Assembly: GCA_963797055.1 (NCBI GenBank)
Contig: CAWCOD010000005.1
Coordinates: forward strand, 7,947-71,946
DNA length: 64,000 nt
Source: an uncultured Holophagae bacterium
Lineage (GTDB): Bacteria; Acidobacteriota; Thermoanaerobaculia; Thermoanaerobaculales; Sulfomarinibacteraceae
Reading direction: 5' to 3'
Program-made: the position numbers and the translations under genes
The notes under the pieces: generated by a model
Seen by the model: the letters and a program-made list of their open reading frames with translations, nothing else
Told to the model about the DNA's origin: nothing
Database searches by the model: none
In this document: positions 1-64,000 of the stretch, piece by piece
How the letters are laid out: each line of letters starts with the position of its first letter
Numbering within the stretch: the first letter of the stretch is position 1

Positions 1-39
1 GTTTAACGTGTAACGTTCAACTATTAACTCCCCACCCGC
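1..39. repeat. Heptamer tandem array (GTNTAAC x4) plus C-rich box TCCCCACCCGC
   Basis: Read directly: gtttaac gtgtaac gttcaac tattaac tccccacccgc. The same unit type recurs at 25076-25103 and 33792-33820. Confidence 0.7.
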
Positions 40-69
40 AACACTGACGACTCAACCAAGGAATCGCAA

Positions 70-1432
70 ATGAACGAAGTTGCCCAAAATCTCCTCGACC
101 GCATAGACAACCACGACGCCGAGGTCGGCATCATCGGAATGGGCTATGTCGGGCTTGCCGCTTGCCCTGGCCTTTGCGGAAAAAGGCTTCAAAGTCCTCG
201 GGTTCGATGTCGACGACACCAAAGTGGAGGCGCTCAAGCGGGGCGAGAGCTACATCAAGCACCTCAACCCCGATCGCGTGGCGAAAGCCGTTGATTCGGA
301 CCGGTTGTGGGCGACGTCGGATTTCACCCGAATCGGCGATCCTGATGCGATCCTGATCTGCGTTCCAACGCCGTTGACCCCTCAGCGCGAGCCCGACATG
401 ACCTACGTTCGCCGGGCGGCGTACCAGATCCGAGAGTATCTGCGGAGGGGTCAGCTCATCATTCTCGAGTCCACGACCTACCCGGGCACGACCGATGAAC
501 TCATTCTTCCCATTCTCGAGGGATCCCGGGAGGATCGGACTCAGGGCGAAGTCAGAATTGAAGGTTCAGAATTCAGAATTGGCCGAGACTTCTTTCTGGC
601 GTTCTCCCCCGAGCGCGAAGATCCGGGCAACGCGACCTTCGGCACCACGAATACTCCAAAGGTCGTCGGCGGAGTGGACGAAGTGTCGGGTGACCTCGCC
701 CAGGCCCTTTACGACCAGATCATGGACCGTACTGTTCGCGTCTCTTCGGCCCGCGCCGCCGAGGCCACCAAACTCATGGAGAACATCTTCCGGTCGGTGA
801 ACATCGCGCTGGTCAACGAGCTCAAGATGATCTGGGACCGGATGGACATCGACGTCTGGGAGGTGCTCGACGCCGCCGAGACCAAGCCCTTCGGATTCAT
901 GAGGTTCAACCCCGGCCCCGGCCTCGGAGGACACTGCATTCCCATCGATCCGTTCTACCTGGCGTGGAAGGCTCGTGAACACGGCGTGACAACAAAGTTC
1001 ATCGAGGTCGCCGGTGAAGTGAACATCCAGACCCCGGAGTACGTCATCGAGAAGTTGGTCCATGCGCTGAACGACCGACGCAAACCGGTCAGGGATTCCA
1101 AGATCCTCGTGCTTGGTCTTGCCTACAAGAAAGACATCGACGATCCGCGGGAGAGTCCGTCCTTCGAGATCATCGAGGCCCTGCTCCAGCTCGGCGCCGA
1201 CGTCAGCTACCACGACCCGTTGATTCCAACCGCGCCCAGTATGAGGAGCTGGCCGGACCTTCCCCCCATGCACTCGATCGATCTGGACACCGACCTCGGG
1301 CGTTTCGATGCCGCGGTGCTCGTCACCGACCACTCCGACGTGGACTACGACGCCCTCGCCGACGAGCTCGATCTCATCGTCGATACCCGCGGCATCTATC
1401 GCGCGCCACGACCAAACGTCGTGAAGGCGTGA
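70..1432 (+). pseudogene. Nucleotide-sugar dehydrogenase (UDP-N-acetyl-D-mannosamine/glucosamine dehydrogenase family), frameshifted near 157
   Basis: ORF 70..294 (frame 1) gives MNEVAQNLLDRIDNHDAEVGIIGMGYVGL, the Rossmann GxGxxG start. ORF 146..1432 (frame 2) continues PLALAFAEKGFKVLGFDVD and carries GGHCIPIDP and LGLAYKKDIDDPRESP. One extra base around 155-160 separates them. Confidence 0.85.
552..579 (+). repeat. Heptamer tract (TCAGAAT-type, 4 units) embedded in the dehydrogenase coding sequence
   Basis: tcagaat tgaaggt tcagaat tcagaat read directly. It encodes part of ...EVRIEGSEFRIG..., a locally AT-rich patch in a GC-rich gene. Confidence 0.6.
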
Positions 1433-1436
1433 CTGT

Positions 1437-1485
1437 GATTTCGAATTTCGAATTGCAGATTGCAGATTGCAGATTGCAGATTGAC
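1437..1485. repeat. Heptamer tandem array (GATTTCG/GATTGCA, 7 units)
   Basis: gatttcg aatttcg aattgca gattgca gattgca gattgca gattgac. It starts 5 nt after the dehydrogenase stop. Confidence 0.9.
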
Positions 1486-1525
1486 ATGATTGGTTTGTTT
1501 GGGACGATTGGTACATCTGAATATC

Positions 1526-1972
1526 ATGGTTGAGATCAAGAGGTTTGAAGATCTTGAAGTTTGGCAAGCGGCCCGAAAGCTGACGAACATGATCTATGAC
1601 GTTTCTGATGAAGGGCAGTTCGCTCGAGATTTCGGACTTCGCGACCAGATTCGCAGGGCTTCCGTGTCGGTCATGTCGAATATTGCGGAAGGGTTTGAAA
1701 GTCACACAACCAAACTGTTTATGAACTACCTGGGTCGAGCGAAAGGGTCAGCTGGTGAGGTAAGATCGCAGCTCTACGTAGCTCTCGACAGAGGATATGT
1801 CGATCGAGGTCCTTTTGAGGAATTGGCACGGCAGGCGTTAAATCTGAGTCGGCAAATCAGTGGATTTGCTGGATATCTCAAACACGCTGAAACGAAGTTC
1901 AAGATTCGCGAAAATCTCCCCTACTGCGACGAAAACTACGGTCTATCCTCAAGAGAACTTGAACGAAGTTGA
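1526..1972 (+). CDS. Four-helix-bundle protein (23S rRNA intervening-sequence protein family)
   Basis: MVEIKRFEDLEVWQAARKL...SNIAEGFES...GSAGEVRSQLYVA is the characteristic pattern of this family. The internal ATG at 1526 is preferred to 1490. The gene is visibly AT-richer than its neighbours. Confidence 0.85.
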   Translation: MVEIKRFEDLEVWQAARKLTNMIYDVSDEGQFARDFGLRDQIRRASVSVMSNIAEGFESHTTKLFMNYLGRAKGSAGEVRSQLYVALDRGYVDRGPFEELARQALNLSRQISGFAGYLKHAETKFKIRENLPYCDENYGLSSRELERS

Positions 1973-1995
1973 CAGACGCGGAAAAACCTCGAACC

Positions 1996-2030
1996 CAATC
2001 TGCAATTTGCAATCTGTAATCTGCAATCGA
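1996..2030. repeat. Heptamer tandem array (CAATCTG, 5 units), inverted relative to 1437-1485
   Basis: caatctg caatttg caatctg taatctg caatcga. The reverse complement tcgattgcagattacagattgcaaattgcagattg closely matches the upstream array. Confidence 0.9.
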
Positions 2031-2117
2031 CGATGAGCACGCAGATCAATTATTCGTCGAGAGAAATGGACCTGAAGTGACCAATAACGATCCGGCAATC
2101 AATGTGGAGACCCCGCT

Positions 2118-4274
2118 ATGACCGAAAACTACCAAGGACCCTATCCCAACCCATACCCGCCACAGAGCCCGGGCCCGGTGCCGCCGTGGCCGCAGCCGCC
2201 CATGGCGTGGGCGGAGGAGGCGGAATCCGAAATCAACGTCATGGACTACGTCCGCCTCATCTGGTCGCGGAAGTGGATCGTGCTCGGGGTGGCGGTCGTG
2301 GTCGTGTTGCTGGGTACGGCCTGGGCGCTGACTCAGAAGAAGATGTACCGTGCCGAGACCAAGATCACCATCTATCCGGCGCCTCAGCTCACCCAGAATC
2401 AGCTCGACATGGCCATGAGCTGGTGGCAGATGGACCGGTTCATCTCCGATCAGATGGAGATCCTGCAGACTCGGAAAATGGCCGAGCGGGTGGTGGAGAG
2501 GGTGGGTCTGAATCAGCACCCGGAGTTCGCCGGCGGCGATGCCGTCGGAGCACTCCTGAGCCGCATCTCGGTCGAACCCGTTCGAGACTCCTTTGTGGTT
2601 CAGGTGTCGATGGTGGGCTACGAACCCGAGACCACGGCCGAATGGCTCAACCTCTATGTGGACGAGTACATCTCGGCCAACATCGAGTCGAGCATCGGAC
2701 GGACCCAGGAGATCTACAGCGTCATCCAGGACCGGCTTGCGCCTCTCCGCAAGAGGGTCAAACAGTCCGAGGAAGACCTCATGGCGTTTCGTGAGCGCGA
2801 CACCGAAATGCTCTTCGCCGACGAGGACAAGAACGTCATCTCGGAGCAGATCGAAACCCTGACCACGGAGTACGCTTCGGCCAAGGCCGAGCGGATCCGG
2901 CTCGAGACGCGGCTCAACGCGGTGGATGCTCTGTCGGCGACGAATCTGGCCGAAACCAGCTTCCCGGCGGTGCTGACCGACGTCACCATCCAGGGTCTGT
3001 TGCAGCAGAAGGCCGCCCTCGAGGTGGAGCTCACCGAGAAGCTCCGGTCCATGAAGGAGGGCCACCCGCAGGTGCAGCAGCTGCGGTCGTCCATCGCCGC
3101 GGTCAACGGACGCATCTACGAGCAGATCCAGACCATCAAGACCTCGCTCAGGACCGAGTACGACATGGTGCGGCGGCGGGAAGGATCCCTCTACTCGAAT
3201 ATCCAGCAGCTCAAGGGGGAGTCCATCGGTCTGTCCAAGCAGACGCTCGAGTACCGCGGACTCGAAGAGGAGTACCGGCAGAACAAGGCCTTTCTGGAAG
3301 ACATGTTGGCCCGGTCCAAAGAGGCCGACATCTCCGGGACGACCGCGGTCAACAACATCAACGTGATCGAGCCGGCGCGACCGCCCGGCGGACCGTTCAA
3401 ACCCAACGTCAAGCAAGCGGCAACGTTGTCCACAGTCCTTGGCCTGCTGCTCGGGGTGGGTCTGGTGCTCATGCTCGATTTCCTCGATCACACCGTGCGC
3501 ACCCCCGAGCAGGTCGAGCGTTACCTGGGTTTGGAAACCCTCACCGTGCTGCCCAAGTTCACCGAGGATGCAACTCGGGCCATGCGCGAGGCCTTCCAGT
3601 CGCTGCGCACGGCCGTGATCCTGTCGGCGCGCGGAACCGGCAGCCATGTCATGCAGGTGACCTCGGCGGTGCCGTCCGAGGGCAAGACCACCGTGGCCTG
3701 GAATCTCTCCAAGGTGCTGGCTACAGGTGGGGCCAAGGTGCTGTTGATCGACGCGGACCTCAGAAAGCCCAGGATCCACCGCCTGATCAACGCCAAGAAC
3801 GTCCGCGGCCTGACCTCGGTTGTGCTTGGTGAACGAGGCCTTGACGAGGTGATCCACCAGCTGCCCGATATCCCCAACCTGCACATCGTCACCTCGGGTC
3901 CGCTGCCGCCCAACCCGCCGGAGCTCTTCGGAAAGGGGACCTTCCTCAGGATGCTGGCCGGGGCCCGCGAGAACTACGATTGGGTCATCTTGGATACTCC
4001 TCCGGTCACCTCGGTCACGGATCCGGTGATGGCGTCGCGAACCGTGGACATGCTGCTGCTGGTGGTGCAGTACGGCGGCGCCCGCCGCGAACTCGCACGA
4101 GAAGCCGTCCGGTTGTTGTCACGAACCGGCGTTCGGATCTCCGGCGCAGTCCTCAACCAGGTGGACATGGACAAGGACCACTACTACTACTCGGGCTATT
4201 ACTCCTACTATCACTACGGTGAAGAACCGTCCAAGAGCTCCGGAAAGAGGAAGAGCAAGGCGAAAGCGAGCTGA
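2118..4274 (+). CDS. Polysaccharide co-polymerase / tyrosine autokinase (Wzc/GumC-type BY-kinase)
   Basis: N-terminal Wzz-type domain with TM segments and a coiled-coil middle. C-terminal Walker A SAVPSEGKTT, A' LLIDADLRKP and B VILDTPP, plus the terminal Tyr cluster DHYYYSGYYSYYHYG. Confidence 0.93.
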   Translation: MTENYQGPYPNPYPPQSPGPVPPWPQPPMAWAEEAESEINVMDYVRLIWSRKWIVLGVAVVVVLLGTAWALTQKKMYRAETKITIYPAPQLTQNQLDMAMSWWQMDRFISDQMEILQTRKMAERVVERVGLNQHPEFAGGDAVGALLSRISVEPVRDSFVVQVSMVGYEPETTAEWLNLYVDEYISANIESSIGRTQEIYSVIQDRLAPLRKRVKQSEEDLMAFRERDTEMLFADEDKNVISEQIETLTTEYASAKAERIRLETRLNAVDALSATNLAETSFPAVLTDVTIQGLLQQKAALEVELTEKLRSMKEGHPQVQQLRSSIAAVNGRIYEQIQTIKTSLRTEYDMVRRREGSLYSNIQQLKGESIGLSKQTLEYRGLEEEYRQNKAFLEDMLARSKEADISGTTAVNNINVIEPARPPGGPFKPNVKQAATLSTVLGLLLGVGLVLMLDFLDHTVRTPEQVERYLGLETLTVLPKFTEDATRAMREAFQSLRTAVILSARGTGSHVMQVTSAVPSEGKTTVAWNLSKVLATGGAKVLLIDADLRKPRIHRLINAKNVRGLTSVVLGERGLDEVIHQLPDIPNLHIVTSGPLPPNPPELFGKGTFLRMLAGARENYDWVILDTPPVTSVTDPVMASRTVDMLLLVVQYGGARRELAREAVRLLSRTGVRISGAVLNQVDMDKDHYYYSGYYSYYHYGEEPSKSSGKRKSKAKAS

Positions 4275-4560
4275 ATCGTCGAAAATTCACGCGGGCCTAA
4301 CGATGTGGCGTGTGGTCGTCTTGCCGAGATGAACACGGCCTCCTCAGCGGGATCTGACAGGGCTGTTTTCCGACGGCGGTCGGGATTGACAGCTTGAATC
4401 TCGCTGGAACATCCGCGGTGAGACATTTAAAGATCCTATCAATTGATATTTGCATCAAGTCGACGTTCTTGTGGTTGTCTGATGGTGCCGAGCAACGACA
4501 GATCAAGAAAGGCAGCTCAAAAGATGATCACAAAATGAACACGGTGAACCTGGAGTTCGG

Positions 4561-6051
4561 TTGATTCCATCTCAAAGTCGCCCTGAGTCAATCGGGGCGA
4601 AGAGTGCAGTTGGGTTTGCGTGGTTGGGCGGAAGCCGGGTCGTATCACAGCTCATACACCTGGGGATAAGGGTGATCCTCGCGCGACTGCTGCTTCCCGC
4701 GGATTTTGGGACGGTCGCCGGTGCACTTGTATTTGTTTCCTTCACCCGTCTCTTCGTGGACCTGGGTGTAGGTTCGGCATTGGTTTGGGATCCTGAAGTT
4801 GATTCCACCAGCCGGTCGACAGCCTTTTGGTTTAATTGCATTCTGGGCTTGACGACCTTTGTTTTGTTGTTTCTTTCAGCCCCGTTGGCTGGCGTTTTCT
4901 TTCGAAACCCGGAGGTTACGCCGGTATTGAGGGTTCTTTCCATAGGTGTCGTGCTGTCAATCCCTCAGATGACGATGGCCTCGCTGCTTCAGCGAGATAT
5001 GGAGTTTCGTACCTTGGGGTCGACGAGGATCCTGGCCGCTGTACTGAGTGGCTGTGTGGGGGTTCTGGTAGCGGTGGCAGGTGGGGGTGTCTGGGCATTG
5101 GTTGTCGAGTCGCTTTCCAGGGCTGCAACCTCGTCCATACTCCTCGTCTTGGCGGCTGGGTGGCTGCCAAGAGCTGTCTTTGACCGAGATTCGCTGCGAC
5201 GCCTGTGGTCATTTGGCCGTCACATGACAGTGTCGAATTTATTGAACTATGGCATCAGGAATATTGACAACCTGTTGGTTGGCAGGTTCCTTGGCGCAAC
5301 GTCGCTCGGGTTTTACTCATTCGGTTATCAGGGGGTGACGCTTCCCCTGCAGTATCTGACCCGACCTTTAGCCAATGTGCTTTTTCCAGCTCTCATCAAG
5401 ATGCGAGACGACAGTGAGCGACTCATAAACGCCTACTTGACTTCTGTGGGTGCCGTAATTGTGTTCGCATGGCCTGTCTGTGGCTTGGTGGCGTTGCTCG
5501 CCCCAAGCCTTGTGCCGCCGGTTTTTGGTGAAAAGTGGATTCCAGGTGTGCCGGTGTTCATGATCCTGGCGATGGCGGCTCCGGTTCAGGTTACGCGTGT
5601 GGTGAATCACCAACTCCTGAAGGCTCTGGGAAAGCCCCGAGGGATCGTCTTTCAGCATGCTGTTGAGTTCATTCTGGTGCTTGCTGGCGTCTGGTTCGGA
5701 CTAAAAAACGGCGTCGTGGGGGTGGCGATCGGCGTCCTGATAGCAATGCTACTGAGCGTGCCGATTCACTCTCTGATCCTATCGCGGCTCTCCGGTGTTC
5801 CCTTGGCAAAATTGGTTTCCCCTCTCCTGCGGGGAACCGCCATCTTGACTGTGATCGCCGCACCCATGCTCCTTCTAAAATTCTCGGGAAACCTGCCTCT
5901 GGACCAGATGTGGCCGATGTTGGGGTTTACGGCGGTGGGTGCGGTTGTCTGGTTTTTCCTGTCGACGCAGGTCTTCCCAGAGGTGTGGAAAAGAGTCGCG
6001 ACAGTTTTAAGCCAGTTCATCCACTCGAAATCAAGATACAGACATCAGTGA
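4561..6051 (+). CDS. Wzx-like oligosaccharide flippase (MOP superfamily polysaccharide biosynthesis protein)
   Basis: 496-aa polytopic membrane protein with the typical flippase hydrophobic pattern. TTG start with GGAG 6 nt upstream. EPS-locus context. Confidence 0.8.
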   Translation: MIPSQSRPESIGAKSAVGFAWLGGSRVVSQLIHLGIRVILARLLLPADFGTVAGALVFVSFTRLFVDLGVGSALVWDPEVDSTSRSTAFWFNCILGLTTFVLLFLSAPLAGVFFRNPEVTPVLRVLSIGVVLSIPQMTMASLLQRDMEFRTLGSTRILAAVLSGCVGVLVAVAGGGVWALVVESLSRAATSSILLVLAAGWLPRAVFDRDSLRRLWSFGRHMTVSNLLNYGIRNIDNLLVGRFLGATSLGFYSFGYQGVTLPLQYLTRPLANVLFPALIKMRDDSERLINAYLTSVGAVIVFAWPVCGLVALLAPSLVPPVFGEKWIPGVPVFMILAMAAPVQVTRVVNHQLLKALGKPRGIVFQHAVEFILVLAGVWFGLKNGVVGVAIGVLIAMLLSVPIHSLILSRLSGVPLAKLVSPLLRGTAILTVIAAPMLLLKFSGNLPLDQMWPMLGFTAVGAVVWFFLSTQVFPEVWKRVATVLSQFIHSKSRYRHQ

Positions 6052-6343
6052 GTGGTTGAAGTGAAAGTCCCCAATGCCGCCGGGTTCGAAGCCCTGGTTT
6101 TAGTCCTATGGCCATGCCGTCAAGGCCTGGATTGGCTCAACCAAACAATCGGCTCTCCATGTGAAGCGCTTTGGCAACTCTGCGAGACCAGAGCGACCTG
6201 TTCATCACTGAGGTGCGGGACACCGAACGACGTATTTCTGACGAATGTGATTCCATTTTTCTTGACACGATACGGCATGTGTCGAGATCTGAAGAGCTTT
6301 CAATGGGCTGACCGCGCCCTATGACCCTTCAATTGGAGTAGAA

Positions 6344-7048
6344 ATGATGGTAGAAACACCTCCAAGTTTCATCGTAGTTGGGGCCATGAAGTCCGGCACC
6401 ACTTCATTGTACAAGTGGTTATCTGGACATTCAGGTTGTTGTTTTTGTCGACTCAAAGAACCCCACTTCTTCTCCATAAATTGGGATCGTGGAATCGATT
6501 GGTATCGTGGACTATTTTCAGAATGCCCAAATCAACAAATTTCAGGCGAGGCGTCGCAAAGCTACACCGACCCTAGCTGGTGCGATGAGGCGGCAGACAG
6601 AATTTCTCAGGTGGTTCCGGATACAAAAATCATGTATATCCTCAGAAATCCCATAGCGCGATCACGGTCCCAGTACCGCCATGAGGTGAGAGCGTCTCGC
6701 GAGCGGCGGGAGTATTTGACAGCGATTGCGGACGGGTCGAGCGGATACCTGCAAAGAAGTATGTACTGGTCCTGCCTGAATCCGTTTGTTGAGAGATTCG
6801 ATAGAAGTCGTCGTCGGATCCTGGTTCTTAGGTTTGAAGACCTGGTATCGGATTCGGATGAAACGTGGGTTGAGCTTTTGAATTTCCTCGGTCTTCCGGT
6901 GGAAAGACGTTGTCATCATGTGCACCGTCGAACCGAGACAGTGCCTGGGAGGGGAAAAATTTTGCCACGCCTGAACGCGTTGGGTTCGAAGAAAATCACC
7001 AGATATGTGCCCAATTCCATCAAGGATCTGATCCCACCGTGTTCCTAG
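6344..7048 (+). CDS. Sulfotransferase family protein
   Basis: PAPS-binding motifs VVGAMKSGTTSLYKWL (5'-PSB) and ILRNPIARSRSQY (3'-PB). GGAG RBS. AT-richer than the flanking DNA. Confidence 0.85.
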   Translation: MMVETPPSFIVVGAMKSGTTSLYKWLSGHSGCCFCRLKEPHFFSINWDRGIDWYRGLFSECPNQQISGEASQSYTDPSWCDEAADRISQVVPDTKIMYILRNPIARSRSQYRHEVRASRERREYLTAIADGSSGYLQRSMYWSCLNPFVERFDRSRRRILVLRFEDLVSDSDETWVELLNFLGLPVERRCHHVHRRTETVPGRGKILPRLNALGSKKITRYVPNSIKDLIPPCS

Positions 7049-7497
7049 ATAGTGGCCGGCGGTACGGGATGTTGATGGAGTATTCTAAAGCAGAGGTTTC
7101 AAAGGGGTTGCAGGATCCGGTTTGGGAGGATGTCACCAAACTCGAAAAATGGCTGGGCGTCAGCCAGTTATGGAGCCGGTAAGAGATTCATGACCAAACA
7201 TGGGAAGAAGATCCACCATCATCATGGAGTTCTAGGTCGATAGGGTCCCCGTGATTTTTCGTCAAATACGTCCTCGATGAACAGGATTTTCGGAGGGGAA
7301 TTCCTACGTTCGAAAGAGCCTCTTTTTTTGAAGCAATAAATTGATCTGTGATTGTCATGAATTTGGTCGTAAATAGAGAAGTAAACCGTAAGTATTTTTG
7401 TGACGTGGTTGAGGTAGTCAAAATGCGGAAAACTTTGATTTGGCAACGAACCGAAATGTCGCAAGTCGGTGTGAAATAGAACGAGACGCGATTAGAC

Positions 7498-8669
7498 ATG
7501 AATATTTTGCACTGTATCGATACGATGGCGAGTGGCGGAGCGGAAATACAGATGGCAAGAAATGTCTCAAATATTGAAGGAAAAAATTTCAGAAATATTG
7601 TATGTATTTTCCACGGTCCAGAAACCGAAGCGGCAATTCTAAAGAGAACAGTATTCCTGTCATTAATCTCGATTTAACTGAAAATATATTAGGAGCTTGG
7701 TCGGGATGTCTTGAAGTCCGAAGAGTCATCAAGGACAAGAAGATTGACCTAGTCCATACCGACGGTTTTTGGGGAAATCTCGTGGGGAGGTTTTCTGCAA
7801 AGACCTTGAGAGTCCCGGTGGTGTCCACCTGTGGGAATACGGTGAGTCTGAAAGATCGATTTCGTGCAAGTCCGAGTGTCCTTCGATGGAAGCTGAGGCT
7901 GGTGTGGTTGTACTCCGCCTTCACGGCAAGACATTTTGTCGACCGCCATGTTGCGATTTCAGAAGCGGTCAAGGAGTCGCTGGTCCATCACTGGAGGGTC
8001 GCGGAGGATCGGATTGAGGTCGTCTACCGTGGAGTGTCCTTGTACGAAATTCCCCGCGAAAATGGGTCGTCGAGAGAGGTGGACGATCTCGGTCAGTTTG
8101 GGTTTGAGGGCGGATCTCCTTTCTTGGTGACGGTGGGGAGGCTGGTGCCGCAGAAGGGACATGACCGGTTACTTGATGCGATGGGGATCTTGGCGAGGCA
8201 TTACCCCGAATTTCGACTGTTGATTATCGGCGAAGGGAGGGAACGCCTCTCTCTTGAAAAGAAGTACGAGAATCTAGGCTTAGGAGACAACGTCTCCCTG
8301 GTAGGCCATCGTGAGGACGTAGGACGGTTTTTGGTCGAAGCTGACGTCTTCGTGTTTTCGTCTTACTACGAAGGATTCGGCACAGCTGTGGTAGAGGCGA
8401 TGGCGGCGGGCCTGCCAGTGGTGGCCTTTCCTAATGGCCCGGCGGAGGAAATCGTGGTTGACGGAGAGACCGGAATTCTCGTCGAAGATGGAACTCCGGC
8501 AGCCATGGCAGAAGCGATCTCGAAAATCATCGGGGATCCGGAGCTAGGGAAACAGATGGGTTGCAAAGGGGAAAGACGAGCGTCCTTGATGTTCGACTCG
8601 AATTCCGTCGCTGACCAGATGGCAAGGGTCTTCGTGTCGGTCCTAGGGAAAAGGGGGAGGGCGGCGTGA
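7498..8669 (+). pseudogene. Glycosyltransferase family 4, frameshifted near 7650
   Basis: Frame 1 from 7498 gives MNILHCIDTMASGGAEIQMARNV..., a GT4 N-terminus of 59 codons that is below the ORF-track cut-off. ORF 7602..8669 (frame 3) carries the rest, including YYEGFGTAVVEAMAAGLPVVAF and ETGILVE. Confidence 0.8.
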
Positions 8670-9626
8670 CGGAAACGGGAATTTCTCCAGCAAGAGCCGG
8701 GGTCGCTCGTTTGGATTTTGTTGTGGTTGGTGCCGCAAGGTGCGGCACGACCTCACTTTTCGAGTATCTTCGCAAACATCCCGAAATCCTCATGCCAGAG
8801 TCGAAGGAGGTTCCTTTTTTTTCCAATGAGACTGTCTTTGGGGAAGGCTTCGAAAGCTATTTTAAGGGGGTGTTTCCAGACTGCAGCGGTAGTACTCTTC
8901 TGGGTACGGTCACCCCGCAATACATGGAAAACCCGGTGGTCCCAGCGCGGATGGCCTCGCATTTCCCAGAGCTGAAGCTGGTGGCCATTCTGCGCAATCC
9001 GGTTGATCGTGCCTACTCCGCGTATCAACTAATGAGGCGGAAGGGCTGGGAGGAACGTTGCTTCGAAGAAGTCGTGGAGGCGCAGCTGGAACAGAATGCC
9101 CTCCAGGTGGCCCGAGAGCTGAACCCCACCGGCTCGGAGGTGCGGGACTGCGTTCTGGTGAACGGTGAGTACGGGCGGATTCTCGATGGGTACTTGAGTC
9201 ATTTCCCGACGCAGAAACCTATATATCTGTTTTCTTGAAGACCTCAAAACCAATCCAGATCCAGTGTTCGATCACATATTGCGTCATATTGGCGTTGACA
9301 CGGACTTTCGCCCTGACAGTCTCGGAAGAGCGTTTCACAAAGGAGGAGATCAGCTGAGATTTCCGGTCCTCGTTGATTGGATGTCGAGGATTCCAGGAAT
9401 GCGGGGACTTTGGCGAGCCATTCCGAAGCAGAGGAGGATGAGGGTTCTTCACGTCTTCAACACACAATTCAATATCAGGAAGTCGGAGGCGGTCCCTTTT
9501 GATGACTTCACACGGAGAAGGCTCGCCAAGTTCTACGTCGACGATGTCGCGAAACTGACAGACGTCGCAGGTGTCACTCCGCCATGGCCAGAGTTCAAGT
9601 CAGCGAACGCGACCAACTCATCCTGA
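8666..9626 (+). pseudogene. Sulfotransferase family protein, frameshifted near 9232
   Basis: Frame 2: VVGAARCGTTSLFEYL (5'-PSB) and ILRNPVDRAYSAY (3'-PB). It continues in frame 3 as EDLKTNPDPVFDHILRHIGVD.... One extra base lies in ctgttttcttgaag. Confidence 0.8.
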
Positions 9627-9632
9627 GTCGTT

Positions 9633-10538
9633 ATGGAAAGGCCACTGGTCTCCATCGTCATCCCGGCGTACAACAGCGAGCAATCCCTTCCGCGGACTCT
9701 CGCCTCGGTGCTCGAGTCGTGTGAGGCGGAATCGGAGATTATCGTCGTTGACGATTGTTCCCGATTGCCCGTGGCAGGCTGGTTGCCCAGTTCGATGGAG
9801 GGAAAGGCGCGGATCATTCGGCATTCCGTCAACCGAGGCCCCGGCGCGGCGCGCAACACGGGGATCGGTGCCGCACGTGGAAAGTGGATCGCGTTCGTCG
9901 ACGCCGACGATGTCATACGCGCTGGACGCTTCGAGGAGATGATCGACCGCGCAGGGGGATTAGGGGTTGACGTCATCGCAGACGACCTGGAAATTTGTAT
10001 TGAGGGTGACCAAAGAACAACCAGCCTGTTCGAGAGTCGGGGACTGAAGCTGCCTGAGGGGGCGATTGAAGTATCTGCCGAGGATTTTGTCGGATTTGAT
10101 CTTGGGTTGCTCAAGCCGATCGTGCGATCTGACGCGTTGTTGAGGACTGGCATACGATTTAGCGAGGACTTCCGCGCGGGGGAGGACTTTCACTTTATGT
10201 TGAATCTGATTTTGCAGGGTGTTCGGATGGGCATCATCAAGGATGCCTTCTATGTGTACACCAAACCCTCGCTGGCCCAACGTGAAAAAACCCTTCACAA
10301 CTTTCGTGAGAGCTTGAGGGCAACTGACTCTCTCATCTACAACGCGGCAGCAGGAGGCTCGACCCGGGTGAATCAGGCCCTCAAACTGAGACGGAGTCGT
10401 ATCAGGGATGTGATCGCCTACAACGAATTCCGGTTCGCTCTTTCGAACCGAAGTCCTGCCATTGCGATCAGGTCCCTGGTGTGCAGGCCAACTCTTCTGA
10501 AGCCCCCGTTCGCGCGATTTACCAAGCGACTCCATTGA
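9633..10538 (+). CDS. Glycosyltransferase family 2
   Basis: VSIVIPAYNSE...IIVVDDCS...GPGAARNTGIGAARGKWIAFVDADD (GT-A fold, DxD). Confidence 0.9.
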   Translation: MERPLVSIVIPAYNSEQSLPRTLASVLESCEAESEIIVVDDCSRLPVAGWLPSSMEGKARIIRHSVNRGPGAARNTGIGAARGKWIAFVDADDVIRAGRFEEMIDRAGGLGVDVIADDLEICIEGDQRTTSLFESRGLKLPEGAIEVSAEDFVGFDLGLLKPIVRSDALLRTGIRFSEDFRAGEDFHFMLNLILQGVRMGIIKDAFYVYTKPSLAQREKTLHNFRESLRATDSLIYNAAAGGSTRVNQALKLRRSRIRDVIAYNEFRFALSNRSPAIAIRSLVCRPTLLKPPFARFTKRLH

Positions 10539-10654
10539 TCAAAGACAATAGTGGACGTTTGCGATTCCATCGTGACACCATCCAATAACTGACCACTGGT
10601 TGTTTCGTCCGGATTGAACGGTTGATAGGCGGACGTAAATTGAATCGACAATAG

Positions 10655-11803
10655 ATGAAAATCCTCCAAGCCGTCAGTAGTGATCAGCGTCGAGGAGCGG
10701 AAGTGTTTGCGGGTGAGTTGTCGGATAGCCTTCGGGTTCGAGGGCACGACGTGCGGGTGGCCTCATTGAGGACATCTTCCTCGACCCCCAGGCTGACCGT
10801 TGATATGTCGTTTGGCGGCAACCACAGCGGCGTCCGCGGTTTCATTCAACCCGCGGGTTGGCTCAAGAAGCAAATCCGCTCGATGGATGCTGACGTGCTC
10901 CAAGCAAATGGCGGCTCGTCCGTCAAGTACGGTGCCATAGCAGCGTGGATCGACCCGCATCGTTCATGGAAATTGGTTTATCGAAATATTGGAGACTTGC
11001 GAGTCTGGCTCTCGTCGCCCTCGAAAAGGCTGTTCTACAAGGTGGCTGTTTGGCCGAAGATAGACGGTGTAGTGTGCGTGAGCCGTCAGGCGAGAGATGG
11101 TCTGCGCGCTGTGTACGGTGAACATGGTCCTCCGGTCGAGGTCATTTTTCAGGGTGTCGACGAGGCTGGATTGAGGCCGCGGTTGACGCGTCCAGAGGTG
11201 CGCCGGGCGTTGGCGACCTCTGATGATGAGATTGCTGTGGTCTGGGTCGGAGCCCTGAGCAGCGAGAAGGGACCGGACCGCGCCTTGCGGGTACTGTCCG
11301 AGGTGAGTCGAGGCGGGAAACCCGCTGTCCTCTGGATGGTTGGTGCTGGGCCGCTGAGCGAGGAGTTAAAAAATATCGCACGAGACCTCGACGTTGCAGA
11401 CTCGGTGCGGTGGGTTGGTTCTGTGGACGATGTGGGAGCGTATCTGCACGCGGCAGACATCTTCCTGCTGACGAGTGACACCGAGGGCATCCCGGGGGCG
11501 CTGCTCGAAGCAATGACAGTGGGGTTGCCGAGCATCGTCACCGACGTGGGGGGAATCTCTGAGGTTCTGGATGACGGCACGACCGGGTTCTTGACCCTCC
11601 CGGATGACGAGGAGGCCATGGTCGATCGGTTGTCACATCTGACGTCGGATGGGAAGCTTCGCGGACGAGTGGGGGCTGCTGCCCGGATCGCCGCTCTCAA
11701 GCGTTTCAACATGGACACCTGCGCCGAGGAGTACGAAGCCTTCTATCGGTCAATCCTCGACCGCTGGGCCAACGGTCAGACTGCGAGGCAAATCGGTTGC
11801 TGA
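10655..11803 (+). CDS. Glycosyltransferase family 4
   Basis: GT-B signature TSDTEGIPGALLEAMTVGLPSIVTDVGGISEVLDDGTTGF. Confidence 0.88.
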   Translation: MKILQAVSSDQRRGAEVFAGELSDSLRVRGHDVRVASLRTSSSTPRLTVDMSFGGNHSGVRGFIQPAGWLKKQIRSMDADVLQANGGSSVKYGAIAAWIDPHRSWKLVYRNIGDLRVWLSSPSKRLFYKVAVWPKIDGVVCVSRQARDGLRAVYGEHGPPVEVIFQGVDEAGLRPRLTRPEVRRALATSDDEIAVVWVGALSSEKGPDRALRVLSEVSRGGKPAVLWMVGAGPLSEELKNIARDLDVADSVRWVGSVDDVGAYLHAADIFLLTSDTEGIPGALLEAMTVGLPSIVTDVGGISEVLDDGTTGFLTLPDDEEAMVDRLSHLTSDGKLRGRVGAAARIAALKRFNMDTCAEEYEAFYRSILDRWANGQTARQIGC

Positions 11804-12974
11804 AGAGCGCACCATCTGACTCCCAGGGCGGGGGGTTGGAGGTTTTCCACCTGATCAAGGGATTGGGTCGGGGTGGGGCGGAGATGCTCCTGCCATCACT
11901 GATCCGGAGTGGCGGAGCGGAGCTTCAAATATTCGGTCGGGTACTTCCTTCCCTGGAAGGATGCACTGGTGCCCGAGCTGCAGGGCATGGGTGTTCAGGT
12001 CGAACGATTCACAGCCCGTGGTCCGGCTGGGATGATCGCCCGGGTGCCCGGCATCGCACGATTTCTTCGGCGAAACCGCGTTGATCTCGTCCACGCCCAT
12101 TTGCCGCTGGCCGGGGTGGTGGGGCGGCTGGCTGGCCGGATCGCCGGCGTGCCGGTCGTCTACACCGAGCACAACCTCCAGGAACGCTATCACCCATTGA
12201 CGAGAGGGTTGAACTCCAAAACCTGGAGCCTGCAGAGCGCTGTCGTGGCGGTGTCAGGCGAGGTGGAGGAGTCCGCGAGACGGCGGAACGGCTCGGTGGT
12301 GCCGATTCACGTGGTTCGGAACGGGATCGAAATTCCCCCGGTCGACAGCAGTCGCATCCTCCGGAAGAGGTGTCCGCGGCGAATTGGGGATCATGCCCGA
12401 CACTCCGGTGGTGGGCACCGTTGCCGTGTTCCGGACGCAGAAGCGACTGGATCGTTGGCTCGAAGCGGCCGCCGCGGTCAGACAGAGTGTGCCGGACGTG
12501 CACTTCCTGCTGGTTGGAGACGGCCCGGTCCGCCCCGAGCTCGAACGGCTGGCCGGCTCGCTTGGAATTTCCGACAGAGTGCACTTCGCCGGGCTCACGG
12601 ACGATGTTCCTCCCTACCTCGCCGCCATGGACATCTATCTCATGTCCTCCGAGTTCGAGGGCCTGCCGTTGGCCCTCCTGGAGGCCATGGCCGCCGGTCT
12701 CCCGGTTGCGGCCACCGCGGTCGGTGGCATCCCGGAGGTGATCGATAGCGATGCCGCAGGGATGCTGGTGGAGCCGGGCGACGTCGCCGGCCTCGCCGCG
12801 GCGACGGTTCGGCTGCTCGAGGACCGCGCGGTCGCCGGTTCGATCGGAGCAACCGGCCGTGAGCTGGTGGAGGAGAAATTCGGGGTCGAGCGGATGGCGC
12901 GCGAGCTCGAGGATCATGTACCTCGAGGTGGCGGGCCCGTCACGGGTCGGGTGATATGGAGATACGGCGCGTGA
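11797..12974 (+). pseudogene. Glycosyltransferase family 4, two frameshifts (near 11910 and 12370)
   Basis: ORF pieces in frames 1, 2 and 3 read through as one GT4: VFHLIKGLGRGGAEMLL / VDLVHAHLPLAGVVGRL / SEFEGLPLALLEAMAAGLPVAATAVGGIPEV. Confidence 0.8.
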
Positions 12975-13970
12975 CGCCGGATGACGAAGAGGCCGTTCTG
13001 GACCTGGTCGGCAGGGTCCTGACCACCGCATCGATCCCCAGGACCCCGGAGTTCTGGAGGTGGAAGCACGTGGATGGACCCTTCGGACCCTCACCCGGCC
13101 TTTTCGCCGAGGAAGACGGGAGGATCATCGGGCTTCGGATGTTCCTGAGCTGGCGATGGACCTCGAACGCGAACGTCCACCGGGCGGTCCGGGCGGTGGA
13201 CACCATTACCGCCCCCGAGGCGCGGGGCCGAGGGGTATTCACCCAGCTGACGCTGGATCTGGTCGAACAGATGAGAAACGAGGGCGTGTCCTTCGTCTTC
13301 AACACCCCCAACGAGCAGAGTCGTCCCGGCTACCTCAAGATGGGGTGGAGCGACGTCGCGCGGGTGCCGGTGTCGATTCGGCCGATGCGGCCGGTCGGCC
13401 ATGGTGCGCAAGAAGCTCGTGGGTGCCGACGAGCCGGGCGAGGTGGCGGCCCCCGCACCACCCGGAACCGATCCTGTTGACGATCTGTGCGCCGAACCGG
13501 AACTTCCTGCATTTCTCGACGGGCTCCACGAAGGTGAATCGAGGTACCACACCGAGCGAACGGTGGAGTACCTCCGATGGCGCTACGGCGCCATCCCGGG
13601 AATCGACTACCGGGCCCGGAGCCGGATCGAGGGCGGAGCGGGGGCGGTGGTGGTCTACCGTCACCGGGTTCGGGGACGAATGAGCGAACTCTCCTTTGCC
13701 GAGGTGTTGGTTAGCCCGGGCAGTAGAGGCGCCCGATTGGGCGCACGGCTTCTGCGTGAGGTGATGCGCGACTCTCCGGCGGACTACGCGGCGGCGTGTG
13801 CGGCAAAGGGGACCGGGGAGCGAGCAGCCCTCGTTCGTGCGGGGTTCCTGCCCATCGGTCTGCCGGGGCCGCGGTTCACCGTGAATCCGCTTGCAGGAGT
13901 CGCTGGATCCCCGATCCGTCTGGCGTGGTCCTCATGGCGGACGTCGGTTGGTGATCTCGAGCTGTTCTGA
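12956..13970 (+). pseudogene. GNAT family N-acetyltransferase, frameshifted near 13400
   Basis: Frame 2: MEIRRVTPDDEEAVLDLV...APEARGRGVFTQLTLDLVEQM (acetyl-CoA motif). The C-terminal half lies in frame 3 (13401..13970). Confidence 0.7.
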
Positions 13971-13986
13971 TTTGAGAAATTAGAAG

Positions 13987-15250
13987 ATGACGTACAACAT
14001 CCTCGCGTTCTTGATGCTCTCGATTCTGGCCCTGGTGCTTGCCGGCGCCGCTGGGCGGAGGATTCGATGGGTGTCGCCACGACTCCTCATGGCGGCGGTT
14101 CTGTTGCGGATCGTCGGCTCCACCGCCAGGTACGAGGTGATGGAGCGTTTTTATCGCGGAGTCGGTGATGCGGTCGACTACTACCGCAATGGACTCGGCT
14201 TTGCGGAACACGTCTGGGCGTTCGACTCGGCGTCCTATCACCCGATGTCTGGTTCGCGCGGTCGTTGGTGGGGAACGCAGTTTCTGAGGAACATCTCCGG
14301 CCTCGCGGTGTCGGTGGTCGGGCCGAGCCTGAGAGCGGAGTTCTTACTCTTTTCCCTTGTTTCATTCTGCCGGCCTCTTCGCTTTTGCGCTCGCGTTATC
14401 GGCGCATGTACCCCGGGCCCAGTGCCCAGAGATACGCAGCATTGTTGTGGCTGTGGCCGACGCTGTGGTTCTGGCCGTCGAGCGTGGGTAAGGAAGCCGT
14501 CGTCATTTTCGGTATGGGGGTCGCCGTTCTGGGTTTCGTGGGGCGCAAAGGGCGTCCAACGTGGTGGCTGATGGCCATTGGAACCGGTCTCGTGTTCTGC
14601 ATTCGACCACACATGGCCCTTGTGGTTGCTCTGTCCGCAGCGGCGGCGACGTGGCTCAGTTCTGGCGGGGCTTGACCGCGAGACGGGTGGTCGAGGTCAT
14701 CAGTGGCGGTCGTCATTGCGGTGGTGGCGTTCCAGGCCATGCTGGCGCAGTTCGGTCTTGGGGACGCGGACCTCGAGGGCATGCAGGAATTCGCCGAGTT
14801 CAGGGCGTCACAGTCACTAAAAGGTGGAAGCAACATCGGGGGTACCGGACTCACCGGGGCCGGCATCCCAATGGCCGTCATCAACGTCTGGTTCCGGCCG
14901 TTTCTGTGGGAGGCGCACAACCCCATGGCGGCGGTGGCGGCCATGGAGATGGTGCTCTTCTGGTACCTGGTGTGGAGGAATCGCCGTGGTCTGAAACCCG
15001 TCCTCAAGAACTGGAGGAGATCGCGGCTCATCGCCTTCGCCATACCTTTTCTGGTGCTCTTCACCTTCATGATCGGTCTCGTGATGGGGAATATGGGTCT
15101 TCTGGCCCGACAGCGGACGCCGATCTTCCCCTTTGCGTTCATGGTGATCGCCGCCGGTACGGCGGCGGTCCCGGTCCGGCGCCGGGTGGCTCGCCATTGG
15201 GCGGCCCGGTCCCCGGCCGGTGTCGCCCCACCCGGCGGAGCCGGCAATGA
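13987..15250 (+). pseudogene. Polytopic membrane protein, possible Wzy-like polymerase, about 4 frameshifts
   Basis: Hydrophobic segments continue across frames 1->2->3->2->3 (near 14365, 14395, 14655 and 14700), e.g. FLLFSLVSF / AGLFAFALA / YRRMYPG...LWLWPTLWFW / AVVIAVVAFQAML...WFRPFLWEAHN. The function and the 3' end are uncertain. Confidence 0.4.
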
Positions 15251-15268
15251 TCGGGCTCCATCCGAAGA

Positions 15269-16044
15269 GTGGTGCGCGCGGTCCAGCCGATGGTCCCGGA
15301 GTCGTCGGCTGGAGGAGTGGTGCTCTGCTACCACCTGGTGGATGCCGGTACCGCATCCCCGGTGGACATTCCGGACGTCGCTCTTCCGTGATCACATGGA
15401 GACGTTGGCCGAGGTCGCCCATGTCGTGACGCTTGACGGACTGGTGGCTGGGCTTTCCGGTGGAGGATCGGCGGCCAAGACCCGGGTGGTCATCACCTTC
15501 GACGACGCCTTCAAGAACTTTTTCACCACGGCCTGGCCGGTGATGCGCGGGCTCGGACTGCCCGTGACCCTCTATGTGCCGGTTGGGTTCGTGAACGGGG
15601 AGTCGCCGAGCCCCATGACCGGAGGGGAAGATCTGGAAGCGGCCACCTGGGAGGAGTTGAGGGAGGGCGTGGCGAGCGGTCTGCTCACCATCGGCTCGCA
15701 CTCCTGGACCCACCCCGACATTCGGGCCCTGGATCGGTCGTCGGCGGAGAGGGAGCTGGGCGATTCGCGGCGTGTGCTCGAGGATCGTCTCGGGACTCCG
15801 GTGACCTCGTTCTGCTACCCGCGCGGCATGTGGGATCAGCGTCGGAAGGGATGGTCGCGCAGTACTACGACACCGCGGTTGTCGGCGGGGGGATCCGGGT
15901 GACGCGGAAGAACTACTCGTCCGCTGCGGATTCCCAGGATCCCCATACGACGCGACGCCCAACAGGAGCGTGGAGGCCATGCTGCGGTCGCGGGTGTGGC
16001 TCGAGGAGTGGCTGGCCGATCGGGCCCGGCGGATGCTGCGGTGA
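15269..16044 (+). pseudogene. Polysaccharide deacetylase (NodB homology domain), at least 4 frameshifts
   Basis: GVVLCYHLVD (frame 2) / FRDHMETL...VVITFDDAFKNF...GSHSWTHPD...CYPRG (frame 3) / MVAQYYDTAVVGGG (frame 2) / SVEAMLRSRVWLEEWLADRARRMLR-stop (frame 1, TGA at 16042). Confidence 0.75.
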
Positions 16045-17220
16045 TGTCCACATCGGGTCAATGCGACGTGCCGAGGCTTCTGGTCACCGTGACCCATCCC
16101 ATCACGGCTCGTTTTCTGATGGCCGGCCAGTTGGACCACCTTCGCGACGCGGGATTCGAGGTGGCGGTGGCGAGCGCGCCCGGCGACGATCTGGACCTGG
16201 TGGCCGAGCGAGAGGGGGTGCAGGTCATCGCCGTGCCCATGGCTCGGGAGATGTCACCAATCGCCGATGCGTCGTCCCTGGCGCGAATGCTCTCACAGGT
16301 GCGCCGGTTTCGACCACAGATCGTCAATGCCGGAACGCCGAAAGCCGGCCTGCTCGGGCATGATCGCGGCCCGGCTGGCAGGCGTTCCGGTGCGGATCTA
16401 CACCCTGCGGGGGCTGAGGTTGGAAACGGCGACCGGAACAGCCCGCCGTGTGCTGACCATGACCGAAAAGGTGGCGTGCGGCTGTGCCCACCACGTGGTG
16501 TGCGTGAGCGACAGCTTGAGGAGTCGCGCCATCGACCTCGGGTTGGTCCCGGAGTCCAAGGCGCTGGTTCTGGGTTCGGGATCGTCGAACGGCGTCGATG
16601 CCGATCGCTTTCGACCCCGGCAGCCGCACGAGCAAGCTGAGATTCGCGCTGAACTCGGTATCCCCGATCGTGCGCCGGTTGTGGGTTTTGTCGGCCGTTT
16701 CACCCGTGACAAGGGAATCGCCGATCTCGCGGACGCCTTTTTCGGAAAGGTCGTCGAGCGATTCCCCGACGCCCGACTCCTGTTGATCGGAGATTTTGAG
16801 GAGGGCGATCCGGTGGCGCCCGAGGTGCGTCAGCGACTGGAGGACGACCGCCGCGTCGTTCGCCCCGGGTTCGTGTCCGACACCGCGCCCTACTACGGCG
16901 CCATGGATGTTCTGGCGTTCCCGTCGTATCGTGAGGGCTTCCCGAATGCGCCTCTGGAAGCGGCTTCCAGCGCCGTCCCGGTGGCCGGGTACGCCGCAAC
17001 CGGCACCGTGGACGCGGTGGTGACCGGTCGCACCGGAACCCTTGTCCCCATTCGGGATCGACAGGGCCTGGCGAACGCGCTCCTCAGCTACCTCGACGAC
17101 CCGGCGCTGCGGCGAGCGCACGGCGGGAACGGACGGGAGCGGGTCGAGGGCGAATTCCGACGCGAGATCGTGTGGCAGAATTGGATCGACTTCTATCGCG
17201 GGGCACACGGCAGGGGCTAG
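16044..17220 (+). pseudogene. Glycosyltransferase family 4, frameshifted near 16358
   Basis: The ATG at 16044 overlaps the upstream TGA (gTGATG). Frame 3: LLVTVTHPITARFLMAGQLDHL...GTPKAGLLG. It continues in frame 1 as MIAARLAGVPVRIYTLRG...PSYREGFPNAPLEAASSAVPV. An extra G lies in ctcgggcatg. Confidence 0.8.
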
Positions 17221-17231
17221 ACTGAGACGTC

Positions 17232-17859
17232 ATGTATCGGGCCTTTGGTAAACGACTGTTGGATCTGATGCTGGTGGTTCCCGGCCTCGTGGTGCTCGGA
17301 CCGGTGTTGCTCCTGATCGCCGCCGGAGTGCGCCGATACATGGGTTCTCCGGTTCTGTTCCGTCAGATCAGACCGGGTCTTCGGGGAGAGCCCTTCGAGA
17401 TCCGGAAGTTCCGAACCATGACCGACGAGCGGGACGACCAATGGCGAGCTCTTGCCCGACGCGGAACGCCTGACGCCGTTGGGGAGCTTCCTGAGGCGCA
17501 CCAGTCTCGACGAGCTGCCGGAGCTCCTGAACGTGCTGACGGGCGACATGAGTCTGGTGGGGCCGAGGCCTCTCATCATGAGTTATCTGGACCGCTACAC
17601 TCCTGAGCAGGCGCGTCGCAACGAGGTGGTGCCGGGTGTCACGGGTTGGGCCCAGGTCAACGGCCGCAATGCGTTGTCCTGGGAGCAGAAGTTCGCGTAC
17701 GACGTTTGGTACGTGGATCATCTCAGCCTCTGGCTGGACCTGAAGATCCTGGCCATGACCGTGTGGCAGGTCTTTGCCGGGCACGGCGTCAGCGCCGAGG
17801 GTCACGCCACCATGCCGGAGTTCATGGGATCAGAGCGATCAAGAAGACGACGTAACTGA
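17232..17859 (+). pseudogene. Undecaprenyl-phosphate sugar phosphotransferase (PglC/WbaP C-terminal type), frameshifted near 17440
   Basis: MYRAFGKRLLDLMLVVPGLVVLGPVLLLIAAGV...PVLFRQIRPG...FEIRKFRTM (frame 3), then LTPLGSFLRRTSLDELPELLNVLTGDMSLVGPRP (frame 1). Confidence 0.85.
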
Positions 17860-17941
17860 ATTACCAGATGTGGTGGATGAATAGCATGCGAATATGTGCG
17901 CCTATATCTGCCGTCTTTTTGTGCAGAAAAGGAGGACGACG

Positions 17942-18509
17942 ATGAAGATCGGCAAAGACGTCACGATTCACTCGTCGGTGAAGATCATCCATCCCGAGAA
18001 GATCACGATGGGAGATGCGGTCATCGTGGATGATTTCGTGCTGCTTTTCGGAGGGAAGTGCTGCACGATCGGGAGCTTTATCCATATCGCGGCTTTTTCG
18101 AGCATCGGCGGTGGTGGCGAGCTGGTGATGGAGGATTTCTCTGGTCTATCCATGGGGGTTCGACTGTACACCGGGAATGAGGACTATTCTGGGAGAGAGC
18201 TTTACAAACCCGACACTGCCGGCTCCCTATCGAAGCCGATTCGGTCATTCGTTCATATCGAGAAGTTCGCAGTGGTGGGTGCGAATAGCGTGATCCTGCC
18301 CGGGTGTGACGATCGGTGAAGGTGCTGTGGTTGGAGCGAATTCTCTGATCGTAAAAGACTGTAAACCATGGACGGTTTATCTCGGAAATCCCGCTCGACC
18401 AGTTCGTGAAAGACCGAGTGAAAAGCTGATCAAAATGGAAACACGATTGAGGAAAGAAATTTACGATTCAGATGGTAAATATATTCCGAGAGCCGAGAGA
18501 GAATCTTGA
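17942..18509 (+). pseudogene. Hexapeptide-repeat (left-handed beta-helix) acyl/acetyltransferase, frameshifted near 18300
   Basis: MKIGKDVTIHSSVKIIHPEKITMGDAVIVDDFVLL...VVGANSVILPG, then (V)TIGEGAVVGANSLIVKD in the next frame. An extra G lies in cccgggtgtg. AT-richer segment. Confidence 0.75.
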
Positions 18510-18618
18510 TGTTGAAGAAGAGAATGGCGCAGGGAAATATGAGAAGAATTGAGTTCGTTTGGAGTGTGTCCAACGAGTGTCAATCGCCGTTCGGAGTGTC
18601 GAGCCAAGGGAGGTGGTC

Positions 18619-19243
18619 GTGACGGTGAAGGGTCGTCTCGTGGTTCTGGGCGCCGGAGGGCACGGCAAGGTGCTGGTGAGCGCCGCCCAGGAGGAGGGCT
18701 GGCGGGTGATCGCGGTTCTCGACGATGACCCGTCGCTGAAGGGTCAGGATGTTCTCGGAACCGAGATCATTGGGGGAGTGGACCTTCTCGACGGCCTGGA
18801 ATTCGACGGGGTGGTTATTGGTGTGGGCGCCAACAGGGCACGGCAGGCGTTTGCCGAACGGATTCGGACGAATTGGACGACCGTGATCCACCCTTCGGCG
18901 GTGGTCCACCCTGATGCGGAAATAGGCGTGGGCACCGTGATCTTCGCCGGGGCCATCGTCCAGCCCGGCTCGGTGATCGGTGACCACGTGATCCTCAACA
19001 CCGGCGCGTCGGTGGACCATGACTGCACGCATCGGCAGCTTCGCCCACGTGGCGCCTGGTTGCGCCCTGGCGGGACACGTGACCGTTGGCGAGGGCGCCT
19101 TCGTGGGAATCGGCTCCACCGCCATACCGGGCGCCGTGATCGGAGCATGGGCCACGGTTGGCGCTGGAGCTTCGGTCGTGCAACCTGTGGAGGACGGCAT
19201 GACCGTTGTGGGCGTCCCAGCCCATCCGGTGTATCGGACCTGA
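18619..19243 (+). pseudogene. NeuD/PglD-family sugar N-acetyltransferase, frameshifted near 19025
   Basis: LVVLGAGGHGKVLVSAAQEEGW...GVGANRAR...IHPSAVVHPDAEIGVGTVIFAGAIV...VDHDC (frame 1), then IGSFAHVAPGCALAGHVTVGEGAFVGIGS (frame 2). The start codon is approximate. Confidence 0.8.
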
Positions 19244-20376
19244 GTGATGGGTCGTATCTACCTCTCACCGCCGCACATGGGGGGCGAAGAGCTGGACCTG
19301 GTCCGGGAGACCTTCGAGTCCAACTGGATCGCCCCGCTGGGTCCCCAGGTGGACGCATTCGAGCGGGAGTTCGCCGACACGGTGCAGGTGCCCCACGCCG
19401 CGGCCCTGTCGTCGGGAACCGCCGGACTGCACCTGGCCCTGGAGCTGATCGGGGGTGGGCCGGGACGACACCGTGGTGTGCCCGACGCTGACCTTCTCGG
19501 CCACGGCCAACGCGATCACCTACGTGGGTGCCGAGCCCGGTTTTCGTGGACTCGAATGCCGCGACCTGGAATCTCGATCCGGAGTTGCTCCGTGAGGAGT
19601 TCGAAACGGCGGCGCGGTCGGGAACGCAACACGCGGCGGTGATCGCGGTGGATCTCTACGGCCAGTGCGCGGACTACGGTCGGATCGTCGAAGTCTGTGC
19701 CGAGTACGACGTTCCGCTGATCGAGGACGCGGCAGAGGGGCTCGGCGCGACGTGTGACGGGCGCCCGGCCGGCGGATTCGGCCGTTGCGGGGTGTTTTCC
19801 TTCAACGGCAACAAGATCATCACCACCTCCGGCGGCGGAATGCTGGTGTCGGATGACGAAGAGTTGGTGGCCAGGGCTCGGTACCTGGCGACCCAGGCCC
19901 GCGACCCCGCGCCCCACTACCAGCACTCGGCCATCGGCTACAACTACCGGATGAGCAATGTGCTGGCGGCCATCGGGAGGGGTCAACTCCGGGTGCTCGA
20001 CGATCGGGTCACCGCCCGGCGAGCCAACTTCGATCACTATCGTCGCGCGCTCGCCGATCTGCCGGGGGTGGAGTTCATGCCCGAGGCGCCGTACGGCCGG
20101 TGTACCCGATGGCTCACGTGTCTGACCATCGATCCCGGCACGGCGGGCGTGACTCGTGAAGATGTCCGACTCGCTCTCGAGGCGGAGGACATCGAAGCGC
20201 GGCCGGTGTGGAAACCGATGCATTTGCAGCCGGTGTTTCAAGGGTGTCGCGTGCGCGGAGGAGAGGTCGCTGCGGAGCTCTTCGGAAATGGTCTGTGCCT
20301 CCCCAGTGGTTCGAGCCTGACCGTCGACGACCGAGAGCGTGTGATTCGGATCTTCCGAAGCCGATTCGGAGACTGA
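19244..20376 (+). pseudogene. DegT/DnrJ/EryC1/StrS-family sugar aminotransferase (PglE-like), two frameshifts (near 19455 and 19527)
   Basis: IYLSPPHMGGEELDLVRETFESNWIAPLGPQVDAFE (frame 2) / DDTVVCPTLTFSATANAITYVGAEP (frame 3) / FVDSNAATW...FSFNGNKIITTSGGGML...YNYRMSNVLAAIG (frame 1). Confidence 0.88.
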
Positions 20377-20379
20377 GCG

Positions 20380-22315
20380 ATGGGATCACAACGGAAGAAA
20401 ACCTCACGCCATACCTACGACCAACGGACGGGCGATCAGGACCCGAGACACCACGTTCCCTGGGAACGCCTCCTCAGTCGTCCGTTCCAGTATGTGATGG
20501 ATCTTCTGCGTTCTGACTCTCGCCTTCGTCGTGGCCTACCAGCTCCGCTTCGAGTTTCAGATCCCCGAATTCTACAGTCGCGCCATCCCGGTCCAGCTGC
20601 CGCTGGTGGTGCTCTTCCAGTTTGCCGCGCTGAATCTTGTGGGGGTCTACTCCTTCGTCTGGCGCTACGTGGGCATGTCCGAAATCAAGCCGTTCCTCAA
20701 GGCTGCGGTCTGGTCGGTGCTGCCGATCCTCGTGCTCCGTCTCCTGCTCCCCGAACACCTCGGCCTGCTGCGCATGCCCATCTCCGTGATCGTGACGGAC
20801 ACGATCTTCGGGTTCGGAGGGGTCCTGGGGCTCCGGGTCATTCGCCGGAGCCTGTACGAGCGATACGAGCGCAAGCTCCACGAGGAGAACGGGAGTGGCG
20901 AGAACGTGCCGGTGTTGCTCGTGGGCGCGGGGAGGGCCGGGCAATTGGCGGCCAAAGAGATTCAGGGCCGCGGGGACATGAATGTCGACATCGTGGGCTT
21001 TGTTGACGACGCAAAAAACAAGCAGGACACCGTCATCCAGGGCGTCCGCGTCCTCGGCATGACCCACGATCTCCCTCGTTTGGTGACCGAGCACCACATC
21101 GACCACGTGGTCATCACCATCGTCAAGGCCTCGAGAGCCCAGATCCGGCGTATCGTGCAGATCTGTGAGCAGATCCCGGTCAAGGCTCGGATCATCCCCG
21201 GGTTGTACGAGATCCTGTCGGGCGACGTCGAGATCAGTCGTCTCCAGGACCTCCAGATCGAGGACCTGCTGGGCCGCGACCAGGTCCACCTCGACGAAAA
21301 GGGGGTCCGGGAGTTTCTCGCGGGAAAGACGGTCATGATCACAGGAGCCGGTGGTTCCATCGGCTCGGAATTGGCCCGCCAGGCGGCACGGTTCGGTGTC
21401 GGGACCCTGCTGTTGGTGGAGCGGGCCGAGTTCGCGCTCTTCGACATCGATCGGGAGCTGCGCGAGGCCCGGCCCGATCTGTCCATCGTGCCGCTCGTGG
21501 CCAACGTCTCGAACGAGGCGCGTATGCGGCCCCTTTTCGAAGCCTATCGGCCGGCGGTGGTGGTGCACGCGGCGGCACACAAACACGTGCCGATGATGGA
21601 GTCCAACCCAAGCGAGGCGGTGAGCAACAACATTCTCGCGACGCGGCTTCTTGGCGAGCTCGCCGGTGAGTTCGAGGCCGAGGCCTTTATCCAGATCTCC
21701 ACCGACAAGGCGGTCAACCCGACATCGGTGATGGGTGCTTCGAAAAGGGTCGCAGAGTTGGTGGTCCAGGACCTCAATCCGCGCTACAGCACCCAATTCG
21801 TGTCGGTCCGTTTCGGCAACGTCCTGGGGTCGGCGGGCTCGGTGATCCCCATCTTCAAGGAGCAGATCCTCAAGGGCGGACCGGTGACCGTGACCGATCC
21901 GGAGATGACCCGCTACTTCATGACGATTCCGGAGGCGGCACAGCTTGTGCTCGAGGCCGGGGCCATCGGCCAGGGTGGCGAGATCTTCGTGCTCGACATG
22001 GGCGAGCCGGTCCGCATTCTCGATATGGCCAACGAGATGATCAGACTCTTCAACCTCAGACCGAACGAGGACATCGAGGTCGTCTTCACCGGGGTCCGTC
22101 CGGGAGAGAAGCTCTTCGAGGAACTTGCCGCTCTGGACGAGAACCACACCAGAACCCGACACCCTAAGATCTATGTCGGCACGATCAACACCTACCCGGA
22201 TCGTCAGGTTCGAGAGGCCCTGGAGAAATTCGAGGAGTTGGGCATCTTCGGCAGGGAGAAGGAACTGAGGCGATTTTTCAATGAGTTCCTGCCGGAGGCC
22301 ACAATCACCGAGTAG
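20380..22315 (+). pseudogene. Membrane-anchored NDP-sugar 4,6-dehydratase (CapD/PglF family), probable frameshift near 20495
   Basis: ORF 20531..22315 has TM helices, then VLLVGAGRAGQ and MITGAGGSIGSEL (NAD-binding), then ISTDKAVNPTSVMGASKR. The first TM helix WIFCVLTLAFVVAYQLRFEF extends upstream of an in-frame TGA, so the N-terminus probably starts at ATG 20380 in frame 1. Confidence 0.85.
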
Positions 22316-22344
22316 GTCCGGGCCAATTCTCTCGTAGACAACCC

Positions 22345-22372
22345 ACGCAGCGTTCGTCGCTGCGTTTTTTTC
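22345..22372 (+). terminator. Rho-independent terminator closing the pgl-like operon
   Basis: acgcagcg-ttcgt-cgctgcgt (8-bp perfect stem, 5-nt loop) followed by seven T. Confidence 0.85.
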
Positions 22373-22465
22373 TGTGTGATGCCGTATCTGACCCGGCTGT
22401 TGCGTATCCACCGCCCTGGCCCGACGACCGGCCCGTGGGTCGTCGAATCAACCCGATGGGAAACG

Positions 22466-23272
22466 TCAGCGAAGGGACCGGAACAGACGGCTGACCCTCG
22501 TGCGGAGGCCGGAAAGAGGGGAAACCGGGAGACCGAGCCATTTGGTGATCCCGAGCTCCAAGGCTGTGTCGTATGGCGACTTCTTCCGGTCGAGCCGCCG
22601 GGCCATGGCAGGGGTGTCGTTCCAGGTACCGTCCTTGTTGGCGGCATATGCCGCGCCGCAGAACAGGACGGTCTCCACATCGGATGGATCCTGCGAACAA
22701 TCTGATGTCCGGGCGGCCACGAAATCCGGGGTGGGAATTCTCACCGTTCGCCCGCTCATCTCCACCTCGCCCGTCTTCTGCTCGAGAAGCCCGAAGAGCG
22801 ACCCCGCGCTTCCCCAGCGCACGCCGCGGTGACCCGGCAGGGCTTCGAAATAGGTGTCCTCTTCTGTCGGATCAACCATCGGCACCAGCAGGGCGCCCTC
22901 GGCCGAGACCAGATCCCACCGACCGAACACCGCCCTTCCGGCGGAGGATGGACTGAGCACGACGACCGGGACACCGCTCTTTGCCACCTCGGTGGCGATG
23001 TCCCCGTGCAGGAGGGCCGTTGCGTGTTCTAAAGATGCTGCGGCGCCCCGGCATTGGGACAGGTTCACGTTGCCGGGGATGTCCCACCCGGCGGCATCAT
23101 GGATCTCTCTGACCAGGTGCCATGCGATGCCGCGAAGAAAGGTCGGAGTGGCCGAGTCCTCCTCGAAGAGACGTGCGATGTGCAGGGCGCGGGAGACGTC
23201 CGGGCCCTCGGGCGCATGCCGCCGATGCCAAAGCTCGATGGTCGTCTGAATCGTGCCGATGCTCGCCGCCAT
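22466..23272 (-). CDS. Hypothetical protein (268 aa)
   Basis: Uninterrupted ORF divergent from 23387..24601. I recognise no motif with confidence. Confidence 0.5.
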   Translation of the reverse strand: MAASIGTIQTTIELWHRRHAPEGPDVSRALHIARLFEEDSATPTFLRGIAWHLVREIHDAAGWDIPGNVNLSQCRGAAASLEHATALLHGDIATEVAKSGVPVVVLSPSSAGRAVFGRWDLVSAEGALLVPMVDPTEEDTYFEALPGHRGVRWGSAGSLFGLLEQKTGEVEMSGRTVRIPTPDFVAARTSDCSQDPSDVETVLFCGAAYAANKDGTWNDTPAMARRLDRKKSPYDTALELGITKWLGLPVSPLSGLRTRVSRLFRSLR

Positions 23273-23386
23273 GGGGGCATGATAGCTCGATGGTCAGAGA
23301 TGGGGTAGCCCGAGCGTGATCCGGAATTCCAGTCGCCGGCGCGAACGATGGGATTTCGATGTCCAACCCGCGAGTGGTAGGCTTCG

Positions 23387-24601
23387 ATGGTGGGTACCCC
23401 AGTGCAATTTGATCCCCCCTCCGTGGAGCTGAGTGCCGAGCTGAACTGGGTGCTGGCGCGGGCCTTCGGCCCGTTGGATGTGACGTGCGATGCCCGGCTG
23501 GATGGGAACGGACTGATCGATGGGGCGAAACGGCTGGCGTTGGCGGCGCGGATCGGGGCACGAATTCCACCCGAGGTCCTCGCGACGGAGGTGGGCGAGG
23601 ACGTCGCCGCGGGGTTGCAGCAGGCCTACGGTGACGCGGCGGCCCTCGATCTCGCCTCCGCGGGCCTGTGTCGTCAGATCGCAGCACTGGGAAACGCCAT
23701 CGAAACACCGGTCATCGCGTTGAAGGGTGCGGCCCTGCGGGAGTCCGGTATCACTGCCGCGGGTTCACGGCAGGCGTGTGACGTGGATGTGGTGACCCTC
23801 GAGTCGCGGCTCGACGACCTGCACCAGGCCGTTGTGTCGGAGGGATACCGGGTGTCTGATATGCGGTCCGCCGAACATGAACTCGACGCCCTCTTCCATC
23901 CGTCCGGGTTGATGATCGAGATCCACCGGTATGTCAGAGGCGTTCGAGTCGTGGAAGGTCGATCCGCAACCGCGGATGATCTGCTCGACAACGACCTGTG
24001 TCGAAGCCGTGGAGACGATGGGAGTGGGCTGCTGGTGCCCGATCCCCACGTCGTGCTCGCCCATCTCCTGGTCCACGGCATCGCCCAACACGGCAATGCG
24101 CCATGGTCGTACCCGCTGCTGCGGTTGGTGGGGGATGTGCAGGACATGGGGTTGGACCGAGCAGGTTGGTCGACCTTCCTCGAGAGGGGTTGGCCGTGGA
24201 TCGCTCGGGATGTGAGTCGTGCGGAAGCCACTGCCGTGTGGGAGATCGGGTGCCGGCTCGGGATGGGGGAGTCACCCGACGCGGTCATCGCCGGCAATGA
24301 CCCGTGCGGTCTGGTGCTGGCCCACATGGTGGCGGGCACGTTGGATGAGGAGTATCAGCGATCACTGCGGATCGCGCATCTGGCGCGGCCGGTGGCCGGG
24401 ACCACCGTCGGCCGAACCCTCGTAAGAAAAGTGATGACGAATCTCTGGCTGCGGCGCGGTGAGATCGACCAGATCTACGGGCCTCAACCCAATGCGGGCC
24501 GGTATCTGGCGATGCGCCTGTGGCGGCCTGTGGATCTCGCGCTGCAGGCCGCGGGATCACTTCGGGCACGGTCGGCGATCAAAAAACGGAGCAATCGGTA
24601 G
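23387..24601 (+). CDS. Uncharacterised nucleotidyltransferase family protein (NTP_transf_5-like)
   Basis: VIALKGAALRESGI...RQACDVDVVTLESRLDDLHQAVVSEGY...LMIEIHRYV fits the KG-aal...R...D-D-llv...G-y...E-H pattern of that family. The family is known to co-occur with lasso-peptide kinases. Confidence 0.6.
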   Translation: MVGTPVQFDPPSVELSAELNWVLARAFGPLDVTCDARLDGNGLIDGAKRLALAARIGARIPPEVLATEVGEDVAAGLQQAYGDAAALDLASAGLCRQIAALGNAIETPVIALKGAALRESGITAAGSRQACDVDVVTLESRLDDLHQAVVSEGYRVSDMRSAEHELDALFHPSGLMIEIHRYVRGVRVVEGRSATADDLLDNDLCRSRGDDGSGLLVPDPHVVLAHLLVHGIAQHGNAPWSYPLLRLVGDVQDMGLDRAGWSTFLERGWPWIARDVSRAEATAVWEIGCRLGMGESPDAVIAGNDPCGLVLAHMVAGTLDEEYQRSLRIAHLARPVAGTTVGRTLVRKVMTNLWLRRGEIDQIYGPQPNAGRYLAMRLWRPVDLALQAAGSLRARSAIKKRSNR

Positions 24602-24609
24602 CGATAAAT

Positions 24610-24640
24610 AATTCGCAATTCGCAATTCGCAATTCGCAAT
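24610..24640. repeat. Heptamer tandem array (AATTCGC x4.5)
   Basis: aattcgc aattcgc aattcgc aattcgc aat read directly, 9 nt after the stop at 24601. Confidence 0.9.
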
Positions 24641-24723
24641 GGAAGACCCTTGGAAACGCCTGTGTTGAGGCTGCGATCAGCACCGATGCGTGACAGCGAA
24701 AGTGTTCATTGAAAATGCAAAGG

Positions 24724-24752
24724 TTGACGGATGTCACAAACTCCCCCAGTAT
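24724..24752 (+). promoter_or_regulatory. Possible sigma70-type promoter (TTGACG-17 nt-CAGTAT)
   Basis: ttgacg at 24724-24729 and cagtat at 24747-24752, upstream of the small ORF 24777..25004. Pattern match only. Confidence 0.25.
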
Positions 24753-24776
24753 TGTGTGGTCTGATGGTGTGGAGGA

Positions 24777-25004
24777 ATGGGAGGGCGCACCGTGAGCGAG
24801 CTGCATCTCAGTGATCTTGCAGCGGATCTGGAGAGCTATATGGCCGAGCTGTCCGCCCGTCGGGCGTCCGCCTGCAGGGTGGGGCCGGAGAATCCCTTTG
24901 ACGGCCGCGACACTCCGGATCTCTTCACCATTCTGTCCGAGCCGTGGAGCGACACCGAGGTCGAGGAGTTCCTCGAGCTCGTGAAGGTGCCGGAAACCCT
25001 GTAG
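24777..25004 (+). CDS. Small acidic hypothetical protein (70-75 aa)
   Basis: ORF with a possible GTG start at 24792 preceded by gggaggg. It is followed by a strong hairpin terminator. No recognisable family. Confidence 0.4.
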   Translation: MGGRTVSELHLSDLAADLESYMAELSARRASACRVGPENPFDGRDTPDLFTILSEPWSDTEVEEFLELVKVPETL

Positions 25005-25032
25005 CCTCATTCCCGGGAAAAAAAGTTGAACG

Positions 25033-25058
25033 AGCCCCGATCATCGGGGCTGTTTTCT
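25033..25058. terminator. Hairpin terminator between convergent genes (likely bidirectional)
   Basis: agccccga-tca-tcggggct (8-bp stem) followed by gttttct. An A7 run at 25018-25024 lies on the other side. Confidence 0.7.
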
Positions 25059-25075
25059 GTAGAGGACACCAAGCA

Positions 25076-25103
25076 GTTACACGTTACACGTTTAACTTTC
25101 AAC
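25076..25103. repeat. Heptamer tandem array (GTTACAC type, 4 units)
   Basis: gttacac gttacac gtttaac tttcaac. It abuts and overlaps the stop codon of the ABC exporter at 25099. Confidence 0.75.
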
Positions 25104-26931
25104 TTCCTCCCGTTTCCATCTGCTCCCTCCACGCCCTGGCGTAGCGCCCATTCCGCGCCAGGAGTTTCTGATGGTTGCCCGACTCCACGATGCGTCCCTC
25201 GTCCAAAACGTGGATGATGTCGGCGCGCATGGCGGTGGTGAGGCGGTGCGAGATGATGATGGCGGTGCGGCCCTCGGCCACCAGGCGAAATCGCCGAGTC
25301 CATTCGATTTCGGACCACGAGTCCATCGCGCTGGTGGGTTCGTCGAGCAGGATCACCGGCGCCTCCCGAACAGCCGCACGGGCCAGGGCGATCCTCTGCC
25401 ATTCGCCCACCGACAACTCGGTTCCGCCGGTGAACCAGCTGCCGAGCAGGGTATCGAGCCCGTTGGGCAGTCGCCCTATGATGGCGTCGGCGCCGGCCAA
25501 CGACACGGCATCGTCGAGACAAGCGCTCGACGCGTTGTTGCCCACTGAGCCCAGCTCGATATTGCGCCGGACGGTCTCCGAGTAGTGCATGGGTTGCTGG
25601 AACAGGACGGTGACCAACCGCCGCGCCTCGGCCAGACCCATGTGTTTGAGGTCGCGCCCGCCGATTTCGATGAATCCCTCCTCGGGATCGTAGAGTCGGC
25701 ACAACAGCTTGAAGAGGGTGCTCTTGCCGGCGCCGTTGACTCCGAGCAGGGCGGCGATCTGGCCCGGCGCAACCTCCAGGTCGAAACCATCGAAGACGAG
25801 CCGATCCGAGCTGGGGTACCGGAAGGTCAGGTCGCGGAAAACAACACCTGGAGGCGACTCGGTCGGCTGCGGCTGTGGCTCGTCGGGATCCGAGATCTCC
25901 GGTTCCACGTCAAGAAATTCGAAGAGGTTTTCCAGGAACATGATGTTCGTGACGACCTGGCCGACGGTGGCAAGCAGGGTCCGCATGAGTTTCTGGCCCT
26001 GGTTGAACGCCTGGAAAAACATGGCCAGGCTGCCGAGAGTTGCGGCGCCGCGCAGCGTGCGTACCAGCATCCACGCCACCGCGGCGCCCATCACCACGAG
26101 GGCGGATGCCCCGGCCGCCATCTCGGCGAGGGCCTGAGAACGGGCGAGATCAATCTGTTCACCCCTGAGCCGCCGCCGGAGGTCGCGGAAGCGGGATGAG
26201 AACGTGCCGGCGAGGTCGAAGAGACGGATTTCGGGTGCCGGGTCCCGGTTGGTGAGGAGCCAGTCATAGTAATAGGAGCGCCGAATGTCGGATGTCGCGC
26301 CCACTCGCCAGCGGTGCTGCCGAATCGCGAACCGCAGCACCACCATGAAAACCGGAACCGCGCTCAGGACAAGGGCCAACGGCACCCACCAGCCGAATTG
26401 GAAGAGTACTCCCGCCATTGCCACCAGGGTGATGCCGTTTTGGAGCAGACTGCCCAGACCCTCCACCAGCGCGACGGGACGGCCGTAGGCGTCAATGCGC
26501 GCCCGGTGGAGCTGATCGTGGTATTTCGGAGTCTCGTAGTACGCCAGATCCACCGCGGTGGCCCGGTTGTGAATGAGTTTGGACAGGTGATCCGCCACGA
26601 GTTCCGACTGGGCGGTCCGCACCCACCGGGTCGCGGCCTGTAGGAGATCGGAAACAAGCATCAGGGCAGCCATGAGCAGGGCGAGCAGCAGCGGCTGTCG
26701 GATAGCGGCCCAGCTCCCACCGGCATCCACCGCCGCCACGAGACTGTCCACCAGGAACTTCGTAAGCGCGACGATGGCCACCGGCAAAATGCCCTGGACA
26801 ACCAGGAGAAGGACCCAGGCCACCGTCCACGCCCCGCCGGCCTCCCACACCAGACGGAGCGCCCGTGGGATATGGGGAAGCTGAGCGCGGACCTTGTTCA
26901 GCTTGGAGGTGAGTTCGCCGCCTTCGGGCAT
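25099..26931 (-). CDS. ABC transporter, fused permease/ATP-binding exporter (McjD-like position in the lasso module)
   Basis: N-terminal 6-TM ABC membrane domain. Walker A LLGVNGAGKSTLFKLL, signature ELSVGEWQRIALARA and Walker B VILLDEPTSAMD. Confidence 0.9.
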   Translation of the reverse strand: MPEGGELTSKLNKVRAQLPHIPRALRLVWEAGGAWTVAWVLLLVVQGILPVAIVALTKFLVDSLVAAVDAGGSWAAIRQPLLLALLMAALMLVSDLLQAATRWVRTAQSELVADHLSKLIHNRATAVDLAYYETPKYHDQLHRARIDAYGRPVALVEGLGSLLQNGITLVAMAGVLFQFGWWVPLALVLSAVPVFMVVLRFAIRQHRWRVGATSDIRRSYYYDWLLTNRDPAPEIRLFDLAGTFSSRFRDLRRRLRGEQIDLARSQALAEMAAGASALVVMGAAVAWMLVRTLRGAATLGSLAMFFQAFNQGQKLMRTLLATVGQVVTNIMFLENLFEFLDVEPEISDPDEPQPQPTESPPGVVFRDLTFRYPSSDRLVFDGFDLEVAPGQIAALLGVNGAGKSTLFKLLCRLYDPEEGFIEIGGRDLKHMGLAEARRLVTVLFQQPMHYSETVRRNIELGSVGNNASSACLDDAVSLAGADAIIGRLPNGLDTLLGSWFTGGTELSVGEWQRIALARAAVREAPVILLDEPTSAMDSWSEIEWTRRFRLVAEGRTAIIISHRLTTAMRADIIHVLDEGRIVESGNHQKLLARNGRYARAWREQMETGGS

Positions 26932-26943
26932 GGCCGGAGGGTA

Positions 26944-28041
26944 TCAGAGTCGAGAGGCGAGCGATTCCGGTGCGCGCGCCTCATTGCAGAGAGTATTGAG
27001 GGTGATCTCGGGTTCCTCCAGCATGTCGCGCCCGAGCCGGACGTCGAATCCCCGACAACTCTCGGCGAGAGTGGCCAGCACCGACAAAGCTCCTGCTCGT
27101 GCTCGGGGGTACCTTGGCGACAGGGTCAGTAGCGAGGCCGAAGATACAAGGGCCACCAGGGCCTCCTGTGTGGACAACGGTCGGATTCTGCTGGCGCGCA
27201 AGCGACGGTCGATCCCCAGCTGCCACAGTTGGTCCGGAATCAGTTCCGCGGCGAGGTTGTCGGGACACGACAGGCGATCGAGATAATGAGCGTCAACACC
27301 CTCGGTGGTCTTGCTTCTCAGCCCATCGGGCAACACCGCCAGGGTGGCGTCCCGGAAGCTGAAGTACGCCCTGAAAGGACCAAGCTGGACTCGGCCGTCG
27401 CATGGGCCCGCGAGGACGGAATCGTCCGACGCGACCCGCCCTCCGGATCGGATGGCGGCGGCGGTGATCGTTGATTTTCCGGCCCCGCTCCCGCCCACTC
27501 CAAGAACGGTATCGCGGCCGATCTGGAATGCTACTGCGTGGAGGCAGATCACACCGAGCCGACCCAGGGCGAGACCCATGGCGGTCTCCATGAGATCGGG
27601 GGACGGGCCGTCTTCCAGCCCAGCGGTCGGGGTCCATTCCACTTGGATGATCGGAGATTCCCGGGTCAGCCGGATCAGGCCGGTCGGGAATTGGAGCTCA
27701 TCGCCTCCACGGATCACGCGGTGTAGCGGGTGGACGGATCCAACGCGGGGTGGACTTGGAAGGGGACGACTGGTGGCTTGCGCACGTTGGACGGCCAGCA
27801 CGGCCGTACGCGGACCCGCAGGGTCCGCCGGGGCATGAACCACGGAGGTTTCCCACAATCGGGCCAGACGGTCGGCCTGAGCCGCGGTCAGTCCACGAAC
27901 TCTGACCGGGGTCCGGGGGCGTGTCCCGGTGAACCGGAAGTCGACGACCGTGGATTCAGCCCTCTGCGTCACCGGAATCCTCGTTGAAAGGTTGTTTGCG
28001 GGACGATTGCCATCTCTGTCGAACGCGATTATTGAGATCAA
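26944..28041 (-). CDS. HprK-related P-loop kinase (lasso-peptide kinase-like)
   Basis: VICLHAVAFQIGRDTVLGVGGSGAGKSTITAAAIRSGGRVASDDSV resembles the HPr kinase C-terminal domain. It lies directly downstream of the cyclase and the small ORF. Confidence 0.65.
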   Translation of the reverse strand: MISIIAFDRDGNRPANNLSTRIPVTQRAESTVVDFRFTGTRPRTPVRVRGLTAAQADRLARLWETSVVHAPADPAGPRTAVLAVQRAQATSRPLPSPPRVGSVHPLHRVIRGGDELQFPTGLIRLTRESPIIQVEWTPTAGLEDGPSPDLMETAMGLALGRLGVICLHAVAFQIGRDTVLGVGGSGAGKSTITAAAIRSGGRVASDDSVLAGPCDGRVQLGPFRAYFSFRDATLAVLPDGLRSKTTEGVDAHYLDRLSCPDNLAAELIPDQLWQLGIDRRLRASRIRPLSTQEALVALVSSASLLTLSPRYPRARAGALSVLATLAESCRGFDVRLGRDMLEEPEITLNTLCNEARAPESLASRL

Positions 28042-28099
28042 AGCTCATCAGCCGATGCGATGGTCGGCTGGCGCTTCCGCATTCTGGAATCAGGGCGTT

Positions 28100-28300
28100 C
28101 TACTTTCCGCTGCTGCCAAGACCGCCGCTGCCAAGCTTCGTTCTGCCACCCGACGGATTGTCAGGATTGTCGTCCACGGTCAAGGCATGAACGATGGAGG
28201 CAATTCGGCGCACCGTGACGGTTGGACGCTGATAGGAGCGCAGAATATGGCTGCGATCCGTGTCGTGTGTGCACTGCTGAGACATTCTGTCGACTTTCAT
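28100..28300 (-). CDS. Candidate lasso-peptide precursor (66 aa), non-canonical core
   Basis: ATG at 28300 with GGAG 9 nt upstream. Product: MKVDRMSQQCTHDTDRSHILRSYQRPTVTVRRIASIVHALTVDDNPDNPSGGRTKLGSGGLGSSGK. It has a YxxPxV leader-like motif and an ALT-V junction, and it sits between the cyclase and the kinase on the same strand. Confidence 0.4.
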   Translation of the reverse strand: MKVDRMSQQCTHDTDRSHILRSYQRPTVTVRRIASIVHALTVDDNPDNPSGGRTKLGSGGLGSSGK

Positions 28301-28376
28301 GATGACGAACTCCGGCCCAATCGTTAGGAACACTGTTCGACTGAGTTGTCTGAACCGTTAATGTAACATACTGCAC

Positions 28377-30077
28377 TCAAGAAGTGCAACTTCTTTCCCT
28401 TATGTAAACCTCAGCAACGTTCAAAAGCATGACGTTGAAAAGCGTTGCTTCGTCGTGATCACGGATCCGAGACACCTGTTGCATCCAATCGGGGTCAACG
28501 ATTTTCTGTCCCACGAGATTCCACGAAGACATTTCGGATTCAGCGACGACCTTGCGCGCGGTTGCTTGAAAAACGGGGCCATAGCCCGTCTTGTCCAGTC
28601 GATCAAGAACCGCTGGAGGCGCCAGACCCGCTCCCGCCAGTCGCAGAAGGTGTTTGTTGCGGATGCCGTGGGTGAGAGCCCGGCCCGGAACCCTCAGAGA
28701 GAATTCGATGACGTCGAGATCCATGAAGGGGCATCGGCGCTCCACGCCATATCTGGCCATGACCTGCTCGCCGCTTTCGAACTCATGCCAATTCTGAGTG
28801 AGGATCAGTTTGCGGAGCAGGGAGCGGCGCGACCGACTTCGGCGTTGTCGTCCGTCGAGTGCTGCGATTCGTCCGTCGAAATCGACGAACGGCCGTTTCC
28901 GCTCGGGGTGGAGCCATTCCAACGGCCCGGGAGATGTGGAAGTGAAACGGACGCGGCGCAAAACGGGTTGAATGAGGTGGCTGTGAATGAACCGGAATCG
29001 CGTCTGCCCGGGAACAAGCTGAAATCTGAAGAGGTCACGGACGAGTTCGAATAGATTTCCGGAGAGAAGGTCGTCGGCCAGGTAGGAGGTGGTACCCCCG
29101 AGCCACTCGTCGGCGCCTTCGCCGACGAGATCGATGCGGCGACCGTCTCGAGAAAGCCGCCGGGCGTGTTGTTCTGCGTAGGGCAACCCGCCGGAGTGGA
29201 GACCATCCACTTCGGCCGCGAGTCGCGCGACGTCGGGCCGGAGGTCGTCGGTTCTGAAGTCCATCAGCACGCCGTCCGTGCCGGTGAAACGATGGGTTTC
29301 CAGAATCCGGTCGGTTTCGTCGCACGCCAGACCCGGAAAGACGTGGGAGTAGGCTCGGCCCTGCGCCGCCACCGGATCGCCCCCTCGGATGCGTCGAGCC
29401 ACCAAACCCCACAGAACCGTGGAGTCGATACCACCGCTGAGACTGACCGCGAACGGAACATCCTCGAGGCATCGGTCCAAGGCACGATCGAGGAGAGCTT
29501 CGAGTTCGGCGACGAGTTCAGCCACGTCGTATCGTCGTCCACCCTCTGCCGGGGGCTTCCAAAAAGCCTCGCTGCGCGCCTCGGATCCGTCCGCCTCGGC
29601 CGGGAATTCGACGGCTGTGTTTGGTTGCAGGCGGGCAACCTGTCGTACAAGCGTCAGACACGGATCTTCGTGCTCGATGAGCATCTCCTGGACAAGCCCG
29701 TCCACATCGATCTCCGGACTGATTTCGGCCCCCGAAATCACCTGTCGGACCTCGGTGGCGATAAACCTGCGGTCGCCGGTTGAACCGTGGAAGAGTGGAC
29801 GGTGGCCGATGACGTCGCGAACCGCGAGCAGGGTGCGCAGCCTGCGGTCGTAGATGAGCATGGAGAATTCTCCGCGGAGCTTCGAGAAGAGGGCTCGGCC
29901 GAGATCCTCATAGGCCACGGCGACCCGGGCGGCATGGGAGGCATCGTCGGGGAATGACCAGTGGTGGCTCGAAGCGAGCTCGGCCCAGTTGCCGATGAAC
30001 CCGTGAACGGCCACCGTCCAGTTCCCTGCGGTGGCAAGCGACGCGTCCCCATTGTTGGCCTGGATCCCAAGGGCCAC
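28377..30077 (-). CDS. Asparagine-synthetase-like protein, probable lasso-peptide cyclase (C protein)
   Basis: AsnB-like fold with the ATP-pyrophosphatase motif FAVSLSGGIDSTVL. The N-terminus MALGIQ lacks the Cys2 nucleophile of glutamine-dependent Asn synthetases. Confidence 0.75.
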   Translation of the reverse strand: MALGIQANNGDASLATAGNWTVAVHGFIGNWAELASSHHWSFPDDASHAARVAVAYEDLGRALFSKLRGEFSMLIYDRRLRTLLAVRDVIGHRPLFHGSTGDRRFIATEVRQVISGAEISPEIDVDGLVQEMLIEHEDPCLTLVRQVARLQPNTAVEFPAEADGSEARSEAFWKPPAEGGRRYDVAELVAELEALLDRALDRCLEDVPFAVSLSGGIDSTVLWGLVARRIRGGDPVAAQGRAYSHVFPGLACDETDRILETHRFTGTDGVLMDFRTDDLRPDVARLAAEVDGLHSGGLPYAEQHARRLSRDGRRIDLVGEGADEWLGGTTSYLADDLLSGNLFELVRDLFRFQLVPGQTRFRFIHSHLIQPVLRRVRFTSTSPGPLEWLHPERKRPFVDFDGRIAALDGRQRRSRSRRSLLRKLILTQNWHEFESGEQVMARYGVERRCPFMDLDVIEFSLRVPGRALTHGIRNKHLLRLAGAGLAPPAVLDRLDKTGYGPVFQATARKVVAESEMSSWNLVGQKIVDPDWMQQVSRIRDHDEATLFNVMLLNVAEVYIRERSCTS

Positions 30078-30179
30078 GCCGTGTTCGATATGGTGTTCGG
30101 GGGCACCGCGATAGGGAGACCGGCGTCAGCATCCGGTGAAGCCGCAACGGCAGCTCGGGGTCCCCGCTTTCACCGATGA

Positions 30180-30671
30180 TTGCTACAATCGCGCCCATGC
30201 CGTAAGGCAAGTATATGGAAGTACGAACAGGATCAGCCACGCTTTCGTGACCCCGGAGATGTCGTTCTCTTTTTGAGGGCGCTGCCTCTGGCTCGGCGCG
30301 CCCAGAGGGTGGGAGGGACTCCGTTGCCGGAGGTTGTGGCCGCCATGGGCGGGGTGGCTGGACGGGAGAAGGAGGCCCGGCGGGTGCAGGTCGCGGCCGG
30401 CCGGGCATGCTCGGCGTACGGTCGGCTCTTCGGCGGACTCGACTCGTGTTTGACCCGTTCGTTGGTGGCTGGCGCCATGTTGTCGGAGGCGCACGACGTC
30501 GTCCTGCACGTAGGGTTCCGGCCCGGCTCGGACGATGTGCCCGTGGATGGCCACGCGTGGCTGACGGTGGACGGGGCGCGTCTGGACGCGATTCCCCCGG
30601 ACGATCTGGACCGTCCATACGCCGGGGTCCTTGAGATTCCCTTCGGGGTGCAGAGAAGGAGCGGAGGATGA
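30180..30671 (+). CDS. Lasso-peptide B2 protein (transglutaminase-like leader peptidase)
   Basis: SCLTRSLVAGAMLSEAHDVVLHVGF...VDGHAWLTVDG is the Cys...His signature of McjB-C-terminal/B2 proteins. The start is uncertain (TTG 30180, or ATG 30214 plus a shift). Confidence 0.75.
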   Translation: MLQSRPCRKASIWKYEQDQPRFRDPGDVVLFLRALPLARRAQRVGGTPLPEVVAAMGGVAGREKEARRVQVAAGRACSAYGRLFGGLDSCLTRSLVAGAMLSEAHDVVLHVGFRPGSDDVPVDGHAWLTVDGARLDAIPPDDLDRPYAGVLEIPFGVQRRSGG

Positions 30672-30968
30672 GCAGGATCGAGGAGCTGTCACGGTTGTTG
30701 GCATCGGACGAGGAATTCACGCAACAGAAATTGTCCGATTCGAACCGGAGTGATCCTGGACGTGGACTCTCTCCAGGTCTTTTCCCTCAATCCCACCGGG
30801 CAGTTCCTGGTGGATTGTCTGCGGCAGGGTGTGACCACCGAAAGCGGTTTGGTGGAGCGACTGGTGGGCGAGTTTGACGTCGGGGAGGCAACGGCGAAGG
30901 AGGACGTCGCCGGCTTCCTGGGGGAGCTTGAGACGTACTTGATCGAAAAGCGGATCAAAAAGGGCTGA
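30668..30968 (+). pseudogene. PqqD-family protein (lasso B1 / RRE), probable frameshift near 30748
   Basis: The ATG at 30668 overlaps the B2 stop (ATGA). Frame 2 gives MSRIEELSRLLASDEEFTQQKLSDSNRS, then frame 3 gives ILDVDSLQVFSLNPTGQFLVDCLRQGVTTESGLVERLVGEFDVGEATAKEDVAGFLGEL (PqqD pattern). Alternatively it is a short 72-aa protein from GTG 30750. Confidence 0.7.
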
Positions 30969-30974
30969 GAGGCC

Positions 30975-31050
30975 CATTGCGAATATTCGAAATTCGGAAT
31001 TCGACCCTACCCAACCCCCTCTATTCACTATTCACTATTGACTATTTGCT
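30975..31050. repeat. Composite repeat: heptamer array (ATTCGAA type), C-box, heptamer array (TATTCAC type)
   Basis: cattgcgaatattcgaaattcggaattcga / ccctacccaaccccctc / tattcac tattcac tattgac tatttgc. Confidence 0.85.
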
Positions 31051-31103
31051 TTTCCAAACGAGCGCTTGACGCCCCGGTGACCTCGGGAGACGATAAAGAC
31101 GAG

Positions 31104-32235
31104 ATGACCGATCAATCGTCGAAGGTGCCGCTGCCGCCCTCCAAAACATCGTGGGTCGGGCTGCTGATCGGCCTGGTCGTCGGCCTGATGGTGGTGTTGC
31201 GCATCCTGGCGCCGTTCGTGGGTGTGATATTCATCGCGCTGGTAGCAGCGGGGCTGCTCCACCAACCCTACGTCAAGCTGACCCGGCTGTTCAACGGGCG
31301 GAGACGACTGGCCGCTCTGGCCATTTGCGTGGCGCTGGTCGTGGCACTGATGGTCCCGCTGTTCTTTACCGCAATCGAGGTTTCGCAGGAGACGCTGGAT
31401 TTCTACGAAATTTCGACGTCGCAGCTCACCGAACGGAGTCTGCTCGACGCCATCGAGGCGAATCGGGGCGCCCTGGACAGGGTCAACCAGCTCCTCGCTC
31501 CCTTGGGCGCATACTTGACACCGGAAGACGTGGTGGCGCGGATCGCTGCGGCCGGGGCCGGTCTGGGCGGCTTCTTCTACAAACAGGGGGTGTCGCTCGC
31601 CACCGGTTTGGCCCGATTCGTGATCGGGTTCCTCGTGTGGGTGATCGTTCTCTTCTACCTGCTGGTGTATGGGCCTGCGGTGCGTGCCTGGTTCCGGGAC
31701 ACCGTGCCGTTGCAGGCAGACGAGCAGGAGCTCCTCCGGCACCGCTTCATGGACATGGCCTCTTCGCTGGTGGTCGGCAACGGAGCGGCGGCCATCATCC
31801 AGGGCGTGGCGGGCGGGATGATATTTGCCCTTCTCGACCTTCCCGGCCCGGTGTTGTGGGGGGTCGTGATGGGGCTTTTGGCGTTCATCCCGGTGGTGGG
31901 GATTTCATTGGTCTTCATGCCGGTGTGGGCCGTGCTCATGCTCGCCGGCCAGACGGGTCGAGCGTTTGCGTTGCTGATCCCGCTCGCGGTCCTGGCTGCG
32001 GTGGTGGAGTACTGGCTCAAGCCGGTGCTGGTGGGCCGTCGGGCGCAGCTTCCCACGTTGTTGGTCTTCTTCTCGTTGTTGGGAGGCTTCGACGCATTCG
32101 GGGCGGTCGGATTACTGATTGGACCGTTGATGATGACCGTGTTCCTCACCCTTGTGTCCATCTATCGGCGAGTATTACCGTCCCTTCGCGCGTGGTGGGC
32201 CAGATGCCGGTGTCGGCCCGGCCTCGATCGAATAA
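31104..32235 (+). pseudogene. AI-2E family transporter (PerM/UPF0118), frameshifted near 32165
   Basis: Eight hydrophobic segments. PVLWGVVMGLLAFIPVVGISLVF...YWLKPVLVGRRAQLPTLLVFFSLLGG. The C-terminus EYYRPFARGG...IE-stop (TAA 32233-32235) lies in frame 1. The long frame-3 read-through to 32771 is an artefact. Confidence 0.8.
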
Positions 32236-32368
32236 GGAGCGAGGACCACCGAAGACGGTCAGCACGAACCTGGGGCTCCTTGACGAGGTGCACTCCGGGC
32301 TCGGCCACGGATTCGGACTGGTGCAATCTCCGTGTGCTTCAGCCGATTTTTAGCAGCCGCCAAGCGGC

Positions 32369-32839
32369 TTACGGCTGCGGTTTCAGGCCAACGGCTAAGG
32401 TTCCGGCCTGGTGGCCGACCGGCCGGTCCGGGCTCTTCATGTGGACCTTACCCTCGAAGGTGGCGCCGTCGGCAATCCGAATCCGTGGCGCGGTGATGTT
32501 CCCCTCGACTGTCGCGGACGTTTCCAGTTGGATGGTCTCACCGGCAAGGATGTCGCCTCGCACGGTCCCCGCCACCACCACAGTGCGGGCCGCGAGGTTG
32601 CCTTCCACCACGCCTTGTGCGGCAACCTTGAGGTGTCCTGTGCCATCGACTGCGCCTTTGAGTTCGCCCTCGATTTCGACGTCGCTGGAGCCTGTGATGG
32701 TGCCCTCGATACGGTTTCCACGGGCAATCACGGTATTGCCGGCAGAAGGAGTCTGGCCAGCCTCCTGCTGACTCCCGGACGGCGTCGATGCGGGATGTTT
32801 GGAGTGAGAATTACGTTCGTCTCGGCCGAAGATGCCCAT
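32369..32839 (-). CDS. Bactofilin-family cytoskeletal protein
   Basis: MGIFGRDE...NTVIARGNRIEGTITGSSDVEIEGELKGAV...VVVAGTVRGDILAGETIQLETSATVEGNITAPRIRIADGATFEGKV (beta-helical DUF583 repeats). The upstream part of ORF 32369..32998 runs through the tRNA and is discarded. Confidence 0.85.
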   Translation of the reverse strand: MGIFGRDERNSHSKHPASTPSGSQQEAGQTPSAGNTVIARGNRIEGTITGSSDVEIEGELKGAVDGTGHLKVAAQGVVEGNLAARTVVVAGTVRGDILAGETIQLETSATVEGNITAPRIRIADGATFEGKVHMKSPDRPVGHQAGTLAVGLKPQP

Positions 32840-32870
32840 GCTTGAGAACCTCGCGAGTGGGGTCATGATC

Positions 32871-32946
32871 TGGAGCGGGCAACGGGATTCGAACCCGCGA
32901 CTCTCAGCTTGGGAAGCTGATACTCTACCAACTGAGTTATGCCCGC
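32871..32946 (-). tRNA. tRNA-Gly (anticodon CCC), CCA encoded
   Basis: The reverse complement GCGGGCATAACTCAGTTGGTAGAGTATCAGCTTCCCAAGCTGAGAGTCGCGGGTTCGAATCCCGTTGCCCGCTCCA folds by hand into a cloverleaf with a 7-bp acceptor stem, anticodon loop TTCCCAA and T-loop TTCGAAT. Confidence 0.93.
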
Positions 32947-33069
32947 CCGCGCGGAGCGTCACTCTAGCACTTATTCCACAATGGGACAATCTCGCCATGC
33001 CTGCCTTCAGCGATGCGGTATCAATGTCTGGCGTGGAATTTGCATTCGCAATTGCCCGAGGAGACAGGA

Positions 33070-33512
33070 ATGCGGCAACGAGGATTTACTCTCATAGAGC
33101 TCTGATCGTGGTGGCGATCATCGGGATCGTGGCGGCGATCGCCATCCCGAATCTGCTCAACTCCATCCAGCGGGCTCGGCAAAAACGGACCATGTCCGGC
33201 ATGCGTGGGATCTCCGAGGGCATCGAAATCTACCAGCAGGACCACGGCGCCTACCCCGAATACGCTGACGTGCCGGTGTCTGCCCTGGCGGGCGATCTCG
33301 CGCTCTACGTCAGGCCATTCGACCCCAAGGATGGCTGGAATCGAACCTTCTGGTATGCCGCGAGCGGCGACTACTACACTTTAATTTCCTATGGCAGCGA
33401 CGGTCAGGACGATGGTGCCCACCCGTTGGGCGAGACCGGCAGATTCGAATGCGACATCCTCTTTTCATCCGGGGTCTTTGTCCAATGGCCGGACGGGGTC
33501 CAGCAGCAGTGA
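33070..33512 (+). pseudogene. Type II secretion/type IV pilin-like pseudopilin (GspG-like), frameshifted near 33100
   Basis: Frame 1: MRQRGFTLIEL (prepilin cleavage/methylation motif), then frame 3: IVVAIIGIVAAIAIPNLLNSIQRARQKRT...DGWNRTFWY...YTLISYGSDGQDD. Confidence 0.8.
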
Positions 33513-33583
33513 CGGACAGGGATCGGGGATGACGTAGAGGGTCACCCATGGTGGCCAAATGACGCATTGCGAAAGTCGGGCTG

Positions 33584-33820
33584 CGAATTCCGGATTGCAG
33601 ATTTCATATTGCAGATTGCATATCCCCCCGCCCACCTGGGAAGGTTGCGCTGATCGGGCGTGACAACCTTGACGACGTTGTAGCCAGGTCGAATTTTGAA
33701 TTCTCAATTTTTAATGTTGATTTCCTCCCTCTCCCAACCAGAGGACCGGGGGGACGGGTGGGAATTCAAAATTTAGAATTCTCGATCCAGCGTTCAACGT
33801 GTAACGTTGAACGTCAAAAC
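33584..33820. repeat. Dense composite intergenic repeat region (several heptamer arrays, C/G boxes, GATCGGGCGTG box)
   Basis: gattgca gatttca tattgca gattgca / ccccccgcccacctggg / ctgatcgggcgtg / gaattttgaattctcaattt / ctccctctcccaacc...ccggggggacgggtggg / aattcaaaatttagaattc / gttcaacgtgtaacgttgaac. Confidence 0.85.
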
Positions 33821-33869
33821 CTCATCCAAAAAGCCATGGAATTGCGGGTGCGGGTACACTTCCCGCATC

Positions 33870-35056
33870 ATGACGACCTTGAACCATTTCTCCCGTCAGC
33901 TCCCGAATTTTTTGGAGGAGTTGCGGACGATCGTGGAAATGGACTCGCCCACCGGTGACGTAATCGTGCGCCCAGCGGGTCGCCGCCGTGTTGCAGGGTT
34001 GGTTCTCCGAGGTGGCATCGGTTGAATCCGAACCGATCAGCGGCTACGGACCGATGATCAGGGTGCGTCGACCGGGGACGGGGACAAAGGTTTTCCTGTC
34101 GGCCCACTACGACACGGTTTGGTCGGTGGGTCGTGGGCGGAGCCCTGGGTCGAGCGGGATGGCAGGATCTACGGCCCCGGGGTCTACGACATGAAGGCGG
34201 GCCTGCTGTTCATTCTCTTTGCCTTGCGGTGGCTCCGCCAAACCGATCGCGATGCTCCCGATCTCGAGATTCTGCTCAATCCCGACGAAGAGATGGGTTC
34301 CATGGGTTCGCGGGCCAGCATCGAGGAGGCCGCAGCCCTCGCCGACTTCGCTCTCGTGCTGGAGCCGGCCAGCCCGGCGGCCACCTCAAGCTGGAGCGCA
34401 AGGGTTCCGGTGAGTACGTCGTCGAGGTGAAGGGTCATCCGGCTCATCAGGGCGTCCAGCCCGAGGCTGGTGTCAACGCGATCATCGAGGCCTCTCATCA
34501 GATATCTCGCCATGCTCGAACTTCAGGATCTCGCGCGAGGAACCACGGTTGGTCCGAATATCATCGCCGGGGGCACGGTGAGCAACACGGTGGCCTCCGC
34601 GGCGAAAATCACGGTGGATGTGCGGGCCTGGACCCGAGACGAACAGCGACGGCTGGATCGTGGGCTGCGCGAACTCGCTCCCAATCTCGCCGGGGCCGAG
34701 ATCACCCTCCGCGGCGGTTGGAACCGCCCCCCGATGGAGTCGTCCCCGGCCTCCGTTGAGCTCTTCCTGCGGACCCGGCAGATTGGGCTGGACCTCGGAC
34801 TGGATCTCCAACGGGTGGCGTGGGGGGGTCTTCGGATGCCAATCTCGCTGCGGCTGTGGGCGTGCCCACGATGGATGGCTTCGGCCCGGTGGGCAACGGC
34901 GCCCACCAGTTCAGCGAACACATCGTGGCCGACCAGTTCCCGGTTCGGCTGGCGTTGTTCTCGGAACTGGTCGCGTCGCTGGCGATACCGCCCGAGGATT
35001 GGCTCAGCCAGGCCGCACAGCGCGGCTTCCGCCACAGAGGCCACGAGAACAGTTGA
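33870..35056 (+). pseudogene. M20-family metallopeptidase (carboxypeptidase G2-like), about 5 frameshifts
   Basis: Family motifs are scattered over frames 3,1,3,2,3,2: MTTLNHF...EMDSPTGD / FLSAHYDTVW / GPGVYDMKAGL...NPDEEMGSMGS / LKLERKGSGEYVVEVKGHPAHQGVQPEAGVNAI / IIAGGTVSNTVASAAKITVDVRAW / GGSSDANLAAAVGVPTMDGFGPVGNGAHQFSEH. Confidence 0.75.
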
Positions 35057-35100
35057 TCGCGCCCCCCAAGCTGGTCTCCTCAGGGGTGGGAGATATCGTC

Positions 35101-35147
35101 GTCGAATTGCAGATTGCGGATTGCAGATTGGGTGGGGTGGAGGGGGG
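35101..35147. repeat. Heptamer array (TGCAGAT type) plus G-box
   Basis: gtcgaat tgcagat tgcggat tgcagat tgg / gtggggtggagggggg. It lies between convergent genes. Confidence 0.85.
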
Positions 35148-36475
35148 TTAATCTTCGCCGGGCCACGCTGGGATTTGGACCGTGAACACAGATCCCTCGT
35201 CGTGTTCGCTGCGCACCGAGATCTTGCCTCCCATGGCGTCCACGAGTTTGCGGCAGACCGCAAGCCCAGACCGGAGCCATCCTTCCGTCGGTCGGGATGG
35301 AGCCGGACAAACTCGTCGAAAACCTCGGCGACTCGATCGGCCGGAATCCCGATCCCCGTGTCGCTCACCGAGATCTCGAATCGAATCACCGTCACGTTCG
35401 GTGCGAAGTGTCACCGATCCTCCAGCCGGGGTGTTCTTGAGGCTGTTGTCGATCAGGTTGCGTACGATCTGCTGGAGTCGTCCCTCGTCGGCCCGTGCCG
35501 ACGCCGGGGAAACGGCCTCCAAACGGAGCTCGATCTCAGCTCGTTCGGCGAGTGGCCGCATCTCCTCGATGACCGTGGCCAGCGCCGGCGTGATTTCAAC
35601 GCGTTCGATCTGCAGCCGGACGCGACCGGTCTCGAGAGCCGCGAGATCCACCATGTCGAGAACCAGGCGACGGAGCCTGAGTACGCTCTCATGGCAGATC
35701 TCGATATACGACACTTGCTCGTCCGACAGACCCGGAGCCAACTCGTTGAGCAGGGTTTCCAAATAGACCTGTAGGACCGTCAATGGGGTCTTGAGTTCAT
35801 GGGCGGAGGACGAGAAGAACAGCGTTCTCCGGGCCGCCAGATGTTCGATCCGGTGCTGCATCTCCGCCAGCTGATCCTCCAATTGCCGATGGTCGCGTGC
35901 AGCATCGCGTGATCGGCTCTCGACGCCTCGGGCGCATCGATTTCGGCCGAGTCATCGTTCAGCTGTCCGGAGGGACGCGATTCCACTGAGGTCAGCGCGA
36001 CGAGGGCGTGCGGTGGAAGATGGTGGTCCTGAGAGCAGGTCACCCGAACCGGGATCCTGTGACCGTCAATCAGAATGATCTGTGGCCGGGCACTCACCTG
36101 GCTGTTGCCGGTCAGCATCTCGATCAGCCACCCGTTTGTCTGATCCTCCGGGTCTTTGATCACGTGAACGAGTGGCCTGCCCGACGCGGCGTTGATGGCG
36201 TTGACGATGGCGCTGTCCCGGCCGCCGTGGATCGCGCAGATCCGACCGTCGGGCAGGACCTCGAACACGGCGTCCGAGATCTCGGCGGCGAGCCGGCACC
36301 ATCCGCTCTCGATTCGACGTCCGACCTCGTGTTCGAGGACGGTGCGTTCAACCACTCGGCACAGTTCTCCTGCGGGGTCATCACTGGCCATGGCCTGGAT
36401 GACGTCGTGTTCGAGCTTTGCGCGCACCGAGTCCGGGAGAGACTCCGGAGCCGGTGCTGTGGGGCGTGTTACCAT
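35148..36475 (-). pseudogene. PAS-domain sensor histidine kinase, about 3 frameshifts
   Basis: N-terminal part in ORF 35780..36733 (from MVTRPTAP). H-box FSSSAHELKTPLTVL and N-box LQQIVRNLIDNSLKNTP in ORF 35148..35882. G-boxes VSDTGIGIPADRVAEVFDEFVRL...GSGLGL in ORF 34523..35395. The tail is AVCRKLVDAMGGKISVRSEHDEGSVFTVQIP. Confidence 0.8.
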
Positions 36476-36598
36476 CTCGTCGCGCCTCGTGGTGTTCCGA
36501 GTATACGGCGGCACGGAGCGGATTTCGTCGCCGCGTCTTCGTGGCGCCATGGAGTCGAAGCGTCGACGCAGCGCGCCTGCACAGGACGACGGCGGGTG

Positions 36599-38413
36599 AT
36601 GGAGGTTCGGACGACCACTGCGAGACGCTCCTCTGCCCATTTCTTCGCCCGCGAGCTGCGCTTCGGGCTGTTCTTGGTGTTGGGCATGGTGCCTGCGTCG
36701 TGGTTCTTCGCGCGGCGGGTGAGGGAGACGCACCGTCGCGGATCGAGATCGAGTTCGAGCCTTATGGCAACCTCCGATGGGACCGCGGCCGACAACCGGT
36801 CCTCAAGGTGACTCCCCGCCGCGGCGACGGCTGGATTTCCCTGGCTCAGAAATTCTGGGTCAGCTCCGGTGTGGTGACCGATCTCCGAGCCGCCAACCCC
36901 GGCCTGTCTCATCCCATGCAGGATCGCCCCGTGAGAGTTCCGGTGGAGATCCTGAAAGGTGATCTTCGTCTGGAGGCCGTGAAGCGGCTGTTCCGGTTGA
37001 CCGTCGGGTCTCCGATGGGTGGGAACACTGGGTGCTCGACCCATTTGACGACGGTGAGGAGAGCTGGGAGTGGCTCGCCGACGTGTTCACCGGCAACACG
37101 GCGAAGTCCCGTGCTCTCAGGAATCGAACCCGGGATTGCCGGACGAGGATCTGGAGCGGGGCCGGCCGATGGTGATCCCCACAGGGTTGCTGTTGCCGGC
37201 GTTTCGGGACGTCCCAGCACCGGTGCCGACGCCGAAACCGTCGATCGCTGGTTGGCGGGAACAGGTGCCGGCTGAGGACGGGCTGCCGCTGAGCTACGGC
37301 GAGGACGATCTCGGGCCCTTCGCCCAGTATCGCCTCCAGCGAGGTGAGGCTCTCTACTCAGCGGTGGTCGTGCGATTCACCGGACAGCTCATCGCCAAAG
37401 AGGTCAACGCCACCGCCCTTGAAATCGCCGAGCGCTCGGGGATCGACGATGTGACATCGATTCCGGTGGGCTATCCGGTGCGCATCCCCCTTGACTTGCT
37501 GGTGCCCAAGTACCTGCCGACCAATCACCCCGACGTCAGGCGTGGGAGGCGGAGCGTCGGGAATTGGCGGGCTTTCTCGAGGTGATCCAGGCCACCGATC
37601 TATCCGGTGTCCAGGTCGTCATCGACGCCGGTCATCGTGGTGTCGACAGCGGAGCGTCGGTGGCAGGGCTGTGGGAAGCGACCTACGTCTACGACATCGG
37701 GTGCAGGATTCGTCGAAATCTCGAGCAACACACCAGGGCCACGGTCTGGATGACCCGAAAGGACGGCGATCTCGGCTTTCAGGTGCCCGACAGGGGACAC
37801 CCTGACGAGGACCGAAACCAGTACCTGCTGACCCACCCGCAATACCGTCTCCAGGAACACGGTCCTGGGGGTCCACCTCCGGTGGTATCTGACCAACGAC
37901 ATCATCCTCAACCGAGTCGAGCGGCGAAGGTTCCGCGCTCGAAGACGGTTTTTCTGTCGGTCCACGCCGACTCGCTCCACCCAAGCGTTCGTGGAGCGAT
38001 GGGTCGACGTGCCCTCCAGGTATCTTCGGCCCAACAGCTACACCGTGCGACGTCAGGACATCAGGGCGTATGCGGAGTACAAGGCCACCCGACGGTGCGT
38101 CTGGGGGCGGAGTACAAGGCCAGGGTCGAAGCGTCGTCGCGCCACATGGCGGGCAAGATCGTGGCCAGTCTCGACCGCAACGGGCTTGCGGTCCACGATG
38201 ACGACCCCGTGCGGGGCCGAATTCTGCGGGGCCGCCGCAGTTGGGTGCCGGCGGTCCTTCGCTACACCGCCGCTCAGAACGCTCTGCTGCTTGAAAGCCT
38301 GCAACCTCGCGAACCCCTTGGATCGGGAGCTGTTGGTGGACGAAGATTGGCGGGAGAACTTCTCGCGGGCGGTGGTCGAAGGGATGGCCGAGGCGTTCAA
38401 TACCCAGAAGTGA
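36599..38413 (+). pseudogene. N-acetylmuramoyl-L-alanine amidase (Amidase_3-like) with an N-terminal anchor, at least 4 frameshifts
   Basis: MEVRTTTARRSSAHFFARELRFGLFLVLGMVPASWFFA (frame 2). Catalytic region VVIDAGHRGVDSGASVAGLWEATYVYDIGCRIRRNLEQHTRATVWMTRKDGD and FLSVHADS (frame 1). The tail ACNLANPLDRELLVDEDWRENFSRAVVEGMAEAF lies in frame 2. Confidence 0.6.
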
Positions 38414-38515
38414 CCCGCCACCCGACAATTTGCGAATTACGAATTACGAATTGCAGATTGCAGATTACAAATTACAAATTACAGATTGCAGATTGCGGAT
38501 TCCCCCGCCCACCCG
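38414..38515. repeat. Longest heptamer array (11 units, GAATTAC/AGATTGC) flanked by two direct C-boxes
   Basis: cccgccacccg / aatttgc gaattac gaattac gaattgc agattgc agattac aaattac aaattac agattgc agattgc ggattc / ccccgcccacccgg. Confidence 0.9.
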
Positions 38516-38685
38516 GATCGTGAAAGGTCGCGATGGGCGGGCGCGCCACTTCTGACACTCTCGGGTTGATCGCGTCGAGGGTCTCCAAACTGTTGAGTCC
38601 CGAAAGTGTCAGGGGTGGCAACCACGGGGAGCGCCTCAGGGAGATGGCCGCGGCGAAGTCAGCAGATCGAATCGAACACATGGGC

Positions 38686-38756
38686 CGGTGCCAGGCACCG
38701 TCGAAATTGGAACGGTAGAAGGAGATCGACACATCTGCGGCGGTGCCTGGCACCGA
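38686..38756 (+). repeat. Palindrome-terminated ~70-nt element, copy 1 of 3
   Basis: cggtgccaggcaccgtcgaaat...(about 26 nt)...tctgcggcggtgcctggcaccgacatg. The termini GGTGCCAGGCACC and GGTGCCTGGCACC are reverse complements of each other. Confidence 0.85.
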
Positions 38757-38885
38757 CATGTGGGGAGCGCCCCGGAGGTGGGCGCGATGGGTGACGGAAT
38801 TCGATCATTGGCCGCAGTGCCTTCGTCGCTACCCGGTTCTCATCGCACGTCCCGTCCCACAAAGGCGTTCCGGGCGGGCGGGGGT

Positions 38886-38917
38886 CCTCATAGCCCCATA
38901 GCCCCATAGCCCCATAG
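38886..38917. repeat. Octamer tandem repeat (CCCCATAG x4)
   Basis: cctcatag ccccatag ccccatag ccccatag read directly. Confidence 0.9.
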
Positions 38918-38936
38918 CGACGAAGGGAGGGGAAAA

Positions 38937-39322
38937 TCAGTCCCCGATCTTGATCGGGTCACCGAGGTGCGAGAAGGAGAAACTCGAGAAGATGTGGTGG
39001 CCGTTGAAATCGAGGACCCTTACATCTTCCCCGTGCTCCAAGTCGGACGCAATGACGTCGAATGGGAGACCGCAGTCCGGCGGACGATGTCCAACGGCAC
39101 CTCGTAAGCGATGAATTTCAAAATCCCCTGGTGCCCGAGTTTGTCCACCAGCCGCTCGTCGGTGAGCGCCGGGTAGGTGGTCAGAATGAGGATGGGGCCG
39201 GTTCCGGAAAAAACGATGTATGACGATCCGCACCCCCGCGATAAATTGGAATTCTCGTCCAAGTGTAACCGGTTTCGGTCGGCGCGGAATAGGGCGGCGA
39301 ACAGCCCGCGCCAGCCCAGCAT
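38937..39322 (-). pseudogene. Hypothetical protein, apparently split by one frameshift
   Basis: ORFs 39020..39322 (...SSYIVFSGTGPILILTTYPALTDERLVDKLGHQGILKFIAYEVPLD) and 38937..39233 (...FDVIASDLEHGEDVRVLDFNGHHIFSSFSFSHLGDPIKIGD) overlap in different frames and read as one product. The family is not recognised. Confidence 0.35.
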
Positions 39323-39356
39323 GCGGAGACCGGCACTTCAGTCAGGCGACCGTGAC

Positions 39357-40918
39357 CTAATCGACCTCCCTTGGCCAGCGGAAGGTGTCACCGGTTTCGA
39401 AGTCGTCGATAAAGGTGACCTGTTGGCCGTAAAAAGCAAAGACTGCCCCCTCGTCGGTCTGGCCGCCGTCATAGTAAAAGCTGCCGATCGCCAGATCGTC
39501 AAAGCCGTCGTCATTGATGTCGCCGGCGGCGGTCAGGGTGCGGCTGAACACGGCGCTGTCCTGCTCGCCCTCGATCATCACATTTGCATAATAGGGCGTG
39601 CCCCACCGGGGCAGACCTGTGGTGTTGCCATACCAAATGGTGGCAAGTCCACTGTTGATGGACCCGCCCTGCCCGTCCCAATTCTGCGCGCCGATTACGA
39701 TGTCGTCCAGACCATCGCCGTTGAAATCGCCCGCGGTGGCGATATGCCCCCCGACACAGTCCGCCTCATATAGGCCTGTGGCCACCCAGTCGGCGTTGTC
39801 CGGCGTGCCGTTGGGCCCCAGCCCGTCGGCCGCTCCGTAGAACAAACAGGACGATACCGTCGGCGTTGTAGAACGCTGTCATATGCCCACGTGCCGACGA
39901 TGAGGTCGTCATAGCCGTCGCCGTTGACATCCCCCGCGGTCCCCATGTCGGAGTTGTCGCCAGGTCCGGTCAAATAGGCCTCTGCCTGATCGGATTCGGC
40001 TATCCAGTCGGCTGATGCACTGGACGTGTTGGGGCCGAGACCCGCTGCAGATCCGTACCAGAGAAACAGGACACCTTCATCGGTCTGGCCCATGTCGTAC
40101 GCGCGGGCCCCGACCAAGATGTCGTCATAACCGTCTCCGTTGACATCGCCTGCGGTGCCAACGCGGATTCCGAAGTAGGATCCCTCCTGGTCCGATTCGA
40201 CGACCCAGTCGGCGTTGGCAGGTGTGCCCTCGGGTCGTGAGCCGTCGGGGTCGAGACCATTTGCCGATCCGTAGAACACCATGGCATGCTCGAAACCGTA
40301 CGTGTCCGTGTAGTCGTCTCCACCGACGATGATGTCGTCATAGCCGTCGCCGTTGACATCGCCGGCCGTGTCCATGCCCCAGCCCAGGTGCGCCCACTGA
40401 AAACCCGCGGCGTGGCACCACCAGTCGTGTGTCGGATCGAGGGCGCCATCCCCCCCGTAGTACACGAATACCGCCCCCTCATCGTAAAACAAGGGGTTTG
40501 GCTGATCCCAGTTCATCATCCCGACCATCACATCGTCGTACCCGTCGCCGTTGACATCACCCGCGCCCGCCACCTGAAAACCGAAGAACCCGTGCAACTG
40601 GACCGTGGGCGGGTTGAGGGTCACATCCGGGGTCGCGCCGTAGCCGCTGTCTCCGCCGTAGAAGACCCACGCGATACCAGCGTTCTCGGCGCCGTTGTCG
40701 TAGAACCGCGCGCCGACGATCAGATCGTCGTATCCGTCGCCGTTGACATCGCCCGCCGCTGCGATGGACTCCGATGCCTGGGCGCCTGCCTGATTGCTTT
40801 CAAAGATCCAGAATGCATCCGACGCGTTCATTTCGTATCCAGCCGCGCCGGCGGTGCACGTCATCCCGACGACAGCCGCGCACACGATTCCCACCGGAAG
40901 AAACAACCTGCTGTTCAT
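39357..40918 (-). pseudogene. Secreted FG-GAP (integrin-alpha-like) repeat protein, frameshifted near 39845
   Basis: Signal peptide MNSRLFLPVGIVCAAVVGMTCTAGAA. At least 7 repeats of AGDVNGDGYDD(L/I)IVGA...G(A/V)..V(F/Y)YG. The C-terminal part lies in ORF 39357..39845. Confidence 0.85.
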
Positions 40919-41152
40919 GGGCCCGTCTCCCTTCCCCGTTGATTGCCTCGTGCCAACGCCCTCATAAGACTCGCACCGAGCCTGAGAGGAAACGTCGCAC
41001 CCTGCCAAGTTCCATAATTGAGCAAATACTCATATGGCTTTTCTCAATTTCGAGATCTTATGCACGACATGTTACAGGATGTGGTTGTCAGGTCAATAGG
41101 GATTGATGGACCCCGGCATCATTGAGGAGGGTCGGCCGACCCGTTGAGGGCG

Positions 41153-41755
41153 TCAGACCCGCGTCGAGCCCTGAATGAGGCTCCAGAGGTCGAGGTTGCA
41201 GCTCTCGAAGAGCTCCGGCAGGCGATGGATGGGCAGACCGACCACCGTGTGGGGTGAGCCGTCGATGCCGGCCACCAACAGCCCCCCTCGGCCCTGGACG
41301 GCGTAGGCCCCGGCCTTATCCATTGGTTCCGGTGTCGCCGAATACCAGTCGATCATGGCTTCGGACAGCGGGTGGAAGCTGACGGCGGTTGTGTCCACCA
41401 GAGCCTCGCATCGACCATCGTGCGCCAGGGCAACGGCTGTGTGGACGTGGTGGGTCTGACCGGAGAGCAGGCGCAGCATACGGATCGCATCGGCCCGGTC
41501 CACTGGCTTGCCCAGTGCCTGGTCATCGATCTCCACCACCGTGTCCGAACCCAGGACCGGCAAGTCGTCTTCGGCGGCCACGGCGGTTGCCTTGTCGCGG
41601 GCGGCGCGGAGAGCGAAGTCAGCGGGGCTTTCGTCCTCGCGGCGCACCTCTTCGATATCGGCTGGGCGGACCAGGTGGGCGAGACCGATCAGGTCGAGCA
41701 GCTGACGGCGGCGCGGAGACGCGCTGGCAAGAATGATCTTCGGTTCTTCATTCAT
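41153..41755 (-). CDS. maf: Maf-family nucleoside triphosphate pyrophosphatase
   Basis: KIILASASPRRRQLLDLIGL...VLGSDTVVEIDDQALGKP...LSGQTHHVHTAVAL...DKAGAYAVQG. Confidence 0.92.
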   Translation of the reverse strand: MNEEPKIILASASPRRRQLLDLIGLAHLVRPADIEEVRREDESPADFALRAARDKATAVAAEDDLPVLGSDTVVEIDDQALGKPVDRADAIRMLRLLSGQTHHVHTAVALAHDGRCEALVDTTAVSFHPLSEAMIDWYSATPEPMDKAGAYAVQGRGGLLVAGIDGSPHTVVGLPIHRLPELFESCNLDLWSLIQGSTRV

Positions 41756-41780
41756 CGATGGGTAGTATAGCGGCGTAGCC

Positions 41781-41830
41781 GATTACCGATTACAGATTAC
41801 AGATTGCGATTGCGAATTGAAATTGTGAAC
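41781..41830. repeat. Heptamer tandem array (GATTACA/GATTGCG, 7 units)
   Basis: gattacc gattaca gattaca gattgcg attgcga attgaaa ttgtgaac. Confidence 0.9.
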
Positions 41831-41894
41831 TCGGCGGTTGGGGGTCTTCGTTCTTCGATCGGGCATGGACTCGGACGCGGACTCGGAGTGCCGC

Positions 41895-41971
41895 GCCCTC
41901 CACACCTTCCACATTTCCACACCGGGTGGGTGGGGGTATTCGAATTTCGAATTTCCAATCTCGAATTTTCC
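41895..41971. repeat. C/G box pair plus heptamer array (ATTTCGA type)
   Basis: ccctccacaccttccacatttccacaccgggtgggtggggg / tattcga atttcga atttcca atctcga attttcc. Confidence 0.85.
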
Positions 41972-41981
41972 TACGCGCCTC

Positions 41982-42898
41982 TTATTCGCGCGGCACACCG
42001 CCCAAGAACCGGGCCATGTCCTCGGGCACCGGGCAATGTACCGTCAATTTCTCGCCGGTCTGGGGGTGTGGGAGTGTCAGCCTGGCCGCGTGGAGCAGCG
42101 GGCGGTGGATCTCGGGGTTGGTCGAGCACCGTAGAGTCGGTCGCCCACGACCGGATGACCAAGGTAGGCCAGGTGGACGCGGACCTGGTGGGTTCGGCCG
42201 GTGATCAAACGACACTCCACCAGGGAGGTGCCTGACGGGTGGCGGTCGATCACCACGACCCGAGTATGTGCCGGGTCACCGTCTTCCGCGACGCGAAAAC
42301 GCCATCGGTGGTTCCGGTCGCGTGCGATGGGTCGTTCCACCAGGAACTCGTCATCGGGTGGGTCGCCCTCCACGACGGCCAGGTACCTGCGGTCCACCCG
42401 GCCCGCCGCCCAGGCGCGGGTCAGAGGCCGCAGGGACTGGGGGTTGCGTGCAAAGAGCACCGCACCGCTGGTGAGCCTGTCGATGCGGTGGACAAGCCTG
42501 ACAAAGGGCCGCTGGCCCTCCCTCAGCGCAAGTCCGAGAAGCACCATTTGATCCAGGGCCAGTTCGCGGGAGTCCGTCTCTGCAGGTTGGGACAGCAGCC
42601 CGGCCGGTTTGTTGACCACCACGAGCCATCGATCCTCGAACAGAATCTCGGGCATGGTGAGATCGGGGGTCGCGGGGACCCCGAGTTCTTCGCATGGCAA
42701 CAGCACATCCACCACATCACCGGTCTCCAGCGATTTCGACTGAACCCGAACGGCGCCGCCATTGCGCCACACCCCACCGGACCCCACGAGCCGACGTGCG
42801 GCCCTGCGGGACATGTTGGTGGAACCGGCGAGGAAGATGTCGAGGCGCTCACCATCCTGGTCGGGCCGAACCACGAGACGGGTGGATCCGGAGTCCAC
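41982..42898 (-). pseudogene. RluA-family 23S rRNA pseudouridine synthase (RluD-like), frameshifted near 42110
   Basis: S4 domain GERLDIFLAG...SRRAARRLVGSGGVWRNG. Catalytic LVVVNKPAGLLSQP and VHRIDRLTSGAVLFARN, plus HQVRVHLAYLGHPVVGD. The C-terminus PLLHAARLTLPHPQTGEKL lies in ORF 41982..42215. The GTG start at 42898 is inferred. Confidence 0.8.
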
Positions 42899-42905
42899 GG
42901 CGCTG

Positions 42906-43611
42906 GTCAGGACCCGCTCGGCGTGTGGACCGAGGGGAGGATGCAGTGGGCGACGGTTCCTTCGCCGGGGGTGCTCTCGATCTCGATTCGACCACCCAGA
43001 GCGTGGGCGAATTTGGCTGCGACCGATAGTCCGAGCCCGGGCCGTCCCGCGTGCTGCGGGTAGAAGGGCAGGAAGATCTGTCCCAGACGTCGTCCGCGAT
43101 GCCCTCGCCCCGGTCACTCACAGACAGCCGAATCGTGTCCGGTGTCGGACGATCGATGCTCACGTCCACAGGGTGCGGCGGGGCGGTGTGTTCGATGGCG
43201 TTGGTCAGCAGTCGTTCGACGATGACACGGATCGCGTCCGGATCGCTCACGACTTCGGCGGCCCCGGATCCGGGATCGAACCCCACCTCCGCCGGCTCGC
43301 CGAATTCCCTGGCGGGCGGCTTCGACGGTGTTTTCCACGACGGCGGCGAGATCCGCGGCGCGGATATTCAACTTCGGCTCACGTCCGAGCAACAGCATTT
43401 CCTCGAGGTTGTCTTCCAGTCGCTTCAACTGTTTCTGAATCATGTGGGCCGAGCGGGCGATCGACTCATCGCCGCCTGCCTTGAGACTGAGAGCTTCGGA
43501 CTGCACGAGGGCGGCGAAAATCGGATTGCGGAGGGCGTGCGCGATCTGGTTGACCAACCATTCCTGGTCGACGGTCGAGTCGGAAGACGACGTGCTGACG
43601 ATGATCGCCAC
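42906..43611 (-). pseudogene. Small cytoplasmic histidine kinase, two frameshifts
   Basis: H-box LVNQIAHALRNPIFA (ORF 43114..43611). N-box RVIVERLLTNAIEHT and SVSDRGEGI (ORF 42849..43286). The tail IFLPFYPQHAGRPGLGLSVAAKFAHALGGRIEIESTPGEGT lies in the third frame and ends at 42906. Confidence 0.75.
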
Positions 43612-43615
43612 GACG

Positions 43616-45086
43616 CTACAGCTCGGGTCTGGTGACGCTGGTTGCAGGAAGGGCGCGGTTGCGCGCCCAGGATCGGATCGCCTTGAGCTGGTCCTCCATG
43701 GTCTTGGACAGCGGGATGATCTTCCCGATGGCCGACAGCATGTCGTTCTGGGTGACGGTGGTGTCGTTGGCGATGGCGGTGATCCTCGCCGCCTTGACCC
43801 CCTGCTCGATCTCGGCGCCGTTCCAGGTTCGAGTGGCGGAGGCGAGCAGGATCAGGTCGAATGACGTCGGATCGAGGCCGTTGCGCATCATGTGGATGCT
43901 CAGGATCTCCTTGCGTTCCTCGTCGTTCGGCAGATCGACGAAGAAGACCTGATCGAATCGGCCCTTGCGGATGATTTCGGCCGGCAGCAGGTTAATGCGG
44001 TTGGCGGTGGCGGCCACGAAGACGTCGGCCCGGTGTTCCTGCATCCAGGTCAGGAACGTGGAGAAGATCCGGGTCAGGGAGCCGGTCTGGCCCTCGTGGT
44101 AGCCGGCAATGCCCATCTCGATCTCGTCGATCCACAGCACGGCCGGTGCCACCGACTCGACGGCCTCCAGTGCGCGGTTGAAAACCCACTCCGCAGATCC
44201 CGGGACACCAGCAAAGACCAGGTTCATGTCGAGTCGAAACAGCGGCAGGTTCCATTCGCGCGCGATGACCTTTACCGCCAGGCTCTTGCCGCAGCCGGAG
44301 ATACCCATCAGGAGGACGCCCTTGGGCACCGGCAGGTCCTCTTGCGGGCCTCCGGGGTGAAGAGCGAGGAACGCTCGTGGACCCATGCCTTGAGCTGGTC
44401 GAGCCCGCCGAGCTGTTCCAGGCTTTCGTCGGGCGGCACGAACTCCAGGATGCCCTCCTTGCGGGTGACCTGTTCTTTTTCGTCAAGCACCAGCTTGAAG
44501 AACTCGTCATCGATCTCGCCATGGCGGTCCAGCAGCCGACGCAGAAGATGCTCGACTTCGGTCAGGCTCATGCCCTTGAGCGTTCCCACCAGTCGTTCCA
44601 CATCTCCGTCGGAGAGCTCTTGGACTTCGCCATGGTGCGCACCGTCTGCTCGAGCTCGCTGGAATCCGGAAACATGGACACAACGACGTAGCTCAGAGGC
44701 TTGAGGGTTTCGGGCAGCATGGCGTCGGGTTTGAGCAGGAACAGGAAACGTCCGCTGTTGCGGACCTTCATGGCGGTGTCTCGCAGACGCCGGAGTAGCC
44801 GGCGATCGTCGAGGTACTCGCCCATGTCCTTGAGCAGGTAGATGCCGCGCGGGGCCTCGTCCGCGATCCACGCCAACGCCTCCATGGGATCCGTGAGATC
44901 GGAGGTGCCGTCCATGGCGAATCCGTCGACGCAGTTCCACACCGTGACTGGCAGCGGATCCGGTTTTGCCGCCGCGGCGAATCGACCGAGCAATCGCTCG
45001 AGACGTTCCTCCTCGAGGCTCACCAACACGGTCAGAGGATAGGCGGACGCGAGGGCGGTCCGAATCTGTTCAAGGGTGGTTTGCAT
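43616..45086 (-). pseudogene. AAA+ ATPase (Ycf46-like), two frameshifts (near 44350 and 44640)
   Basis: Three ORF pieces (44568..45086, 44308..44940, 43616..44386). Walker A GVLLMGISGCGKSLAVK and Walker B VLWIDEIE. The second region of homology is ATANRINLLPAEIIRKGRFDQVFFVDLP. Confidence 0.8.
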
Positions 45087-45124
45087 GGCGTCTCCATTGT
45101 ATTACGGAGTGAATGACGGCAAGT

Positions 45125-45200
45125 GATTAGTCAATAGTAAATAGTGAATAGTCAGTAAGATTGGGCGAGCGATTCTATTCACTATTTATTGTTCACTTTT
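45125..45200. repeat. Inverted pair of TGAATAG-type heptamer arrays (hairpin-forming)
   Basis: tcaatag taaatag tgaatag tcagtaag ...16 nt... ctattca ctattta ttgttca. aaatagtgaatag and ctattcactattt are perfect reverse complements. Confidence 0.85.
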
Positions 45201-45208
45201 CATGTTTT

Positions 45209-45886
45209 CTACGAGCTGCGTGATCCGCCCTGGCGGAAGGACCGGCCGAGACGCCGGGCAACGCGGACGGTTGTGGGCTGCCACCGCGGCCAACTTCTGG
45301 CCAGAAAAACGGACGAAACAACCGCAACCAGTGCGACCGCCAACCACACACCCGCGACCCTGCCGGTGGCGGTGGTGGCCTCGAGCCGCGCGAGATCGCC
45401 GGCCAGCCACCAGCCCAGACCGGACCAGGCCAACAGGTGAACCGAGAGCGCGATCAGATCCCATGCGAGGAAACGGCGCCAGGACACTCCCGCCACGCCG
45501 CAGCCGGCGATCCAGGCGCCGCGGCCAAGGGGAAGGACCCGGGCGGGCACGAACCCGGCCATCGCCGCAGGCGACCCTGTCAGGCGCGCAGCAACCGACG
45601 CCAGTTGGTTCGATATCCGGGGAAACCGGGCCAACCGTGGCCGCAGCCAACGACCGGCGAGATACAGCGCCTGGTCGGTGGCCAGGTGGCTGAGCCCCGC
45701 AGCGCCCAGCAGCACAACGGCCTCGGCGGGTGATCCGGCACGGGCGGCCAGAACACCGACCGCCACCATGAACAGCTCTTCGGGAATGACGTGGCCAACC
45801 GCCCGGATCACGGGCGGTAGAACAAGCGCCAACAGCAGGGCATGGGGCTCGAGCCAGGCGAGGAACTGGGCGAGGTGGCTCTCCAC
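45209..45886 (-). CDS. DedA/VTT-domain-like membrane protein
   Basis: Hydrophobic 5-6 TM protein, ...VIPEELFMVAVGVLAA.... The GTG start at 45886 was chosen because the ORF upstream runs into the repeat array. The family call is tentative. Confidence 0.5.
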   Translation of the reverse strand: MESHLAQFLAWLEPHALLLALVLPPVIRAVGHVIPEELFMVAVGVLAARAGSPAEAVVLLGAAGLSHLATDQALYLAGRWLRPRLARFPRISNQLASVAARLTGSPAAMAGFVPARVLPLGRGAWIAGCGVAGVSWRRFLAWDLIALSVHLLAWSGLGWWLAGDLARLEATTATGRVAGVWLAVALVAVVSSVFLARSWPRWQPTTVRVARRLGRSFRQGGSRSS

Positions 45887-45943
45887 GACTTCAGAGTATA
45901 CCTGACATGGCTTATTTGATGAAAAACAGTGGAGGAACCGAGC

Positions 45944-46053
45944 TTGAATTCTCAATTTTCAATTGTGAATTCTCAATGACCGCATCGGTAGGCATCCGGT
46001 CCACCCGGGCGGGTGGAGGAATTCAAAATTCAAAATTCAAAATTAAGAATTCT
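45944..46053. repeat. Long imperfect palindrome: heptamer array, palindromic box CCACCCGGGCGGGTGG, inverted heptamer array
   Basis: cttgaattctcaattttcaattgtgaattctcaat ... ccacccgggcgggtgg ... ggaattcaaaattcaaaattcaaaattaagaattc. Confidence 0.9.
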
Positions 46054-46077
46054 GATTGTGACCGTCCAGCTCTCCAC

Positions 46078-47049
46078 TCACGAATCGATGGGGTGCCAGC
46101 AGCGGACATGTCGTTCGTTGTGAATCGAGATGAGAGCCGGTTCCTCACGGCAGGCGGGGGAGGCGCCGCGGCAGCTTGAGGCGTATCGACAGGCACCCTC
46201 TGGCCAGTTCTCGTGGTGTGGCGACTGGAGGGAGGGTGGGCGCCAGCTGGGATCGAGGAGGGGAGTCGCGGCCACCAGGGCCCGGGTGTACGGGTGGGCC
46301 GGCCGGTCGAGAATCTGTGTGACAGGTCCCTGCTCGACGATCGCACCCTGGAGAAGAACGGCCACACGGTCGCAGATTTCACCCACCACCCTCAGATCGT
46401 GCGAGACGAAGACCATGGTCAACCCGTAACGGTGTCGTAGTTCGCTCAACAGCCTCAGAATCTGACAACGGATCGACACGTCGAGGAAAGACACCGGCTC
46501 GTCGAGGATCAGAAGATCGGGCTCGAGCGCCACCGCACGGGCAATGGCGATGCGCTGCCGTTCGCCCCCCGAGAATGCGCTCGGGAACCGTCCGGAGGCG
46601 TCCTCCGGCAAACCCACGAGGGCCAGGAGCTCGGCCACGCGGATGCGCCGTTGTGCGGCCGTGCCGTTGCCAAAGGCCACCAGCGGTTCGGACACGATGG
46701 TGCCCACCGTCAGCCGAGGATCGAGGGACGCCAGCGGGTCTTGGAATACCGCCTGAAATCGCCTTCTCAGCGGACGTACCCGGCGCGGCGTCATGGTCGA
46801 GATGGGCCGGCCGTCAAAATACACGGATCCGGCATCGGGTTTCTCCAGAGCCAGCATGAGTCTCGCCAGTGTCGACTTGCCGGCACCGGAGGATCCGACG
46901 ATGCCGAAGGCCTCTCCGGCCCGAACCCGGAGGTCGATGTGGTCCACGGCACGGATCATCTGATTCGACCCGCCCGGTGTCGGGTAGTCGCGGCAGAGCC
47001 CCACGGTTTCGAGCAGCGCTTCAGACATGTGTGGTCCCACATTCCCCAC
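46078..47049 (-). CDS. Oligopeptide/dipeptide-type ABC transporter ATP-binding protein (OppF/DppF-like)
   Basis: Walker A GIVGSSGAGKSTLARL, signature FSGGERQRIAIARA and Walker B LLILDEPVSFLD. Conserved C-terminal HPYTRAL region. Confidence 0.9.
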   Translation of the reverse strand: MGNVGPHMSEALLETVGLCRDYPTPGGSNQMIRAVDHIDLRVRAGEAFGIVGSSGAGKSTLARLMLALEKPDAGSVYFDGRPISTMTPRRVRPLRRRFQAVFQDPLASLDPRLTVGTIVSEPLVAFGNGTAAQRRIRVAELLALVGLPEDASGRFPSAFSGGERQRIAIARAVALEPDLLILDEPVSFLDVSIRCQILRLLSELRHRYGLTMVFVSHDLRVVGEICDRVAVLLQGAIVEQGPVTQILDRPAHPYTRALVAATPLLDPSWRPPSLQSPHHENWPEGACRYASSCRGASPACREEPALISIHNERHVRCWHPIDS

Positions 47050-48040
47050 AGGCAGCCATGCCGCGCACCGTAACCGGACAGCGCACCGCGCGATAATCGT
47101 CCACCAGGGCCAACGACGGCTGGTGAGTCAGACACGGGGGTTCGGCGATCGGGCACCGAGCGGCGAATCGGCACCCCCGGGACGCATCGGCCTGACCCTG
47201 GCTCGGTTGCGATTGCCGCTGGTGGCCACCCTTGTTGACGGCGTCGAGGAGCTGCCGTGTGTAGGGGTGGAGCGGTTGACCGAAGAGCTCTCCAGTCGGG
47301 GCATGCTCGATGATCTGCCCTGCATACATGACGGCAACCCGATCCACCAATCCGGAAACCACCGCCAGATCGTGGCTGATCAGCAGCAACGCCATGTCAT
47401 CACCGGTCAGTTTGCGAAGCAGTTCGAGGATCTGCGCCTGCGTCAAAACGTCGAGGGCCGTGGTCGGCTCGTCCGCAATCAGCAAGCGGGGAGCACCGGC
47501 CAGGGCCAGTGCAATCATCACCCGCTGAAGCTGGCCCCCGGAGAGTTGGTGCGGATATCGAGCGCCGATATGGCCCGCGTCCTCGAGGGCCACGGCGTCG
47601 AGGAGCCGTTGGGTCTCGATCCGAGCCTGTCGGCGGTTGAGTCGACGATGGGACGCTGCCGTCTCGGCGATCTGAAAACCCACCGTGAGTACGGGGTTGA
47701 GGGCTGCTGATGCCTCCTGGAAGACAAGCCCGATGGTTCCACCACGGATCTCCCGCAGGCGATCCTCGTCGGCGTCGGCCAGATCGAGGCCGTCCACCGT
47801 GATGCGCCCAGACCGGATCCTGCCCGACCCGGAGACCAGGCCCAGGGTGGCCAGGGCAAGAACGCTTTTTCCGCTGCCCGATTCGCCCACCAGGGCCATC
47901 CGTTCCGACGTCGCCACATCCAGCGAGAGGTCATCGACGACACGCCGCCAGCCGCCGTTCGGAGTCGGGAAGTCCACCGCCAGATCGCGGATTGAAAGAA
48001 TCGGCTCAGGGTGCATGACGGAAATGTCCGAGTCGGACAT
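47021..48040 (-). CDS. Oligopeptide/dipeptide-type ABC transporter ATP-binding protein (OppD/DppD-like)
   Basis: From [20 protein letters not shown]. Walker [15 protein letters not shown], signature [15 protein letters not shown] and Walker [13 protein letters not shown], plus HPYTRQLL. The upstream part of ORF 47021..48256 is discarded. Confidence 0.9.
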
Positions 48041-49199
48041 GCTCGTCCGGGTACACCAGGCCGAGGGGCGAGACTGCCGGCGGTCTTTGCCAACAATGAG
48101 CAACAATATCGGCCCGGTCGAGGCGGCCGTTGCCGTCGTCCTCCACCAGTACGGTGAAGTGGCTCCCGTCCACCAGGAGGTCGCCAGCCAGAACGTCATC
48201 ACCCCATCGCAGGGGTCTGTTGCTCCCCATGGCGTCGCCAAAGGACAGGGTGACATCGCCCAGAGGTTGCAGGCTCGAGTCCGGGATGACCGAACGGCCC
48301 GAAACAGCGACCGCGGCGAAACTGCGGGACGAGGTCAGGAGGCGCCGGTCCACCGCCTCGCTGAAGGTGCTGCCGAACGCGATCTCTGCGATCTCGTCCT
48401 GGAGACGTGGGTCATCCGGATCGGTTTCCCAACCGGGGAGGTTGAAGAGCTCTCCCAGCGTCGCGTCGAGGGGGGCGGGTACCGATGCCGCGATCAAGAT
48501 CGCAGGGTAGTCGGGATCGAGGATGCGGTCGGCCCCACGGGATGACATGGTCTGTACGGCCTGGACGTTGCTGCGATCCGGCTGGAGCACATCCACCTTG
48601 ACATAGAGGCGAAGAGTCCCAATGTCAACCCAGAGTTGGTCGGGCTGTGGCCCCAGACCGTCGTCGTGATGAACCTCCGGCGGCGAGACGGCGCTCAGGC
48701 CCTGGCCCATTTCCGGCGCCAGAAACGGTCGGTATCGAAGTCGTTTGGCCGCATTGTCAGGTGCGACGAGGCCACCGATGTTGGTGCTCTCCACGGTAAA
48801 CCAGAAGGCTCTCACCGTGCGGTCGTTCTCGGGCCACTCCTCCGACCTGAGGTGATCCACGATCCGGCCGTCGATTTCCAGCCGTTCGACCGGCGCCAGC
48901 CACTGCCGCCGCCCACCGGGGTATTGGAGTTCGAGGGCCGCCGCCACCCGCACGGGATCGGTGGGCCCCGACCTCCGCGGGCCGGTGCGAAACACCGGGT
49001 CCGAATCGCTGGCGGTGACGATGCGTACGTTCACCAGCACGGGTCTTCGCACGTCGCGAACCTTCCAGTAGATCAACGGCGCCGCGACCAGCGCGACCAG
49101 TGCGGCGAGGATCAGAATGATGAGCTTGTTCTCGGAAGCCACGGATCGATTGTAACGGTGCCGGATCGATGAAAGGAGTGAAATGCGGTCACAGCTCAT
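48006..49199 (-). CDS. Hypothetical membrane-anchored protein
   Basis: N-terminal anchor NKLIILILAALVALVAAPLIYW followed by a ~370-aa domain with no motif I recognise. The start is ATG 49199 or GTG 49140. The rest of ORF 48006..49877 is antisense to the GT gene and is discarded. Confidence 0.5.
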   Translation of the reverse strand: MSCDRISLLSSIRHRYNRSVASENKLIILILAALVALVAAPLIYWKVRDVRRPVLVNVRIVTASDSDPVFRTGPRRSGPTDPVRVAAALELQYPGGRRQWLAPVERLEIDGRIVDHLRSEEWPENDRTVRAFWFTVESTNIGGLVAPDNAAKRLRYRPFLAPEMGQGLSAVSPPEVHHDDGLGPQPDQLWVDIGTLRLYVKVDVLQPDRSNVQAVQTMSSRGADRILDPDYPAILIAASVPAPLDATLGELFNLPGWETDPDDPRLQDEIAEIAFGSTFSEAVDRRLLTSSRSFAAVAVSGRSVIPDSSLQPLGDVTLSFGDAMGSNRPLRWGDDVLAGDLLVDGSHFTVLVEDDGNGRLDRADIVAHCWQRPPAVSPLGLVYPDEHVRLGHFRHAP

Positions 49200-49261
49200 C
49201 CGGAGCGAGGGGGCGTGTTGATCGGGCGTGCCGTCTGAGAGCTCATCCCGGAAGCGCGGGC

Positions 49262-49330
49262 CGGTGCCAGGCACCGTCGAAATCGTAATGGAGCACGAGA
49301 TAGCGGCATTTGCGGCGGTGCCTGGCACCG
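49262..49330 (+). repeat. Palindrome-terminated ~70-nt element, copy 2 of 3
   Basis: cggtgccaggcaccgtcgaaatcgtaatggagcacgagatagcggcatttgcggcggtgcctggcaccgccatg. It is preceded by gatcgggcgtgcc at 49221 and ends 22 nt before ATG 49353. Confidence 0.9.
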
Positions 49331-49352
49331 CCATGTAGAATCGACCACTACG

Positions 49353-50549
49353 ATGGAAGCTCCCCTGAATATTCTGATCGTCGCGACCAAACCACCGTGG
49401 CCGCCGGTGGATGGCGGCAGGGTAGTCATGCTCCAGACCATCGACGCGTTGGCGGCAGCCGGTCACCGCGTGACGGTGGTGAGCCCATCCGATCCCGGCG
49501 TCGACGACGACGAGGTGCGACGACAGTTGTCTGACAGGTGCCGGTCTGTACTCGTCCCTGACCGGCCCCGCAGCGTGTGGCGTGTACTCGCGACCTCCAT
49601 ACTCGGTCGTCGTCCGGTGACCGTGGTCCGGCACGAGCTCGAGGGGGTCCGACGTCGGGTGACCGGGTTGGTGGCCGAGGAGCGCTTCGATGTGGTGCAG
49701 GCCGAGCAGGTGCAGGCCATACCTCAGGCCCAACCGGCAATCGCGCGCCGTATCCCGCTGGTCTTCCGGGCCCACAACGTGGAGAGCGCGTTGTGGACCT
49801 TCGCTGCGGCATTCGGACGTCCGCTGACGGCGGGTCTCCTCCGACGGGAGGCCAGGCGTCTCACGTTGTGGGAGCAAAAGGCGGTCCAGCAGGCTGCGGC
49901 GACGGTGGTGTTGACCGACGTCGATCTGGCTCCCTTACGACGGACTGCGGGCAACGGGCCGTTGATCGAGAAGGTCCCGGTGCCCTATCCCGAGGATCTG
50001 TCAGCCGGAGAGATGCCGCTGGAGGGTCATCCGGCGGTTGTCACCCTGGCGAGCCAGACGTGGCTTCCAAGCAGAGAGACGGCTCGACAGGTGGCCGAAG
50101 TTTGGTGGCCGGTGGTTCGCGAGCGTTTGCCCGACGCCGTCCTCCACGTCTTCGGTGGCGGCCCCGAGAGTGATGAGTGCAACGGCGTGCGCCTCCACCC
50201 ACCACCGGAGGAGAGTGTTCAAGCATTCGCCGCCGGTGCGATTGTGGCGATCCCGACCCGCCACCCCACGGGTGTGCCGGTGAAGGGGCTGGAAGCCTGG
50301 TCGAGAGGTCTGCCGCTGGTGGTGTCCTCAGAGACGGCGCGCGCCCTGGAGGGTGCTGACGGGGTCGATCTGTTGGTGGCCGACGGTCCCGAAGCGTTCG
50401 CGGCGAAGCTGGCGGAGCTGGCCGATGACGCCGAGCTGTGGGGTCGCCTGGTGGCTGGTGGCAGAAGACGGCTGCTCTCGCACCATGATCCGAAACTCAT
50501 CGCAGAGCAGCTCACCGAACTTTATAGGCGAGTGAGGTCTCGGTCTTGA
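49353..50549 (+). CDS. Glycosyltransferase family 4/1 (GT-B)
   Basis: LNILIVATKPPWPPVDGGRVVMLQTIDALAAAGHRVTVVSP. GT-B C-terminal half ...AIPTRHPTGVPVKGLEAWSRGLPLVVSS. Confidence 0.8.
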   Translation: MEAPLNILIVATKPPWPPVDGGRVVMLQTIDALAAAGHRVTVVSPSDPGVDDDEVRRQLSDRCRSVLVPDRPRSVWRVLATSILGRRPVTVVRHELEGVRRRVTGLVAEERFDVVQAEQVQAIPQAQPAIARRIPLVFRAHNVESALWTFAAAFGRPLTAGLLRREARRLTLWEQKAVQQAAATVVLTDVDLAPLRRTAGNGPLIEKVPVPYPEDLSAGEMPLEGHPAVVTLASQTWLPSRETARQVAEVWWPVVRERLPDAVLHVFGGGPESDECNGVRLHPPPEESVQAFAAGAIVAIPTRHPTGVPVKGLEAWSRGLPLVVSSETARALEGADGVDLLVADGPEAFAAKLAELADDAELWGRLVAGGRRRLLSHHDPKLIAEQLTELYRRVRSRS

Positions 50550-50582
50550 ATTTTGAATTTTGATTTCCGCCCCCCACCCGGT
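50545..50582. repeat. Heptamer array (TTGAATT type) plus C-box
   Basis: cttgaat tttgaat tttgatt tcc / gccccccacccgg. It overlaps the GT stop codon (50547-50549). Confidence 0.85.
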
Positions 50583-50632
50583 GCGCGCGATGATCGGGCG
50601 TGCCTTTCGAGCGGGTTCCGAACGCGCTCACC

Positions 50633-50705
50633 CGGTGCCAGGCACCGTCGAAATCGCAGCGAAGCACGAGATCGGTTCATTTGCGGCGGTGCCTGGCACC
50701 GACAT
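50633..50705 (+). repeat. Palindrome-terminated ~70-nt element, copy 3 of 3
   Basis: cggtgccaggcaccgtcgaaatcgcagcgaagcacgagatcggttcatttgcggcggtgcctggcaccgacatg. It is preceded by gatcgggcgtgcc at 50591. Confidence 0.9.
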
Positions 50706-50712
50706 GGAGGAT

Positions 50713-51654
50713 TCAGAGTTCCAGGTCCTTCAGGGCGGCGAGGCCCGCTTCGAACGCACGGGTGTCCCTTTCCCACGTGGCCGGGCGGAGCGAGCCGAGA
50801 AAGGTGCCGTAGAGCCTTCGACCGAACAGCCGGAGCCTCGCACCGGAGGCGAGCGCCGACATCGCTTTGCGGGCGGCTTCCGGTCCCCCGCGCCAGCCGG
50901 CGAACCGCACCAGATCGGCCCACATGAACTCCGGATGATATGGGGCGGCGGAGCCGGCGGTGGCGGTGATGGTGGCCCCGTGATGGTGGATCACCTCGAA
51001 CGAAGGGATGACCTCCACGTGCCAACCCGCTTCCCGGGCTGCGGCGCAGAGGTGGAGGTCCTGACAATAGAATCGATAGTCCTCGTCCAGCGGGCCGACG
51101 GCCTGCCAGACCTCGCGGCGGACCGCCATGGCGGCGCCCGACACCCAGTCCACCTCCGATCCGGCGGCTCGCCCCGGGGGTTTGATCATCCGATATCCGG
51201 GGATTTTGCCGAGCAGCGCGGGCAGGCCGGAGGCAGTTGCAAAAAGCCACACGGGTGTGGGTTCCCGTCCGGCGCTCCACTGCGGAGAACCGTCCGGATA
51301 GCGGAGTTGGGCGCCGGCCACGCCGAGTCGGGGCTCGCGGGCAAACGCGGCCCGGACAGCGGCCACAGCTCGCGAGGAGACCTCGGTGTCGCTGTTGAGG
51401 AGCAGCAGGACCTCGCCCGTGGCCTCGGCCAGACCGCGGTTGCTGGTCCGCGAGAATCCTGATCGCCTCGGATTGACCAGCACCCGGACCTGGGGAAACC
51501 GCTGGGCGATGGCCTCAGCGGTCTGGTCGGTAGACGCGTCGTCGACCACGATGACCTCGAGGTCGGTGGCCGAGCGGAGCACCGAACCGAGGCAACGCAG
51601 CGTCATATCGCGTGTTGAGTGGGTGGGAATCACGATGGAGAGAGGCATCGACAT
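50713..51654 (-). CDS. Glycosyltransferase family 2
   Basis: LSIVIPTHSTRDMTLRCLGSV...LEVIVVDDASTDQT...RSGFSRTSNRGLAEATGEVLLLLNSDTEV. Confidence 0.9.
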   Translation of the reverse strand: MSMPLSIVIPTHSTRDMTLRCLGSVLRSATDLEVIVVDDASTDQTAEAIAQRFPQVRVLVNPRRSGFSRTSNRGLAEATGEVLLLLNSDTEVSSRAVAAVRAAFAREPRLGVAGAQLRYPDGSPQWSAGREPTPVWLFATASGLPALLGKIPGYRMIKPPGRAAGSEVDWVSGAAMAVRREVWQAVGPLDEDYRFYCQDLHLCAAAREAGWHVEVIPSFEVIHHHGATITATAGSAAPYHPEFMWADLVRFAGWRGGPEAARKAMSALASGARLRLFGRRLYGTFLGSLRPATWERDTRAFEAGLAALKDLEL

Positions 51655-51686
51655 AACAGGTGGACCATTGTAGCTCGGGGCTCGGG

Positions 51687-51724
51687 ATTCGAATTTCGAA
51701 TTTCGAATTTCGAATTTTGAATTC
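51687..51724. repeat. Heptamer tandem array (ATTTCGA x5) followed by a C-rich/G-rich box region to about 51810
   Basis: gattcga atttcga atttcga atttcga attttga attc, then ccccacctccacaccc...ccctccacaccgggaggttgggaggggg. It is preceded by ggggctcggga, as at 54338. Confidence 0.9.
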
Positions 51725-51829
51725 TACGAACCCCACCTCCACACCCTCTACGCTTTCTAAACCTCCTGCACCTTCTTTACCCTCCACACCGGGAGGTTGG
51801 GAGGGGGTTCCCGTGCTAGACTCCCGCCG

Positions 51830-52663
51830 ATGTCCACACCCGCCGTACCGGTTCTGCGCAATTCAGCCAGGCAGACCCTGAATCCCATCCTCGAGGTTCG
51901 CGACCTATTCGCCAATTGGAACCTCATCGCGAACCTGGTGCGACGTGACCTGACGGTGCGCTACAAGCGGTCCGTCATCGGCTTCTTCTGGACCATGCTG
52001 AACCCGCTCCTGTTGATGATCATCCTCACCGTGGTCTTCTCCACCGTTTTCCGGTTCGAGGGGATCAAGAACTACCCGACCTATTTCCTCTCGGCGTACC
52101 TGGTCTTCGGGTTCTTTTCCCAGACCACCGTGCAGTCCATGACCTCCCTGGGTTTTCACGGGTCGTTGATGAAGCGGGTGCGGGTGCCCAAGTCCATCTT
52201 CGCGGTGTCCACCACCATATCGGGGCTGATCAATCTCTGTCTGGCCTATGTCCCGCTTTTCCTCATCATGATCGTCACCGGGGCGCCGATACGGCCCACG
52301 GTGCTCTTCCTGCCCATCAGCTTCCTGATCATCGCCGCCTTCACCCTCGGGGTCTCCCTGATGCTGTCGGCGCTCGCGGTCTATTTCGACGACGTGTCCC
52401 ACATGTACCAGGTGGCCACCGTCGGGCTGATGTACATGACCCCGATCATCTATCCCATCTCCATCGTGCCCTACCGCTGGCTGTGGCTCATTCGCATCAA
52501 TCCCCTCACCCAACTCTTCAAGCTGGCGCGCGATCCGGTCTATAGCGGCACCCTGCCCGGAGCCCATGTGATCATGGCTTCGGTGGGCGCTGCCTCGATC
52601 GCGCTGGTGGTGGGTTGGTTGGTCTTTCACCGGCTCGCCCGCGGCTTCTACCTGCATCTGTGA
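51830..52663 (+). CDS. ABC-2 type polysaccharide export permease (Wzm/TagG/KpsM-like)
   Basis: NWNLIANLVRRDLTVRYKRSVIGFFWTMLNPLLLMIILTVVF plus six TM segments. Confidence 0.9.
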   Translation: MSTPAVPVLRNSARQTLNPILEVRDLFANWNLIANLVRRDLTVRYKRSVIGFFWTMLNPLLLMIILTVVFSTVFRFEGIKNYPTYFLSAYLVFGFFSQTTVQSMTSLGFHGSLMKRVRVPKSIFAVSTTISGLINLCLAYVPLFLIMIVTGAPIRPTVLFLPISFLIIAAFTLGVSLMLSALAVYFDDVSHMYQVATVGLMYMTPIIYPISIVPYRWLWLIRINPLTQLFKLARDPVYSGTLPGAHVIMASVGAASIALVVGWLVFHRLARGFYLHL

Positions 52664-53454
52664 TGAACGCAACCGCCATTGAATTCTGCGATGTTTCGCT
52701 GCGCTACCGGCTGCTGGCCGAGCGGGGGATCGTGACCCTCAAGGAGTGGATGATCCGCAGGTTGACGTCGCAGATGACCTACCAGGAGCTGTCGGCTCTG
52801 TCACATGTCAGCTTCACGGTGGAACCGGGCAGAACCTTCGGCATCATCGGGCACAACGGCGCCGGCAAGTCGACCCTGCTGCGGATTGCCGGCGGGATTC
52901 TCGCGCCCACCGAGGGTGAGGCCATCATTCGGGGTCGACTCGCGCCGATCATCGAGCTCGGGCTCGGTTTCGAGGGCGAACTCTCGGGCCGGGAGAATAT
53001 TTATTTCAACGGCGCCCTGCTCGGCCGATCGAGGGTCGAAATGCATGAGCGCGTCGATGACATTGTCGAGTTCTCGGAGCTCGGTGACTTCATCGAGCAG
53101 CCGATACGGACCTATTCGAGCGGCATGGTGGCACGCCTTGCCTTTGCCATTGCAACGACCGTGGATGCCCACATCCTGTTACTCGATGAGGTGATGTCGG
53201 TGGGTGACGAGCGCTTCCGTCTGAAGTGCCAGCAACGGATCGGAGCCTTTCGGGACGCCGGCATCACCATCCTGGTGGTGTCGCACGATCTCGATGCCAT
53301 CGAGCGTTTGTGTGACGACGTCATGTGGCTGGAACACGGTGCGATGAAGGCCCTCGGTCCGGCCCATGAAGTGGTCGGCGCCTATCGGTCTTCGGTGGAA
53401 CGGCACGCCGAGGGCTCGGGGGTGGGCGGAACCGTCACACCCGCCGGGTCATGA
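52663..53454 (+). CDS. Polysaccharide ABC exporter ATP-binding protein (Wzt/TagH-like)
   Basis: The start overlaps the permease stop (TGATG). Walker A GIIGHNGAGKSTLLRI, signature YSSGMVARLAFAIA and Walker B LLLDEVMSVGD. Confidence 0.9.
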   Translation: MNATAIEFCDVSLRYRLLAERGIVTLKEWMIRRLTSQMTYQELSALSHVSFTVEPGRTFGIIGHNGAGKSTLLRIAGGILAPTEGEAIIRGRLAPIIELGLGFEGELSGRENIYFNGALLGRSRVEMHERVDDIVEFSELGDFIEQPIRTYSSGMVARLAFAIATTVDAHILLLDEVMSVGDERFRLKCQQRIGAFRDAGITILVVSHDLDAIERLCDDVMWLEHGAMKALGPAHEVVGAYRSSVERHAEGSGVGGTVTPAGS

Positions 53455-54323
53455 GTCGTCAGCCCTGCATTTCGGTCGTCATCCCGACCAGGAACCGCCG
53501 TCGGGTGCTTGCGGAAACCCTCGAAGCCCTCGATGCGCAGCGCTCCCTGCCGGGGCCCCTCGAGGTCATTGTCGCGGTGGACGGGTCATCGGACGACACA
53601 CTGGAATGGCTGGCCACGGCGCGGTTCTCGGGCTTTGGACTCGAGGTGCTTGCACTCGACGCGGGTGGTCCGGCGCGTGCACGGAATCGCGGCGTCGATC
53701 GGGCCCGGGCCAACCGCGTGCTTCTCCTGGGAGACGACACCAGTCCGGAGCCGGATACCCTGGCCGCCCACCTCGAGGCCGCGGGTGACCGTGAGGTGGC
53801 GGTCCAGGGTCTGATCCACTGGGATCCGTCCCGGCCCGTCACCGAAGTCATGGAGTTTCTGGCACCTGAAGGTCCGCAGTTCTACTTCAAGGGCCTGGAG
53901 GATGGGGTCGAGATACCGTATACCGCTGTGCTCGGCTCGAATCTGTCGGCGCCGGCGGAGTGGCTTCGCGCCGAGCCCTTCGACGAAGGTTTCACCGACG
54001 CCTGCTTTGAAGACACCGAGATGGCTTGGCGGTGGCGACGGCGGGGCTGGGTAACGGTCTTCGCACCACGGGCGCGCTGTCTCCATCGTCACCTCTACGA
54101 CACCATCGACCCCTTTGTCGAGCGGCAAATGCGGGCGGGGCTGTGGGCCCGGCGGGCGGTTGCGATCCACCCGGGAATGCTGGCCCGGGTGGCGTTGCAG
54201 CCCATGGCCTTCGCCGCCGTCTCGGCCCTCCGGTTGGTCTCGAGGCGCCGGCAGAGGGATCGCTGGGACCTGCAGTGCCGTCTCGCCTTTGCCCGCGGTT
54301 TCTTCTTCGGCAGATCCCCATAA
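53451..54323 (+). CDS. Glycosyltransferase family 2
   Basis: ATGA overlap with the upstream stop. ISVVIPTRNRRRVLAETLEALDAQ...VIVAVDGSSDDT...ARNRGVDRARANRVLLLGDD. Confidence 0.85.
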   Translation: MSRQPCISVVIPTRNRRRVLAETLEALDAQRSLPGPLEVIVAVDGSSDDTLEWLATARFSGFGLEVLALDAGGPARARNRGVDRARANRVLLLGDDTSPEPDTLAAHLEAAGDREVAVQGLIHWDPSRPVTEVMEFLAPEGPQFYFKGLEDGVEIPYTAVLGSNLSAPAEWLRAEPFDEGFTDACFEDTEMAWRWRRRGWVTVFAPRARCLHRHLYDTIDPFVERQMRAGLWARRAVAIHPGMLARVALQPMAFAAVSALRLVSRRRQRDRWDLQCRLAFARGFFFGRSP

Positions 54324-54352
54324 CCCGGGACTCGGCACGCGGGGCTCGGGAC

Positions 54353-54411
54353 TCGTAATTTGTAATTTGTAATTTGAAATTTGTAATCCGTAATGGCCGG
54401 GTCGGGTGGGG
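54353..54411. repeat. Heptamer array (TGTAATT, 6 units) plus G-box
   Basis: cgtaatt tgtaatt tgtaatt tgaaatt tgtaatc cgtaatg / gccgggtcgggtggggg. Confidence 0.9.
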
Positions 54412-54412
54412 G

Positions 54413-57121
54413 TTATTGGACGTACCCGAGAGCCCGGAGTTGATCGAGCACCTCGATATCGGCCTGGGGAGCGGTAGGCGCTGTATCTTGAGCGCCGCCC
54501 TCCCACCAGAGTATGAAGCCGGTTGCCGGTGGAGCAGATGGATTGTCCACCTCCCGCCAGCCTTCAGCGGCAAGTTCGAAGGCCGCGGGCGTGTCCAGTT
54601 CGTCGAGATCGAACCACCGGGCCAGCGGGAGGGCCTTGCGCCCGTCGCCGAGAACCATGTGGAGGTTGACGCCGGCTCGATTCCGGTCCGGGGAGTCCAG
54701 CAACAGCACCAACTCCTCGCCCTGCGGTACCTCGAAAGTGGGTGGTACGTCGTTCCTCCAGCGGACGTTGGCGTCTCCCGCGGAGGCGCTCTTGAGCCGG
54801 TCGTGGGCTGCGAGGGCCCCGCGGAGCCTGCCCTTCATGAGATCGGAGGAGCTGTTTCGGATGATCAAACGGACGCCCCGTTGTTGATCGACCAGGGCGG
54901 CCCTGGTCCGTTCCATGAGTTCGGTGGTCTCGGCCGCACCGGCCGAAAGGTCGGTGGTCTCCTTTGGATCACGGCGCAGATCGATCAGCCGCTGACGGCC
55001 GTACAACTGCTCCCATGCGGTGTCGTTGAAGGTGTATTTGAGACGACTGTCCAACCTGAGGGCGAGCCCGCGGTTTGACGAGGCGGCATAGGTCCAGGCT
55101 GCCGCAGGGACCCGTGACGGTTCGCCAGCCATCAGATGGAGCAATGACAGGCCGTCTGACGACGCCGGGGCGGGCGCACCAGTGGCCTCAATGATCGTTG
55201 GCGCGAGATCCACCAGCCGGACTTGTCGGGAAACACGGCGCCCCGCTCCGACGTGTCCCGGAAGCCGGATGATCAAGGGCACCAGTGTGTTGTAGTCCTC
55301 GAGGTAGGAGTGGCCGGCCCGGTCGTCTTCGCCGAGGGCCTCGCCATGATCCGAGGTGATCACCACCACCGTATTGGCGGCCAGTCCCAGCTCCTCGAGC
55401 CGGTCGAGCAGCTGCCCGACCGCATCATCGGCGTAGGCGACCGCACTGTCGTACATCAGGCTCACGAGTTCCTTCTCAGAGGGGTTCAGGGGACTCTGCC
55501 ACCGGTCGTCCCCGGGTCGTTGCGCCACGAAGTAGTCCCCCGGCGCGCGCAGCCCGTGCCACCCGTGAGACTCCATTGAGATGCGGCTTTTCGGGAGGGT
55601 GCCGAGGTCTCGACCGGCGAGCTGGTCGAACCAGGGCTGGCGCCGGCGGTGAGGAAAGTGGATTTCGTAGGTGTGGAAGAAAAGGAAGAACGGCCGGCCC
55701 CGCTGATGCTCCAGCCAGGCCAGCGCGTCGGATAGACCGGTCGCGAGTTCGGCCTTGGAATCGTCGTCCTTCCAGTAGCGGAAGGTGTCGAAGCCCCGGT
55801 CCAATCCGAACTGCGGTCTGAGGTAGCCTCCGCCGGTGATCGCCGCGGTGGAGTAACCGGCCCCGCGAAGCTGCTCGGCCAGCAGATCGAGGTCGGCGGG
55901 CACGCGGCGGTAATGGTTGACGCCGTGGCGCACAGCGTCGAGTCCGGTGAACATGGATACGTGCGACGGGAGCGTCCAGGGTGAGGTTGCCACCACCGTC
56001 TCGAAGACCGTGGCCTCGTTCGCCGCCCATCGGTCGATGCGGGGACTGGTCGACCGACGCCAGCCGTAGCTCGACAGATGGTCGGCACGAAGGGTGTCCA
56101 GGCAGACAAGGAGAACGTTCGGGAGATCGGGGGGCGGTCCTCCGATGATCTCCGGGTTGGACCACATGGGCAGGCCGTGGACCGCCCGGTATCCCTCTCC
56201 GCTTTGGGTTACCAGCCGAAGTGTGATCTGCTGGTCCTCGAATTCATCGAGCCGGACTGTGGCGTCGTGCCACCGCGCAGCCTCGCCGAGACGGGGATCG
56301 AGTTTGGCGAAGAAGACGCGCTGGGGTCTGTCGCCGGCCCTTTCGGCGAAGACCTCGAACCGCACCGACTCGGTGATGCCGTGCTGGAGGGCATAGCCGA
56401 ATTGGAGTAGGGCTCCGGCTGGGACACGAAGTTCTCGCTCGTGGTCCCGGCCCGGCGGAGCCAGAAGGACGGTGCGCGATTCGCGGTCCAGGTCGACTCT
56501 CCAGGCCGTTTCGACGGCATCCGCTAACCGGTCGGATCTGGGCAACCGCCGTGTCCCCACGACGGTGGCGATGCCCACCGGAGCGCCGGCCGCAGCGATG
56601 GGCTCGAGACGGATCCTGGAAATTCGTCCGGTCCACTTCGGGTGTGGATGGAGGTCGAAGACAAAGGTCTTCAGGTTGTCGCCCACCGTCTGGCCGCTTT
56701 CGATGACCACGGATCTGTCGTCTGAGAACCACCCGAAGGGGCCGGCCCACCGGAGGGCCACGTCTCCGGCGTGAAGGCCGGCGATGGTCACCGAGATCTG
56801 GTCCAGTGAGGTTGCGTCCATCGCCAGGTCGCGGTCCATCCGTGGCTCGTCGCCGGACGGAAGCAACCGAAGCCGTCCGCCCTCCACCGGTTCACCGTGG
56901 AGGTCGTGCAGCCGCCACGACCGTCGATCATCGGCGTCCGCGAAGGTCCACCGAAAGACCTCCTCCGACTCGTAGAGATCATCGGACTGCAGATCTTCGA
57001 TCGAGGCGTGATCGATCCACCGGAGGACAATGGCGCCGGTGATTGGCGAGATCTCGGTGTCGGCGCACGCGGCGAGCCCGATGGAGAGCAGGGAGAGACA
57101 GATCAGGGAGCCGTTGCGCAT
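54413..57121 (-). CDS. Sulfatase-like (alkaline-phosphatase superfamily) lipoprotein with large N- and C-terminal extensions
   Basis: Lipoprotein signal MRNGSLICLSLLSIGLAAC. Sulfatase-fold core NVLLVCLDTLRADHLSSYGW...ATSPWTLPSHVSMFTG...VVITSDHGE. The ORF upstream of Met 57121 runs into the heptamer array. Confidence 0.8.
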   Translation of the reverse strand: MRNGSLICLSLLSIGLAACADTEISPITGAIVLRWIDHASIEDLQSDDLYESEEVFRWTFADADDRRSWRLHDLHGEPVEGGRLRLLPSGDEPRMDRDLAMDATSLDQISVTIAGLHAGDVALRWAGPFGWFSDDRSVVIESGQTVGDNLKTFVFDLHPHPKWTGRISRIRLEPIAAAGAPVGIATVVGTRRLPRSDRLADAVETAWRVDLDRESRTVLLAPPGRDHERELRVPAGALLQFGYALQHGITESVRFEVFAERAGDRPQRVFFAKLDPRLGEAARWHDATVRLDEFEDQQITLRLVTQSGEGYRAVHGLPMWSNPEIIGGPPPDLPNVLLVCLDTLRADHLSSYGWRRSTSPRIDRWAANEATVFETVVATSPWTLPSHVSMFTGLDAVRHGVNHYRRVPADLDLLAEQLRGAGYSTAAITGGGYLRPQFGLDRGFDTFRYWKDDDSKAELATGLSDALAWLEHQRGRPFFLFFHTYEIHFPHRRRQPWFDQLAGRDLGTLPKSRISMESHGWHGLRAPGDYFVAQRPGDDRWQSPLNPSEKELVSLMYDSAVAYADDAVGQLLDRLEELGLAANTVVVITSDHGEALGEDDRAGHSYLEDYNTLVPLIIRLPGHVGAGRRVSRQVRLVDLAPTIIEATGAPAPASSDGLSLLHLMAGEPSRVPAAAWTYAASSNRGLALRLDSRLKYTFNDTAWEQLYGRQRLIDLRRDPKETTDLSAGAAETTELMERTRAALVDQQRGVRLIIRNSSSDLMKGRLRGALAAHDRLKSASAGDANVRWRNDVPPTFEVPQGEELVLLLDSPDRNRAGVNLHMVLGDGRKALPLARWFDLDELDTPAAFELAAEGWREVDNPSAPPATGFILWWEGGAQDTAPTAPQADIEVLDQLRALGYVQ

Positions 57122-57193
57122 GTGGGATTCTATCTCGCCCGGGCTGATCCCGCGCCCCATCGAGAGGACGGGTGACGCCGATATTGCCATGTG

Positions 57194-57233
57194 CATTTTC
57201 GAATTTCGAATTTCGAATTTCGCATTCGGTGAA
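57194..57233. repeat. Heptamer tandem array (AATTTCG x4-5)
   Basis: cattttcg aatttcg aatttcg aatttcg cattcgg. It lies in a divergent intergenic region. Confidence 0.9.
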
Positions 57234-57240
57234 TCTCCTC

Positions 57241-59232
57241 GTGTACCCTGTGATCGTGGATCGCGACGACAAGGTGCCGGCTGCCACGCAACATCGCCAG
57301 GCAGAGCTGCAACAGCTCCGCGAGACGGTAGAGGATCTCAAAGCGCAGATCCGAGATCTCGAGGATCAGCTGACCGCGGTCCTGAAGGCCCGTGATGGGG
57401 ATCGACCTGCGGTGCCTGCTTCGGGGCCGTCCGAAGAGCCTGTGGCTCCGGGATCGCCACCCGTTCGAGGGCCGACCGCCGCGCTGAAGCGCACGGCCAA
57501 GCGGGCGATCCGAGGATCCCTCGGGGTGGCGCGTCTGGTGTGGGGTGCCGCGGATCCGGCGCAGCGCCACGTCGTGGCGGTCCGATACGACGCCGAGCCG
57601 GCACAAACGCTGCCTCAGATGACCGTGGTCGTGGAAGGAACCGAGATTCCAACCGGTCTCGTGCAGCAGACCCTCGAAGATCTCGAGGTCGCGCTCTGGG
57701 ACCGAACAGAGGGAACTCTCGCGTCCCTGACCCTCGACGGCGTCGAGACGGCCCGGGCGACCGTCAGGGACCGGGACGACATGCTATCGGCCATCGGTGG
57801 TGACTACATCATGACGTTTTCGCCAGCGGGCCCGCCGCTGTCGGCCTCGCTCATGGAGCGTCTCCAGTGGCTCGTGGCCTCCGAACGTCCCCACTACGTC
57901 CGTGTCGTCGCCGGTGGAGACGATGGGGACGCCGTTTTGGATGGCTGTCACCTACTGTGTTCCAGGGATGTCTGGGACCCGGAGTCGAGCCCGGCCCTGG
58001 CTCGTCTGGCCGAGGTCGCGCAAACCAGTCCCATGCTGGGTCTCACGGTCGGAATCGCGGACGGACTCGATGCCGTTGTGCCCAGGCTCGGTTCGCTCGG
58101 TCCGGGGAGTCACGGCGTGGTCTGCCGGACCGGCCGCTTCGATGTCTGGGCCGAAAACCGCACGGGCCCGGTGGAACACCGGGTCCGAACGCTTGCAGAA
58201 CACCCGGCGCGCGTCGCGGAGGGGGATGATCGTCCCACCGTGATCATGGTCGCCGCCGCGCCCCTGGAGGCCGGTTATGACCAGTTGGCGGCCGGAGTCG
58301 TGGCCGGTCTGGCCGACGACGTTCGGTTGGTGGTTGTCACGACCGCAGCCGACCACGGCTTGGCCCTTCGTCGAGCCGCCCAGATCGAACGGGCGGGCAC
58401 ATTGGTCTTCGAATTGGGTTCCGTCCTCGTTCCGTCGGTCTGGCCGTCGGCGGTGGGCCGGCTGGTGAACCGGTTCGAGCCGTCCACCGTGCTCGTGCTG
58501 GGCTCCGACCACCGTCTCAGTGCCACCTGGGCAGCGTGGGAAGATCGCGGAACCCGTATCGTGCACCTCGGTGGGAGCGGCGCGGGGACGACCGGGCTGC
58601 CTCAGGGATGGCCCCCTGTGGAGGTGCCCGAGGATATTCCGCCGCAGCGTCTCCTCGAGGTTCGAGCGGAGTTGGGCGTTCCGGTGGATCGGTTCCTCGT
58701 CGTGACGGCGGTTGATTTCGTGCTACGAACGCGGCCCGAGGACGTGGTGACGGTGGCCGACCGGCTTCGGGACGAACAGGGTCTTGAATTCCTGCTGGTG
58801 GGCGAGGGACCGCTGGAAGGGCATCTTGTGGACCTGATGCGCTATCTCGGACGAGTCAACGTCCGGCTGCGTCGCCCCCGCCACAGCCTGCACGAGTTGG
58901 TCGCGGCGGCTGATCTGGTGTTCGATCCTTCGGAAGACGCGGTCGTGAGACCGGCCGTGGTCGCTGCGGCGGCGGTTGGCACACCGGTAGTGACCACCCC
59001 GGGTGGCGGTGTCGCGACGTTGTTTCCCAACCCAGGTACGGCCGGATTGATCGTTCAGGAGGTGGGCGATTCCAAGGCGCTGGCGGACGCGATCCTGGAG
59101 GTTCGACGCCGTGGGTGGACGGCCATCGACCCCGAGCCGGTGCGAGAGGACATCCGGCGGCTGGCCTCGGTTGGCCTCGACGGTCTCCGAAGGGCGGTTC
59201 TGGGTCCCCTGTCCGCCGCCGACGGGAGCTGA
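57241..59232 (+). CDS. Large protein with an N-terminal coiled coil and a C-terminal GT-B (GT4-like) half-domain
   Basis: AELQQLRETVEDLKAQIRDLEDQLTAV. C-terminal FLLVGEGPLEGHLVDLMRYLG...ELVAAADLVFDPSED...AAAAVGTPVVTTPGGG. The GTG start is approximate (57241, 57250 or 57256). Confidence 0.55.
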   Translation: MYPVIVDRDDKVPAATQHRQAELQQLRETVEDLKAQIRDLEDQLTAVLKARDGDRPAVPASGPSEEPVAPGSPPVRGPTAALKRTAKRAIRGSLGVARLVWGAADPAQRHVVAVRYDAEPAQTLPQMTVVVEGTEIPTGLVQQTLEDLEVALWDRTEGTLASLTLDGVETARATVRDRDDMLSAIGGDYIMTFSPAGPPLSASLMERLQWLVASERPHYVRVVAGGDDGDAVLDGCHLLCSRDVWDPESSPALARLAEVAQTSPMLGLTVGIADGLDAVVPRLGSLGPGSHGVVCRTGRFDVWAENRTGPVEHRVRTLAEHPARVAEGDDRPTVIMVAAAPLEAGYDQLAAGVVAGLADDVRLVVVTTAADHGLALRRAAQIERAGTLVFELGSVLVPSVWPSAVGRLVNRFEPSTVLVLGSDHRLSATWAAWEDRGTRIVHLGGSGAGTTGLPQGWPPVEVPEDIPPQRLLEVRAELGVPVDRFLVVTAVDFVLRTRPEDVVTVADRLRDEQGLEFLLVGEGPLEGHLVDLMRYLGRVNVRLRRPRHSLHELVAAADLVFDPSEDAVVRPAVVAAAAVGTPVVTTPGGGVATLFPNPGTAGLIVQEVGDSKALADAILEVRRRGWTAIDPEPVREDIRRLASVGLDGLRRAVLGPLSAADGS

Positions 59233-59235
59233 ATC

Positions 59236-60354
59236 GTGGGGGCGCCGTTGATTTCGGTGGTCGTGCCCACCTTCAACCGGCTGGAAACGCTGGGAATCGT
59301 GCTCGATGCCTGGGAAATCCAGGAACCCGAAAGTCTGAATTTCGAAGTGGTGGTCATCGATGACGGCTCCGAGGACGGCACGGCCAAGATGTTGGCTGAC
59401 CGCGTTGGGCGGCGCTACCGATTGCTGGCGATGTCGCAGGCAAATGCCGGTCCGGCGGCGGCGCGGAATCTGGCGATCCAGGTCGCTTCGGGAGACATCG
59501 TGCTGTTTTCCGGTGACGACATCGAGCCCCATCCGCGATTGCTGGCCGAACATGCGGCCGGTCATGAGTCCGCGGACGATCCGTGCACCGCGATCCTCGG
59601 ATTGACCCGTTGGCCCGATGGGTACGAGCAGACCGCGACCATGCGTCACATTGACGGCGTCGGTGCTCAACAGTTCAGTTACCACTACTTCTCCGACGGG
59701 TCCGAGTACGACTTCAGACATTTCTACACGTCGAACGTCTCGCTGAGGAGGTCGCTGCTCGACCGAGAGGCCGGTGGATTCTGCACTGATTTTCCGTCGG
59801 CGGCGTTCGAGGACGCCGAGTTCGCCTACCGGCTCGCCGGACATGGCATGCGAATACGGTACCGGGCCGCCGCCGTGGCCTATCACCACCACCGGTATGA
59901 GGTGGGTGCCTTTTTTGATCGGCAAACACGTTGCGGTGAAATGGCGGCGGTCCTCTTGCGCAAACAGCCGGCGCTCAAGAAGTGGCTCGGAGTGACGCCG
60001 CTGGAGTGGCGGCGGCTGGAGGTCGTGGAGAAAACCGCCCGCTCGCGTGACGAGGTGCAGGTTGCGTCTGACCTCGAACGCTGGGAGCACAGAGCGCTCA
60101 ACCTGGCTGGGGTCTTCGATCGCCCCGCGCCGGAGGCGGTGGATGCGTTGCTGTACCCGCTGTTCGCGTACGGCTACGCGGCGGGTTTGTCGGATGCTCT
60201 GTTCGACGACGACTGCTCGCGGTGGGTCAAGACCGCCGAGTTTCTCCGGTTGGTGCCCCAGGGAGTGCGGGAACTCGAGCGGAGGACCGCCCTGGCCGGG
60301 ATCCCGGTTCCCCGCTCTGACGCGGTCCCACTCGCGAGGTTGGGCCTGTTGTGA
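59236..60354 (+). CDS. Glycosyltransferase family 2
   Basis: LISVVVPTFNRLETLGIVLDAW...VVVIDDGSEDGT...GPAAARNLAIQVASGDIVLFSGDD. Confidence 0.85.
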   Translation: MGAPLISVVVPTFNRLETLGIVLDAWEIQEPESLNFEVVVIDDGSEDGTAKMLADRVGRRYRLLAMSQANAGPAAARNLAIQVASGDIVLFSGDDIEPHPRLLAEHAAGHESADDPCTAILGLTRWPDGYEQTATMRHIDGVGAQQFSYHYFSDGSEYDFRHFYTSNVSLRRSLLDREAGGFCTDFPSAAFEDAEFAYRLAGHGMRIRYRAAAVAYHHHRYEVGAFFDRQTRCGEMAAVLLRKQPALKKWLGVTPLEWRRLEVVEKTARSRDEVQVASDLERWEHRALNLAGVFDRPAPEAVDALLYPLFAYGYAAGLSDALFDDDCSRWVKTAEFLRLVPQGVRELERRTALAGIPVPRSDAVPLARLGLL

Positions 60355-60412
60355 TGGGTCGATGGTGAGGAGTTGGTAGTTGCTCGCGGCTGAAGGCCGC
60401 GGCGACTCCCCG

Positions 60413-60458
60413 GGAATTCGAATTGCGTATTGCGAATTTCACCTCCCACCCAGTCCCA
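60413..60458. repeat. Heptamer array (GAATTGC type) plus C-box
   Basis: ggaattc gaattgc gtattgc gaatttc / cctcccacccagtccc. It is preceded by the small hairpin cgcggc-tgaag-gccgcg (60386-60402). Confidence 0.8.
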
Positions 60459-60645
60459 TGATCTCCTCCGAATTCCGACTCCCGAGTTCCGAATCCCGAA
60501 ACTGAGATCTTTGACAATGCGTTCACAATCGGCGAGTCGAGGTGTGATCTAAGCTACTTCTTCTCAAACGTGTCCGAAATACAGTGGTTCTGGGGACTTT
60601 GAGTACAAGAGCCGGAGTCCGGCCGACTTTCTCTGGAGGCATCTG

Positions 60646-63084
60646 TTGATTTGGAGGACACTGTCAGCGGCGGTCGTGGTCTTTGCCATGGCGCTTCCCG
60701 CCTCGGCGCAGGCGATCATCGAGGTGCCGACGGGGGTTGCGACCCTCAGTCAGGCACTGAGCCAGGTGCCGGACGGGGGGATCATCGTATTGGCGGCGGG
60801 AAGCTATCAATCGCCGTCGGGCGGGTTCATCATCTCCAACCCGAATCGGAGTTTCACCGTTCGTGCGGCCAGCGGCGCCTCGGTGACGCTGACCGGCGGG
60901 GGTTCCAGCCCGGTGCTCCGGTTCATCAACTCGGCTCCTGATCCTCAGGCCACCGTGATCTTCGAGAACCTGGTATTCGCAAACGGCCGGTCGGCGCTCA
61001 ATGGAGCCGCCGGTGGCGTCACCCTCGAAGCCGCATCAGCGACCTTCAGGAACTGTCTCTTCCGCGACAACACTTCGGTGGCGTCGATCACCGGCGGTGG
61101 CGGCACCGCCGTGTTCATCGATTCCGTGGCCCACTTCACCGACTGCGAGTGGCGGGACAACACCGCCGACAACGAGGGGGCGGGTCTTCGGGTTGGCGAG
61201 GGCTCGAAGGCCTATGTTCATCGGGGCCTGTTCACCGACAATCGGGCGAACCTGTCCGGACACCGACCCTCCGCCGCCGGAGGCGGCATCCACATCACCA
61301 ACTCCGAGGTGTGGGTGACAAACAGTCGATTCGACGGCAACCAGACCGGTTATGCAGGCGGAGCCATCTACGTCCTCGGCACGTGGCAGTCGCCCTTCAC
61401 AACACCGCGGGCCGAGCTGGTCGTCGCCAACTGCACTTTCGTCGACAACGAGGCAACTCCTCACTTTGCGGTCACTCCACCGGCACCGACCGAGGGTGGA
61501 GCCATTCACTCCGAGGACCAGGCCAGAGTCGAGATCATCAATTCCAGGTTCGTCGCCAATCAAGCCGATCTTGGGGGTGGTGTGAGCTCTTACCGGAGTG
61601 AGGTCGGCGTATCGAGCTCGGTTTTCCTCGGCAACCGTGCCGTGGGGGTTGGAGCCAGCACCGGTTTCGGCGGGGCGTTCAAGATCACCTCCGACGACAG
61701 CCACCTGGACGGACCGAACTACCCGAACGGTAGCCTCGTCCTCGAGGATTCCTTTGTCCAGTGTCGATATGGATCCACCACCACCGCGGCCCAGGTTGCC
61801 GCCGGCCTGTTCGCCAAGGGTGACGTGTGCCGCAACTACGGCAACGGCGGGTGTGACGAGCTCGGGACCGATGCTGCGAATCGCTGTGTGGTGGATGTTG
61901 ACAACGTGGTCTTTGCAGACTGTGATGTGGACCAGGGCGGGGTGGCAAATCAGGGCCTTGGTGGAGCGATGAGCGTCGCACTGACCTCTCTTACCCTGAC
62001 CGACTCGTTGGTCGTAGCCTCCAACGCCACCGGGAACGGTGCATCGGGGGGTGGCTTGCGAGTCGTCATCGAGTCGGACGCCGTGGTGGATCGCACGACC
62101 CTTGCCGGAAACACCGCCGTGCAATTCGGAGCTGCGGTCTTTGCCCAGGGGACGGCGATCGATTTCTCCGACTGCCAGTTCTTCGACAACGAGATCAGCC
62201 CGGGGGTGAACGAGTCCGAGGTTTCGAGCTTTGGAGCGGCTTTTTTTGTTGCACCCCTGGAAAATTGGGGCGTTGACCAGTTGGATTTTCCGGTCACAGG
62301 AGTTGTGGACAACTCGATTCTCAGCCGCAACGTGGGCATGCCGATATTTGACGACGATCGGAACCCCCAACCCATCAACGCCGTGCGGTACAACAACAAC
62401 GATTTTCACAACACGACCTTCGGTTCGAAGGTCTATCGCCACAACACGGCTCAATCCAAGACGCCTGCGGAACTTAACGCGCTGGTGATCTCCCACAGCG
62501 GTGTCGACAAGGGGACCGGCAACAGTTGGCTGTCCAACCCTCCCGAACTCGGTGCCCTCCGCGCCGTTCCACACCGGATTCTCAACGTCACCGCGGTCGG
62601 CGACCCGGAGTCTGTGACCAGGTCATACGTTGGCTATGCCTGGGACGGCGGAAATGCGACCCTCGATGGATCGCCTGTGAGCGGTGGTTATGGATGGGGA
62701 CCCACCTCCGCGGGGACCCACAACCTGTGGGTGCAGGGCACCCAATTCCAGGCAACCGTCGGTGTCGGTCCGACGCCGGCGGTGAGTTTCACCGCGACGC
62801 CGGAGATTTCCACACCGGGTCAGCCGGTCACGCTGTCGTGGTCGCTGGTATCGGGGACCTTCGTAGATGTCGAGATCGATCACGGTTTGAACCCGAGTGG
62901 CACGGCGTCCGGGCAGCTTGTCGTGACGCCGTCGGTCACGACCACCTACTCACTGCACATGCTCACCGAGGAGGGCGGAGCGACCGCAACGGCCACGGTC
63001 TGTATCAACTGCGAGAGCCCGCTGTTCTCCGATGGATTCGAGTCGGGTGATATTTCCGTCTGGTCTACCGCGGTGGTCGACTAG
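60646..63084 (+). CDS. Secreted right-handed beta-helix protein with Pmp-type (GGAI / FxxN) repeats
   Basis: Signal peptide MIWRTLSAAVVVFAMALPASAQA. Repeated GGA(I/V/F)... F(R/T/V/L)(D/G/A)N(T/R/Q/E) units (FRDNTS, FTDNRA, FDGNQT, FVDNEA, FVANQA, FLGNRA, GGAIYV, GGAIHS). The C-terminal tail is LFSDGFESGDISVWSTAVVD. Confidence 0.8.
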   Translation: MIWRTLSAAVVVFAMALPASAQAIIEVPTGVATLSQALSQVPDGGIIVLAAGSYQSPSGGFIISNPNRSFTVRAASGASVTLTGGGSSPVLRFINSAPDPQATVIFENLVFANGRSALNGAAGGVTLEAASATFRNCLFRDNTSVASITGGGGTAVFIDSVAHFTDCEWRDNTADNEGAGLRVGEGSKAYVHRGLFTDNRANLSGHRPSAAGGGIHITNSEVWVTNSRFDGNQTGYAGGAIYVLGTWQSPFTTPRAELVVANCTFVDNEATPHFAVTPPAPTEGGAIHSEDQARVEIINSRFVANQADLGGGVSSYRSEVGVSSSVFLGNRAVGVGASTGFGGAFKITSDDSHLDGPNYPNGSLVLEDSFVQCRYGSTTTAAQVAAGLFAKGDVCRNYGNGGCDELGTDAANRCVVDVDNVVFADCDVDQGGVANQGLGGAMSVALTSLTLTDSLVVASNATGNGASGGGLRVVIESDAVVDRTTLAGNTAVQFGAAVFAQGTAIDFSDCQFFDNEISPGVNESEVSSFGAAFFVAPLENWGVDQLDFPVTGVVDNSILSRNVGMPIFDDDRNPQPINAVRYNNNDFHNTTFGSKVYRHNTAQSKTPAELNALVISHSGVDKGTGNSWLSNPPELGALRAVPHRILNVTAVGDPESVTRSYVGYAWDGGNATLDGSPVSGGYGWGPTSAGTHNLWVQGTQFQATVGVGPTPAVSFTATPEISTPGQPVTLSWSLVSGTFVDVEIDHGLNPSGTASGQLVVTPSVTTTYSLHMLTEEGGATATATVCINCESPLFSDGFESGDISVWSTAVVD

Positions 63085-63088
63085 AAAG

Positions 63089-63126
63089 TCAGTAAATAGT
63101 GAATAGTGAATAGTGAATAGTGGATA
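63089..63126. repeat. Heptamer tandem array (ATAGTGA x4-5)
   Basis: tcagtaa atagtga atagtga atagtga atagtgg ataacc. Same unit class as 45125-45159 and, inverted, 31022-31050. Confidence 0.9.
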
Positions 63127-63231
63127 ACCGGGGCCACTGGGGGACACCTGAGTTCCCGACGCCGCAACGGCAGTGGAGCCCGGTTTTGTCCGCAGAGGCG
63201 GAAAGCACCGGTCGGCCGCGGAATCCACGCG

Positions 63232-63996
63232 TCACACTCCTGTCCCGGGTTTTCCCTGAACAACGCGGCCCGGAAGGGACTGTGCAGTGGCCCAGATACG
63301 GGCACCGAGCCGTCCGCCGACAAAGCAAGTGACTTCTTCTTCGATCAGGTCCGGCTTTGTGCGTACACAATCCTGAACAGCAGCGTAAGCTTTGACGTGA
63401 TCTTGGCGAACAAGATGTACCGCTGCAAGGGCAAGACGAGGCAGGTACAACCGGTCGTCGTCCTTACAGGCGCTTTCTGCAGCTTCCATCGCGGTGTCCA
63501 GTTGGCCCTGCGCCAACAGCGCCAGCGCGAGCACCGCCCCCCATACCGAACGCCGGCTGTCTGCGGGACTGCAGTTGATGCCTTCGGTCAGGTGCCTAGC
63601 TGCGGCTTCGTAGTCGCCCGTGATCATCAGAGCGGACCCGAGTGCCGTCTTCGCCTGCCCGTTCTGCGGATCCAGCTCGATCGCCTTGTTCAATATCGGG
63701 ATGGCGCGGTCCACCTGTCCGATATCGGCAAGGGCACACCCGACCAGGCTCAGGATCGTGGCATCCTGGCTCTCCAACTCGAGTGCCCGTTCTGCCGCCG
63801 CGATGGCGGCTGGCACAATGGTGTCATCGTCTCGTAGAAGCCCGACCCGATGCCCGAGAGCCTTGAGCAAGGCAAGATACGCGTGCGACAACGCAAGGTC
63901 CGGTTCCTGTTCGATAGCCCTTTCAATCATCTCGGTGGCTTCAACAAAGGTCGTTTGGTGCCACCCTTTCAAGCTGAGTAGCGCGATGGCCTGCAA
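63232..63996 (-). CDS. TPR-repeat protein (5' end probably beyond the window)
   Basis: Repeated 34-aa A/L/G-rich helical units, e.g. AIELDPQNGQAKTALGSALMITGDYEAAARHLTEGI. The ORF reaches the window edge. Confidence 0.7.
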   Translation of the reverse strand: MQAIALLSLKGWHQTTFVEATEMIERAIEQEPDLALSHAYLALLKALGHRVGLLRDDDTIVPAAIAAAERALELESQDATILSLVGCALADIGQVDRAIPILNKAIELDPQNGQAKTALGSALMITGDYEAAARHLTEGINCSPADSRRSVWGAVLALALLAQGQLDTAMEAAESACKDDDRLYLPRLALAAVHLVRQDHVKAYAAVQDCVRTKPDLIEEEVTCFVGGRLGARIWATAQSLPGRVVQGKPGTGV

Positions 63997-64000
63997 CAGA

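Follow-up and report, generated by a model that had tools for sequence, protein, structure and literature searches.

Heptamer repeats have been known to be over-represented in the intergenic DNA of bacteria since 1990 and 2007, according to the review of this literature in PMC4692102. In the STRR of heterocystous cyanobacteria and the prokaryotic heptanucleotide long SSRs (Mazel 1990 and Mrazek 2007, as cited there), 7-nt units are repeated in tandem in 2–10 or more copies, with several unrelated families per genome. As that source presents them, these arrays are intergenic, frequently form inverted pairs and have no known function; it links the excess of heptamer SSRs to polymerase slippage. 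The GGGAATC arrays of Xanthomonas and the GGGGAYT arrays of Nostoc are likewise intergenic, mostly have about 4 units and include some inverted pairs (Rehm et al. 2015, PMC4692102). TAACTGA direct repeats of 2–6 copies are abundant between genes in phyla as distant as Beggiatoaceae, Cyanobacteria and Bacteroidetes, as a single oriented unit lying within a few nucleotides upstream of start codons (MacGregor 2015, PMC4679880). In Coxiella burnetii, the intervening sequence (IVS) of 23S rRNA carries an S23p (PF05635) ORF in the loop of an inverted-repeat stem; tandem GACAGAT heptamers in the arm precede the ORF, vary between 2 and 3 copies among strains, the RNase III site lying at the first copy (Warrier et al. 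2016, PMC4990558). Enterobacterial REP/BIME elements are intergenic modular mosaics of small palindromes.

The window, i.e. the whole 64,000-nt stretch analysed here from the Holophagae-like MAG of an uncultured Holophagae bacterium, contains real period-7 arrays. A period-7 stretch was present at all 25 sites listed in a preliminary description, every one of them intergenic and 44–88% A+T; the arrays have 1.7–10.3 units, not the 4–11 given there for at least 24 arrays, and because of frameshifts in the window assembly the copy numbers may be off by a little. TRF returned about 30 period-7 rows. A period scan found 10 arrays of at least three copies at period 7 and 0–1 apiece at the remaining periods between 4 and 12. 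The intergenic DNA of the window holds 17 arrays, whereas 200 dinucleotide-preserving shuffles gave 0.02 on average and never more than 1. The earlier statement that the unit varies while the 7-nt period is constant was borne out: many unit families share a strict period and intergenic confinement, and composite arrays consist of blocks of one-substitution unit variants. The one array thought to be coding (38430–38501, + strand, about 10 units of AATTACG, GATTGCA and AATTACA) lies inside ORF 37564–38523. A frameshift affects the amidase gene in this assembly; the C-terminus that matches its homologues closes at TGA 38411–38413, and the array falls downstream of this true stop. Placement at nearly every operon boundary holds for 24.6–63 kb but not for 2–24.6 kb, where several non-coding gaps have no array.

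The window begins with GTTTAAC GTGTAAC GTTCAAC of the ACGTTNA family (1–21), truncated by the window edge. Further along, (AATTCGC)x4.4 starts 9 nt past the stop of gene 23387–24601 (24610–24640) and is followed by GTTACAC GTTACAC GTTTAAC TTTCAAC (25076–25105), (CGAAATT)x3.4 (30980–31004), (CTATTCA)x3.7 (31021–31046), about five (GATTGCA)-type units (33584–33623, + strand), CGTTCAA CGTGTAA CGTTGAA CGTCAAA (33790–33817), (ATTGCAG)x3.6 (35106–35130), an octamer array (CATAGCCC)x3.8 (38889–38918) and (TTCGAAT)x4.3 (41939–41968). The array (TTGAATT)x2.6 (50546–50563) overlaps the stop of gene 49353–50549, and (AGTGAAT)x5.1 (63091–63126) begins 7 nt past that of gene 60646–63084. One divergent gap contains GC-rich heptamers CTCGGGG CTCGGGA and then (TTCGAAT)x5.1 (51673–51723); another is occupied entirely by (TTTCGAA)x4.3 (57197–57226). 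GC-rich (CGGGACT)x4.3 adjoins (GTAATTT)x5.7 at 54326–54394, and a C-rich box separates (GAATTGC)x3.7 from (CCGAATC/CCGAATT)x4.7 at 60414–60500. A subset consists of an array, a GC-rich core and an inverted array. Three such modules are a degenerate GAATTNN array with a C-rich/G-rich core (G box at 33746–33762) and its inverted counterpart (33691–33790, hairpin fold z -2.9), an (AGTGAAT)n/(ATTCACT)n pair around a 23-nt core (45122–45202, z -4.1), and an (AATTCTC)n/(AATTCAA)n pair whose core has a CCACCCGGGCGGGTGG palindrome (45947–46052, z -4.1).

The comparison with STRR made in the preliminary description was correct: as in cyanobacteria and Xanthomonas, tandem heptanucleotides of many unit families keep to the intergenic DNA. 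Unlike those long SSRs, the arrays occur in a Holophagae-like acidobacterial lineage of 62–68% G+C, cover about 10% of intergenic bases, have mostly A+T-rich units (TTCGAAT, GATTGCA, AGTGAAT, AATTCGC; some G+C-rich, such as CGGGACT) and have a sister lineage with hexamers. CGGGACT and CCGAATC are similar to the Xanthomonas unit GGGAATC; however, one G-rich, quadruplex-prone unit dominates in the Xanthomonas and Nostoc genomes, whereas the dozens found here are mostly A+T-rich and lack G4 potential. In contrast to TAACTGA, there is no single unit or orientation bias, and both sides of genes are occupied. To call the arrays unlike any described element was too strong given the literature since 1990 and 2007, although a report of intergenic heptamer arrays in Acidobacteriota was not found.

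The C/G-rich boxes, said earlier to abut most arrays, are features of their own: small GC hairpins or half-hairpins that occur within array-bearing spacers and often begin right after a stop codon. The consensus CCCCCRCCCACCYGG has 7 matches with at most 2 mismatches (2.3 expected), 6 of them intergenic and adjoining arrays. The link was overstated: a C/G-rich box lies no more than 40 nt away from just about one array in three (6/18 in the window, 22/70 in relatives, 37/130 in GC-rich metagenome contigs), and the enrichment arises mostly because both features are intergenic. The two shared modules were recovered 1–3 nt from the positions first given: GATCGGGCGTG exactly three times (33652, 49220, 50592) and GGGGCTCGGGA exactly twice (51677, 54341). 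The latter is a GC-rich heptamer array; the former is part of a separate REP-like hairpin repeat, apart from the heptamer arrays. Module A, the C-box hairpin, occurs as CCCCCCGCCCACCTGG with a GATCGGGCGTG arm (33624–33662, + strand), as CCCGCCCA...TGGGCGGG (38501–38545, +) and as CCGCCCCCCACCCGG with a GATCGGGCGTG hairpin followed by module B copy 3 at 50632–50712 (50566–50712 in all, +). Module B is an 80-nt hairpin, CGGTGCCAGGCACCG...CGGTGCCTGGCACCG in copy 1 (38686–38766, +); copy 2 accompanies the GATCGGGCGTG module at 49220–49341 (+), where there is no heptamer array. The two hairpins form 3–4 repeats in fixed order, the same at 3 sites, and for this minor part the BIME comparison holds. 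It fails for the arrays, which are tandem direct repeats without palindromic units; no RAYT transposase gene was found, and the modules are not common to the closest relative. Other boxes are CTCCCCACCCGC (29–40, +), CCCCCGCCCGCCCGG (38870–38884, -) and an imperfect hairpin of C-rich TCCACACCT repeats and G box CCGGGTGGGTGGGGG (41899–41937).

Arrays of the same kind are a trait of the lineage, seen in the independent assemblies L001, L004, L005, L007, L008 and L010. In six related loci from five related assemblies (189 kb in total), 87 period-7 arrays were counted in 26 kb of intergenic DNA versus 1 in 163 kb of coding DNA, with 0–5 intergenic arrays apiece at the other periods in the range 4–12. 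Presence and unit number both vary among relatives. Orthologous gaps of the window and L001 keep their arrays with different units and copy numbers; the one gap shared with L009 lacks its array there, beside a protein 97% identical; L007 has a 32-nt gap where others have arrays. No arrays were found in the L015–L020 lineage. The same gaps of a high-GC sister lineage (L002, L003, L011–14) carry CGGGAA hexamers, and strains of this lineage that are 99.6% identical differ by just two internal indels, a single hexamer unit and a block of 18 nt (3 x 6). Differing units and copy numbers in the same gaps, together with whole-unit indels in the sister lineage, fit STRR-like repeats turning over by slippage and support the slipped-strand variation proposed earlier.

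The arrays are probably heptanucleotide simple-sequence repeats of the STRR/long-SSR kind, undergoing slippage turnover in the intergenic spacers of one Holophagae-like lineage. Slipped-strand mispairing would create, expand, contract and replace arrays in A+T-rich spacers, and unequal exchange probably adds to this turnover. Most single arrays would then have no sequence-specific role and persist as tolerated spacer DNA.

A different and rather unlikely origin is a family of IVS-like elements, with a PF05635 gene in the autonomous form, of which the arrays would be arms or footprints. The PF05635 protein would bind heptamer-array RNA or DNA or act on it, and solo arrays and inverted pairs without an ORF would be decayed or non-autonomous copies. 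The window has one such gene (1526–1972, + strand; 23S rRNA IVS protein, four-helix bundle, Avd-like; Pfam E 2.6e-32, PDB 2GSC E 4.9e-12), which forms the loop between (ATTTCGA)x2.4 plus (ATTGCAG)x4.6 on the left (1438–1483, +) and inverted (CAATCTG)x4.7 on the right (1996–2028, +). The stem folds with z -3.4. Unlike the Coxiella IVS, this cassette lies outside 23S rRNA, between the protein-coding sugar dehydrogenase and Wzz genes, and both arms are whole heptamer arrays. All 18 PF05635 genes examined (from Acidobacteriota, Chloroflexi, Cyanobacteria, Bacteroidota and unassigned metagenome contigs) are bracketed by short-period arrays, 17 in inverted orientation; in L103, L141 and L143 the flanking units belong to the ACGTTNA family. 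At least five inverted 7-mers are common to both flanks of 7 of the first 10 genes versus 62 of 724 control ORFs (Fisher p 4.6e-6), and of 6 of 8 plasmid genes. Contigs picked only for a (TTCGAAT)4 array yielded about 7 PF05635 genes in 700 kb. Among 72,556 plasmids, homologues were confined to cyanobacteria and Riemerella, both groups with previously described heptamer repeats. The tandem heptamers preceding the Coxiella ORF and a GGGAATC array overlapping the start of Xanthomonas XCC0516 (PDB 2GSC) point the same way. However, the window has about 30 arrays but a single PF05635 gene, and 125 kb of related Holophagae loci yielded no such gene. Units differ from cassette to cassette, the cores of the ORF-less inverted modules do not align with each other, and some inverted pairs 300–550 nt apart have no PF05635 gene. 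No mobility enzyme is known for PF05635, and the cases come mostly from array-rich genomes, where an inserted gene likely lands beside arrays.

Less probable still is that arrays and C boxes are selected boundary elements of transcription units, serving as terminators, 3'-end stabilisers, insulators or UP-like promoter elements. The arrays lie at gene boundaries, persist in orthologous gaps of relatives and stand out as A+T-rich islands against a genomic background of 63% G+C. Straight after stops, the mRNA-sense strand of a C box is often the C-rich one, as behind the histidine kinase gene 35148–35882(-) (35130–35148, - strand) and the sulfatase gene 54413–57196(-) (54399–54412, -, kept in L001), and C boxes pair with G boxes. 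Arrays also stand just upstream of conserved -10-like boxes, as does (GATTACA/CCGATTA)x3.9 (41779–41805) before TATACT of gene 41153–41755(-); a C-rich tract and G box GGTTGGGAGGGGG (51725–51807, +) precede TAGACT of gene 51830–52663. Against such selection, unit sequence is not conserved, and arrays are dispensable in orthologous gaps of close relatives. All four gap orientation classes are hit, 12 of 19 divergent and 15 of 20 convergent gaps carrying arrays, with no clear strand bias relative to transcription. No canonical terminator coincides with an array, and neither canonical terminators nor sigma-70 promoters were in excess at arrays. Since convergent gaps carry arrays no differently from divergent or tandem ones, the arrays are no dedicated terminators, and the termination role proposed earlier is not upheld as a dedicated one.

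It is very improbable that the arrays are contingency loci whose length shifts promoter spacing or leaders and so phase-varies polysaccharide and surface genes. The genes of the window form a cluster for polysaccharide biosynthesis and export, several arrays occupy divergent promoter gaps, and unit number differs between relatives; yet arrays are equally frequent past stop codons and in convergent gaps, and elsewhere stand beside unrelated genes, e.g. cytochrome oxidase and P-type ATPase in L008. Length differences between strains were seen in the sister-lineage hexamers and none in the heptamers. An assembly or sequencing artefact, suggested by frameshifts typical of long-read consensus errors, is already refuted by arrays at orthologous positions in six or more assemblies made independently by separate projects (ENA, NCBI, JGI), by more than 120 metagenome contigs with (TTCGAAT)4 and by finished cyanobacterial and Riemerella plasmids carrying such arrays.

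Slippage turnover by itself accounts neither for a period of 7 here but 6 in the sister lineage nor for spacers that stay 100–300 nt long and array-rich across 10–40% protein divergence despite the bacterial deletion bias. The array/GC-core/inverted-array stretches would form long hairpins upon transcription. This layout, which always brackets PF05635 genes, resembles 23S rRNA intervening sequences, and by analogy with the Coxiella IVS the inverted subset would likely act as double-stranded RNA stems that RNase III may cut or that may protect mRNA ends. The association of PF05635 with the arrays is a new lead with which the published Coxiella and Xanthomonas data agree, and its invariable occurrence hints at a biology more specific than neutral slippage.

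Tandem Repeats Finder returns about 30 period-7 rows for the window, and a separate lag-match scan detects 10 period-7 arrays with three or more copies, compared with 0-1 for any other period between 4 and 12. All 25 array coordinates of the preliminary description hold a period-7 stretch, measuring 1.7-10.3 units and not the 4-11 units given there. The A+T content of these sites is 44-88%, compared with 37% in coding DNA. Intergenic DNA of the window (8.4 kb) carries 17 arrays; in 200 dinucleotide-preserving shuffles of the same DNA the count averaged 0.02 and never exceeded 1. The non-coding placement reported earlier stands and the single coding exception does not, since 25 of 25 sites are intergenic. 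The array at 38430-38501 only seemed to be coding (inside ORF 37564-38523) because the amidase gene is frameshifted in the assembly and its homologous C-terminus runs on in another frame; the true stop is the TGA at 38411-38413. Array-bearing gaps number about 17 from 24.6 to 63 kb, with two more at 1.4-2.0 kb, and several true non-coding gaps at 4-24 kb are free of arrays.

At least 15 distinct units occur across 17 gaps of the window. Composite arrays are runs of variants one substitution apart, such as AATTACG, AATTGCA, GATTGCA, GATTACA and AATTACA in series at 38430-38501; such blocks are the signature expected of slippage combined with point mutation. At 51673-51723 and 54326-54394, A+T-rich heptamers stand directly next to G+C-rich ones (CGGGACT, CTCGGGG), and the supposedly separate module GGGGCTCGGGA is merely a G+C-rich heptamer array of this kind. 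Octamer arrays (CATAGCCC, AAGTAGAG, TCTCTACT, CCTCAGGA) form a minority class alongside the heptamers, at 38889-38918 in the window and at 2946, 9932, 16258, 16435 and 16586 in the related locus L010.

The genes of the window make up a cluster for polysaccharide biosynthesis and export, and the syntenic loci retrieved with a glycosyltransferase query are labelled as MAGs of uncultured Holophagae bacteria; other syntenic loci were drawn from ENA and JGI assemblies. With these Holophagae relatives in hand, a cyanobacterial (Gloeobacter) origin of the window was discarded. A low-G+C island at 6000-8000 (48% vs 62%) with poorly defined ORFs lies inside the cluster and may be a horizontally acquired O-antigen-type segment. 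The stretch from 39.3 to 60.5 kb is collinear with relative L001 at 71-94% protein identity. A census of 189 kb with curated gene maps, comprising the window and six related loci (L001, L004, L005, L007, L008, L010), counted 87 arrays of period 7 in the 26 kb that is intergenic versus 1 in the 163 kb that is coding, and 0-5 arrays at any other period. About 10% of intergenic bases lie in arrays, which belong to 37 unit families, the commonest being TTCGAAT, AATTCCG, AATTCGC, AGTGAAT and AACTAAG. The lineage sample amounts to about 250 kb; its gene maps, partly our own, are homology-supported, GC3-based and codon-usage maps being unreliable in places.

Comparison of orthologous gaps, proposed in the preliminary description, bore out the expected variation: between the window and L001 the arrays are kept, and copy number or unit varies. 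The same unit differs in copy number for TTCGAAT (window 57197 vs L001 17805; 51688 vs 12313) and AGTGAAT (45122 vs 5580), and the units themselves differ at 54355 and 60414. In L009, whose adjacent ABC permease is 97% identical, the 70-nt divergent gap holds both -10-like boxes and neither array nor C tract. A convergent gap of 32 nt in L007 measures 90-180 nt in the other loci, where it carries arrays. No arrays were found in the L015-L020 lineage (81% identity). A high-G+C sister lineage (L002, L003, L011-L014; 72-74% G+C), placed in Thermoanaerobaculales by one source and in Holophagae by another as MAG taxon labels conflict, has hexamer arrays in the same gaps, mainly of CGGGAA with up to 20 copies. 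There, L011/L012 and L013/L014 are strains 99.6% identical; within 20.8 kb their internal indels are limited to a single CGGGAA unit and an 18-nt (3 x 6) block, both inside hexamer arrays. Slippage-type polymorphism is thus directly demonstrated in the hexamer lineage, from which all the strain-level evidence comes.

Inverted pairs round a G+C-rich core make up about a quarter of array clusters. Their folding is much stronger than that of shuffles, with z of -4.1 each at 45087-45208 and 45940-46077 and of -2.9 at 33670-33800, while single arrays are unstructured. The array-core-array modules were considered as MITEs, an idea discarded because the cores are unalignable between loci and between orthologues.

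The period specificity, intergenic restriction, turnover, sister-lineage whole-unit polymorphism and folding potential observed here are best accounted for, and probably correctly so, by heptanucleotide SSRs shaped by slippage. These would arise and be reshaped through slipped-strand mispairing in A+T-rich spacers. Most single arrays would be tolerated spacer DNA, presumably neutral. Inverted pairs may work at the RNA level as long stems, either as RNase III substrates or as end-protecting hairpins, a role suggested by analogy with the intervening sequences (IVSs) of 23S rRNA.

The ORF at 1526-1972 encodes a PF05635 protein (23S rRNA IVS protein / S23p / four-helix bundle, Avd-like), whose closest solved structure is Xanthomonas XCC0516 (PDB 2GSC). 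It is flanked by (ATTGCAG)4.6 and inverted (CAATCTG)4.7, whose pairing gives a stem of about 31 bp (z -3.4) that carries the ORF in its loop. In ORF and stem, the cassette at 1438-2028 has the make-up of an S23p-type IVS. Unlike IVSs, which are inserted in helix 25 or 45 of 23S rRNA, it sits between protein-coding genes, namely those for a sugar dehydrogenase and Wzz. No rRNA is present in the window, where the minus-strand tRNA-Gly(CCC) at 32871-32946 is the sole match to Rfam (gathering thresholds) or ARAGORN.

Short-period arrays, of 7 and occasionally 8 nt, flank all 18 PF05635 genes examined, one of them lacking Pfam confirmation and most coming from array-rich genomes. These genes span Acidobacteriota, Chloroflexi, Cyanobacteria, Bacteroidota and unassigned contigs. 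Besides the window gene, they comprise seven from metagenome contigs selected for an array (L089; L103, with two, one frameshifted; L111; L116; L132, with two), two loci chosen by homology regardless of repeats and eight from finished plasmids of Nostoc, Calothrix, Aulosira, Pseudanabaena, Picosynechococcus and Riemerella. The homology-chosen cases are Kouleothrix sp. (Chloroflexi; L141/L142), with about 17 ACGTTGGC octamers and inverted ACGTTCNA octamers, and L143-L149, with GTTGAAC-type heptamer flanks. The array pairs are inverted in 17 cases; the one direct pair is in Pseudanabaena, between cas6 and cas4. Inversion was measured as the number of 7-mers of the upstream flank that recur in the reverse-complemented downstream flank, RNA duplex energy between flanks being uninformative in G+C-rich DNA. 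At least five such 7-mers occurred in 7 of the first 10 PF05635 genes versus 62 of the 724 ORFs taken as controls within these loci (Fisher p 4.6e-6), and in 6 of the 8 plasmid genes as well. REP-flanked RAYT genes were among the top-scoring controls, which validates the measure. Some cassettes are wedged into otherwise tight operons (L154, L155, L153, L141), the sites split being RNR beta/alpha, cas10/cmr3, cas6/cas4 and ABC-2 permease/Wzt ATPase.

Published data agree with this association. In the Coxiella 23S IVS, three tandem GACAGAT heptamers precede the S23p ORF; strains have 2 or 3 copies, and the RNase III site is at the first of these repeats (PMC4990558). The start of XCC0516 is overlapped by a 4-unit GGGAATC array in Rehm's catalogue (PMC4692102). 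The PF05635 genes and the heptamer (and 6/8-nt) arrays could, at a stretch, form one widespread element or system, although we consider this rather unlikely. PF05635 cassettes would then be IVS-like hairpin elements with tandem-heptamer stems, and the pentameric protein would recognise or act on the arrays. The cassettes and their ORF-less derivatives would seed the arrays of Holophagae, cyanobacteria (STRR), Bacteroidota, Chloroflexi, Xanthomonas and Coxiella. If true, this would account both for period 7 and for the purpose of IVS proteins. The window has about 30 arrays versus one PF05635 gene, no such gene was found in 125 kb of related Holophagae loci, and some inverted pairs 300-550 nt apart enclose none.

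A selected role of the arrays as boundary or promoter elements is more doubtful still. Arrays occupy gaps of all four orientation classes (tandem ++ 9/20, convergent 15/20, tandem -- 12/25, divergent 12/19). In tandem gaps, sense-strand comparison revealed no consistent bias of unit orientation relative to transcription; the weak C>G skew of units there is not robust because repeats are non-independent observations. Consensus scans gave no excess over shuffles of either terminators or sigma-70 promoters at arrays. The termination role first proposed for the arrays is not supported as regards intrinsic (Rho-independent) terminators, which are G+C-rich stem-loops with a U tract behind them at transcription-unit 3' ends: terminator-like sites at arrays do not exceed chance, and divergent gaps carry arrays too. 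Conserved -10-like hexamers lie 7-12 nt upstream of start codons, at 45093-45098 and 51667-51672 (both rc TACAAT), about 51817-51822 (TAGACT) and about 41764-41769 (rc TATACT), with orthologous sites in L001, L004, L007, L008 and L009 and no clear -35 or Shine-Dalgarno sequence. Their placement suggests leaderless or near-leaderless mRNAs in the lineage.

C/G-rich boxes do accompany arrays. Allowing at most 2 mismatches, the motif CCCCCRCCCACCYGG is matched 7 times in the window versus 2.3 expected, 6 of these matches being intergenic beside arrays. When, more loosely, 10 or more C, or G, in 13 bases are enough to make a box, 43% of boxes fall in the intergenic 13% of sequence. Within 40 nt of arrays, 6 were observed in the window (1.0 expected), 24 in Holophagae relatives (5.3) and 29 in G+C-rich metagenome contigs (7.5), a 4-6 fold excess over the whole-sequence expectation and, by our estimate, about 1.4-2 fold over an intergenic-only one. 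A box is present at only about one third of arrays, and not at most of them as had been described. Boxes are often C-rich in the mRNA sense directly past the stop codon (35130-35148, 54399-54412, 42062-42074), also in the orthologues of L001, L004, L005 and L007. C boxes are frequently paired with a complementary G box, forming a G+C-rich hairpin that at times encloses an array. A G-quadruplex reading of the G boxes was set aside, most showing only three G-runs by inspection. C-rich, G-poor tracts of CCACACCT-like repeats of about 8 nt occur at 41899-41923 and 51725-51790 in the window and at 12340-12380 and 14975-14998 in L001, usually followed by a complementary G box.

The 3' arm of the C-box hairpin called module A (33624, 38501, 50566) is formed by GATCGGGCGTG. 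Module B is an 80-nt hairpin repeat with a near-perfect stem (CGGTGCCAGGCACCG...CGGTGCCTGGCACCG), in three copies at 38686-38766, 49261-49341 and 50632-50712. At two sites the GATCGGGCGTG hairpin precedes module B in fixed order. No Rfam family was found for module B, a permissive search giving generic miRNA-hairpin noise only, and the mosaic is not in the orthologous gaps of L001. Module B is REP- or MITE-like. The likeness to BIMEs noted earlier holds for this small REP-like mosaic and not for the arrays, which are direct tandem repeats. REP/BIME elements are imperfect palindromes of about 35 nt with alternating orientation and conserved linkers, whereas only modules A and B are palindromic here; the arrays do not fit this definition. 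No tblastn match to a RAYT gene was obtained in the window or nine related loci (about 250 kb). A RAYT-driven REP origin of the arrays was rejected, as the RAYT genes of two metagenome contigs adjoin ordinary REP palindromes and not arrays. Those contigs, with RAYT-like Y1 transposase genes flanked by REPs (L043 645-1316, L085 867-1571), also hold a TTCGAAT array. A different palindromic repeat (ATTGTGGTGCGGGC...GCCGCACCACAAT) is found in relatives (L005 1504-2099 and 5256-5500, L007 1-248, and other gaps), in L005 as a tandem array of about 5 units, each about 118 nt long.

Copy number varies between relatives, and it is improbable that the arrays are phase-variation loci. The amidase gene (37564-38413) has several frameshifts relative to homologues, and the AAA-ATPase gene at 43616-45098 is split in two where relatives have a single 490-aa ORF; both are either pseudogenes or the product of indel errors in the long-read consensus. 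A run of seven repeats, each about 205 nt long, lies at 39464-40756 within the minus-strand gene 39695-41008. The window assembly is taken to have indel errors at the amidase and AAA genes; an artefactual origin of the arrays is nevertheless practically out of the question, since they recur in independent assemblies of relatives and are therefore a lineage trait.

To our knowledge, neither the cause of the 7-nt period nor a function of heptamer repeats has been established. The comparison with cyanobacterial STRRs made at the outset is well founded: the arrays share the exact 7-nt head-to-tail unit, several unit families, non-coding placement and variation between relatives. Except for host and unit sequence, they have every structural feature of STRR-type heptanucleotide SSRs; strict-sense STRRs are defined by a heterocystous cyanobacterial host and STRR1-3 units, whereas these arrays have other units and belong to Holophagae-labelled relatives. 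According to PMC4692102, intergenic heptamer repeats have been on record in cyanobacteria since 1990, and an excess of heptameric SSRs in many bacteria was reported in 2007 (Mrazek 2007, as cited there). The Calothrix/Nostoc STRRs and Xanthomonas GGGAATC repeats occupy intergenic DNA, where related species have them between the same genes but with differing length and sequence; polymerase slippage has already been proposed for heptamer repeats (PMC4692102). TAACTGA repeats occur in Beggiatoaceae, Cyanobacteria and Bacteroidetes (PMC4679880).

Multi-unit heptamer arrays are widespread. Exact (TTCGAAT)4 matches were found in at least 120 metagenome contigs of 30-70% G+C; among the contigs listed, 311 period-7 arrays occur in 700 kb versus at most 18 at any other period, and many hold several units (L116 has 14 arrays of 12 units). 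No literature report of heptamer arrays in Acidobacteriota was found. The present arrays add a new phylum-level host for heptamer repeats, at very high density, and heptamer, hexamer and array-free sister lineages in one syntenic gene cluster provide a natural comparison set. The association with PF05635 connects heptamer repeats with IVS/S23p proteins, both of them unexplained features, and opens each of the two to testing.

Follow-up and report, generated by a model that had tools for sequence, protein, structure and literature searches.

In an uncultured Holophagae bacterium, the gene of a 148-aa protein of the PF05635/TIGR02436 four-helix-bundle (4HB) family is enclosed by two mutually complementary arrays of about 4-5 heptamers, and we show that this combination of gene and inverted arms recurs as a linked unit in bacteria of about 20 phyla, within the branch of the family that was sampled. 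The analysed window is a stretch of 64,000 nucleotides (assembly GCA_963797055.1, contig CAWCOD010000005.1, positions 7,947 to 71,946); all coordinates refer to this window. We interpret positions 1437-2030 as one copy of a hairpin cassette, which has the same design as the ORF-bearing intervening sequence (IVS) of 23S rRNA but lies between two protein-coding genes. The locus consists of the following features:

70..1432 (+): upstream host gene of the UDP-glucose/GDP-mannose dehydrogenase family (Pfam PF03721, PF00984 and PF03720); the reading frame shifts near 157-165 in this assembly, the N-terminal 29 aa being in the frame starting at 70 and the rest in ORF 146-1432.
1427..2043 (+): predicted RNA hairpin, a stem of about 31 bp made of the two arrays plus a few outer pairs, closing a loop of about 510 nt that holds the ORF.
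1437..1485 (+): left arm, GATTTCG x2 followed by GATTGCA/ATTGCAG x4.6.
1486..1525 (+): 5' leader between arm and start codon, without a clear Shine-Dalgarno sequence; one weak promoter-like match at 1499-1527.
1526..1972 (+): four-helix-bundle gene, 148 aa, the cargo of the predicted hairpin.
1973..1995 (+): 3' spacer between stop codon and right arm.
1996..2030 (+): right arm, CAATCTG x4.7, the reverse complement of the left arm; two units carry single-step variants (CAATTTG, TAATCTG).
2031..2117 (+): spacer to the wzc start.
2118..4274 (+): downstream host gene, a Wzc-like chain-length determinant/tyrosine kinase (Pfam Wzz, GNVR, AAA_31).

The original prediction, according to which a four-helix-bundle gene lies between inverted heptamer arrays, was confirmed at the level of the sequence. 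Tandem Repeats Finder reported ATTTCGA x2.4 (1438-1454) and ATTGCAG x4.6 (1452-1483, 100% matches) on the left, and CAATCTG x4.7 (1996-2028) on the right. A search for inverted repeats paired 1452-1483 with 1996-2027; these arms are 32 nt long, complementary at 30 of 32 positions (94%) and 512 nt apart. Both mismatches are G:T on the + strand. The ORF matches PF05635 (E 2e-32, 112 bits, cut-off 33.8) and TIGR02436 (98.7 bits, cut-off 24). An AlphaFold model (pLDDT 86.4) shows four long helices, and its best PDB matches in a Foldseek comparison are XCC0516 (2GSC, TM 0.90) and BT_0352 (2RLD, TM 0.86); the sequence match to 2GSC has an E-value of 4.9e-12. The interior of the cassette has a GC content of 48%, compared with 62.9% for the genome. 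The gene itself has 50% GC and an atypical codon usage; our codon log-odds gene finder did not call it and misses the AT-richer 4HB genes, which is why these were added by hand to the flank test described below. No other credible ORF and no transposase lie inside the arms, the 4HB gene being the only ORF with a family match. A scan for promoters and terminators gave nothing above shuffled sequences, Rfam had no match within 1300-2200, and PADLOC gave no defence-system match. Both the minimum-free-energy fold and the centroid fold close the cassette with the stem formed by the two arrays (-209.6 kcal/mol, z -3.4).

Heptamer arrays are frequent in this genome. We counted about 1,680 merged arrays, which fill most intergenic spacers; exact arrays of period 7 (395) far outnumber those of period 6 (67) and period 8 (17), and GATTGCA is the commonest unit (139 arrays). 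According to our gene calls, 20 of the 23 arrays of the window are intergenic. Moreover, inverted pairs also enclose ordinary genes such as Skp, a short-chain dehydrogenase, HemK and thioredoxin. A chance juxtaposition had therefore to be excluded. In order to do so, the upstream flank of each gene was scored against the reverse complement of its downstream flank. The 148-aa gene scored 27, a value reached by only 0.25% of 1,598 other genes of the genome coding for 100-300 aa. Six to seven of the 17 PF05635 paralogues are in the top 2% of this background (binomial about 1e-6). The five best-scoring paralogues are each enclosed by inverted arrays with five different units, namely GATTGCA, GTTAAAC, AATTGCG, CAAGATG, and the hexamer GAGCCC. 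Together with the comparisons given below, these findings contradict chance as an explanation, which we regard as very unlikely. In contrast, the other GATTGCA-class arrays of the window (33593, 35106, 38435, 41781) have no inverted partner within 3 kb. The original prediction had described them as solo or empty versions of the cassette; they are solo arrays and not empty sites.

The linkage is not restricted to this genome. In 20 of 28 relatives (24 genera), the best 4HB gene has a flank score of 16 or more, each with its own unit. For a comparison across phyla, loci were collected with an alignment of five sequences, as an alignment of 26 sequences had no conserved stretch; this choice biases the sample, the cross-phylum loci being the 80 closest to one subfamily. 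Of 108 loci, 92 have arrays on both sides and none lacks arrays; the period is 7 or 14 in about 88%, and the median copy number is 4.4. Among 103 scorable loci from about 20 phyla, 82.5% reach a score of 16 or more, compared with 0.5% of 197 offset controls taken from the same loci (p 3e-41). These controls replaced a mismatched-pair control, which had a fat tail because unrelated loci share units. Examples are a plasmid of Nostoc sp. ATCC 53789 (GGGGAAA / TTTCCCC) and a Riemerella record (AGGTTTA / TAAACCT). Culturable carriers include Nostoc punctiforme PCC 73102 and Nostoc sp. ATCC 53789.

Several comparisons indicate that the cassette behaves as an insert (in the following, compared genomes are denoted by G numbers). 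The spacer between imuB and dnaE2 comprises only 7-16 nt and contains no arrays in six relatives (G027, G029, G032, G033, G036 and G037). In three others (G028, G031 and G034), the same junction holds 700-810 nt of arms plus gene, starting right after the imuB stop codon. G031 and G034, which belong to the same genus, differ in their unit, and the synonymous difference is 0.71 in the 4HB gene but 0.20 in the adjacent imuB. Copy number runs from 1 to 66 within the genus. In G001 (same genus), the gene occurs at the same place as in the window, just upstream of wzc, with arms. G000 has CAGATTG and G001 has CAAATTA at the same site, in both arms, and G000 also holds the single-step intermediates; thus, between species both arms change together. 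The 4HB protein is under purifying selection, dN/dS being 0.06 for the pair G030-G039. Furthermore, an 8.4-kb duplicate of the locus exists on contig C14 of this genome. Its flanks are 91-94% identical; BLAST nucleotide identity was used here because indels between the copies spoiled a dN/dS estimate. The duplicate, a 93.9%-identical locus, shares the left, dehydrogenase-side arm, and homology stops at the inner edge of this arm. It carries a 64%-identical 4HB gene in the opposite orientation, and it lacks the spacer 2031-2117, the arm lying about 20 nt from the ATG of wzc.

The central interpretation of the original prediction, that these genes and the inverted arrays are linked, is supported: paralogues of the genome possess flanking arrays, and the related genome G001 has gene and arms at this position, so that neither of the two observations named beforehand as refuting it was made. 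Empty and filled sites support insertion, and the swapped, flipped cassette of the duplicate supports replacement. The statement that the family has no established function has to be corrected insofar as one branch, Avd of diversity-generating retroelements (DGRs), is characterised.

From these data, we conclude that gene and arms are a linked unit in the sampled branch, that the unit is present or absent at precise junctions, that the cargo can be replaced and can sit in either orientation between retained arms, that the arms change together and stay complementary, and that the protein is under purifying selection. The remainder of our explanation is inferred, including transcript processing and excision, the transposition mechanism and the role of the protein. 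In this view, the cassette would be transcribed with its host operon, and the arms would pair into a double-stranded RNA stem of about 31 bp that is cut by RNase III, as shown experimentally for the Coxiella IVS. This would release the cassette RNA from the host message whichever way the cargo points. The element would spread, or once have spread, by an unknown route that needs no transposase of its own. We are highly confident that the locus belongs to this class of gene plus arms, and it is probable that it is or was an insertable element; that RNase III cutting of an RNA stem is how the arms act is a tentative proposal, slightly less likely than not. For the explanation as a whole our confidence is moderate. 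Several findings call for caution. Among arm mismatches, 24 are G:U and 20 are A:C on the sense strand (p 0.65); an RNA-level constraint is therefore not detectable, and a DNA-level process would fit as well. Where the cassette sits inside dnaE2 (G025, G035), the host frame stays open through it, which implies that at least some transcripts are translated through it and not cut; the resulting protein would have about 190 extra residues. An RNase III gene is present, but it carries a 1-nt frameshift in this assembly, which is probably an assembly error. There is no mobility signature, as neither a target-site duplication nor an enzyme was found. Finally, arrays persist in G027, which has no PF05635 gene.

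The lack of strand bias is compatible with an alternative, in which the arms act at the DNA level as parts of a foldback-type element. The inverted arrays would then be recombination or transposition substrates handled by a trans-acting enzyme, for example a REP-associated Y1 transposase, or by template switching at hairpins, and the 4HB gene would be passive or selfish cargo. The flipped cargo of the C14 duplicate fits this idea, and so do dispersed gene-less foldbacks with the same units: 47 short inverted pairs were found in this genome, and in-frame foldbacks occur at the dnaE2 site. In G039 the two arms are perfect complements down to the order of variant units, while the orthologous G030 arms are not, which suggests arm-to-arm correction. 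In addition, a Y1_Tnp (IS200-like) gene is itself flanked by arrays (C11:35248-35994), although nothing beyond adjacency ties this transposase to the arrays. On the other hand, a comparison of filled and empty imuB|dnaE2 junctions revealed no target-site duplication that can be told apart from the arms themselves. There are no near-identical copies of the armed subfamily, as armed paralogues differ in gene (56-64% aa identity) and in arm unit; a second, 135-aa subfamily does form 80-90%-identical dispersed copies. The strong purifying selection argues that the gene is not dead cargo. Thus, of the features of an IS or MITE-type element, filled and empty sites are observed, whereas an own transposase, a target-site duplication and several near-identical copies are not. 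We consider the DNA-level alternative unlikely, but it is not excluded.

A further possibility, which does not exclude the main explanation, is that the arms are the cognate binding sites of the 4HB protein. The solved members of the family are pentameric rings; each subunit would read one heptamer of a single-stranded arm of about five units, much as TRAP reads 11 triplets, and protein and unit would co-evolve. Binding would compete with arm pairing, giving autoregulation, or would mark the element for copying. In agreement with this idea, the median arm length is 4.4 units (IQR 4.0-5.1). The units share a loose AG-K-D-G-T-Y form, although the rotation-optimised consensus overstates how conserved the unit is, and the polarity is strict, with the G-rich arm first in 76 loci and the C-rich arm first in 4. 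Protein identity and unit similarity correlate (Mantel rho -0.20, 0 of 500 permutations), also below 70% identity; however, co-inheritance of gene and arms explains this correlation equally well. In G031, the unit of its single 4HB cassette dominates the genome (480 array hits compared with 10 for the G034 unit), and its gene-less foldback inside dnaE2 uses the same unit. In contrast, G034 has both units in numbers (117 and 86), and a reversed-pattern control for GGGGCTC was invalid in this genome search because the reversed repeat is a rotation of the same unit. Avd, a family member, is a nucleic-acid-binding cofactor. However, G027 has arrays without a 4HB gene, and arrays across the genome of the window have the same length distribution whether or not a 4HB gene is near. 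On present evidence, this model is unlikely.

Two other readings were rejected. An Avd protein of a DGR, with template or variable repeats, is practically excluded: although the model has the same fold as Avd (4DWL, TM 0.84), the protein has no match to the Avd equivalog model NF033474, no reverse transcriptase and no long template/variable repeat pair lie nearby, the ORFs within 6 kb are the dehydrogenase, Wzc and a flippase-like membrane protein, and the repeats are short tandem heptamers. An integron cassette was dismissed on the lack of an attC-type single site alone.

These findings may bear on two old puzzles. rRNA intervening sequences and their S23p ORFs have been known since about 1990 without a function or an origin, and bacterial heptamer repeats are equally unexplained. 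This locus and its relatives show that gene and inverted heptamer arms are one conserved, insertable unit, which also lives in ordinary operons and even inside open reading frames, and this makes both puzzles accessible to direct experiments. For annotation it matters that these cassettes split operons, add putatively translated inserts to genes such as dnaE2, and mark hot spots of local rearrangement. A more far-reaching hypothesis, which we consider unlikely but not excluded, is that PF05635 proteins and inverted heptamer arrays form one genetic system found across bacteria, in which the pentameric protein would recognise the heptamer unit of its own arms. Gene-bearing hairpins would be the autonomous form; gene-less foldbacks and solo arrays would be their derivatives, including cyanobacterial STRR, the Xanthomonas GGGAATC pairs and the roughly 1,700 arrays of this genome. 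rRNA intervening sequences would simply be the copies that landed in rRNA helices. This would explain both what the IVS proteins do and why heptamers are the over-represented long simple-sequence repeat in bacteria.

Among known systems, REPIN/RAYT (Bertels & Rainey 2011, PMC3116915) likewise has hairpin-forming inverted repeats dispersed between genes, but REP units are fixed palindromes and not tandem heptamers, and there is no evidence that a RAYT acts on the arms described here. Eukaryotic foldback transposons have long inverted ends built of short tandem repeats and sometimes carry cargo. Avd (PDB 4DWL, 8UBE) shares fold and Pfam family and is a pentameric nucleic-acid-binding cofactor, but differs in the points given above. 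Heptanucleotide simple-sequence repeats such as cyanobacterial STRR comprise hundreds to thousands of short, mostly intergenic 7-nt arrays per genome, as is the case here; in the literature searched, no gene cargo or paired-arm logic has been attached to STRR. In Xanthomonas, G-rich intergenic GGGAATC heptamers often form convergent pairs on opposite strands (70-75 pairs per genome; Rehm et al. 2015, PMC4692102). That paper treats the repeats as G-quadruplex formers and names no protein family, and most pairs are gene-less; however, its supplementary table places a GGGAATC x4 array over the start codon of XCC0516, the structurally solved member of the 4HB family.

The nearest published case is the Coxiella 23S rRNA IVS (2016, PMC4990558, where Leptospira, Brucella and Haemophilus IVSs are cited as well). 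It carries an ORF of the same family (S23p, the XCC0516-type four-helix bundle, for which a homopentameric ring is cited there) in the loop of a 28-bp stem formed by terminal complementary sequences, a length equal to four heptamers. Tandem heptamers (GACAGAT x2-3) lie just 5' of the ORF and vary in number between strains, RNase III cuts in the stem, and the authors regard the element as selfish and possibly once mobile. The locus described here shares the complementary termini enclosing an S23p-family ORF, which form a long stem in the predicted fold, and the tandem heptamers in the 5' stem region. In contrast, the Coxiella IVS is inserted in helix 45 of 23S rRNA, whereas the element of the window lies between a dehydrogenase gene and wzc and, in relatives, between imuB and dnaE2 or inside dnaE2. 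RNase III cutting is shown there and only inferred here. The Coxiella ORF is decaying and probably not translated, whereas here the family is under purifying selection.

In the region under study, the sequence reads as the original prediction described it, i.e. a four-helix-bundle (4HB) gene lying between inverted heptamer arrays, and this observation was confirmed. By means of Tandem Repeats Finder and a search for ORFs, the following features were located in the window:
1438-1454, left side, tandem array ATTTCGA x2.4
1452-1483, left side, tandem array ATTGCAG x4.6
1526-1972, the one ORF between the arrays, 148 aa
1996-2028, right side, tandem array CAATCTG x4.7

The two arrays are complementary at 30 of 32 positions over 32 nt and are 512 nt apart. 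The ORF matches PF05635 (E 2e-32) and TIGR02436, whereas it matches neither the Avd equivalog model nor any PADLOC model. An AlphaFold model of the protein (pLDDT 86.4) has four long helices and a disordered tail; it superposes on XCC0516 (2GSC, TM 0.90), BT_0352 (2RLD) and, more distantly, on Avd. The interior of the cassette has a GC content of 48% in a genome of 62.9% GC. The neighbours are a gene of the UDP-glucose/GDP-mannose dehydrogenase family and a Wzc-like gene. A further heptamer array (TTCAGAA x2.3; window 549-590, Tandem Repeats Finder 565-580) lies in frame inside the dehydrogenase ORF and encodes ...EVRIEGSEFRIG...; as most orthologues comprise 1239 nt compared to 1287 nt here, this looks like a translated array insert. 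Directly downstream of the dehydrogenase orthologue of the relative G006, after an AATTCGA array, about nine tandem copies of a unit of about 110 nt were found (locus L020, 2839-3830).

Chance had to be tested, because heptamer arrays are a genome-wide feature here. Exact arrays of period 7 number 395, in contrast to 67 for period 6 and 17 for period 8. Tandem Repeats Finder identified about 1,680 merged heptamer arrays, which are mostly AT-rich and fall into 270 unit classes, GATTGCA being the commonest; the window alone contains 23 arrays, almost all of them intergenic. Same-unit inverted pairs also enclose ordinary genes such as Skp, a short-chain dehydrogenase, HemK, thioredoxin and signal peptidase. 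Moreover, 47 short inverted pairs occur in the genome, among them a gene-less foldback between two genes at window 45947-46052 (AATTCTC-type array, 43-nt spacer, inverted AATTCAA-type array). For 1,598 genes of 100-300 aa, we therefore scored the local alignment of the upstream flank with the reverse complement of the downstream flank. The 98th percentile of these scores is 13 and the 99th is 16. The strongest inverted flanks of all small genes belong to a Skp/OmpH-like gene (contig C1:32715-33233, score 63.5). The genome contains 17 PF05635 matches; their scores include 27 (this gene), 23, 18.5, 16, 15 and 13.5, plus 15.5 for the longer called ORF at C9:21754, which means that 6-7 of 17 lie in the top 2%. 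The five best paralogues each have their own unit, namely GATTGCA, GTTAAAC, AATTGCG, CAAGATG, and the hexamer GAGCCC/GGGCTC. A second PF05635 subfamily of 135 aa forms dispersed copies of 0.55-0.9 kb at 80-90% nucleotide identity, with at least 9 copies in this genome (loci L006-L014, e.g. L008 1259-2162); about 15 evenly scoring copies appear among the matches listed for the relative G004. Its inverted arms are more degenerate (for example GACAGCG-type, 50 nt at 70%) and were missed by the flank window of our scoring. It carries a conserved nested hairpin, and an inverted copy of the first codons of the ORF lies 108 nt away (L008 1827-1847 / 1956-1976).

In order to extend the comparison, we examined the best PF05635 gene of each of 28 relatives (24 genera, two families). 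Twenty of these score 16 or more, again each with a different unit. A scan of one genome per species, based on an alignment of five of these proteins, returned 80 loci from Proteobacteria, Planctomycetota, Chloroflexota, Bacteroidota, Clostridia, Treponema, Verrucomicrobiota, Gemmatimonadota, Acidimicrobiia, a Kaiserbacteria genome and others; pooled with the loci above, these gave 108. Of the 108 loci, 92 have tandem arrays on both sides, 16 on one side, and none lacks arrays. The period is 7 or 14 in about 88%, and the median copy number is 4.4. A flank score of 16 or more is reached by 82.5% of 103 scorable loci, but only by 0.5% of 197 offset pseudo-genes in the same loci (Mann-Whitney p 3e-41). 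Note that the 80 loci are those closest to one subfamily; the high fraction applies to this branch and not to all of PF05635. The G-rich arm comes first in 76 loci and the C-rich arm first in 4. Two annotated records show the same design: a plasmid of Nostoc sp. ATCC 53789 (GGGGAAA... gene ...TTTCCCC) and a Riemerella anatipestifer record (AGGTTTA... gene ...TAAACCT).

Evidence that the unit is inserted and replaced came from the comparison of junctions among the relatives. In six of them (G027, G029, G032, G033, G036, G037), the imuB stop codon and the dnaE2 start region are 7-16 nt apart, with no arrays. In contrast, the same junction holds 700-810 nt of arms plus gene in G028, G031 and G034, beginning immediately after the imuB TGA. 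G027, G031 and G034 belong to one genus. G031 and G034 use different units (CGTGGTC and GGGGCTC), and their 4HB genes differ at 71% of synonymous sites, whereas the adjacent imuB differs at 20%; they are therefore separate insertions or replacements, and not one insert diverging in place. In G034, the left arm upstream of the 4HB gene is part of a unit of about 100 nt (G-rich array, G-box, C-rich array), which is repeated 2-3 times in tandem, i.e. small foldbacks are stacked beside the cassette (locus L152, 698-960). No target-site duplication could be separated from the arms. Within the genus of the genome under study, copy number ranges from 1 to 66.

A site inside dnaE2 was found as well. 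In G025 and G035, the cassette sits between the conserved PIDVN and RLGLR motifs, and the dnaE2 frame stays open through all of it (187-190 extra residues), in a frame other than that of the 4HB gene (loci L053 of G035 and L049 of G025, about 1330-1900 in gene orientation). At the same site, G027, G031 and G034 have gene-less in-frame heptamer foldbacks of 44-77 residues, which in G031 and G034 are built of each genome's own unit. In several genomes of the window's own family (G005:C18, G007:C5, G011:C44, G012:C6), a 4HB gene lies about 1.9 kb upstream of the dnaE2 start, whereas in the sister family it lies between imuB and dnaE2, or inside dnaE2. This is a recurrent association with the imuB-dnaE2 mutagenesis operon.

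A duplicate of this very locus gave further insight. The segments C5:3748-12172 and C14:2950-11337 of this genome are 92-94% identical. The rest of C14 is unique, apart from a 9.5-kb overlap at 97.7% identity between its far end and the start of C15 (C14:162273-171823 and C15:1-9552), which is either an assembly join or a repeat; the C5/C14 pair is consequently a segmental duplication and not a co-binned strain. Homology runs through the dehydrogenase-side arm, stops at its inner edge, and resumes about 15 nt before the wzc ATG. Between those points lies a different 4HB gene (64% identical in the core) in the opposite orientation. Because the arms are inverted copies of each other, either orientation leaves the same arms on the host strand.

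The arms stay complementary while they change. G001, a genome of the same genus, has the closest relative of this gene (74% amino acid identity) at the same place, just upstream of wzc. Its unit is CAAATTA where the window has CAGATTG; the two G-to-A changes are mirrored by C-to-T changes in the other arm, and the window's right arm holds the single-step variants. In G039, the two arms are perfect complements down to the order of variant units, whereas in the orthologous cassette of G030 they are not. Protein identity and unit similarity are correlated (Mantel rho -0.20, 0 of 500 permutations), and the protein is under purifying selection (dN/dS 0.06 for the G030-G039 pair). DNA-level arm correction and a model of repeat recognition by the protein both remain possible; neither is exclusive of the RNA reading described below. 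A candidate for a trans-acting enzyme of the foldback repeats is a Y1_Tnp (IS200-like, RAYT-type) gene of this genome, which is itself flanked by heptamer arrays (C11:35248-35994; inverted flank score 27, direct 95).

With respect to the mode of action, the fold of 1425-2045 as RNA is predicted to close on a stem of about 31 bp made of the two arrays, both in the minimum-free-energy and in the centroid structure (z -3.4). [quoted passage not shown] It has an S23p ORF in the loop of a 28-bp stem of terminal inverted repeats, tandem GACAGAT heptamers lie 5' of the ORF in numbers that vary between strains, and RNase III cuts within the stem, at the start of the first repeat. We therefore infer that the arms make an RNase III substrate, which would separate the cassette RNA from the operon transcript in either cargo orientation. 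A possible reason for the G-first polarity, which is likewise our inference only, is that a C-rich arm emerging first would offer a Rho loading site. Three findings speak against the RNA reading. Arm mismatches show no excess of G:U over A:C (24 vs 20); the read-through in dnaE2 implies that cutting is at most partial; and the RNase III gene of this assembly (C5:114743-115119, outside the window) has a 1-nt frameshift. The latter lies in a CCC run where one C appears to be missing. The dehydrogenase gene of the window is also frameshifted: its N-terminus (MNEVAQ...GMGYVGL; window 70-170) is in a different frame from the rest of the gene, with an extra G near 157-165. Both are probably assembly indel errors, not pseudogenes. 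Taken together, the link between gene and arrays put forward in the original prediction is supported by these data; the mechanism, however, is only partly shown, as cutting by RNase III is inferred from the predicted fold and the Coxiella precedent.

In the papers we could search, nothing links this protein family to heptamer arrays beyond the Coxiella description, and a 2024 paper on rRNA insertions in CPR bacteria still calls the domain functionally uncharacterised. Rehm et al. (2015) describe inverted GGGAATC pairs in Xanthomonas without naming a gene; nevertheless, their own table puts such an array on the start codon of XCC0516. The protein studied here is a member of PF05635/TIGR02436. 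The element is not a DGR, and it lacks the marks of an IS or MITE, as there is no transposase, no target duplication that could be separated from the arms, and there are no identical copies. It is inferred to work like an rRNA IVS but is not one, because it is not in rRNA; compared with the known cases, it is an IVS-type hairpin cassette located outside rRNA.

Follow-up and report, generated by a model that had tools for sequence, protein, structure and literature searches.

In the 64-kb window, i.e. the whole stretch of DNA analyzed, the region from 22466 to 30968 encodes a putative lasso cyclase (C), a small precursor (A), an HprK-like kinase (K), and an ABC exporter (D) on the minus strand, and a leader peptidase (B2) and a PqqD-type recognition element (B1) on the plus strand. 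A nucleotidyltransferase gene (N) and an unannotated gene for 268 amino acids (X268) lie at the far end. The region is preceded by a polysaccharide locus, in which a flippase, several GT4 and GT2 genes, a deacetylase, and PglD-, DegT-, and PglF-like genes were identified, and a terminator-like hairpin is present at 22345. An earlier reading of the letters and open reading frames (the sequence-only reading) had predicted a lasso-type module beside such a polysaccharide locus, a terminator at this position, and B genes transcribed oppositely to C-A-K-D, all of which agreed with our analysis. Every gene it had listed was present and belonged to the predicted family, the kinase family assignment being the exception. 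An Rfam scan of the window returned tRNA only, and promoter-like sites were no more numerous than expected by chance.

C (28377..30198, minus strand) matched Asn_synthase (106 bits) and GATase_7 and carries the PP-loop motif SGGIDS. A 1-base insertion near 30126, recognized by comparison with the intact relative L001, causes a +1 frameshift and cuts off the first 24 codons, MGAIVAIIGESGDPELPLRLHRML; the previously assigned interval 28377..30077 starts internally. A working glutamine amidotransferase is expected to have Cys2, as in the Ntn amidotransferases. Residue 2 of C is Gly in 10 of 10 aligned full-length homologues, and the frameshift-corrected N terminus in the window reads MGAIV, so that the predicted lack of Cys2 was borne out although the start was not. 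C belongs to a distinct clade of ∼18 proteins sharing 33–71% identity. The one lasso cyclase model of NCBIfam that matches gave 88 bits (cut-off 525) as compared with 148 bits for generic AsnB, and the XrtA/PEP-CTERM amidotransferase model TIGR03108 gave 76–79 bits (cut-off 816.9).

B2 (30180..30671, plus strand, 163 amino acids) is a Cys protease of the transglutaminase-core type. It passed the cut-offs of Transglut_core3 (PF13471, 45.1 bits; cut-off 26) and lasso_biosyn_B2 (NF033537, 39.7 bits; cut-off 33), and its Cys (SCLTRS) and His (GHAWL) align with those of known B2 proteins, in line with its earlier assignment. The start at 30180 is owed to an insertion near 30220 that puts ATG 30214, probably the native start, out of frame; the listed reading frame persists only from the upstream TTG 30180. 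B1 (30668..30968, plus strand) matched PF05402 with 50 bits (cut-off 23.4), and its best NCBIfam match was lasso_PqqD_Strm with 38–41 bits, under the cut-off of 70. The PqqD-like family had been recognized correctly, but the span of 301 nucleotides contains a further 1-base insertion near 30740 (+1 frameshift). The intact open reading frame covers only 30750–30968, and omission of one base yields a 99-amino acid protein collinear with the L001 homologue. D (25099..26931, minus strand) is, as anticipated, a fused exporter with a transmembrane and a nucleotide-binding domain (ABC_tran 99.8 bits, MsbA-like). It shares 52–55% identity with its ABC counterparts in L006 and L062, two distant lasso loci, and is better conserved than C.

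K (26944..27972, minus strand, 342 amino acids) was assigned by family profile and catalytic motif. It scored below the curated cut-offs of Hpr_kinase_C (13.7 versus 33.3) and HprK_rel_A (TIGR04352; 24.6 versus 200), and its family profile matched solved HPr kinase structures with E = 8e-9. The catalytic motif H-x14-G-x2-G-x-GKS-x15-DD is that of BsfK, the kinase of the Bradymonas bsf cluster, with identical spacing; His145, Gly160, Gly165, Lys166, Ser167, Asp183, and Asp184 are invariant and align with the BsfK catalytic residues. The profile search and the exact match of the catalytic motif are the only ties between K and lasso kinases. The profile match agrees with the earlier description as an HprK-like P-loop protein, whereas the start then given, 28041, is replaced by GTG 27972 as the most likely one, in accordance with the public gene call P0070.

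Between C and K lies A (28100..28300, minus strand), encoding 66 amino acids. The order C/small open reading frame/K had been pointed out before, and this frame proved to be conserved and to encode a precursor whose leader is of the lasso type (predicted leader, MKVDRMSQQCTHDTDRSHILRSYQRPTVTVRRIASIVH; core as predicted, ALTVDDNPDNPSGGRTKLGSGGLGSSGK). It is conserved in L001, L055, L056, and L057, and a GGAG Shine-Dalgarno-type site precedes it in the window and in L001. Substitutions were distributed 13/9/25 over the three codon positions, i.e. mostly at the third, and 19 of 38 changed codons were synonymous, implying that the small frame is translated. Two other reading frames in the C-K gap (71 amino acids on the minus strand, 132 on the plus strand) were rejected because the 66-amino acid frame alone is conserved with third-position bias. 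A is the only reading frame of the YxxPx[VIL] precursor type in the 64-kb window. A search for RNA structure or an attenuator in the A-K spacer gave nothing significant (z-scores of +0.31 and −0.05).

Eleven distinct precursor sequences from 13 loci (the window, L001, L055, L056/L057, L002, L037, L109, L110, L006, L062, and L107/L108) were compared. The YxxPx[VIL] leader motif and Val or Ile at Y+14 (position −2) are common to all 11, as is an invariant Asp or Glu at Y+23 or Y+24, 8–9 residues into the predicted core. In most of them the residue at or near core position 15 is bulky, and Gly occurs at Y+16 in 7 of the 11. In the window-like precursors Asp is invariant at Y+24, which would make it Asp9 if cleavage occurs after SIVH. 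The predicted core in the window then reads ALTVDDNPD-NPSGGRTKLGSGGLGSSGK, with a predicted Ala1-Asp9 ring. Core position 3 is Thr in three and Ser in one of the four window-like precursors and is also Thr or Ser in L006 and L107. Predicted residue 1 is Ala in the window. L055, L056, and L001 have Arg, Gln, or Lys there, and the other seven, more distant precursors all have Gly. Lasso precursors typically carry Thr at −2 and Gly, Ala, Ser, or Cys as the first core residue. The first residues predicted for the window and its closest relatives are unusual for lasso peptides and render the cleavage site uncertain; this feature counts against the lasso explanation, as does the leader-motif Tyr at −16 instead of −17. 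Position −2 is Val and not the usual Thr; Ile or Val at −2 is a documented exception among lasso precursors (PMC10368454).

Two other cleavage sites were weighed. A cut behind LTV would place Thr at −2 and begin the core with Gly1 in three relatives; it was rejected, since Asp or Glu would then be absent from positions 7–9 and the window has Asp at the Gly position. Cleavage one residue later is a minor alternative; the ring would be Leu1-Asp8 and Tyr would take its canonical position −17, but it places His or Asn at −2, and Pro or Asn at position 1 in distant relatives. The precursor in the window ends in GSSGK, and none of its relatives has a terminal Ser, their last residues being Gly, Pro, Asn, Val, Asp, or Ala. 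With Val or Ile at −2, a first residue other than Gly, and a long Gly-rich tail, this precursor family could serve to probe the tolerance of B2 and C at positions −2 and 1.

N (23387..24601, plus strand), previously attributed to an uncharacterized nucleotidyltransferase family, indeed matched NTP_transf_5 (PF14907) with 62.5 bits (cut-off 31.2). It is of the PsmN/BsfN type, carries a DVDV metal-binding-type motif, and has homologues in the related lasso loci L006, L062, L055, and L109. X268 (22466..23272, minus strand), divergent from N, had been left undescribed by the sequence-only reading. It gave no match in Pfam and NCBIfam or among PDB sequences, and only 41 relatives were found among 1.84 billion cluster representatives. 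When its AlphaFold model (pLDDT 88.9) was compared with PDB folds, the top matches were nucleotidyltransferase-like and weak (E 0.065, TM 0.36–0.45), a signal that came from the fold search only; profile comparison with N gave no significant similarity (probability 0.2%). X268 is a recurrent partner of N and adjoins it in L002, L037, L055, L058, L059, and L109. An acidic 75-amino acid reading frame without family match (24777..25004, plus strand) lies between N and D and is 88% identical to a frame at the same position in L055. It was absent from all other loci, and its membership in the module is uncertain.

Gene families, catalytic motifs, precursor conservation, and synteny make up the established part of the case. 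We read the region as a split-B lasso-peptide biosynthetic module with C-A-K-D on the minus strand, B2-B1 divergent, and N and X268 at the far end, and assign this reading a probability of about 0.8. Hidden Markov model searches supported the lasso-type module proposed for 22466–30968: the families of C, B2, B1, N, and D matched, B2, B1, and N passing their cut-offs and C being matched by Asn_synthase. The gene order of the window was also found in L001, L055, and L107. The scores of K and C below the curated NCBIfam cut-offs for HprK-related and lasso models were counted against the explanation. Lasso clusters in which a peptide kinase is combined with a nucleotidyltransferase are already known from other bacteria, and the cluster is of this type, like bsf of Bradymonas, the architecture of which is published. 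The finding is useful and not surprising, as lasso clusters are abundant; the class now reaches an uncultured, probably Thermoanaerobaculia-like lineage of the Acidobacteriota. Mildly new are the non-Gly core residue 1 (Ala, Arg, Gln, or Lys among close relatives) with the long Gly-rich tail, X268 with its weak nucleotidyltransferase-like fold and its pairing with N, and the position of related modules beside pgl-type sugar genes and, in one locus, between them.

That N and X268 belong to the neighboring glycan pathway, the lasso module proper comprising only B1-B2-C-A-K-D, is rather unlikely in our estimate. In L058, X268-N occurs with NeuB, a CMP-sugar synthetase, GT2, a genuine Cys2 asparagine synthase, and PglF, and no lasso genes were present in the available 11 kb; L107 and L108 have a lasso module with a PrmA-like methyltransferase instead of N or X268; and X268-N is always on the PglF side. 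On the other hand, lasso clusters are known to contain NTP_transf_5 genes (psmN, bsfN), N directly adjoins B1/B2 without X268 in L006 and L062, and the L058 contig ends right beside X268, so that lasso genes could lie just beyond. A coupling of the module to the pgl genes, with N and X268, taken as a degenerate nucleotidyltransferase, transferring a bacillosamine-like amino-sugar (made by PglF/PglE/PglD homologues) to phospho-Thr3 of the lasso peptide, is quite unlikely in our estimate. It draws support from the fact that divergent lasso modules repeatedly adjoin PglF, with C identity down to 24–35% (L109, L002, L037, L059, and L062), and from L062, in which the module is inserted between DegT-PglC and PglF. 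Of these loci, L037 is labeled Ca. Sulfomarinibacteraceae (Acidobacteriota), the sole basis for the probable taxon given here for the window, and a search for B1, B2, and D near C in L002, L037, and L109 did not find them. If the coupling held, the lasso peptide would be phosphoglycosylated, its sugar being drawn from a cell-surface glycan pathway. The N-X268 pairing and the repeated placement beside or inside groups of pgl genes offer a hypothesis for the sugar donor and for PsmN/BsfN-type chemistry.

The three 1-base insertions interrupting C, the B2 start, and B1, all overlooked in the coordinates of the sequence-only reading, were also counted against a lasso pathway. They fall within ∼620 bp, across the divergent C/B2 start region and B1, all three relative to the intact L001, and could be taken as genuine mutations in a decaying, non-functional remnant. 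We regard this as improbable. Unrelated flanking genes are frameshifted at similar density (DegT twice, PglF once, an M20 peptidase once, and a T2SSG pseudopilin lacking its N terminus), which makes assembly error the likeliest cause. Frame breaks are also abundant in "contig_NNNN" relatives from the same kind of metagenome project (L055, L037, and L002), and the frames beyond each shift are open and conserved down to family-consensus residues.

That there is no lasso pathway at all, but an EPS-linked kinase/PqqD/amidotransferase system with a non-peptide or non-lasso substrate, is highly improbable. In its favor are the location within a polysaccharide locus, the weak score of K with HprK_rel_A, and the scores of C, which are better for generic AsnB (148 bits) than for the single matching lasso cyclase model (88 bits). 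Against it, B2 passed both of its models including the lasso-specific one, C has no glutaminase Cys and reached 79 bits with the PEP-CTERM amidotransferase model (cut-off 817), and a conserved precursor with lasso leader and ring-acceptor Asp lies between C and K. The HprK/PqqD accessory system of EPS loci put forward earlier as an alternative is not really a rival: lasso-type precursors are encoded in such kinase-linked loci as well, a matching small reading frame being present in 16 of 47 kinase-seeded metagenome loci.

For the split-B lasso module, cluster activity, cleavage site, ring size, phosphorylation site, and glycosylation are inferred, and a mechanism is proposed by analogy with characterized systems. 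B1 would bind the YQRPTV leader motif of the 66-amino acid precursor, and K would phosphorylate the linear precursor, most likely at core Thr3, the position used by BsfK. B2 would cut after …SIVH, leaving Val at −2, and C would adenylate Asp9 and couple it to the amine of Ala1. The predicted product is a 9-residue ring threaded by a 19-residue tail, in which Arg15 probably serves as the plug. N, possibly with X268, may then add a sugar to the phosphate, and D would export the product. In pseudomycoidin, attachment of a hexose to the phosphate depends on PsmN-type proteins (PMC6993621).

The paeninodin/pseudomycoidin class of Firmicutes (pade, psm), with which the sequence-only reading had compared the module, likewise has C, A, and K in this order, separate B1 and B2 genes, an ABC exporter, and an HprK-like kinase that modifies the precursor; pseudomycoidin also has the PsmN-type nucleotidyltransferase needed for the hexose on the phosphate. 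The analogy holds to this extent. However, the kinases of this class target a C-terminal Ser, whereas the window precursor ends in Lys; the leaders have Thr at −2, whereas the window has Val; and the genes are all co-directional, whereas the B genes of the window are divergent. The lack of a C-terminal Ser makes this class the poorer fit. Predicted kinase-associated lasso clusters with Ile or Val at −2 have been described in Acidobacteriaceae and Sphingomonadales (PMC10368454, Suppl. Fig. S14). Those of Acidobacteriaceae resemble the window in both traits and come from the same phylum as its probable source, but their precursors terminate in AY[EQ][AS]DE and show no relationship in the core; their B2 proteins are only ∼26–30% identical to that of the window.

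Among studied systems, the bsf cluster of Bradymonas sediminis FA350 comes closest. It comprises BsfA, B1, B2, C, D, K, and N, with Ile at −2 and phosphorylation of Ser3 (Duan et al. 2023, PMC10368454). Its heterologous expression yielded no mature lasso peptide (PMC10368454), a point counted against the lasso explanation. The two differ in source (Bradymonadales versus probably Acidobacteriota) and sequence, K being 36% identical over 47 amino acids only and B1 and B2 barely detectable by BLAST. They also differ in predicted ring (Gly1-Asp8, 8 residues, in bsf; Ala1-Asp9, 9 residues, in the window), leader Tyr (−17 versus −16), and core (21 residues versus 28 with a Gly-rich tail). Unlike bsf, the window has B genes divergent from C-A-K-D, the extra X268 gene, and adjoining pgl-type sugar genes. 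Both have the same seven kinds of gene (A, separate B1 and B2, C, D, HprK-like K, and NTP_transf_5 N), and their kinases have the same catalytic motif, spacing included. In both precursors an aliphatic β-branched residue replaces Thr at −2 (Ile in BsfA, Val in the window), the last residue is not Ser, core residue 3 bears a hydroxyl group (the BsfK site Ser3; Thr3 in the window if cleavage is as predicted), and the acceptor Asp lies 24 residues past the leader Tyr.

The ORF listing and HMM scans bore out every gene named in the sequence-only reading, which had proposed a lasso-type module with kinase and nucleotidyltransferase inside an exopolysaccharide locus. The nucleotidyltransferase gene N (23387-24601, plus strand) matched NTP_transf_5 with 62.5 bits. 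The ABC exporter D (25099-26931), the HprK-like protein K (ending at 26944), and the Asn-synthetase homologue C (from 28377) are all encoded on the minus strand. On the plus strand, the leader peptidase B2 (ending at 30671) scored above cut-off with Transglut_core3 (45.1 bits) as well as with lasso-B2 (39.7 bits), and the PqqD protein B1 (ending at 30968) reached 50 bits. Upstream lies a long polysaccharide operon comprising a Polysacc_synt_3 flippase, GT4 and GT2 enzymes, a deacetylase, and PglD-, DegT-, and PglF-like genes, closed by a terminator-like hairpin at 22345. Genes for an AI-2E transporter, tRNA-Gly, bactofilin, pseudopilin, and an M20 peptidase follow downstream. In the six-frame list, spurious long ORFs run across the tRNA-Gly (CCC) gene (32871-32946, minus strand), which sits in the bactofilin-pseudopilin interval. 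The interval from N to the ABC gene holds an acidic 75-aa ORF (24777-25004, plus strand) that matched no family, is 88% conserved in the related locus L055, and is followed by a hairpin at 25033-25051.

The window was compared with L001, a syntenic 8.8-kb ENA contig with intact genes, whose C is 71% identical. Three single-base insertions were found, in C, B2, and B1. The first falls after codon 24, so that the true C gene spans 28377-30198 and starts with MGAIVAIIGE; the second sits at the second codon of B2. The third, near 30740, showed that the 301-nt "PqqD" span had been wrongly taken for a single ORF. Frame-corrected C (606 aa) and B1 (99 aa) were collinear with their homologues and matched the family-consensus residues. 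Relative to short-read relatives, single-base frameshift sites lie at 19253-19538, 20502-20510, ~33100, 34373-34829, 30126, ~30220, and 30740, breaking DegT, PglF, pseudopilin, M20 peptidase, C, B2, and B1. Because flanking genes are also frame-broken, as are the "contig_NNNN"-type metagenome-assembled relatives L055, L037, and L002, the frameshifts are likely long-read assembly errors rather than decay. ORF-based annotation is unreliable in this window.

Short AT-rich arrays, in which a heptamer (for example AATTCGC, ATTGCAG, TTCGAAT, GATTACA, or AGTGAAT) is tandemly repeated in 2-7 copies, occur at ~20 intergenic sites of the window, e.g. 1438-1483, 24610-24640, 25076-25092, 30980-31046, 33593-33623, 38435-38501, 51688-51723, 57197-57226, and 63091-63126. 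Every array checked is intergenic, and some flank the lasso module. With up to three mismatches allowed, the 20-mer AATTCGCAATTCGCAATTCG occurred 15 times versus 0.01 expected.

A GGAG site precedes a 66-aa ORF between C and K (28100-28300, minus strand), which was identified as the precursor gene A. Homologues occupy the same position in L001, L055, L056, and L057. Substitutions relative to L055 were distributed 13/9/25 over the codon positions and half of the changed codons were synonymous, a pattern showing that the ORF is translated in that frame. Distant members of the C clade (L002, L037, L109, L110, L006, L062, and L107/L108) likewise carry a small ORF directly after C. All 11 distinct precursor sequences share YxxPx[VIL], Val/Ile at Y+14, and Asp/Glu at Y+23 or Y+24. 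In most of them, core position 15 or its vicinity is occupied by a bulky residue, and the seven distant ones have Gly at Y+16. These features are consistent with cleavage after Y+15, which would place Val/Ile at -2 and give an 8- or 9-residue ring. The predicted window core would then be ALTVDDNPD followed by NPSGGRTKLGSGGLGSSGK, with an Ala1-Asp9 ring. Two features of this reading are odd: residue 1 would be Ala, Arg, Gln, or Lys in the four close precursors, and the leader Tyr would stand at -16 instead of -17.

In L059 (JGI 3300021183, Ga0216253_10003004, 3200-3604, minus strand), a 134-aa ORF contains a lasso-type leader and core (…QPYTRPKLTRYGRIAALVQ followed by GGSFTPSPD…) and ends in a self-cleaving Peptidase_S74 intramolecular-chaperone domain (23.6 bits; cut-off 22). 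A lasso precursor with such a follower domain would be unusual. Genes neighbouring the 134-aa ORF encode an Asn-synthase homologue without the Cys and a PrmA-like methyltransferase; PqqD fragments, N, and two copies of the 268-aa gene X268 also adjoin it. L109, L002, and L037 have the order PglC-PglD-DegT-PglF-porin-X268-N-K-C-A, and B1, B2, and ABC genes were not detected in their available flanks; one published precedent exists for production without B1/B2, that of pseudomycoidin. A related module in L107 (GCA_025490975.1, JAOQIB010003940.1, 5021-7192), set in the same AI-2E/bactofilin/pseudopilin context as the window, has a PrmA/PRMT-like methyltransferase in the K-C interval and lacks N and X268, suggesting that tailoring genes are interchangeable.

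N contains a DxD-type motif, and its homologue PsmN is required for hexose addition to pseudomycoidin phosphate (PMC6993621). X268, at the left edge (22466-23272, minus strand), was assigned to no family by HMM scans, and a search of 1.84 billion cluster representatives yielded just 41 relatives. Its predicted model is confident (pLDDT 88.9), its resemblance to a nucleotidyltransferase-like fold is weak (E 0.065, TM ~0.4), and the second Asp of the nucleotidyltransferase motif is not conserved. The pairing of X268 with N recurs in L002, L037, L055, L058, L059, and L109, and in every case the pair lies towards PglF. Modules whose C is 24-35% identical to that of the window also adjoin PglF, and in L062 (Ga0209017_10000364, 255-13030) the module is inserted in the order DegT-PglC-[N, B1/B2, C, A, 241-aa ORF, K, sulfotransferase, ABC]-PglF. 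This recurrent adjacency suggests coupling of the lasso module to nucleotide-sugar supply. It falls short of proof. In L058 the X268-N pair stands beside sugar genes with no lasso gene in the 11 kb covered, and L107 has the module without either gene.

K did not reach the cut-offs curated by Pfam and NCBIfam; its family profile matched solved HPr kinases at 8e-9. It aligns with identical spacing to BsfK, the experimentally studied lasso kinase of Bradymonas sediminis, at H148, G163, K169, S170, D186, and D187, residues shown to be important in BsfK (PMC10368454). The precursor that BsfK phosphorylates at Ser3 has Ile at -2 and lacks a C-terminal Ser (PMC10368454). Given the inferred cleavage site, core position 3 is Thr/Thr/Thr/Ser in the window-like precursors, none of which has a C-terminal Ser. 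For these reasons the Bsf type, and not the paeninodin type, is the closest model.

The window locus is a real lasso module, as first proposed; it has some variant features, which remain inferential. It belongs to an already known type, because lasso clusters with kinase, nucleotidyltransferase, and sulfotransferase have been described and Ile/Val(-2) precursors were reported from Bradymonadales, Acidobacteriaceae, and Sphingomonadales (PMC10368454). The core sequences of the published Acidobacteriaceae precursors are unrelated to that of the window, and the window proteins resemble those of the Bsf system, as well as published B2 proteins, only remotely.

Follow-up and report, generated by a model that had tools for sequence, protein, structure and literature searches.

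Gene content of the locus

The window (the whole stretch of DNA analysed here, 64 kb in length) derives from an uncultured acidobacterium, probably of class Holophagae, and carries a lasso peptide biosynthetic cluster of the split-B type, in which B2 and B1 are divergent from a C-A-K-D series and N is convergent (Table 1). Using Pfam and NCBIfam models, the neighbours of the precursor gene A were assigned as an Asn_synthase/lasso cyclase, a PqqD protein, a Transglut_core3/lasso B2 protein, an ABC exporter and an NTP_transf_5 protein. The NF033537 match of B2 lies above the cut-off of that model; the alignment of B2 orthologues begins at residue 13-14, and the true start of the gene is probably at or slightly after 30216. 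For the kinase the start is probably GTG 27972, which is preferred on two grounds: the length of the database protein P0003 (342 aa) and a GAGGA situated 5 nt upstream. Its match to TIGR04352 (HprK-related kinase A) is weak (E 1.2e-5, below the curated cut-off), and the motif H..G..G.GKS..DD is invariant in an alignment of six homologues. The ABC exporter is 76-87% identical across orthologous clusters, and the N protein is 73% identical in L001, the cluster of a Holophagae MAG (loci of related clusters are given L numbers throughout).

Two genes of the cluster are interrupted in this assembly. Pfam and NCBIfam place the PqqD-type B1 at 30750-30968 on the plus strand, and B1 is approximately 99 aa long where intact orthologues occur; a DNA alignment with L001 and L024 shows that the window copy is broken by one extra base near 30738-30742. 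The cyclase consists of the ORF at 28377-30077 plus 24 N-terminal codons in another frame (30127-30198, located by tblastn with the N-terminus of L024), with a 1-nt frameshift near 30126. The Holophagae sister MAG has frameshifts of its own in C. The B1 and C frameshifts are most simply explained as long-read assembly errors; if they are genuine, this copy of the cluster could be inactive.

Table 1. Positions of the genes and elements of the cluster in the window, followed by the predicted junctions of seven outgroup peptides
Feature	Position	Strand	Basis or details
NTP_transf_5 nucleotidyltransferase (N)	23387..24601	+	PF14907, E 5.9e-17
ABC exporter (D)	25099..26931	-	ABC_tran, MsbA-like models
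HPr-kinase-like peptide kinase (K)	26944..27972	-	NCBIfam TIGR04352; longest ORF to 28041
Stem-loop downstream of precursor stop	28049..28070	-	CAGCCGA-N8-TCGGCTG; folding
Precursor gene (lasso A)	28100..28300	-	66 codons + TAG stop; ATG 28300, stop 28100-28102
Predicted core, residues 39-66	28103..28186	-	ALTVDDNPDNPSGGRTKLGSGGLGSSGK; Ala39 = +1, Thr41 = +3
15-nt tandem duplication in tail coding region	28107..28135	-	LGSGG/LGSSG; TRF
Predicted ring acceptor Asp47 (+9)	28160-28162	-	conserved acid
Predicted leader, residues 1-38	28187..28300	-	Y23-Q-R-P26-T-V28, invariant I36-V37, His38 = -1
Ribosome-binding site GGAG	28310..28313	-	9-nt spacer to ATG
Conserved upstream block, overlapping cyclase stop codon	28360..28389	-	conservation
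Lasso cyclase (C)	28377..30198	-	Pfam Asn_synthase/GATase_7, NCBIfam lasso cyclase
Leader peptidase B2 (transglutaminase-like)	30180..30671	+	PF13471, NF033537 lasso_biosyn_B2
B1, PqqD-like RRE	30668..30968	+	PF05402, lasso PqqD models
Outgroup junction, L025			...RRKYARPHITPLHIASIIS/GTTPTAQSD...
Outgroup junction, L026			...RRAYERPHIEPHDVSRSIL/GNESPVTAD...
Outgroup junction, L027			...RRVYAPPTIAVSRAHAAIA/GGTGPTKE...
Outgroup junction, L028			...RRPYEAPRVTAFESVKSIL/GPLTSGVAD...
Outgroup junction, L029			...RRPYEKPRLEPHDFSNAIL/GNVTPTTLD...
Outgroup junction, L008			...RRQYARPAVSRLRLENVVR/GSGGTKKD...
Outgroup junction, L005			...RRPYLRPEVRERTLTAVVK/GGPLGSME...

The precursor gene lies between C and K, on the same strand as C, and starts 76 bp downstream of it. 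The gap between the cyclase stop (28377) and the start of the longest kinase ORF (28041) measures 335 bp, and the spacer from precursor to kinase is approximately 127 bp if the kinase begins at GTG 27972. A first-pass annotation of this DNA had singled out the short ORF in this gap for its GGAG and spacer; its coordinates were reproduced, and the 66-aa translation of the minus-strand ORF is identical to the peptide quoted there. The other minus-strand ORFs of the gap (71, 21 and 30 aa) are overlapping or out of frame, and none is conserved as protein. We also scanned for Y..P.[LIVM] at 25-60 residues from a stop, a pattern with seven matches in the six frames of the whole window. Between 20 and 36 kb the candidate was the sole intergenic ORF carrying it at a suitable stop distance, the one other match lying inside the coordinates of the NTP_transf_5 gene on the opposite strand; as a rough estimate, the chance of one such match in the gap between C and kinase on the minus strand is ~2%. 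Pfam and NCBIfam scans of the peptide returned no profile matches.

The non-coding DNA around the gene is conserved as well. Across four loci (window, L001, L003 and L004) approximately 100 nt upstream of the precursor are almost invariant, and the GGAG sits inside a GG(G/A)CCGGAG block that is conserved in four loci. The upstream block consists of TTGCAC, 18 nt and TACATT (TAGATT in most orthologues) and includes a palindrome, GCACTTCTTGAGTGC, over the cyclase stop. This block is a putative promoter or operator belonging to the precursor gene itself, which would then have its own expression signals; a strict sigma-70 scan called no promoter. A hairpin folds at a matching position behind the precursor stop in the window, L001 and L003; in L001 it is followed by UUCUUUU. 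Its z-scores in the three loci (-1.6, -0.7 and +0.2) are not significant, and the stem-loop may possibly be a partial terminator or attenuator between the precursor and kinase genes.

Conservation of the peptide in related clusters

A word-indexed search of 5.8 billion proteins returned one relative of the peptide, P0002 (70% identity, 66 aa). It is encoded in an uncultured Holophagae MAG (contig CAVQBD010000006.1), within a cluster that is syntenic throughout. Searches with the kinase and the cyclase led to further clusters (L002/L003, L004 and L024), each with a 67-aa ORF called in the same slot between C and K, and an exhaustive HMM search added the variant P0009, known from the protein library only. 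With the two-sequence HMM profile, run against 1.84 billion representatives, P0009 and P0011 were the only small relatives; P0010, P0012 and P0013, which are very long proteins with 7-21 matched stretches each, were taken for low-complexity or repeat matches. At the level of genome contigs, a search with the single kinase sequence found nothing, and a profile-based search found only the known Holophagae MAG and one Terriglobales fragment. The family therefore holds, besides the window peptide, four other distinct peptides: those of L001/L007 (Holophagae MAG), L002/L003 and L004/L024, and P0009. They are 58-71% identical to the window peptide, with the most distant at 42%. Comparison with the small ORFs between cyclase and kinase of related clusters, which the first-pass annotation had proposed as a check, thus found an orthologous peptide in the C-to-K slot of every related cluster recovered.

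The precursor ORF is a real, conserved gene under purifying selection. Among the window, L001, L002 and L004, pairwise dN/dS is 0.22-0.38 with an excess of third-position changes, and the non-coding pattern that had been named as the outcome speaking against the gene was not seen. Length differences among orthologues are whole codons only, near the N-terminus and at the very C-terminus. It had also been suspected that a 1-nt assembly error might have altered the C-terminal half of the peptide: such an error can be set aside for the precursor, because five assemblies keep the same reading frame through that half, and the suspicion proved sound for the neighbouring B1 and the N-terminus of the cyclase, which are frameshifted as described above.

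The five family members differ around the expected junction. Thr/Ser41 is invariant among them (Ser in L004/L024), and residue 43, Asp in the window, is Gly in all four others (T-V-G or S-R-G). At residue 39 the window peptide has Ala, where its four closest relatives have Arg, Gln, Gln and Lys. Of the acids in the C-terminal half, D47 alone is common to all five; in L004/L024 that half contains one acid only, and it aligns with Asp47. Two hydroxyl residues, Thr/Ser41 and Ser/Thr63, are invariant in the subfamily. Further along, the tail contains a conserved GG-(R/K)-x-(K/R/Q)-L block, a putative plug, and part of the long Gly/Ser-rich C-terminal extension of the subfamily is due to the 15-nt tandem duplication (TRF: period 15, 1.9 copies, 92% matches). 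The window peptide terminates in Lys and each of its four orthologues in Gly, so that the earlier observation of a terminus other than Ser extends to the whole family.

In order to look beyond the subfamily, we collected seven outgroup peptides, each encoded immediately behind a cyclase with 32-46% identity to that of the window (L025, L026, L027, L028, L029, L005 and L008; Table 1). All seven share Y-x-x-P-x-[LIV], an Ile or Val at offset 14 from the Tyr, a Gly at offset 16, and an Asp or Glu at offset 23-24. MAFFT places V37, A39 and D47 of the window peptide into the Ile/Val, Gly and acid columns of the outgroups. The Ala39 column is Gly in 7/7 of them, and the Asp47 column is Asp in six, L005 having a Glu one position earlier; the T41 column contains no outgroup Thr. 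L025 aligns with the window peptide free of gaps, sharing IASI[IV], the Asp, the GG pair and the basic/hydrophobic block, and ends soon after its GGKGKF block. Thr at predicted +3 recurs in L025 and L027 and is absent in L026, L028, L029, L005 and L008. In one MAFFT run, with four of the outgroups, A39 also fell into the column of Gly1 of BsfA, a lasso precursor discussed below. The five close and seven distant peptides, each following a cyclase where the context is known, form the comparative set for this family, and the precursor slot directly after C is conserved in 12 independent clusters.

Leader, cut site and ring

The segment Y23-Q-R-P26-T-V28 is an RRE-binding motif of the YxxPxL type in which Val replaces Leu. 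It had been picked out as the leader motif from the single peptide, and this assignment holds, with the Tyr and Pro invariant over 13 aligned sequences; the V37 column is invariably Ile or Val in 12 sequences. These columns point to a family register of Y(-16), P(-13), V(-11), V(-2) and H(-1) before A(+1), with the acceptor at D(+9). As there is no other conserved acid, a conserved acceptor can only be Asp47, which limits the start of the core to residue 39, 40 or 41. Asp47 is +9 from Ala39 and +8 from Leu40. Because the outgroup columns match V37, A39 and D47, cleavage between H38 and A39 was taken as the best reading, and the alignment of the seven outgroups thereby supports what had been only a fallback in the first-pass annotation: a cut before Ala39 with an Ala1-Asp9 ring and no Thr(-2). 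We consider it fairly probable that the peptide is a split-B lasso precursor cut at H38/A39, with an Ala1-Asp9 ring and a 19-residue Gly/Ser-rich tail; the start of the core at Ala39, taken by itself, is somewhat better than an even prospect.

Two observations count against a start at Ala39. The +1 residue is normally the best conserved of a lasso core, and residue 39 is the most variable position of its stretch in the closest relatives. Moreover, Leu40 would become +1 under the Y(-17) rule, which is widely used for lasso precursors and which BsfA obeys; a start at Ala39 places the motif at -16 to -11, outside -17 to -12. With the same precursor and the same acceptor, a cut between Ala39 and Leu40 would give a Leu1-Asp8 ring, His or Asn at -2, and the leader positions Tyr(-17), Pro(-14) and Val(-12). 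We regard this as rather unlikely, though it has several attractions. Residue 39 (A/R/Q/Q/K) would become the typically variable -1, a Leu1-Asp8 ring has a precedent in citrulassin, and kinase-linked precursors of the Thr(-2) type from soil metagenomes use Y(-17) and begin with A, I, V or T. The distance of 24 residues from Tyr to acceptor also equals that of BsfA (G1-D8, Y at -17; PMC10368454). Against this, the seven outgroups have Gly one column earlier, together with the Ile/Val at offset 14, as the expected +1/-2 pair; position 40 is itself variable (L, L, M, K, L), and no precedent for His or Asn at -2 was found in the lasso-peptide literature examined. A cut one residue later still, before Thr41, would produce a Thr/Ser1-Asp7 ring and appears very unlikely: the core would begin with the one conserved small hydroxyl residue, kept by all five family members, and seven-membered rings exist (huascopeptin reportedly has a G1-D7 ring), but the Tyr would fall at -18, the -2 position would be unconserved (A/R/Q/Q/K), and the Gly column of the outgroups would not fit. 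We know of no precedent for Thr at position 1 of a lasso peptide.

The first-pass annotation had preferred a cut after Thr41-Val42, with a core beginning at Asp43 (Gly43 in the relatives), which would make the product an unusual non-lasso or very small-ring peptide. The appeal of this cut is plain, since T/S-x-G in four of the five family members mimics a canonical T(-2)-x-G(+1). Yet T41 is the sole Thr near the junction, and reading it as -2 leaves no Asp or Glu at positions 7-9 in any member; the sole conserved acid falls at position 5, L004 has no other acid in its whole core, the Tyr would stand at -20, and the outgroups lack a Thr in the T41 column. Gly/Asp43 as +1 was therefore rejected for want of an acceptor, and we hold a cut at this site to be extremely unlikely. 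Most improbable, too, is that the ORF is not the substrate at all, being open by chance or encoding some unrelated small protein while the true precursor lies elsewhere, as the peptide without a Pfam or NCBIfam match and a second conserved small ORF in the cluster (70-75 aa, 24777-25004) might suggest. Purifying selection and the slot directly after C in 12 independent clusters speak against it, as do the RRE-binding motif and the conserved acceptor that the ORF carries. The second ORF was tried as a precursor and rejected: it lacks a YxxPxL motif, did not turn up in the distant clusters searched, and shows an identity between genomes (88%) like that of a folded protein. Of the two outcomes offered earlier, a non-canonical precursor or a non-substrate, conservation in position and as protein thus bears out the first: this ORF is gene A, the precursor gene, of the lasso cluster.

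It had looked rule-breaking because the family marks its cut site with Val/Ile and not with the usual Thr. Once the grammar of the family (Val/Ile at -2, Tyr at -16) is read from its relatives, the apparent breach of lasso rules disappears.

With the core starting at Ala39, the maturation steps and their order, from the cut through ring closure and threading to the phosphosite, are inferred as follows. The RRE of B1 would bind the leader motif Y23-x-x-P26-x-V28, and the B2 peptidase would cut between His38 and Ala39, reading Val37 at -2 in place of Thr, with the Tyr at -16. The cyclase would then link the alpha-amine of Ala39 to the side chain of Asp47 to form an Ala1-Asp9 macrolactam, threaded by the 19-residue tail NPSGGRTKLGSGGLGSSGK, which the conserved Arg14/Lys16/Leu17 block probably holds in place. 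A Ser or Thr away from the C-terminus would be phosphorylated by the kinase, either Thr3 (the BsfA-like candidate) or the conserved Ser25; the nucleotidyltransferase may decorate the phosphate, and the ABC transporter would export the product. The calculated monoisotopic masses of the dehydrated core separate the possible starts: 2638.295 Da for Ala39 (2718.261 Da with one phosphate), 2567.258 Da for Leu40, 2454.174 Da for Thr41 and 2254.057 Da for Asp43 (2272.068 Da if linear). Each phosphate would raise the mass by 79.966 Da and each hexose by 162.053 Da.

What is oddest about the family is that the orthologues have Arg, Gln or Lys where core position 1 is predicted. To our knowledge, ring closure on long or charged N-terminal residues has never been observed, and we know of neither an Arg1 nor a Lys1 lasso peptide.

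Relation to known systems and meaning for the family

The one biochemically studied precedent for Ile/Val(-2) is BsfA, from the bsf cluster of Bradymonas sediminis FA350, a lasso cluster with both K and N (Duan et al. 2023, PMC10368454). BsfA has Ile(-2), a G1-D8 ring and Y at -17; its cleavage by BsfB2/B1 was shown in vitro, and BsfK phosphorylates Ser3 of the core, with Thr accepted, in a reaction stimulated by B1, although the mature Bsf lasso peptide itself was never observed (PMC10368454). BsfK targets Ser3 because the C-terminal residue of BsfA is Asp (PMC10368454). The window cluster resembles this system in its split B1/B2, its C and D, its HPr-kinase-like K and its nucleotidyltransferase N, and the peptide in its YxxPxL-type leader, its aliphatic predicted -2 residue (Ile in BsfA, Val37 here), a C-terminus other than Ser, and a Thr at predicted position 3 where BsfA has Ser3. 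Unlike BsfA (Gly1-Asp8, Tyr at -17), the window peptide is predicted to form Ala1-Asp9 with Tyr at -16; its core is 28 aa long with a Gly/Ser-rich duplicated tail, compared with 21 aa in BsfA, and the two peptides are not detectably homologous outside the motif. The window kinase and BsfK share 36% identity over 47 aa across the P-loop, aligning with BsfK 145-191, and similarity of the kinase to characterised lasso kinases is limited to the P-loop region; the window proteins have diverged too far from BsfK, BsfB1 and BsfB2 for orthology to be claimed.

Paeninodin provides the other point of comparison. The window peptide shares with it the predicted A1-D9 macrolactam and Ala1 (PadeA core AGPGTSTPD...), and the window cluster shares an HPr-kinase homologue with the PadeA, ThcoA, BaceA, PapoA and PsmA clusters, some of which also have a nucleotidyltransferase. 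Here the likeness ends: in the Firmicutes precursors PadeA, ThcoA, BaceA and PapoA, as well as in PsmA, the -2 residue is Thr, position -15 is Tyr or Trp, and the phosphosite is an obligatory Ser at the C-terminus; the window peptide has no sequence similarity to paeninodin-type precursors. The paeninodin-type kinase requires a C-terminal Ser (PMC8498205), and because that Ser is absent, the paeninodin rule does not describe this family. Judging from these features, the window peptide would work in the manner of BsfA and not of paeninodin. In the pseudomycoidin cluster the nucleotidyltransferase (gene N) extends the phosphate with hexoses (PMC8498205), which suggests a role for the window N gene and makes it, by analogy, a candidate second tailoring enzyme.

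An aliphatic -2 residue has also been noted closer to home, with Ile/Val(-2) in Acidobacteriaceae (PMC10368454). The predicted precursors of Granulicella, Acidobacterium and TAA 166 (supplementary figure of Duan 2023; Tietz 2017) belong to the same phylum as the window peptide and share this feature with it. They form another precursor family: unlike it, they have short MxYxxPxI leaders and cores ending Y(Q/E)ADE, with no evident relation, and in TAA 166 B2 is fused to C, unlike the split layout of the window. As to the first residue of the core, citrulassin (Leu1), fusilassin (Trp1) and metanodin (Asn1) show that cyclases accept residues beyond Gly, Ala, Ser and Cys. In metanodin Asn1 has been demonstrated, and Gln1 is predicted in a relative (PMC12670498). 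These three keep Thr(-2) and come from unrelated clusters that, unlike the window cluster, lack K and N; by analogy, their unusual first residues may bear both on the Arg/Gln/Lys(+1) of the orthologues and on the Leu40 alternative.

In other respects this is one more lasso cluster from a MAG, of a kind already known, and its interest is ordinary to moderate. The window peptide would probably be missed or scored down by rule-based precursor finders, which give weight to Thr(-2) and Gly1 and, where the cluster has a kinase, to a Ser at the C-terminus. For uncultured Acidobacteriota the comparative set supplies an alternative grammar that can be put to use, Y-x-x-P-x-[LIV]-x8-[IV]-x|G/A...D/E, with the cut at the bar and the acid at position 8 or 9. 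More tentatively, and as a possibility that we think doubtful, the clade may follow a grammar of its own, with Tyr(-16), Val/Ile(-2) and a core position 1 tolerating Ala, Arg, Gln or Lys, a kinase acting inside the ring on Thr3 or on an internal Ser of the duplicated Gly/Ser tail, and not on a C-terminal Ser, and an N that extends the phosphate. The comparative set is a test case for how strict lasso cyclases are about core position 1, and for the phosphosite of kinases that are not of the paeninodin type; if the clade grammar were true, its members would close rings on N-terminal residues with long or charged side chains.

Reading frames of the cyclase and B1 genes

In the lasso cyclase gene, codons 1–24 (MGAIVAIIGESGDPELPLRLHRML) are out of frame with the remainder, the junction lying near 30126, and the annotated cyclase product (566 aa) is missing its N-terminal part through a 1-nt indel. 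The true cyclase start, at 30198, is upstream of the nominal start of the B2 peptidase gene (30180), which implies that the B2 start has been mis-set as well. Comparison with the orthologues in two related clusters, L001 (from a Holophagae MAG) and L024, showed that one extra base near 30738–30742 shifts the B1/PqqD frame; with the frame intact, the protein would be approximately 99 aa long, with the N-terminus MSRIEELSRLLASDEEF.

Coordinates of features in the window and in related loci
Feature	Locus	Position	Strand
Cyclase codons 1–24	window	30127–30198	-
B1/PqqD gene	window	30668–30968	+
Palindrome	window	28372–28388	
Acidic ORF	window	24777–25004	+
Acidic ORF counterpart	L001	13754–13966	
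AATTCGC x4.4	window	24610–24640	
CGAAATT x3.4	window	30980–31004	
CTATTCA x3.7	window	31021–31046	
GATTGCA x4	window	33593–33620	
ATTGCAG x3.6	window	35106–35130	
AATTACA/ATTGCAG x7.5	window	38435–38501	
Soil-metagenome precursor	L009	~5646	
Soil-metagenome precursor	L013	~1911	
Soil-metagenome precursor	L010	~280	
Soil-metagenome precursor	L020	~2699	
Soil-metagenome precursor	L021	~5552	
Soil-metagenome precursor	L022	~5552	
Syntenic cluster	L027	2772–4943	

Palindrome, repeats and a small acidic ORF

Upstream of the precursor gene, the palindrome TGCACTCAAGAAGTGCA overlaps both the cyclase stop codon and a conserved TTGCAC hexamer, and is kept in four loci; it could be an operator, or else the cyclase terminator. 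Tandem repeats of 7 bp are a recurrent class in the window (six sites), and those compared with the ORF list are located intergenically or at gene ends. Two of them flank the lasso cluster.

Between the ABC exporter and nucleotidyltransferase genes we also observed a highly acidic ORF of 70–75 aa, which lacks the YxxPxL motif and has no match in Pfam or NCBIfam. It is 88% identical to its L001 counterpart and more conserved than the biosynthetic enzymes; as a guess, it might act in immunity, in regulation or as a chaperone.

Precursors in related loci

The more distant acidobacterial cluster L027 (GCA_025490975.1) is syntenic, with the same neighbors (bactofilin, AI-2E transporter, B1 and B2), and carries a PrmA-like methyltransferase gene and a 329-aa gene without annotation upstream of the cyclase. 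Its precursor, with …AAIA before and GGTGPTKE… after the predicted leader/core cut, is directly followed by the ABC exporter.

Precursors with a perfect YxxPxLxxxGxxxxxTx leader were found in the soil-metagenome loci, ~240–500 bp upstream of the segment matching the kinase and, in the loci with a cyclase match (L009, L013 and L021), between that match and the kinase. In these precursors, no Asp/Glu at a suitable place occurs before core position 10 (e.g. KVTR, the predicted cut, then ALAHFAPNKDGG), which implies that the ring is 10-membered or that the cut falls one residue past the canonical site.
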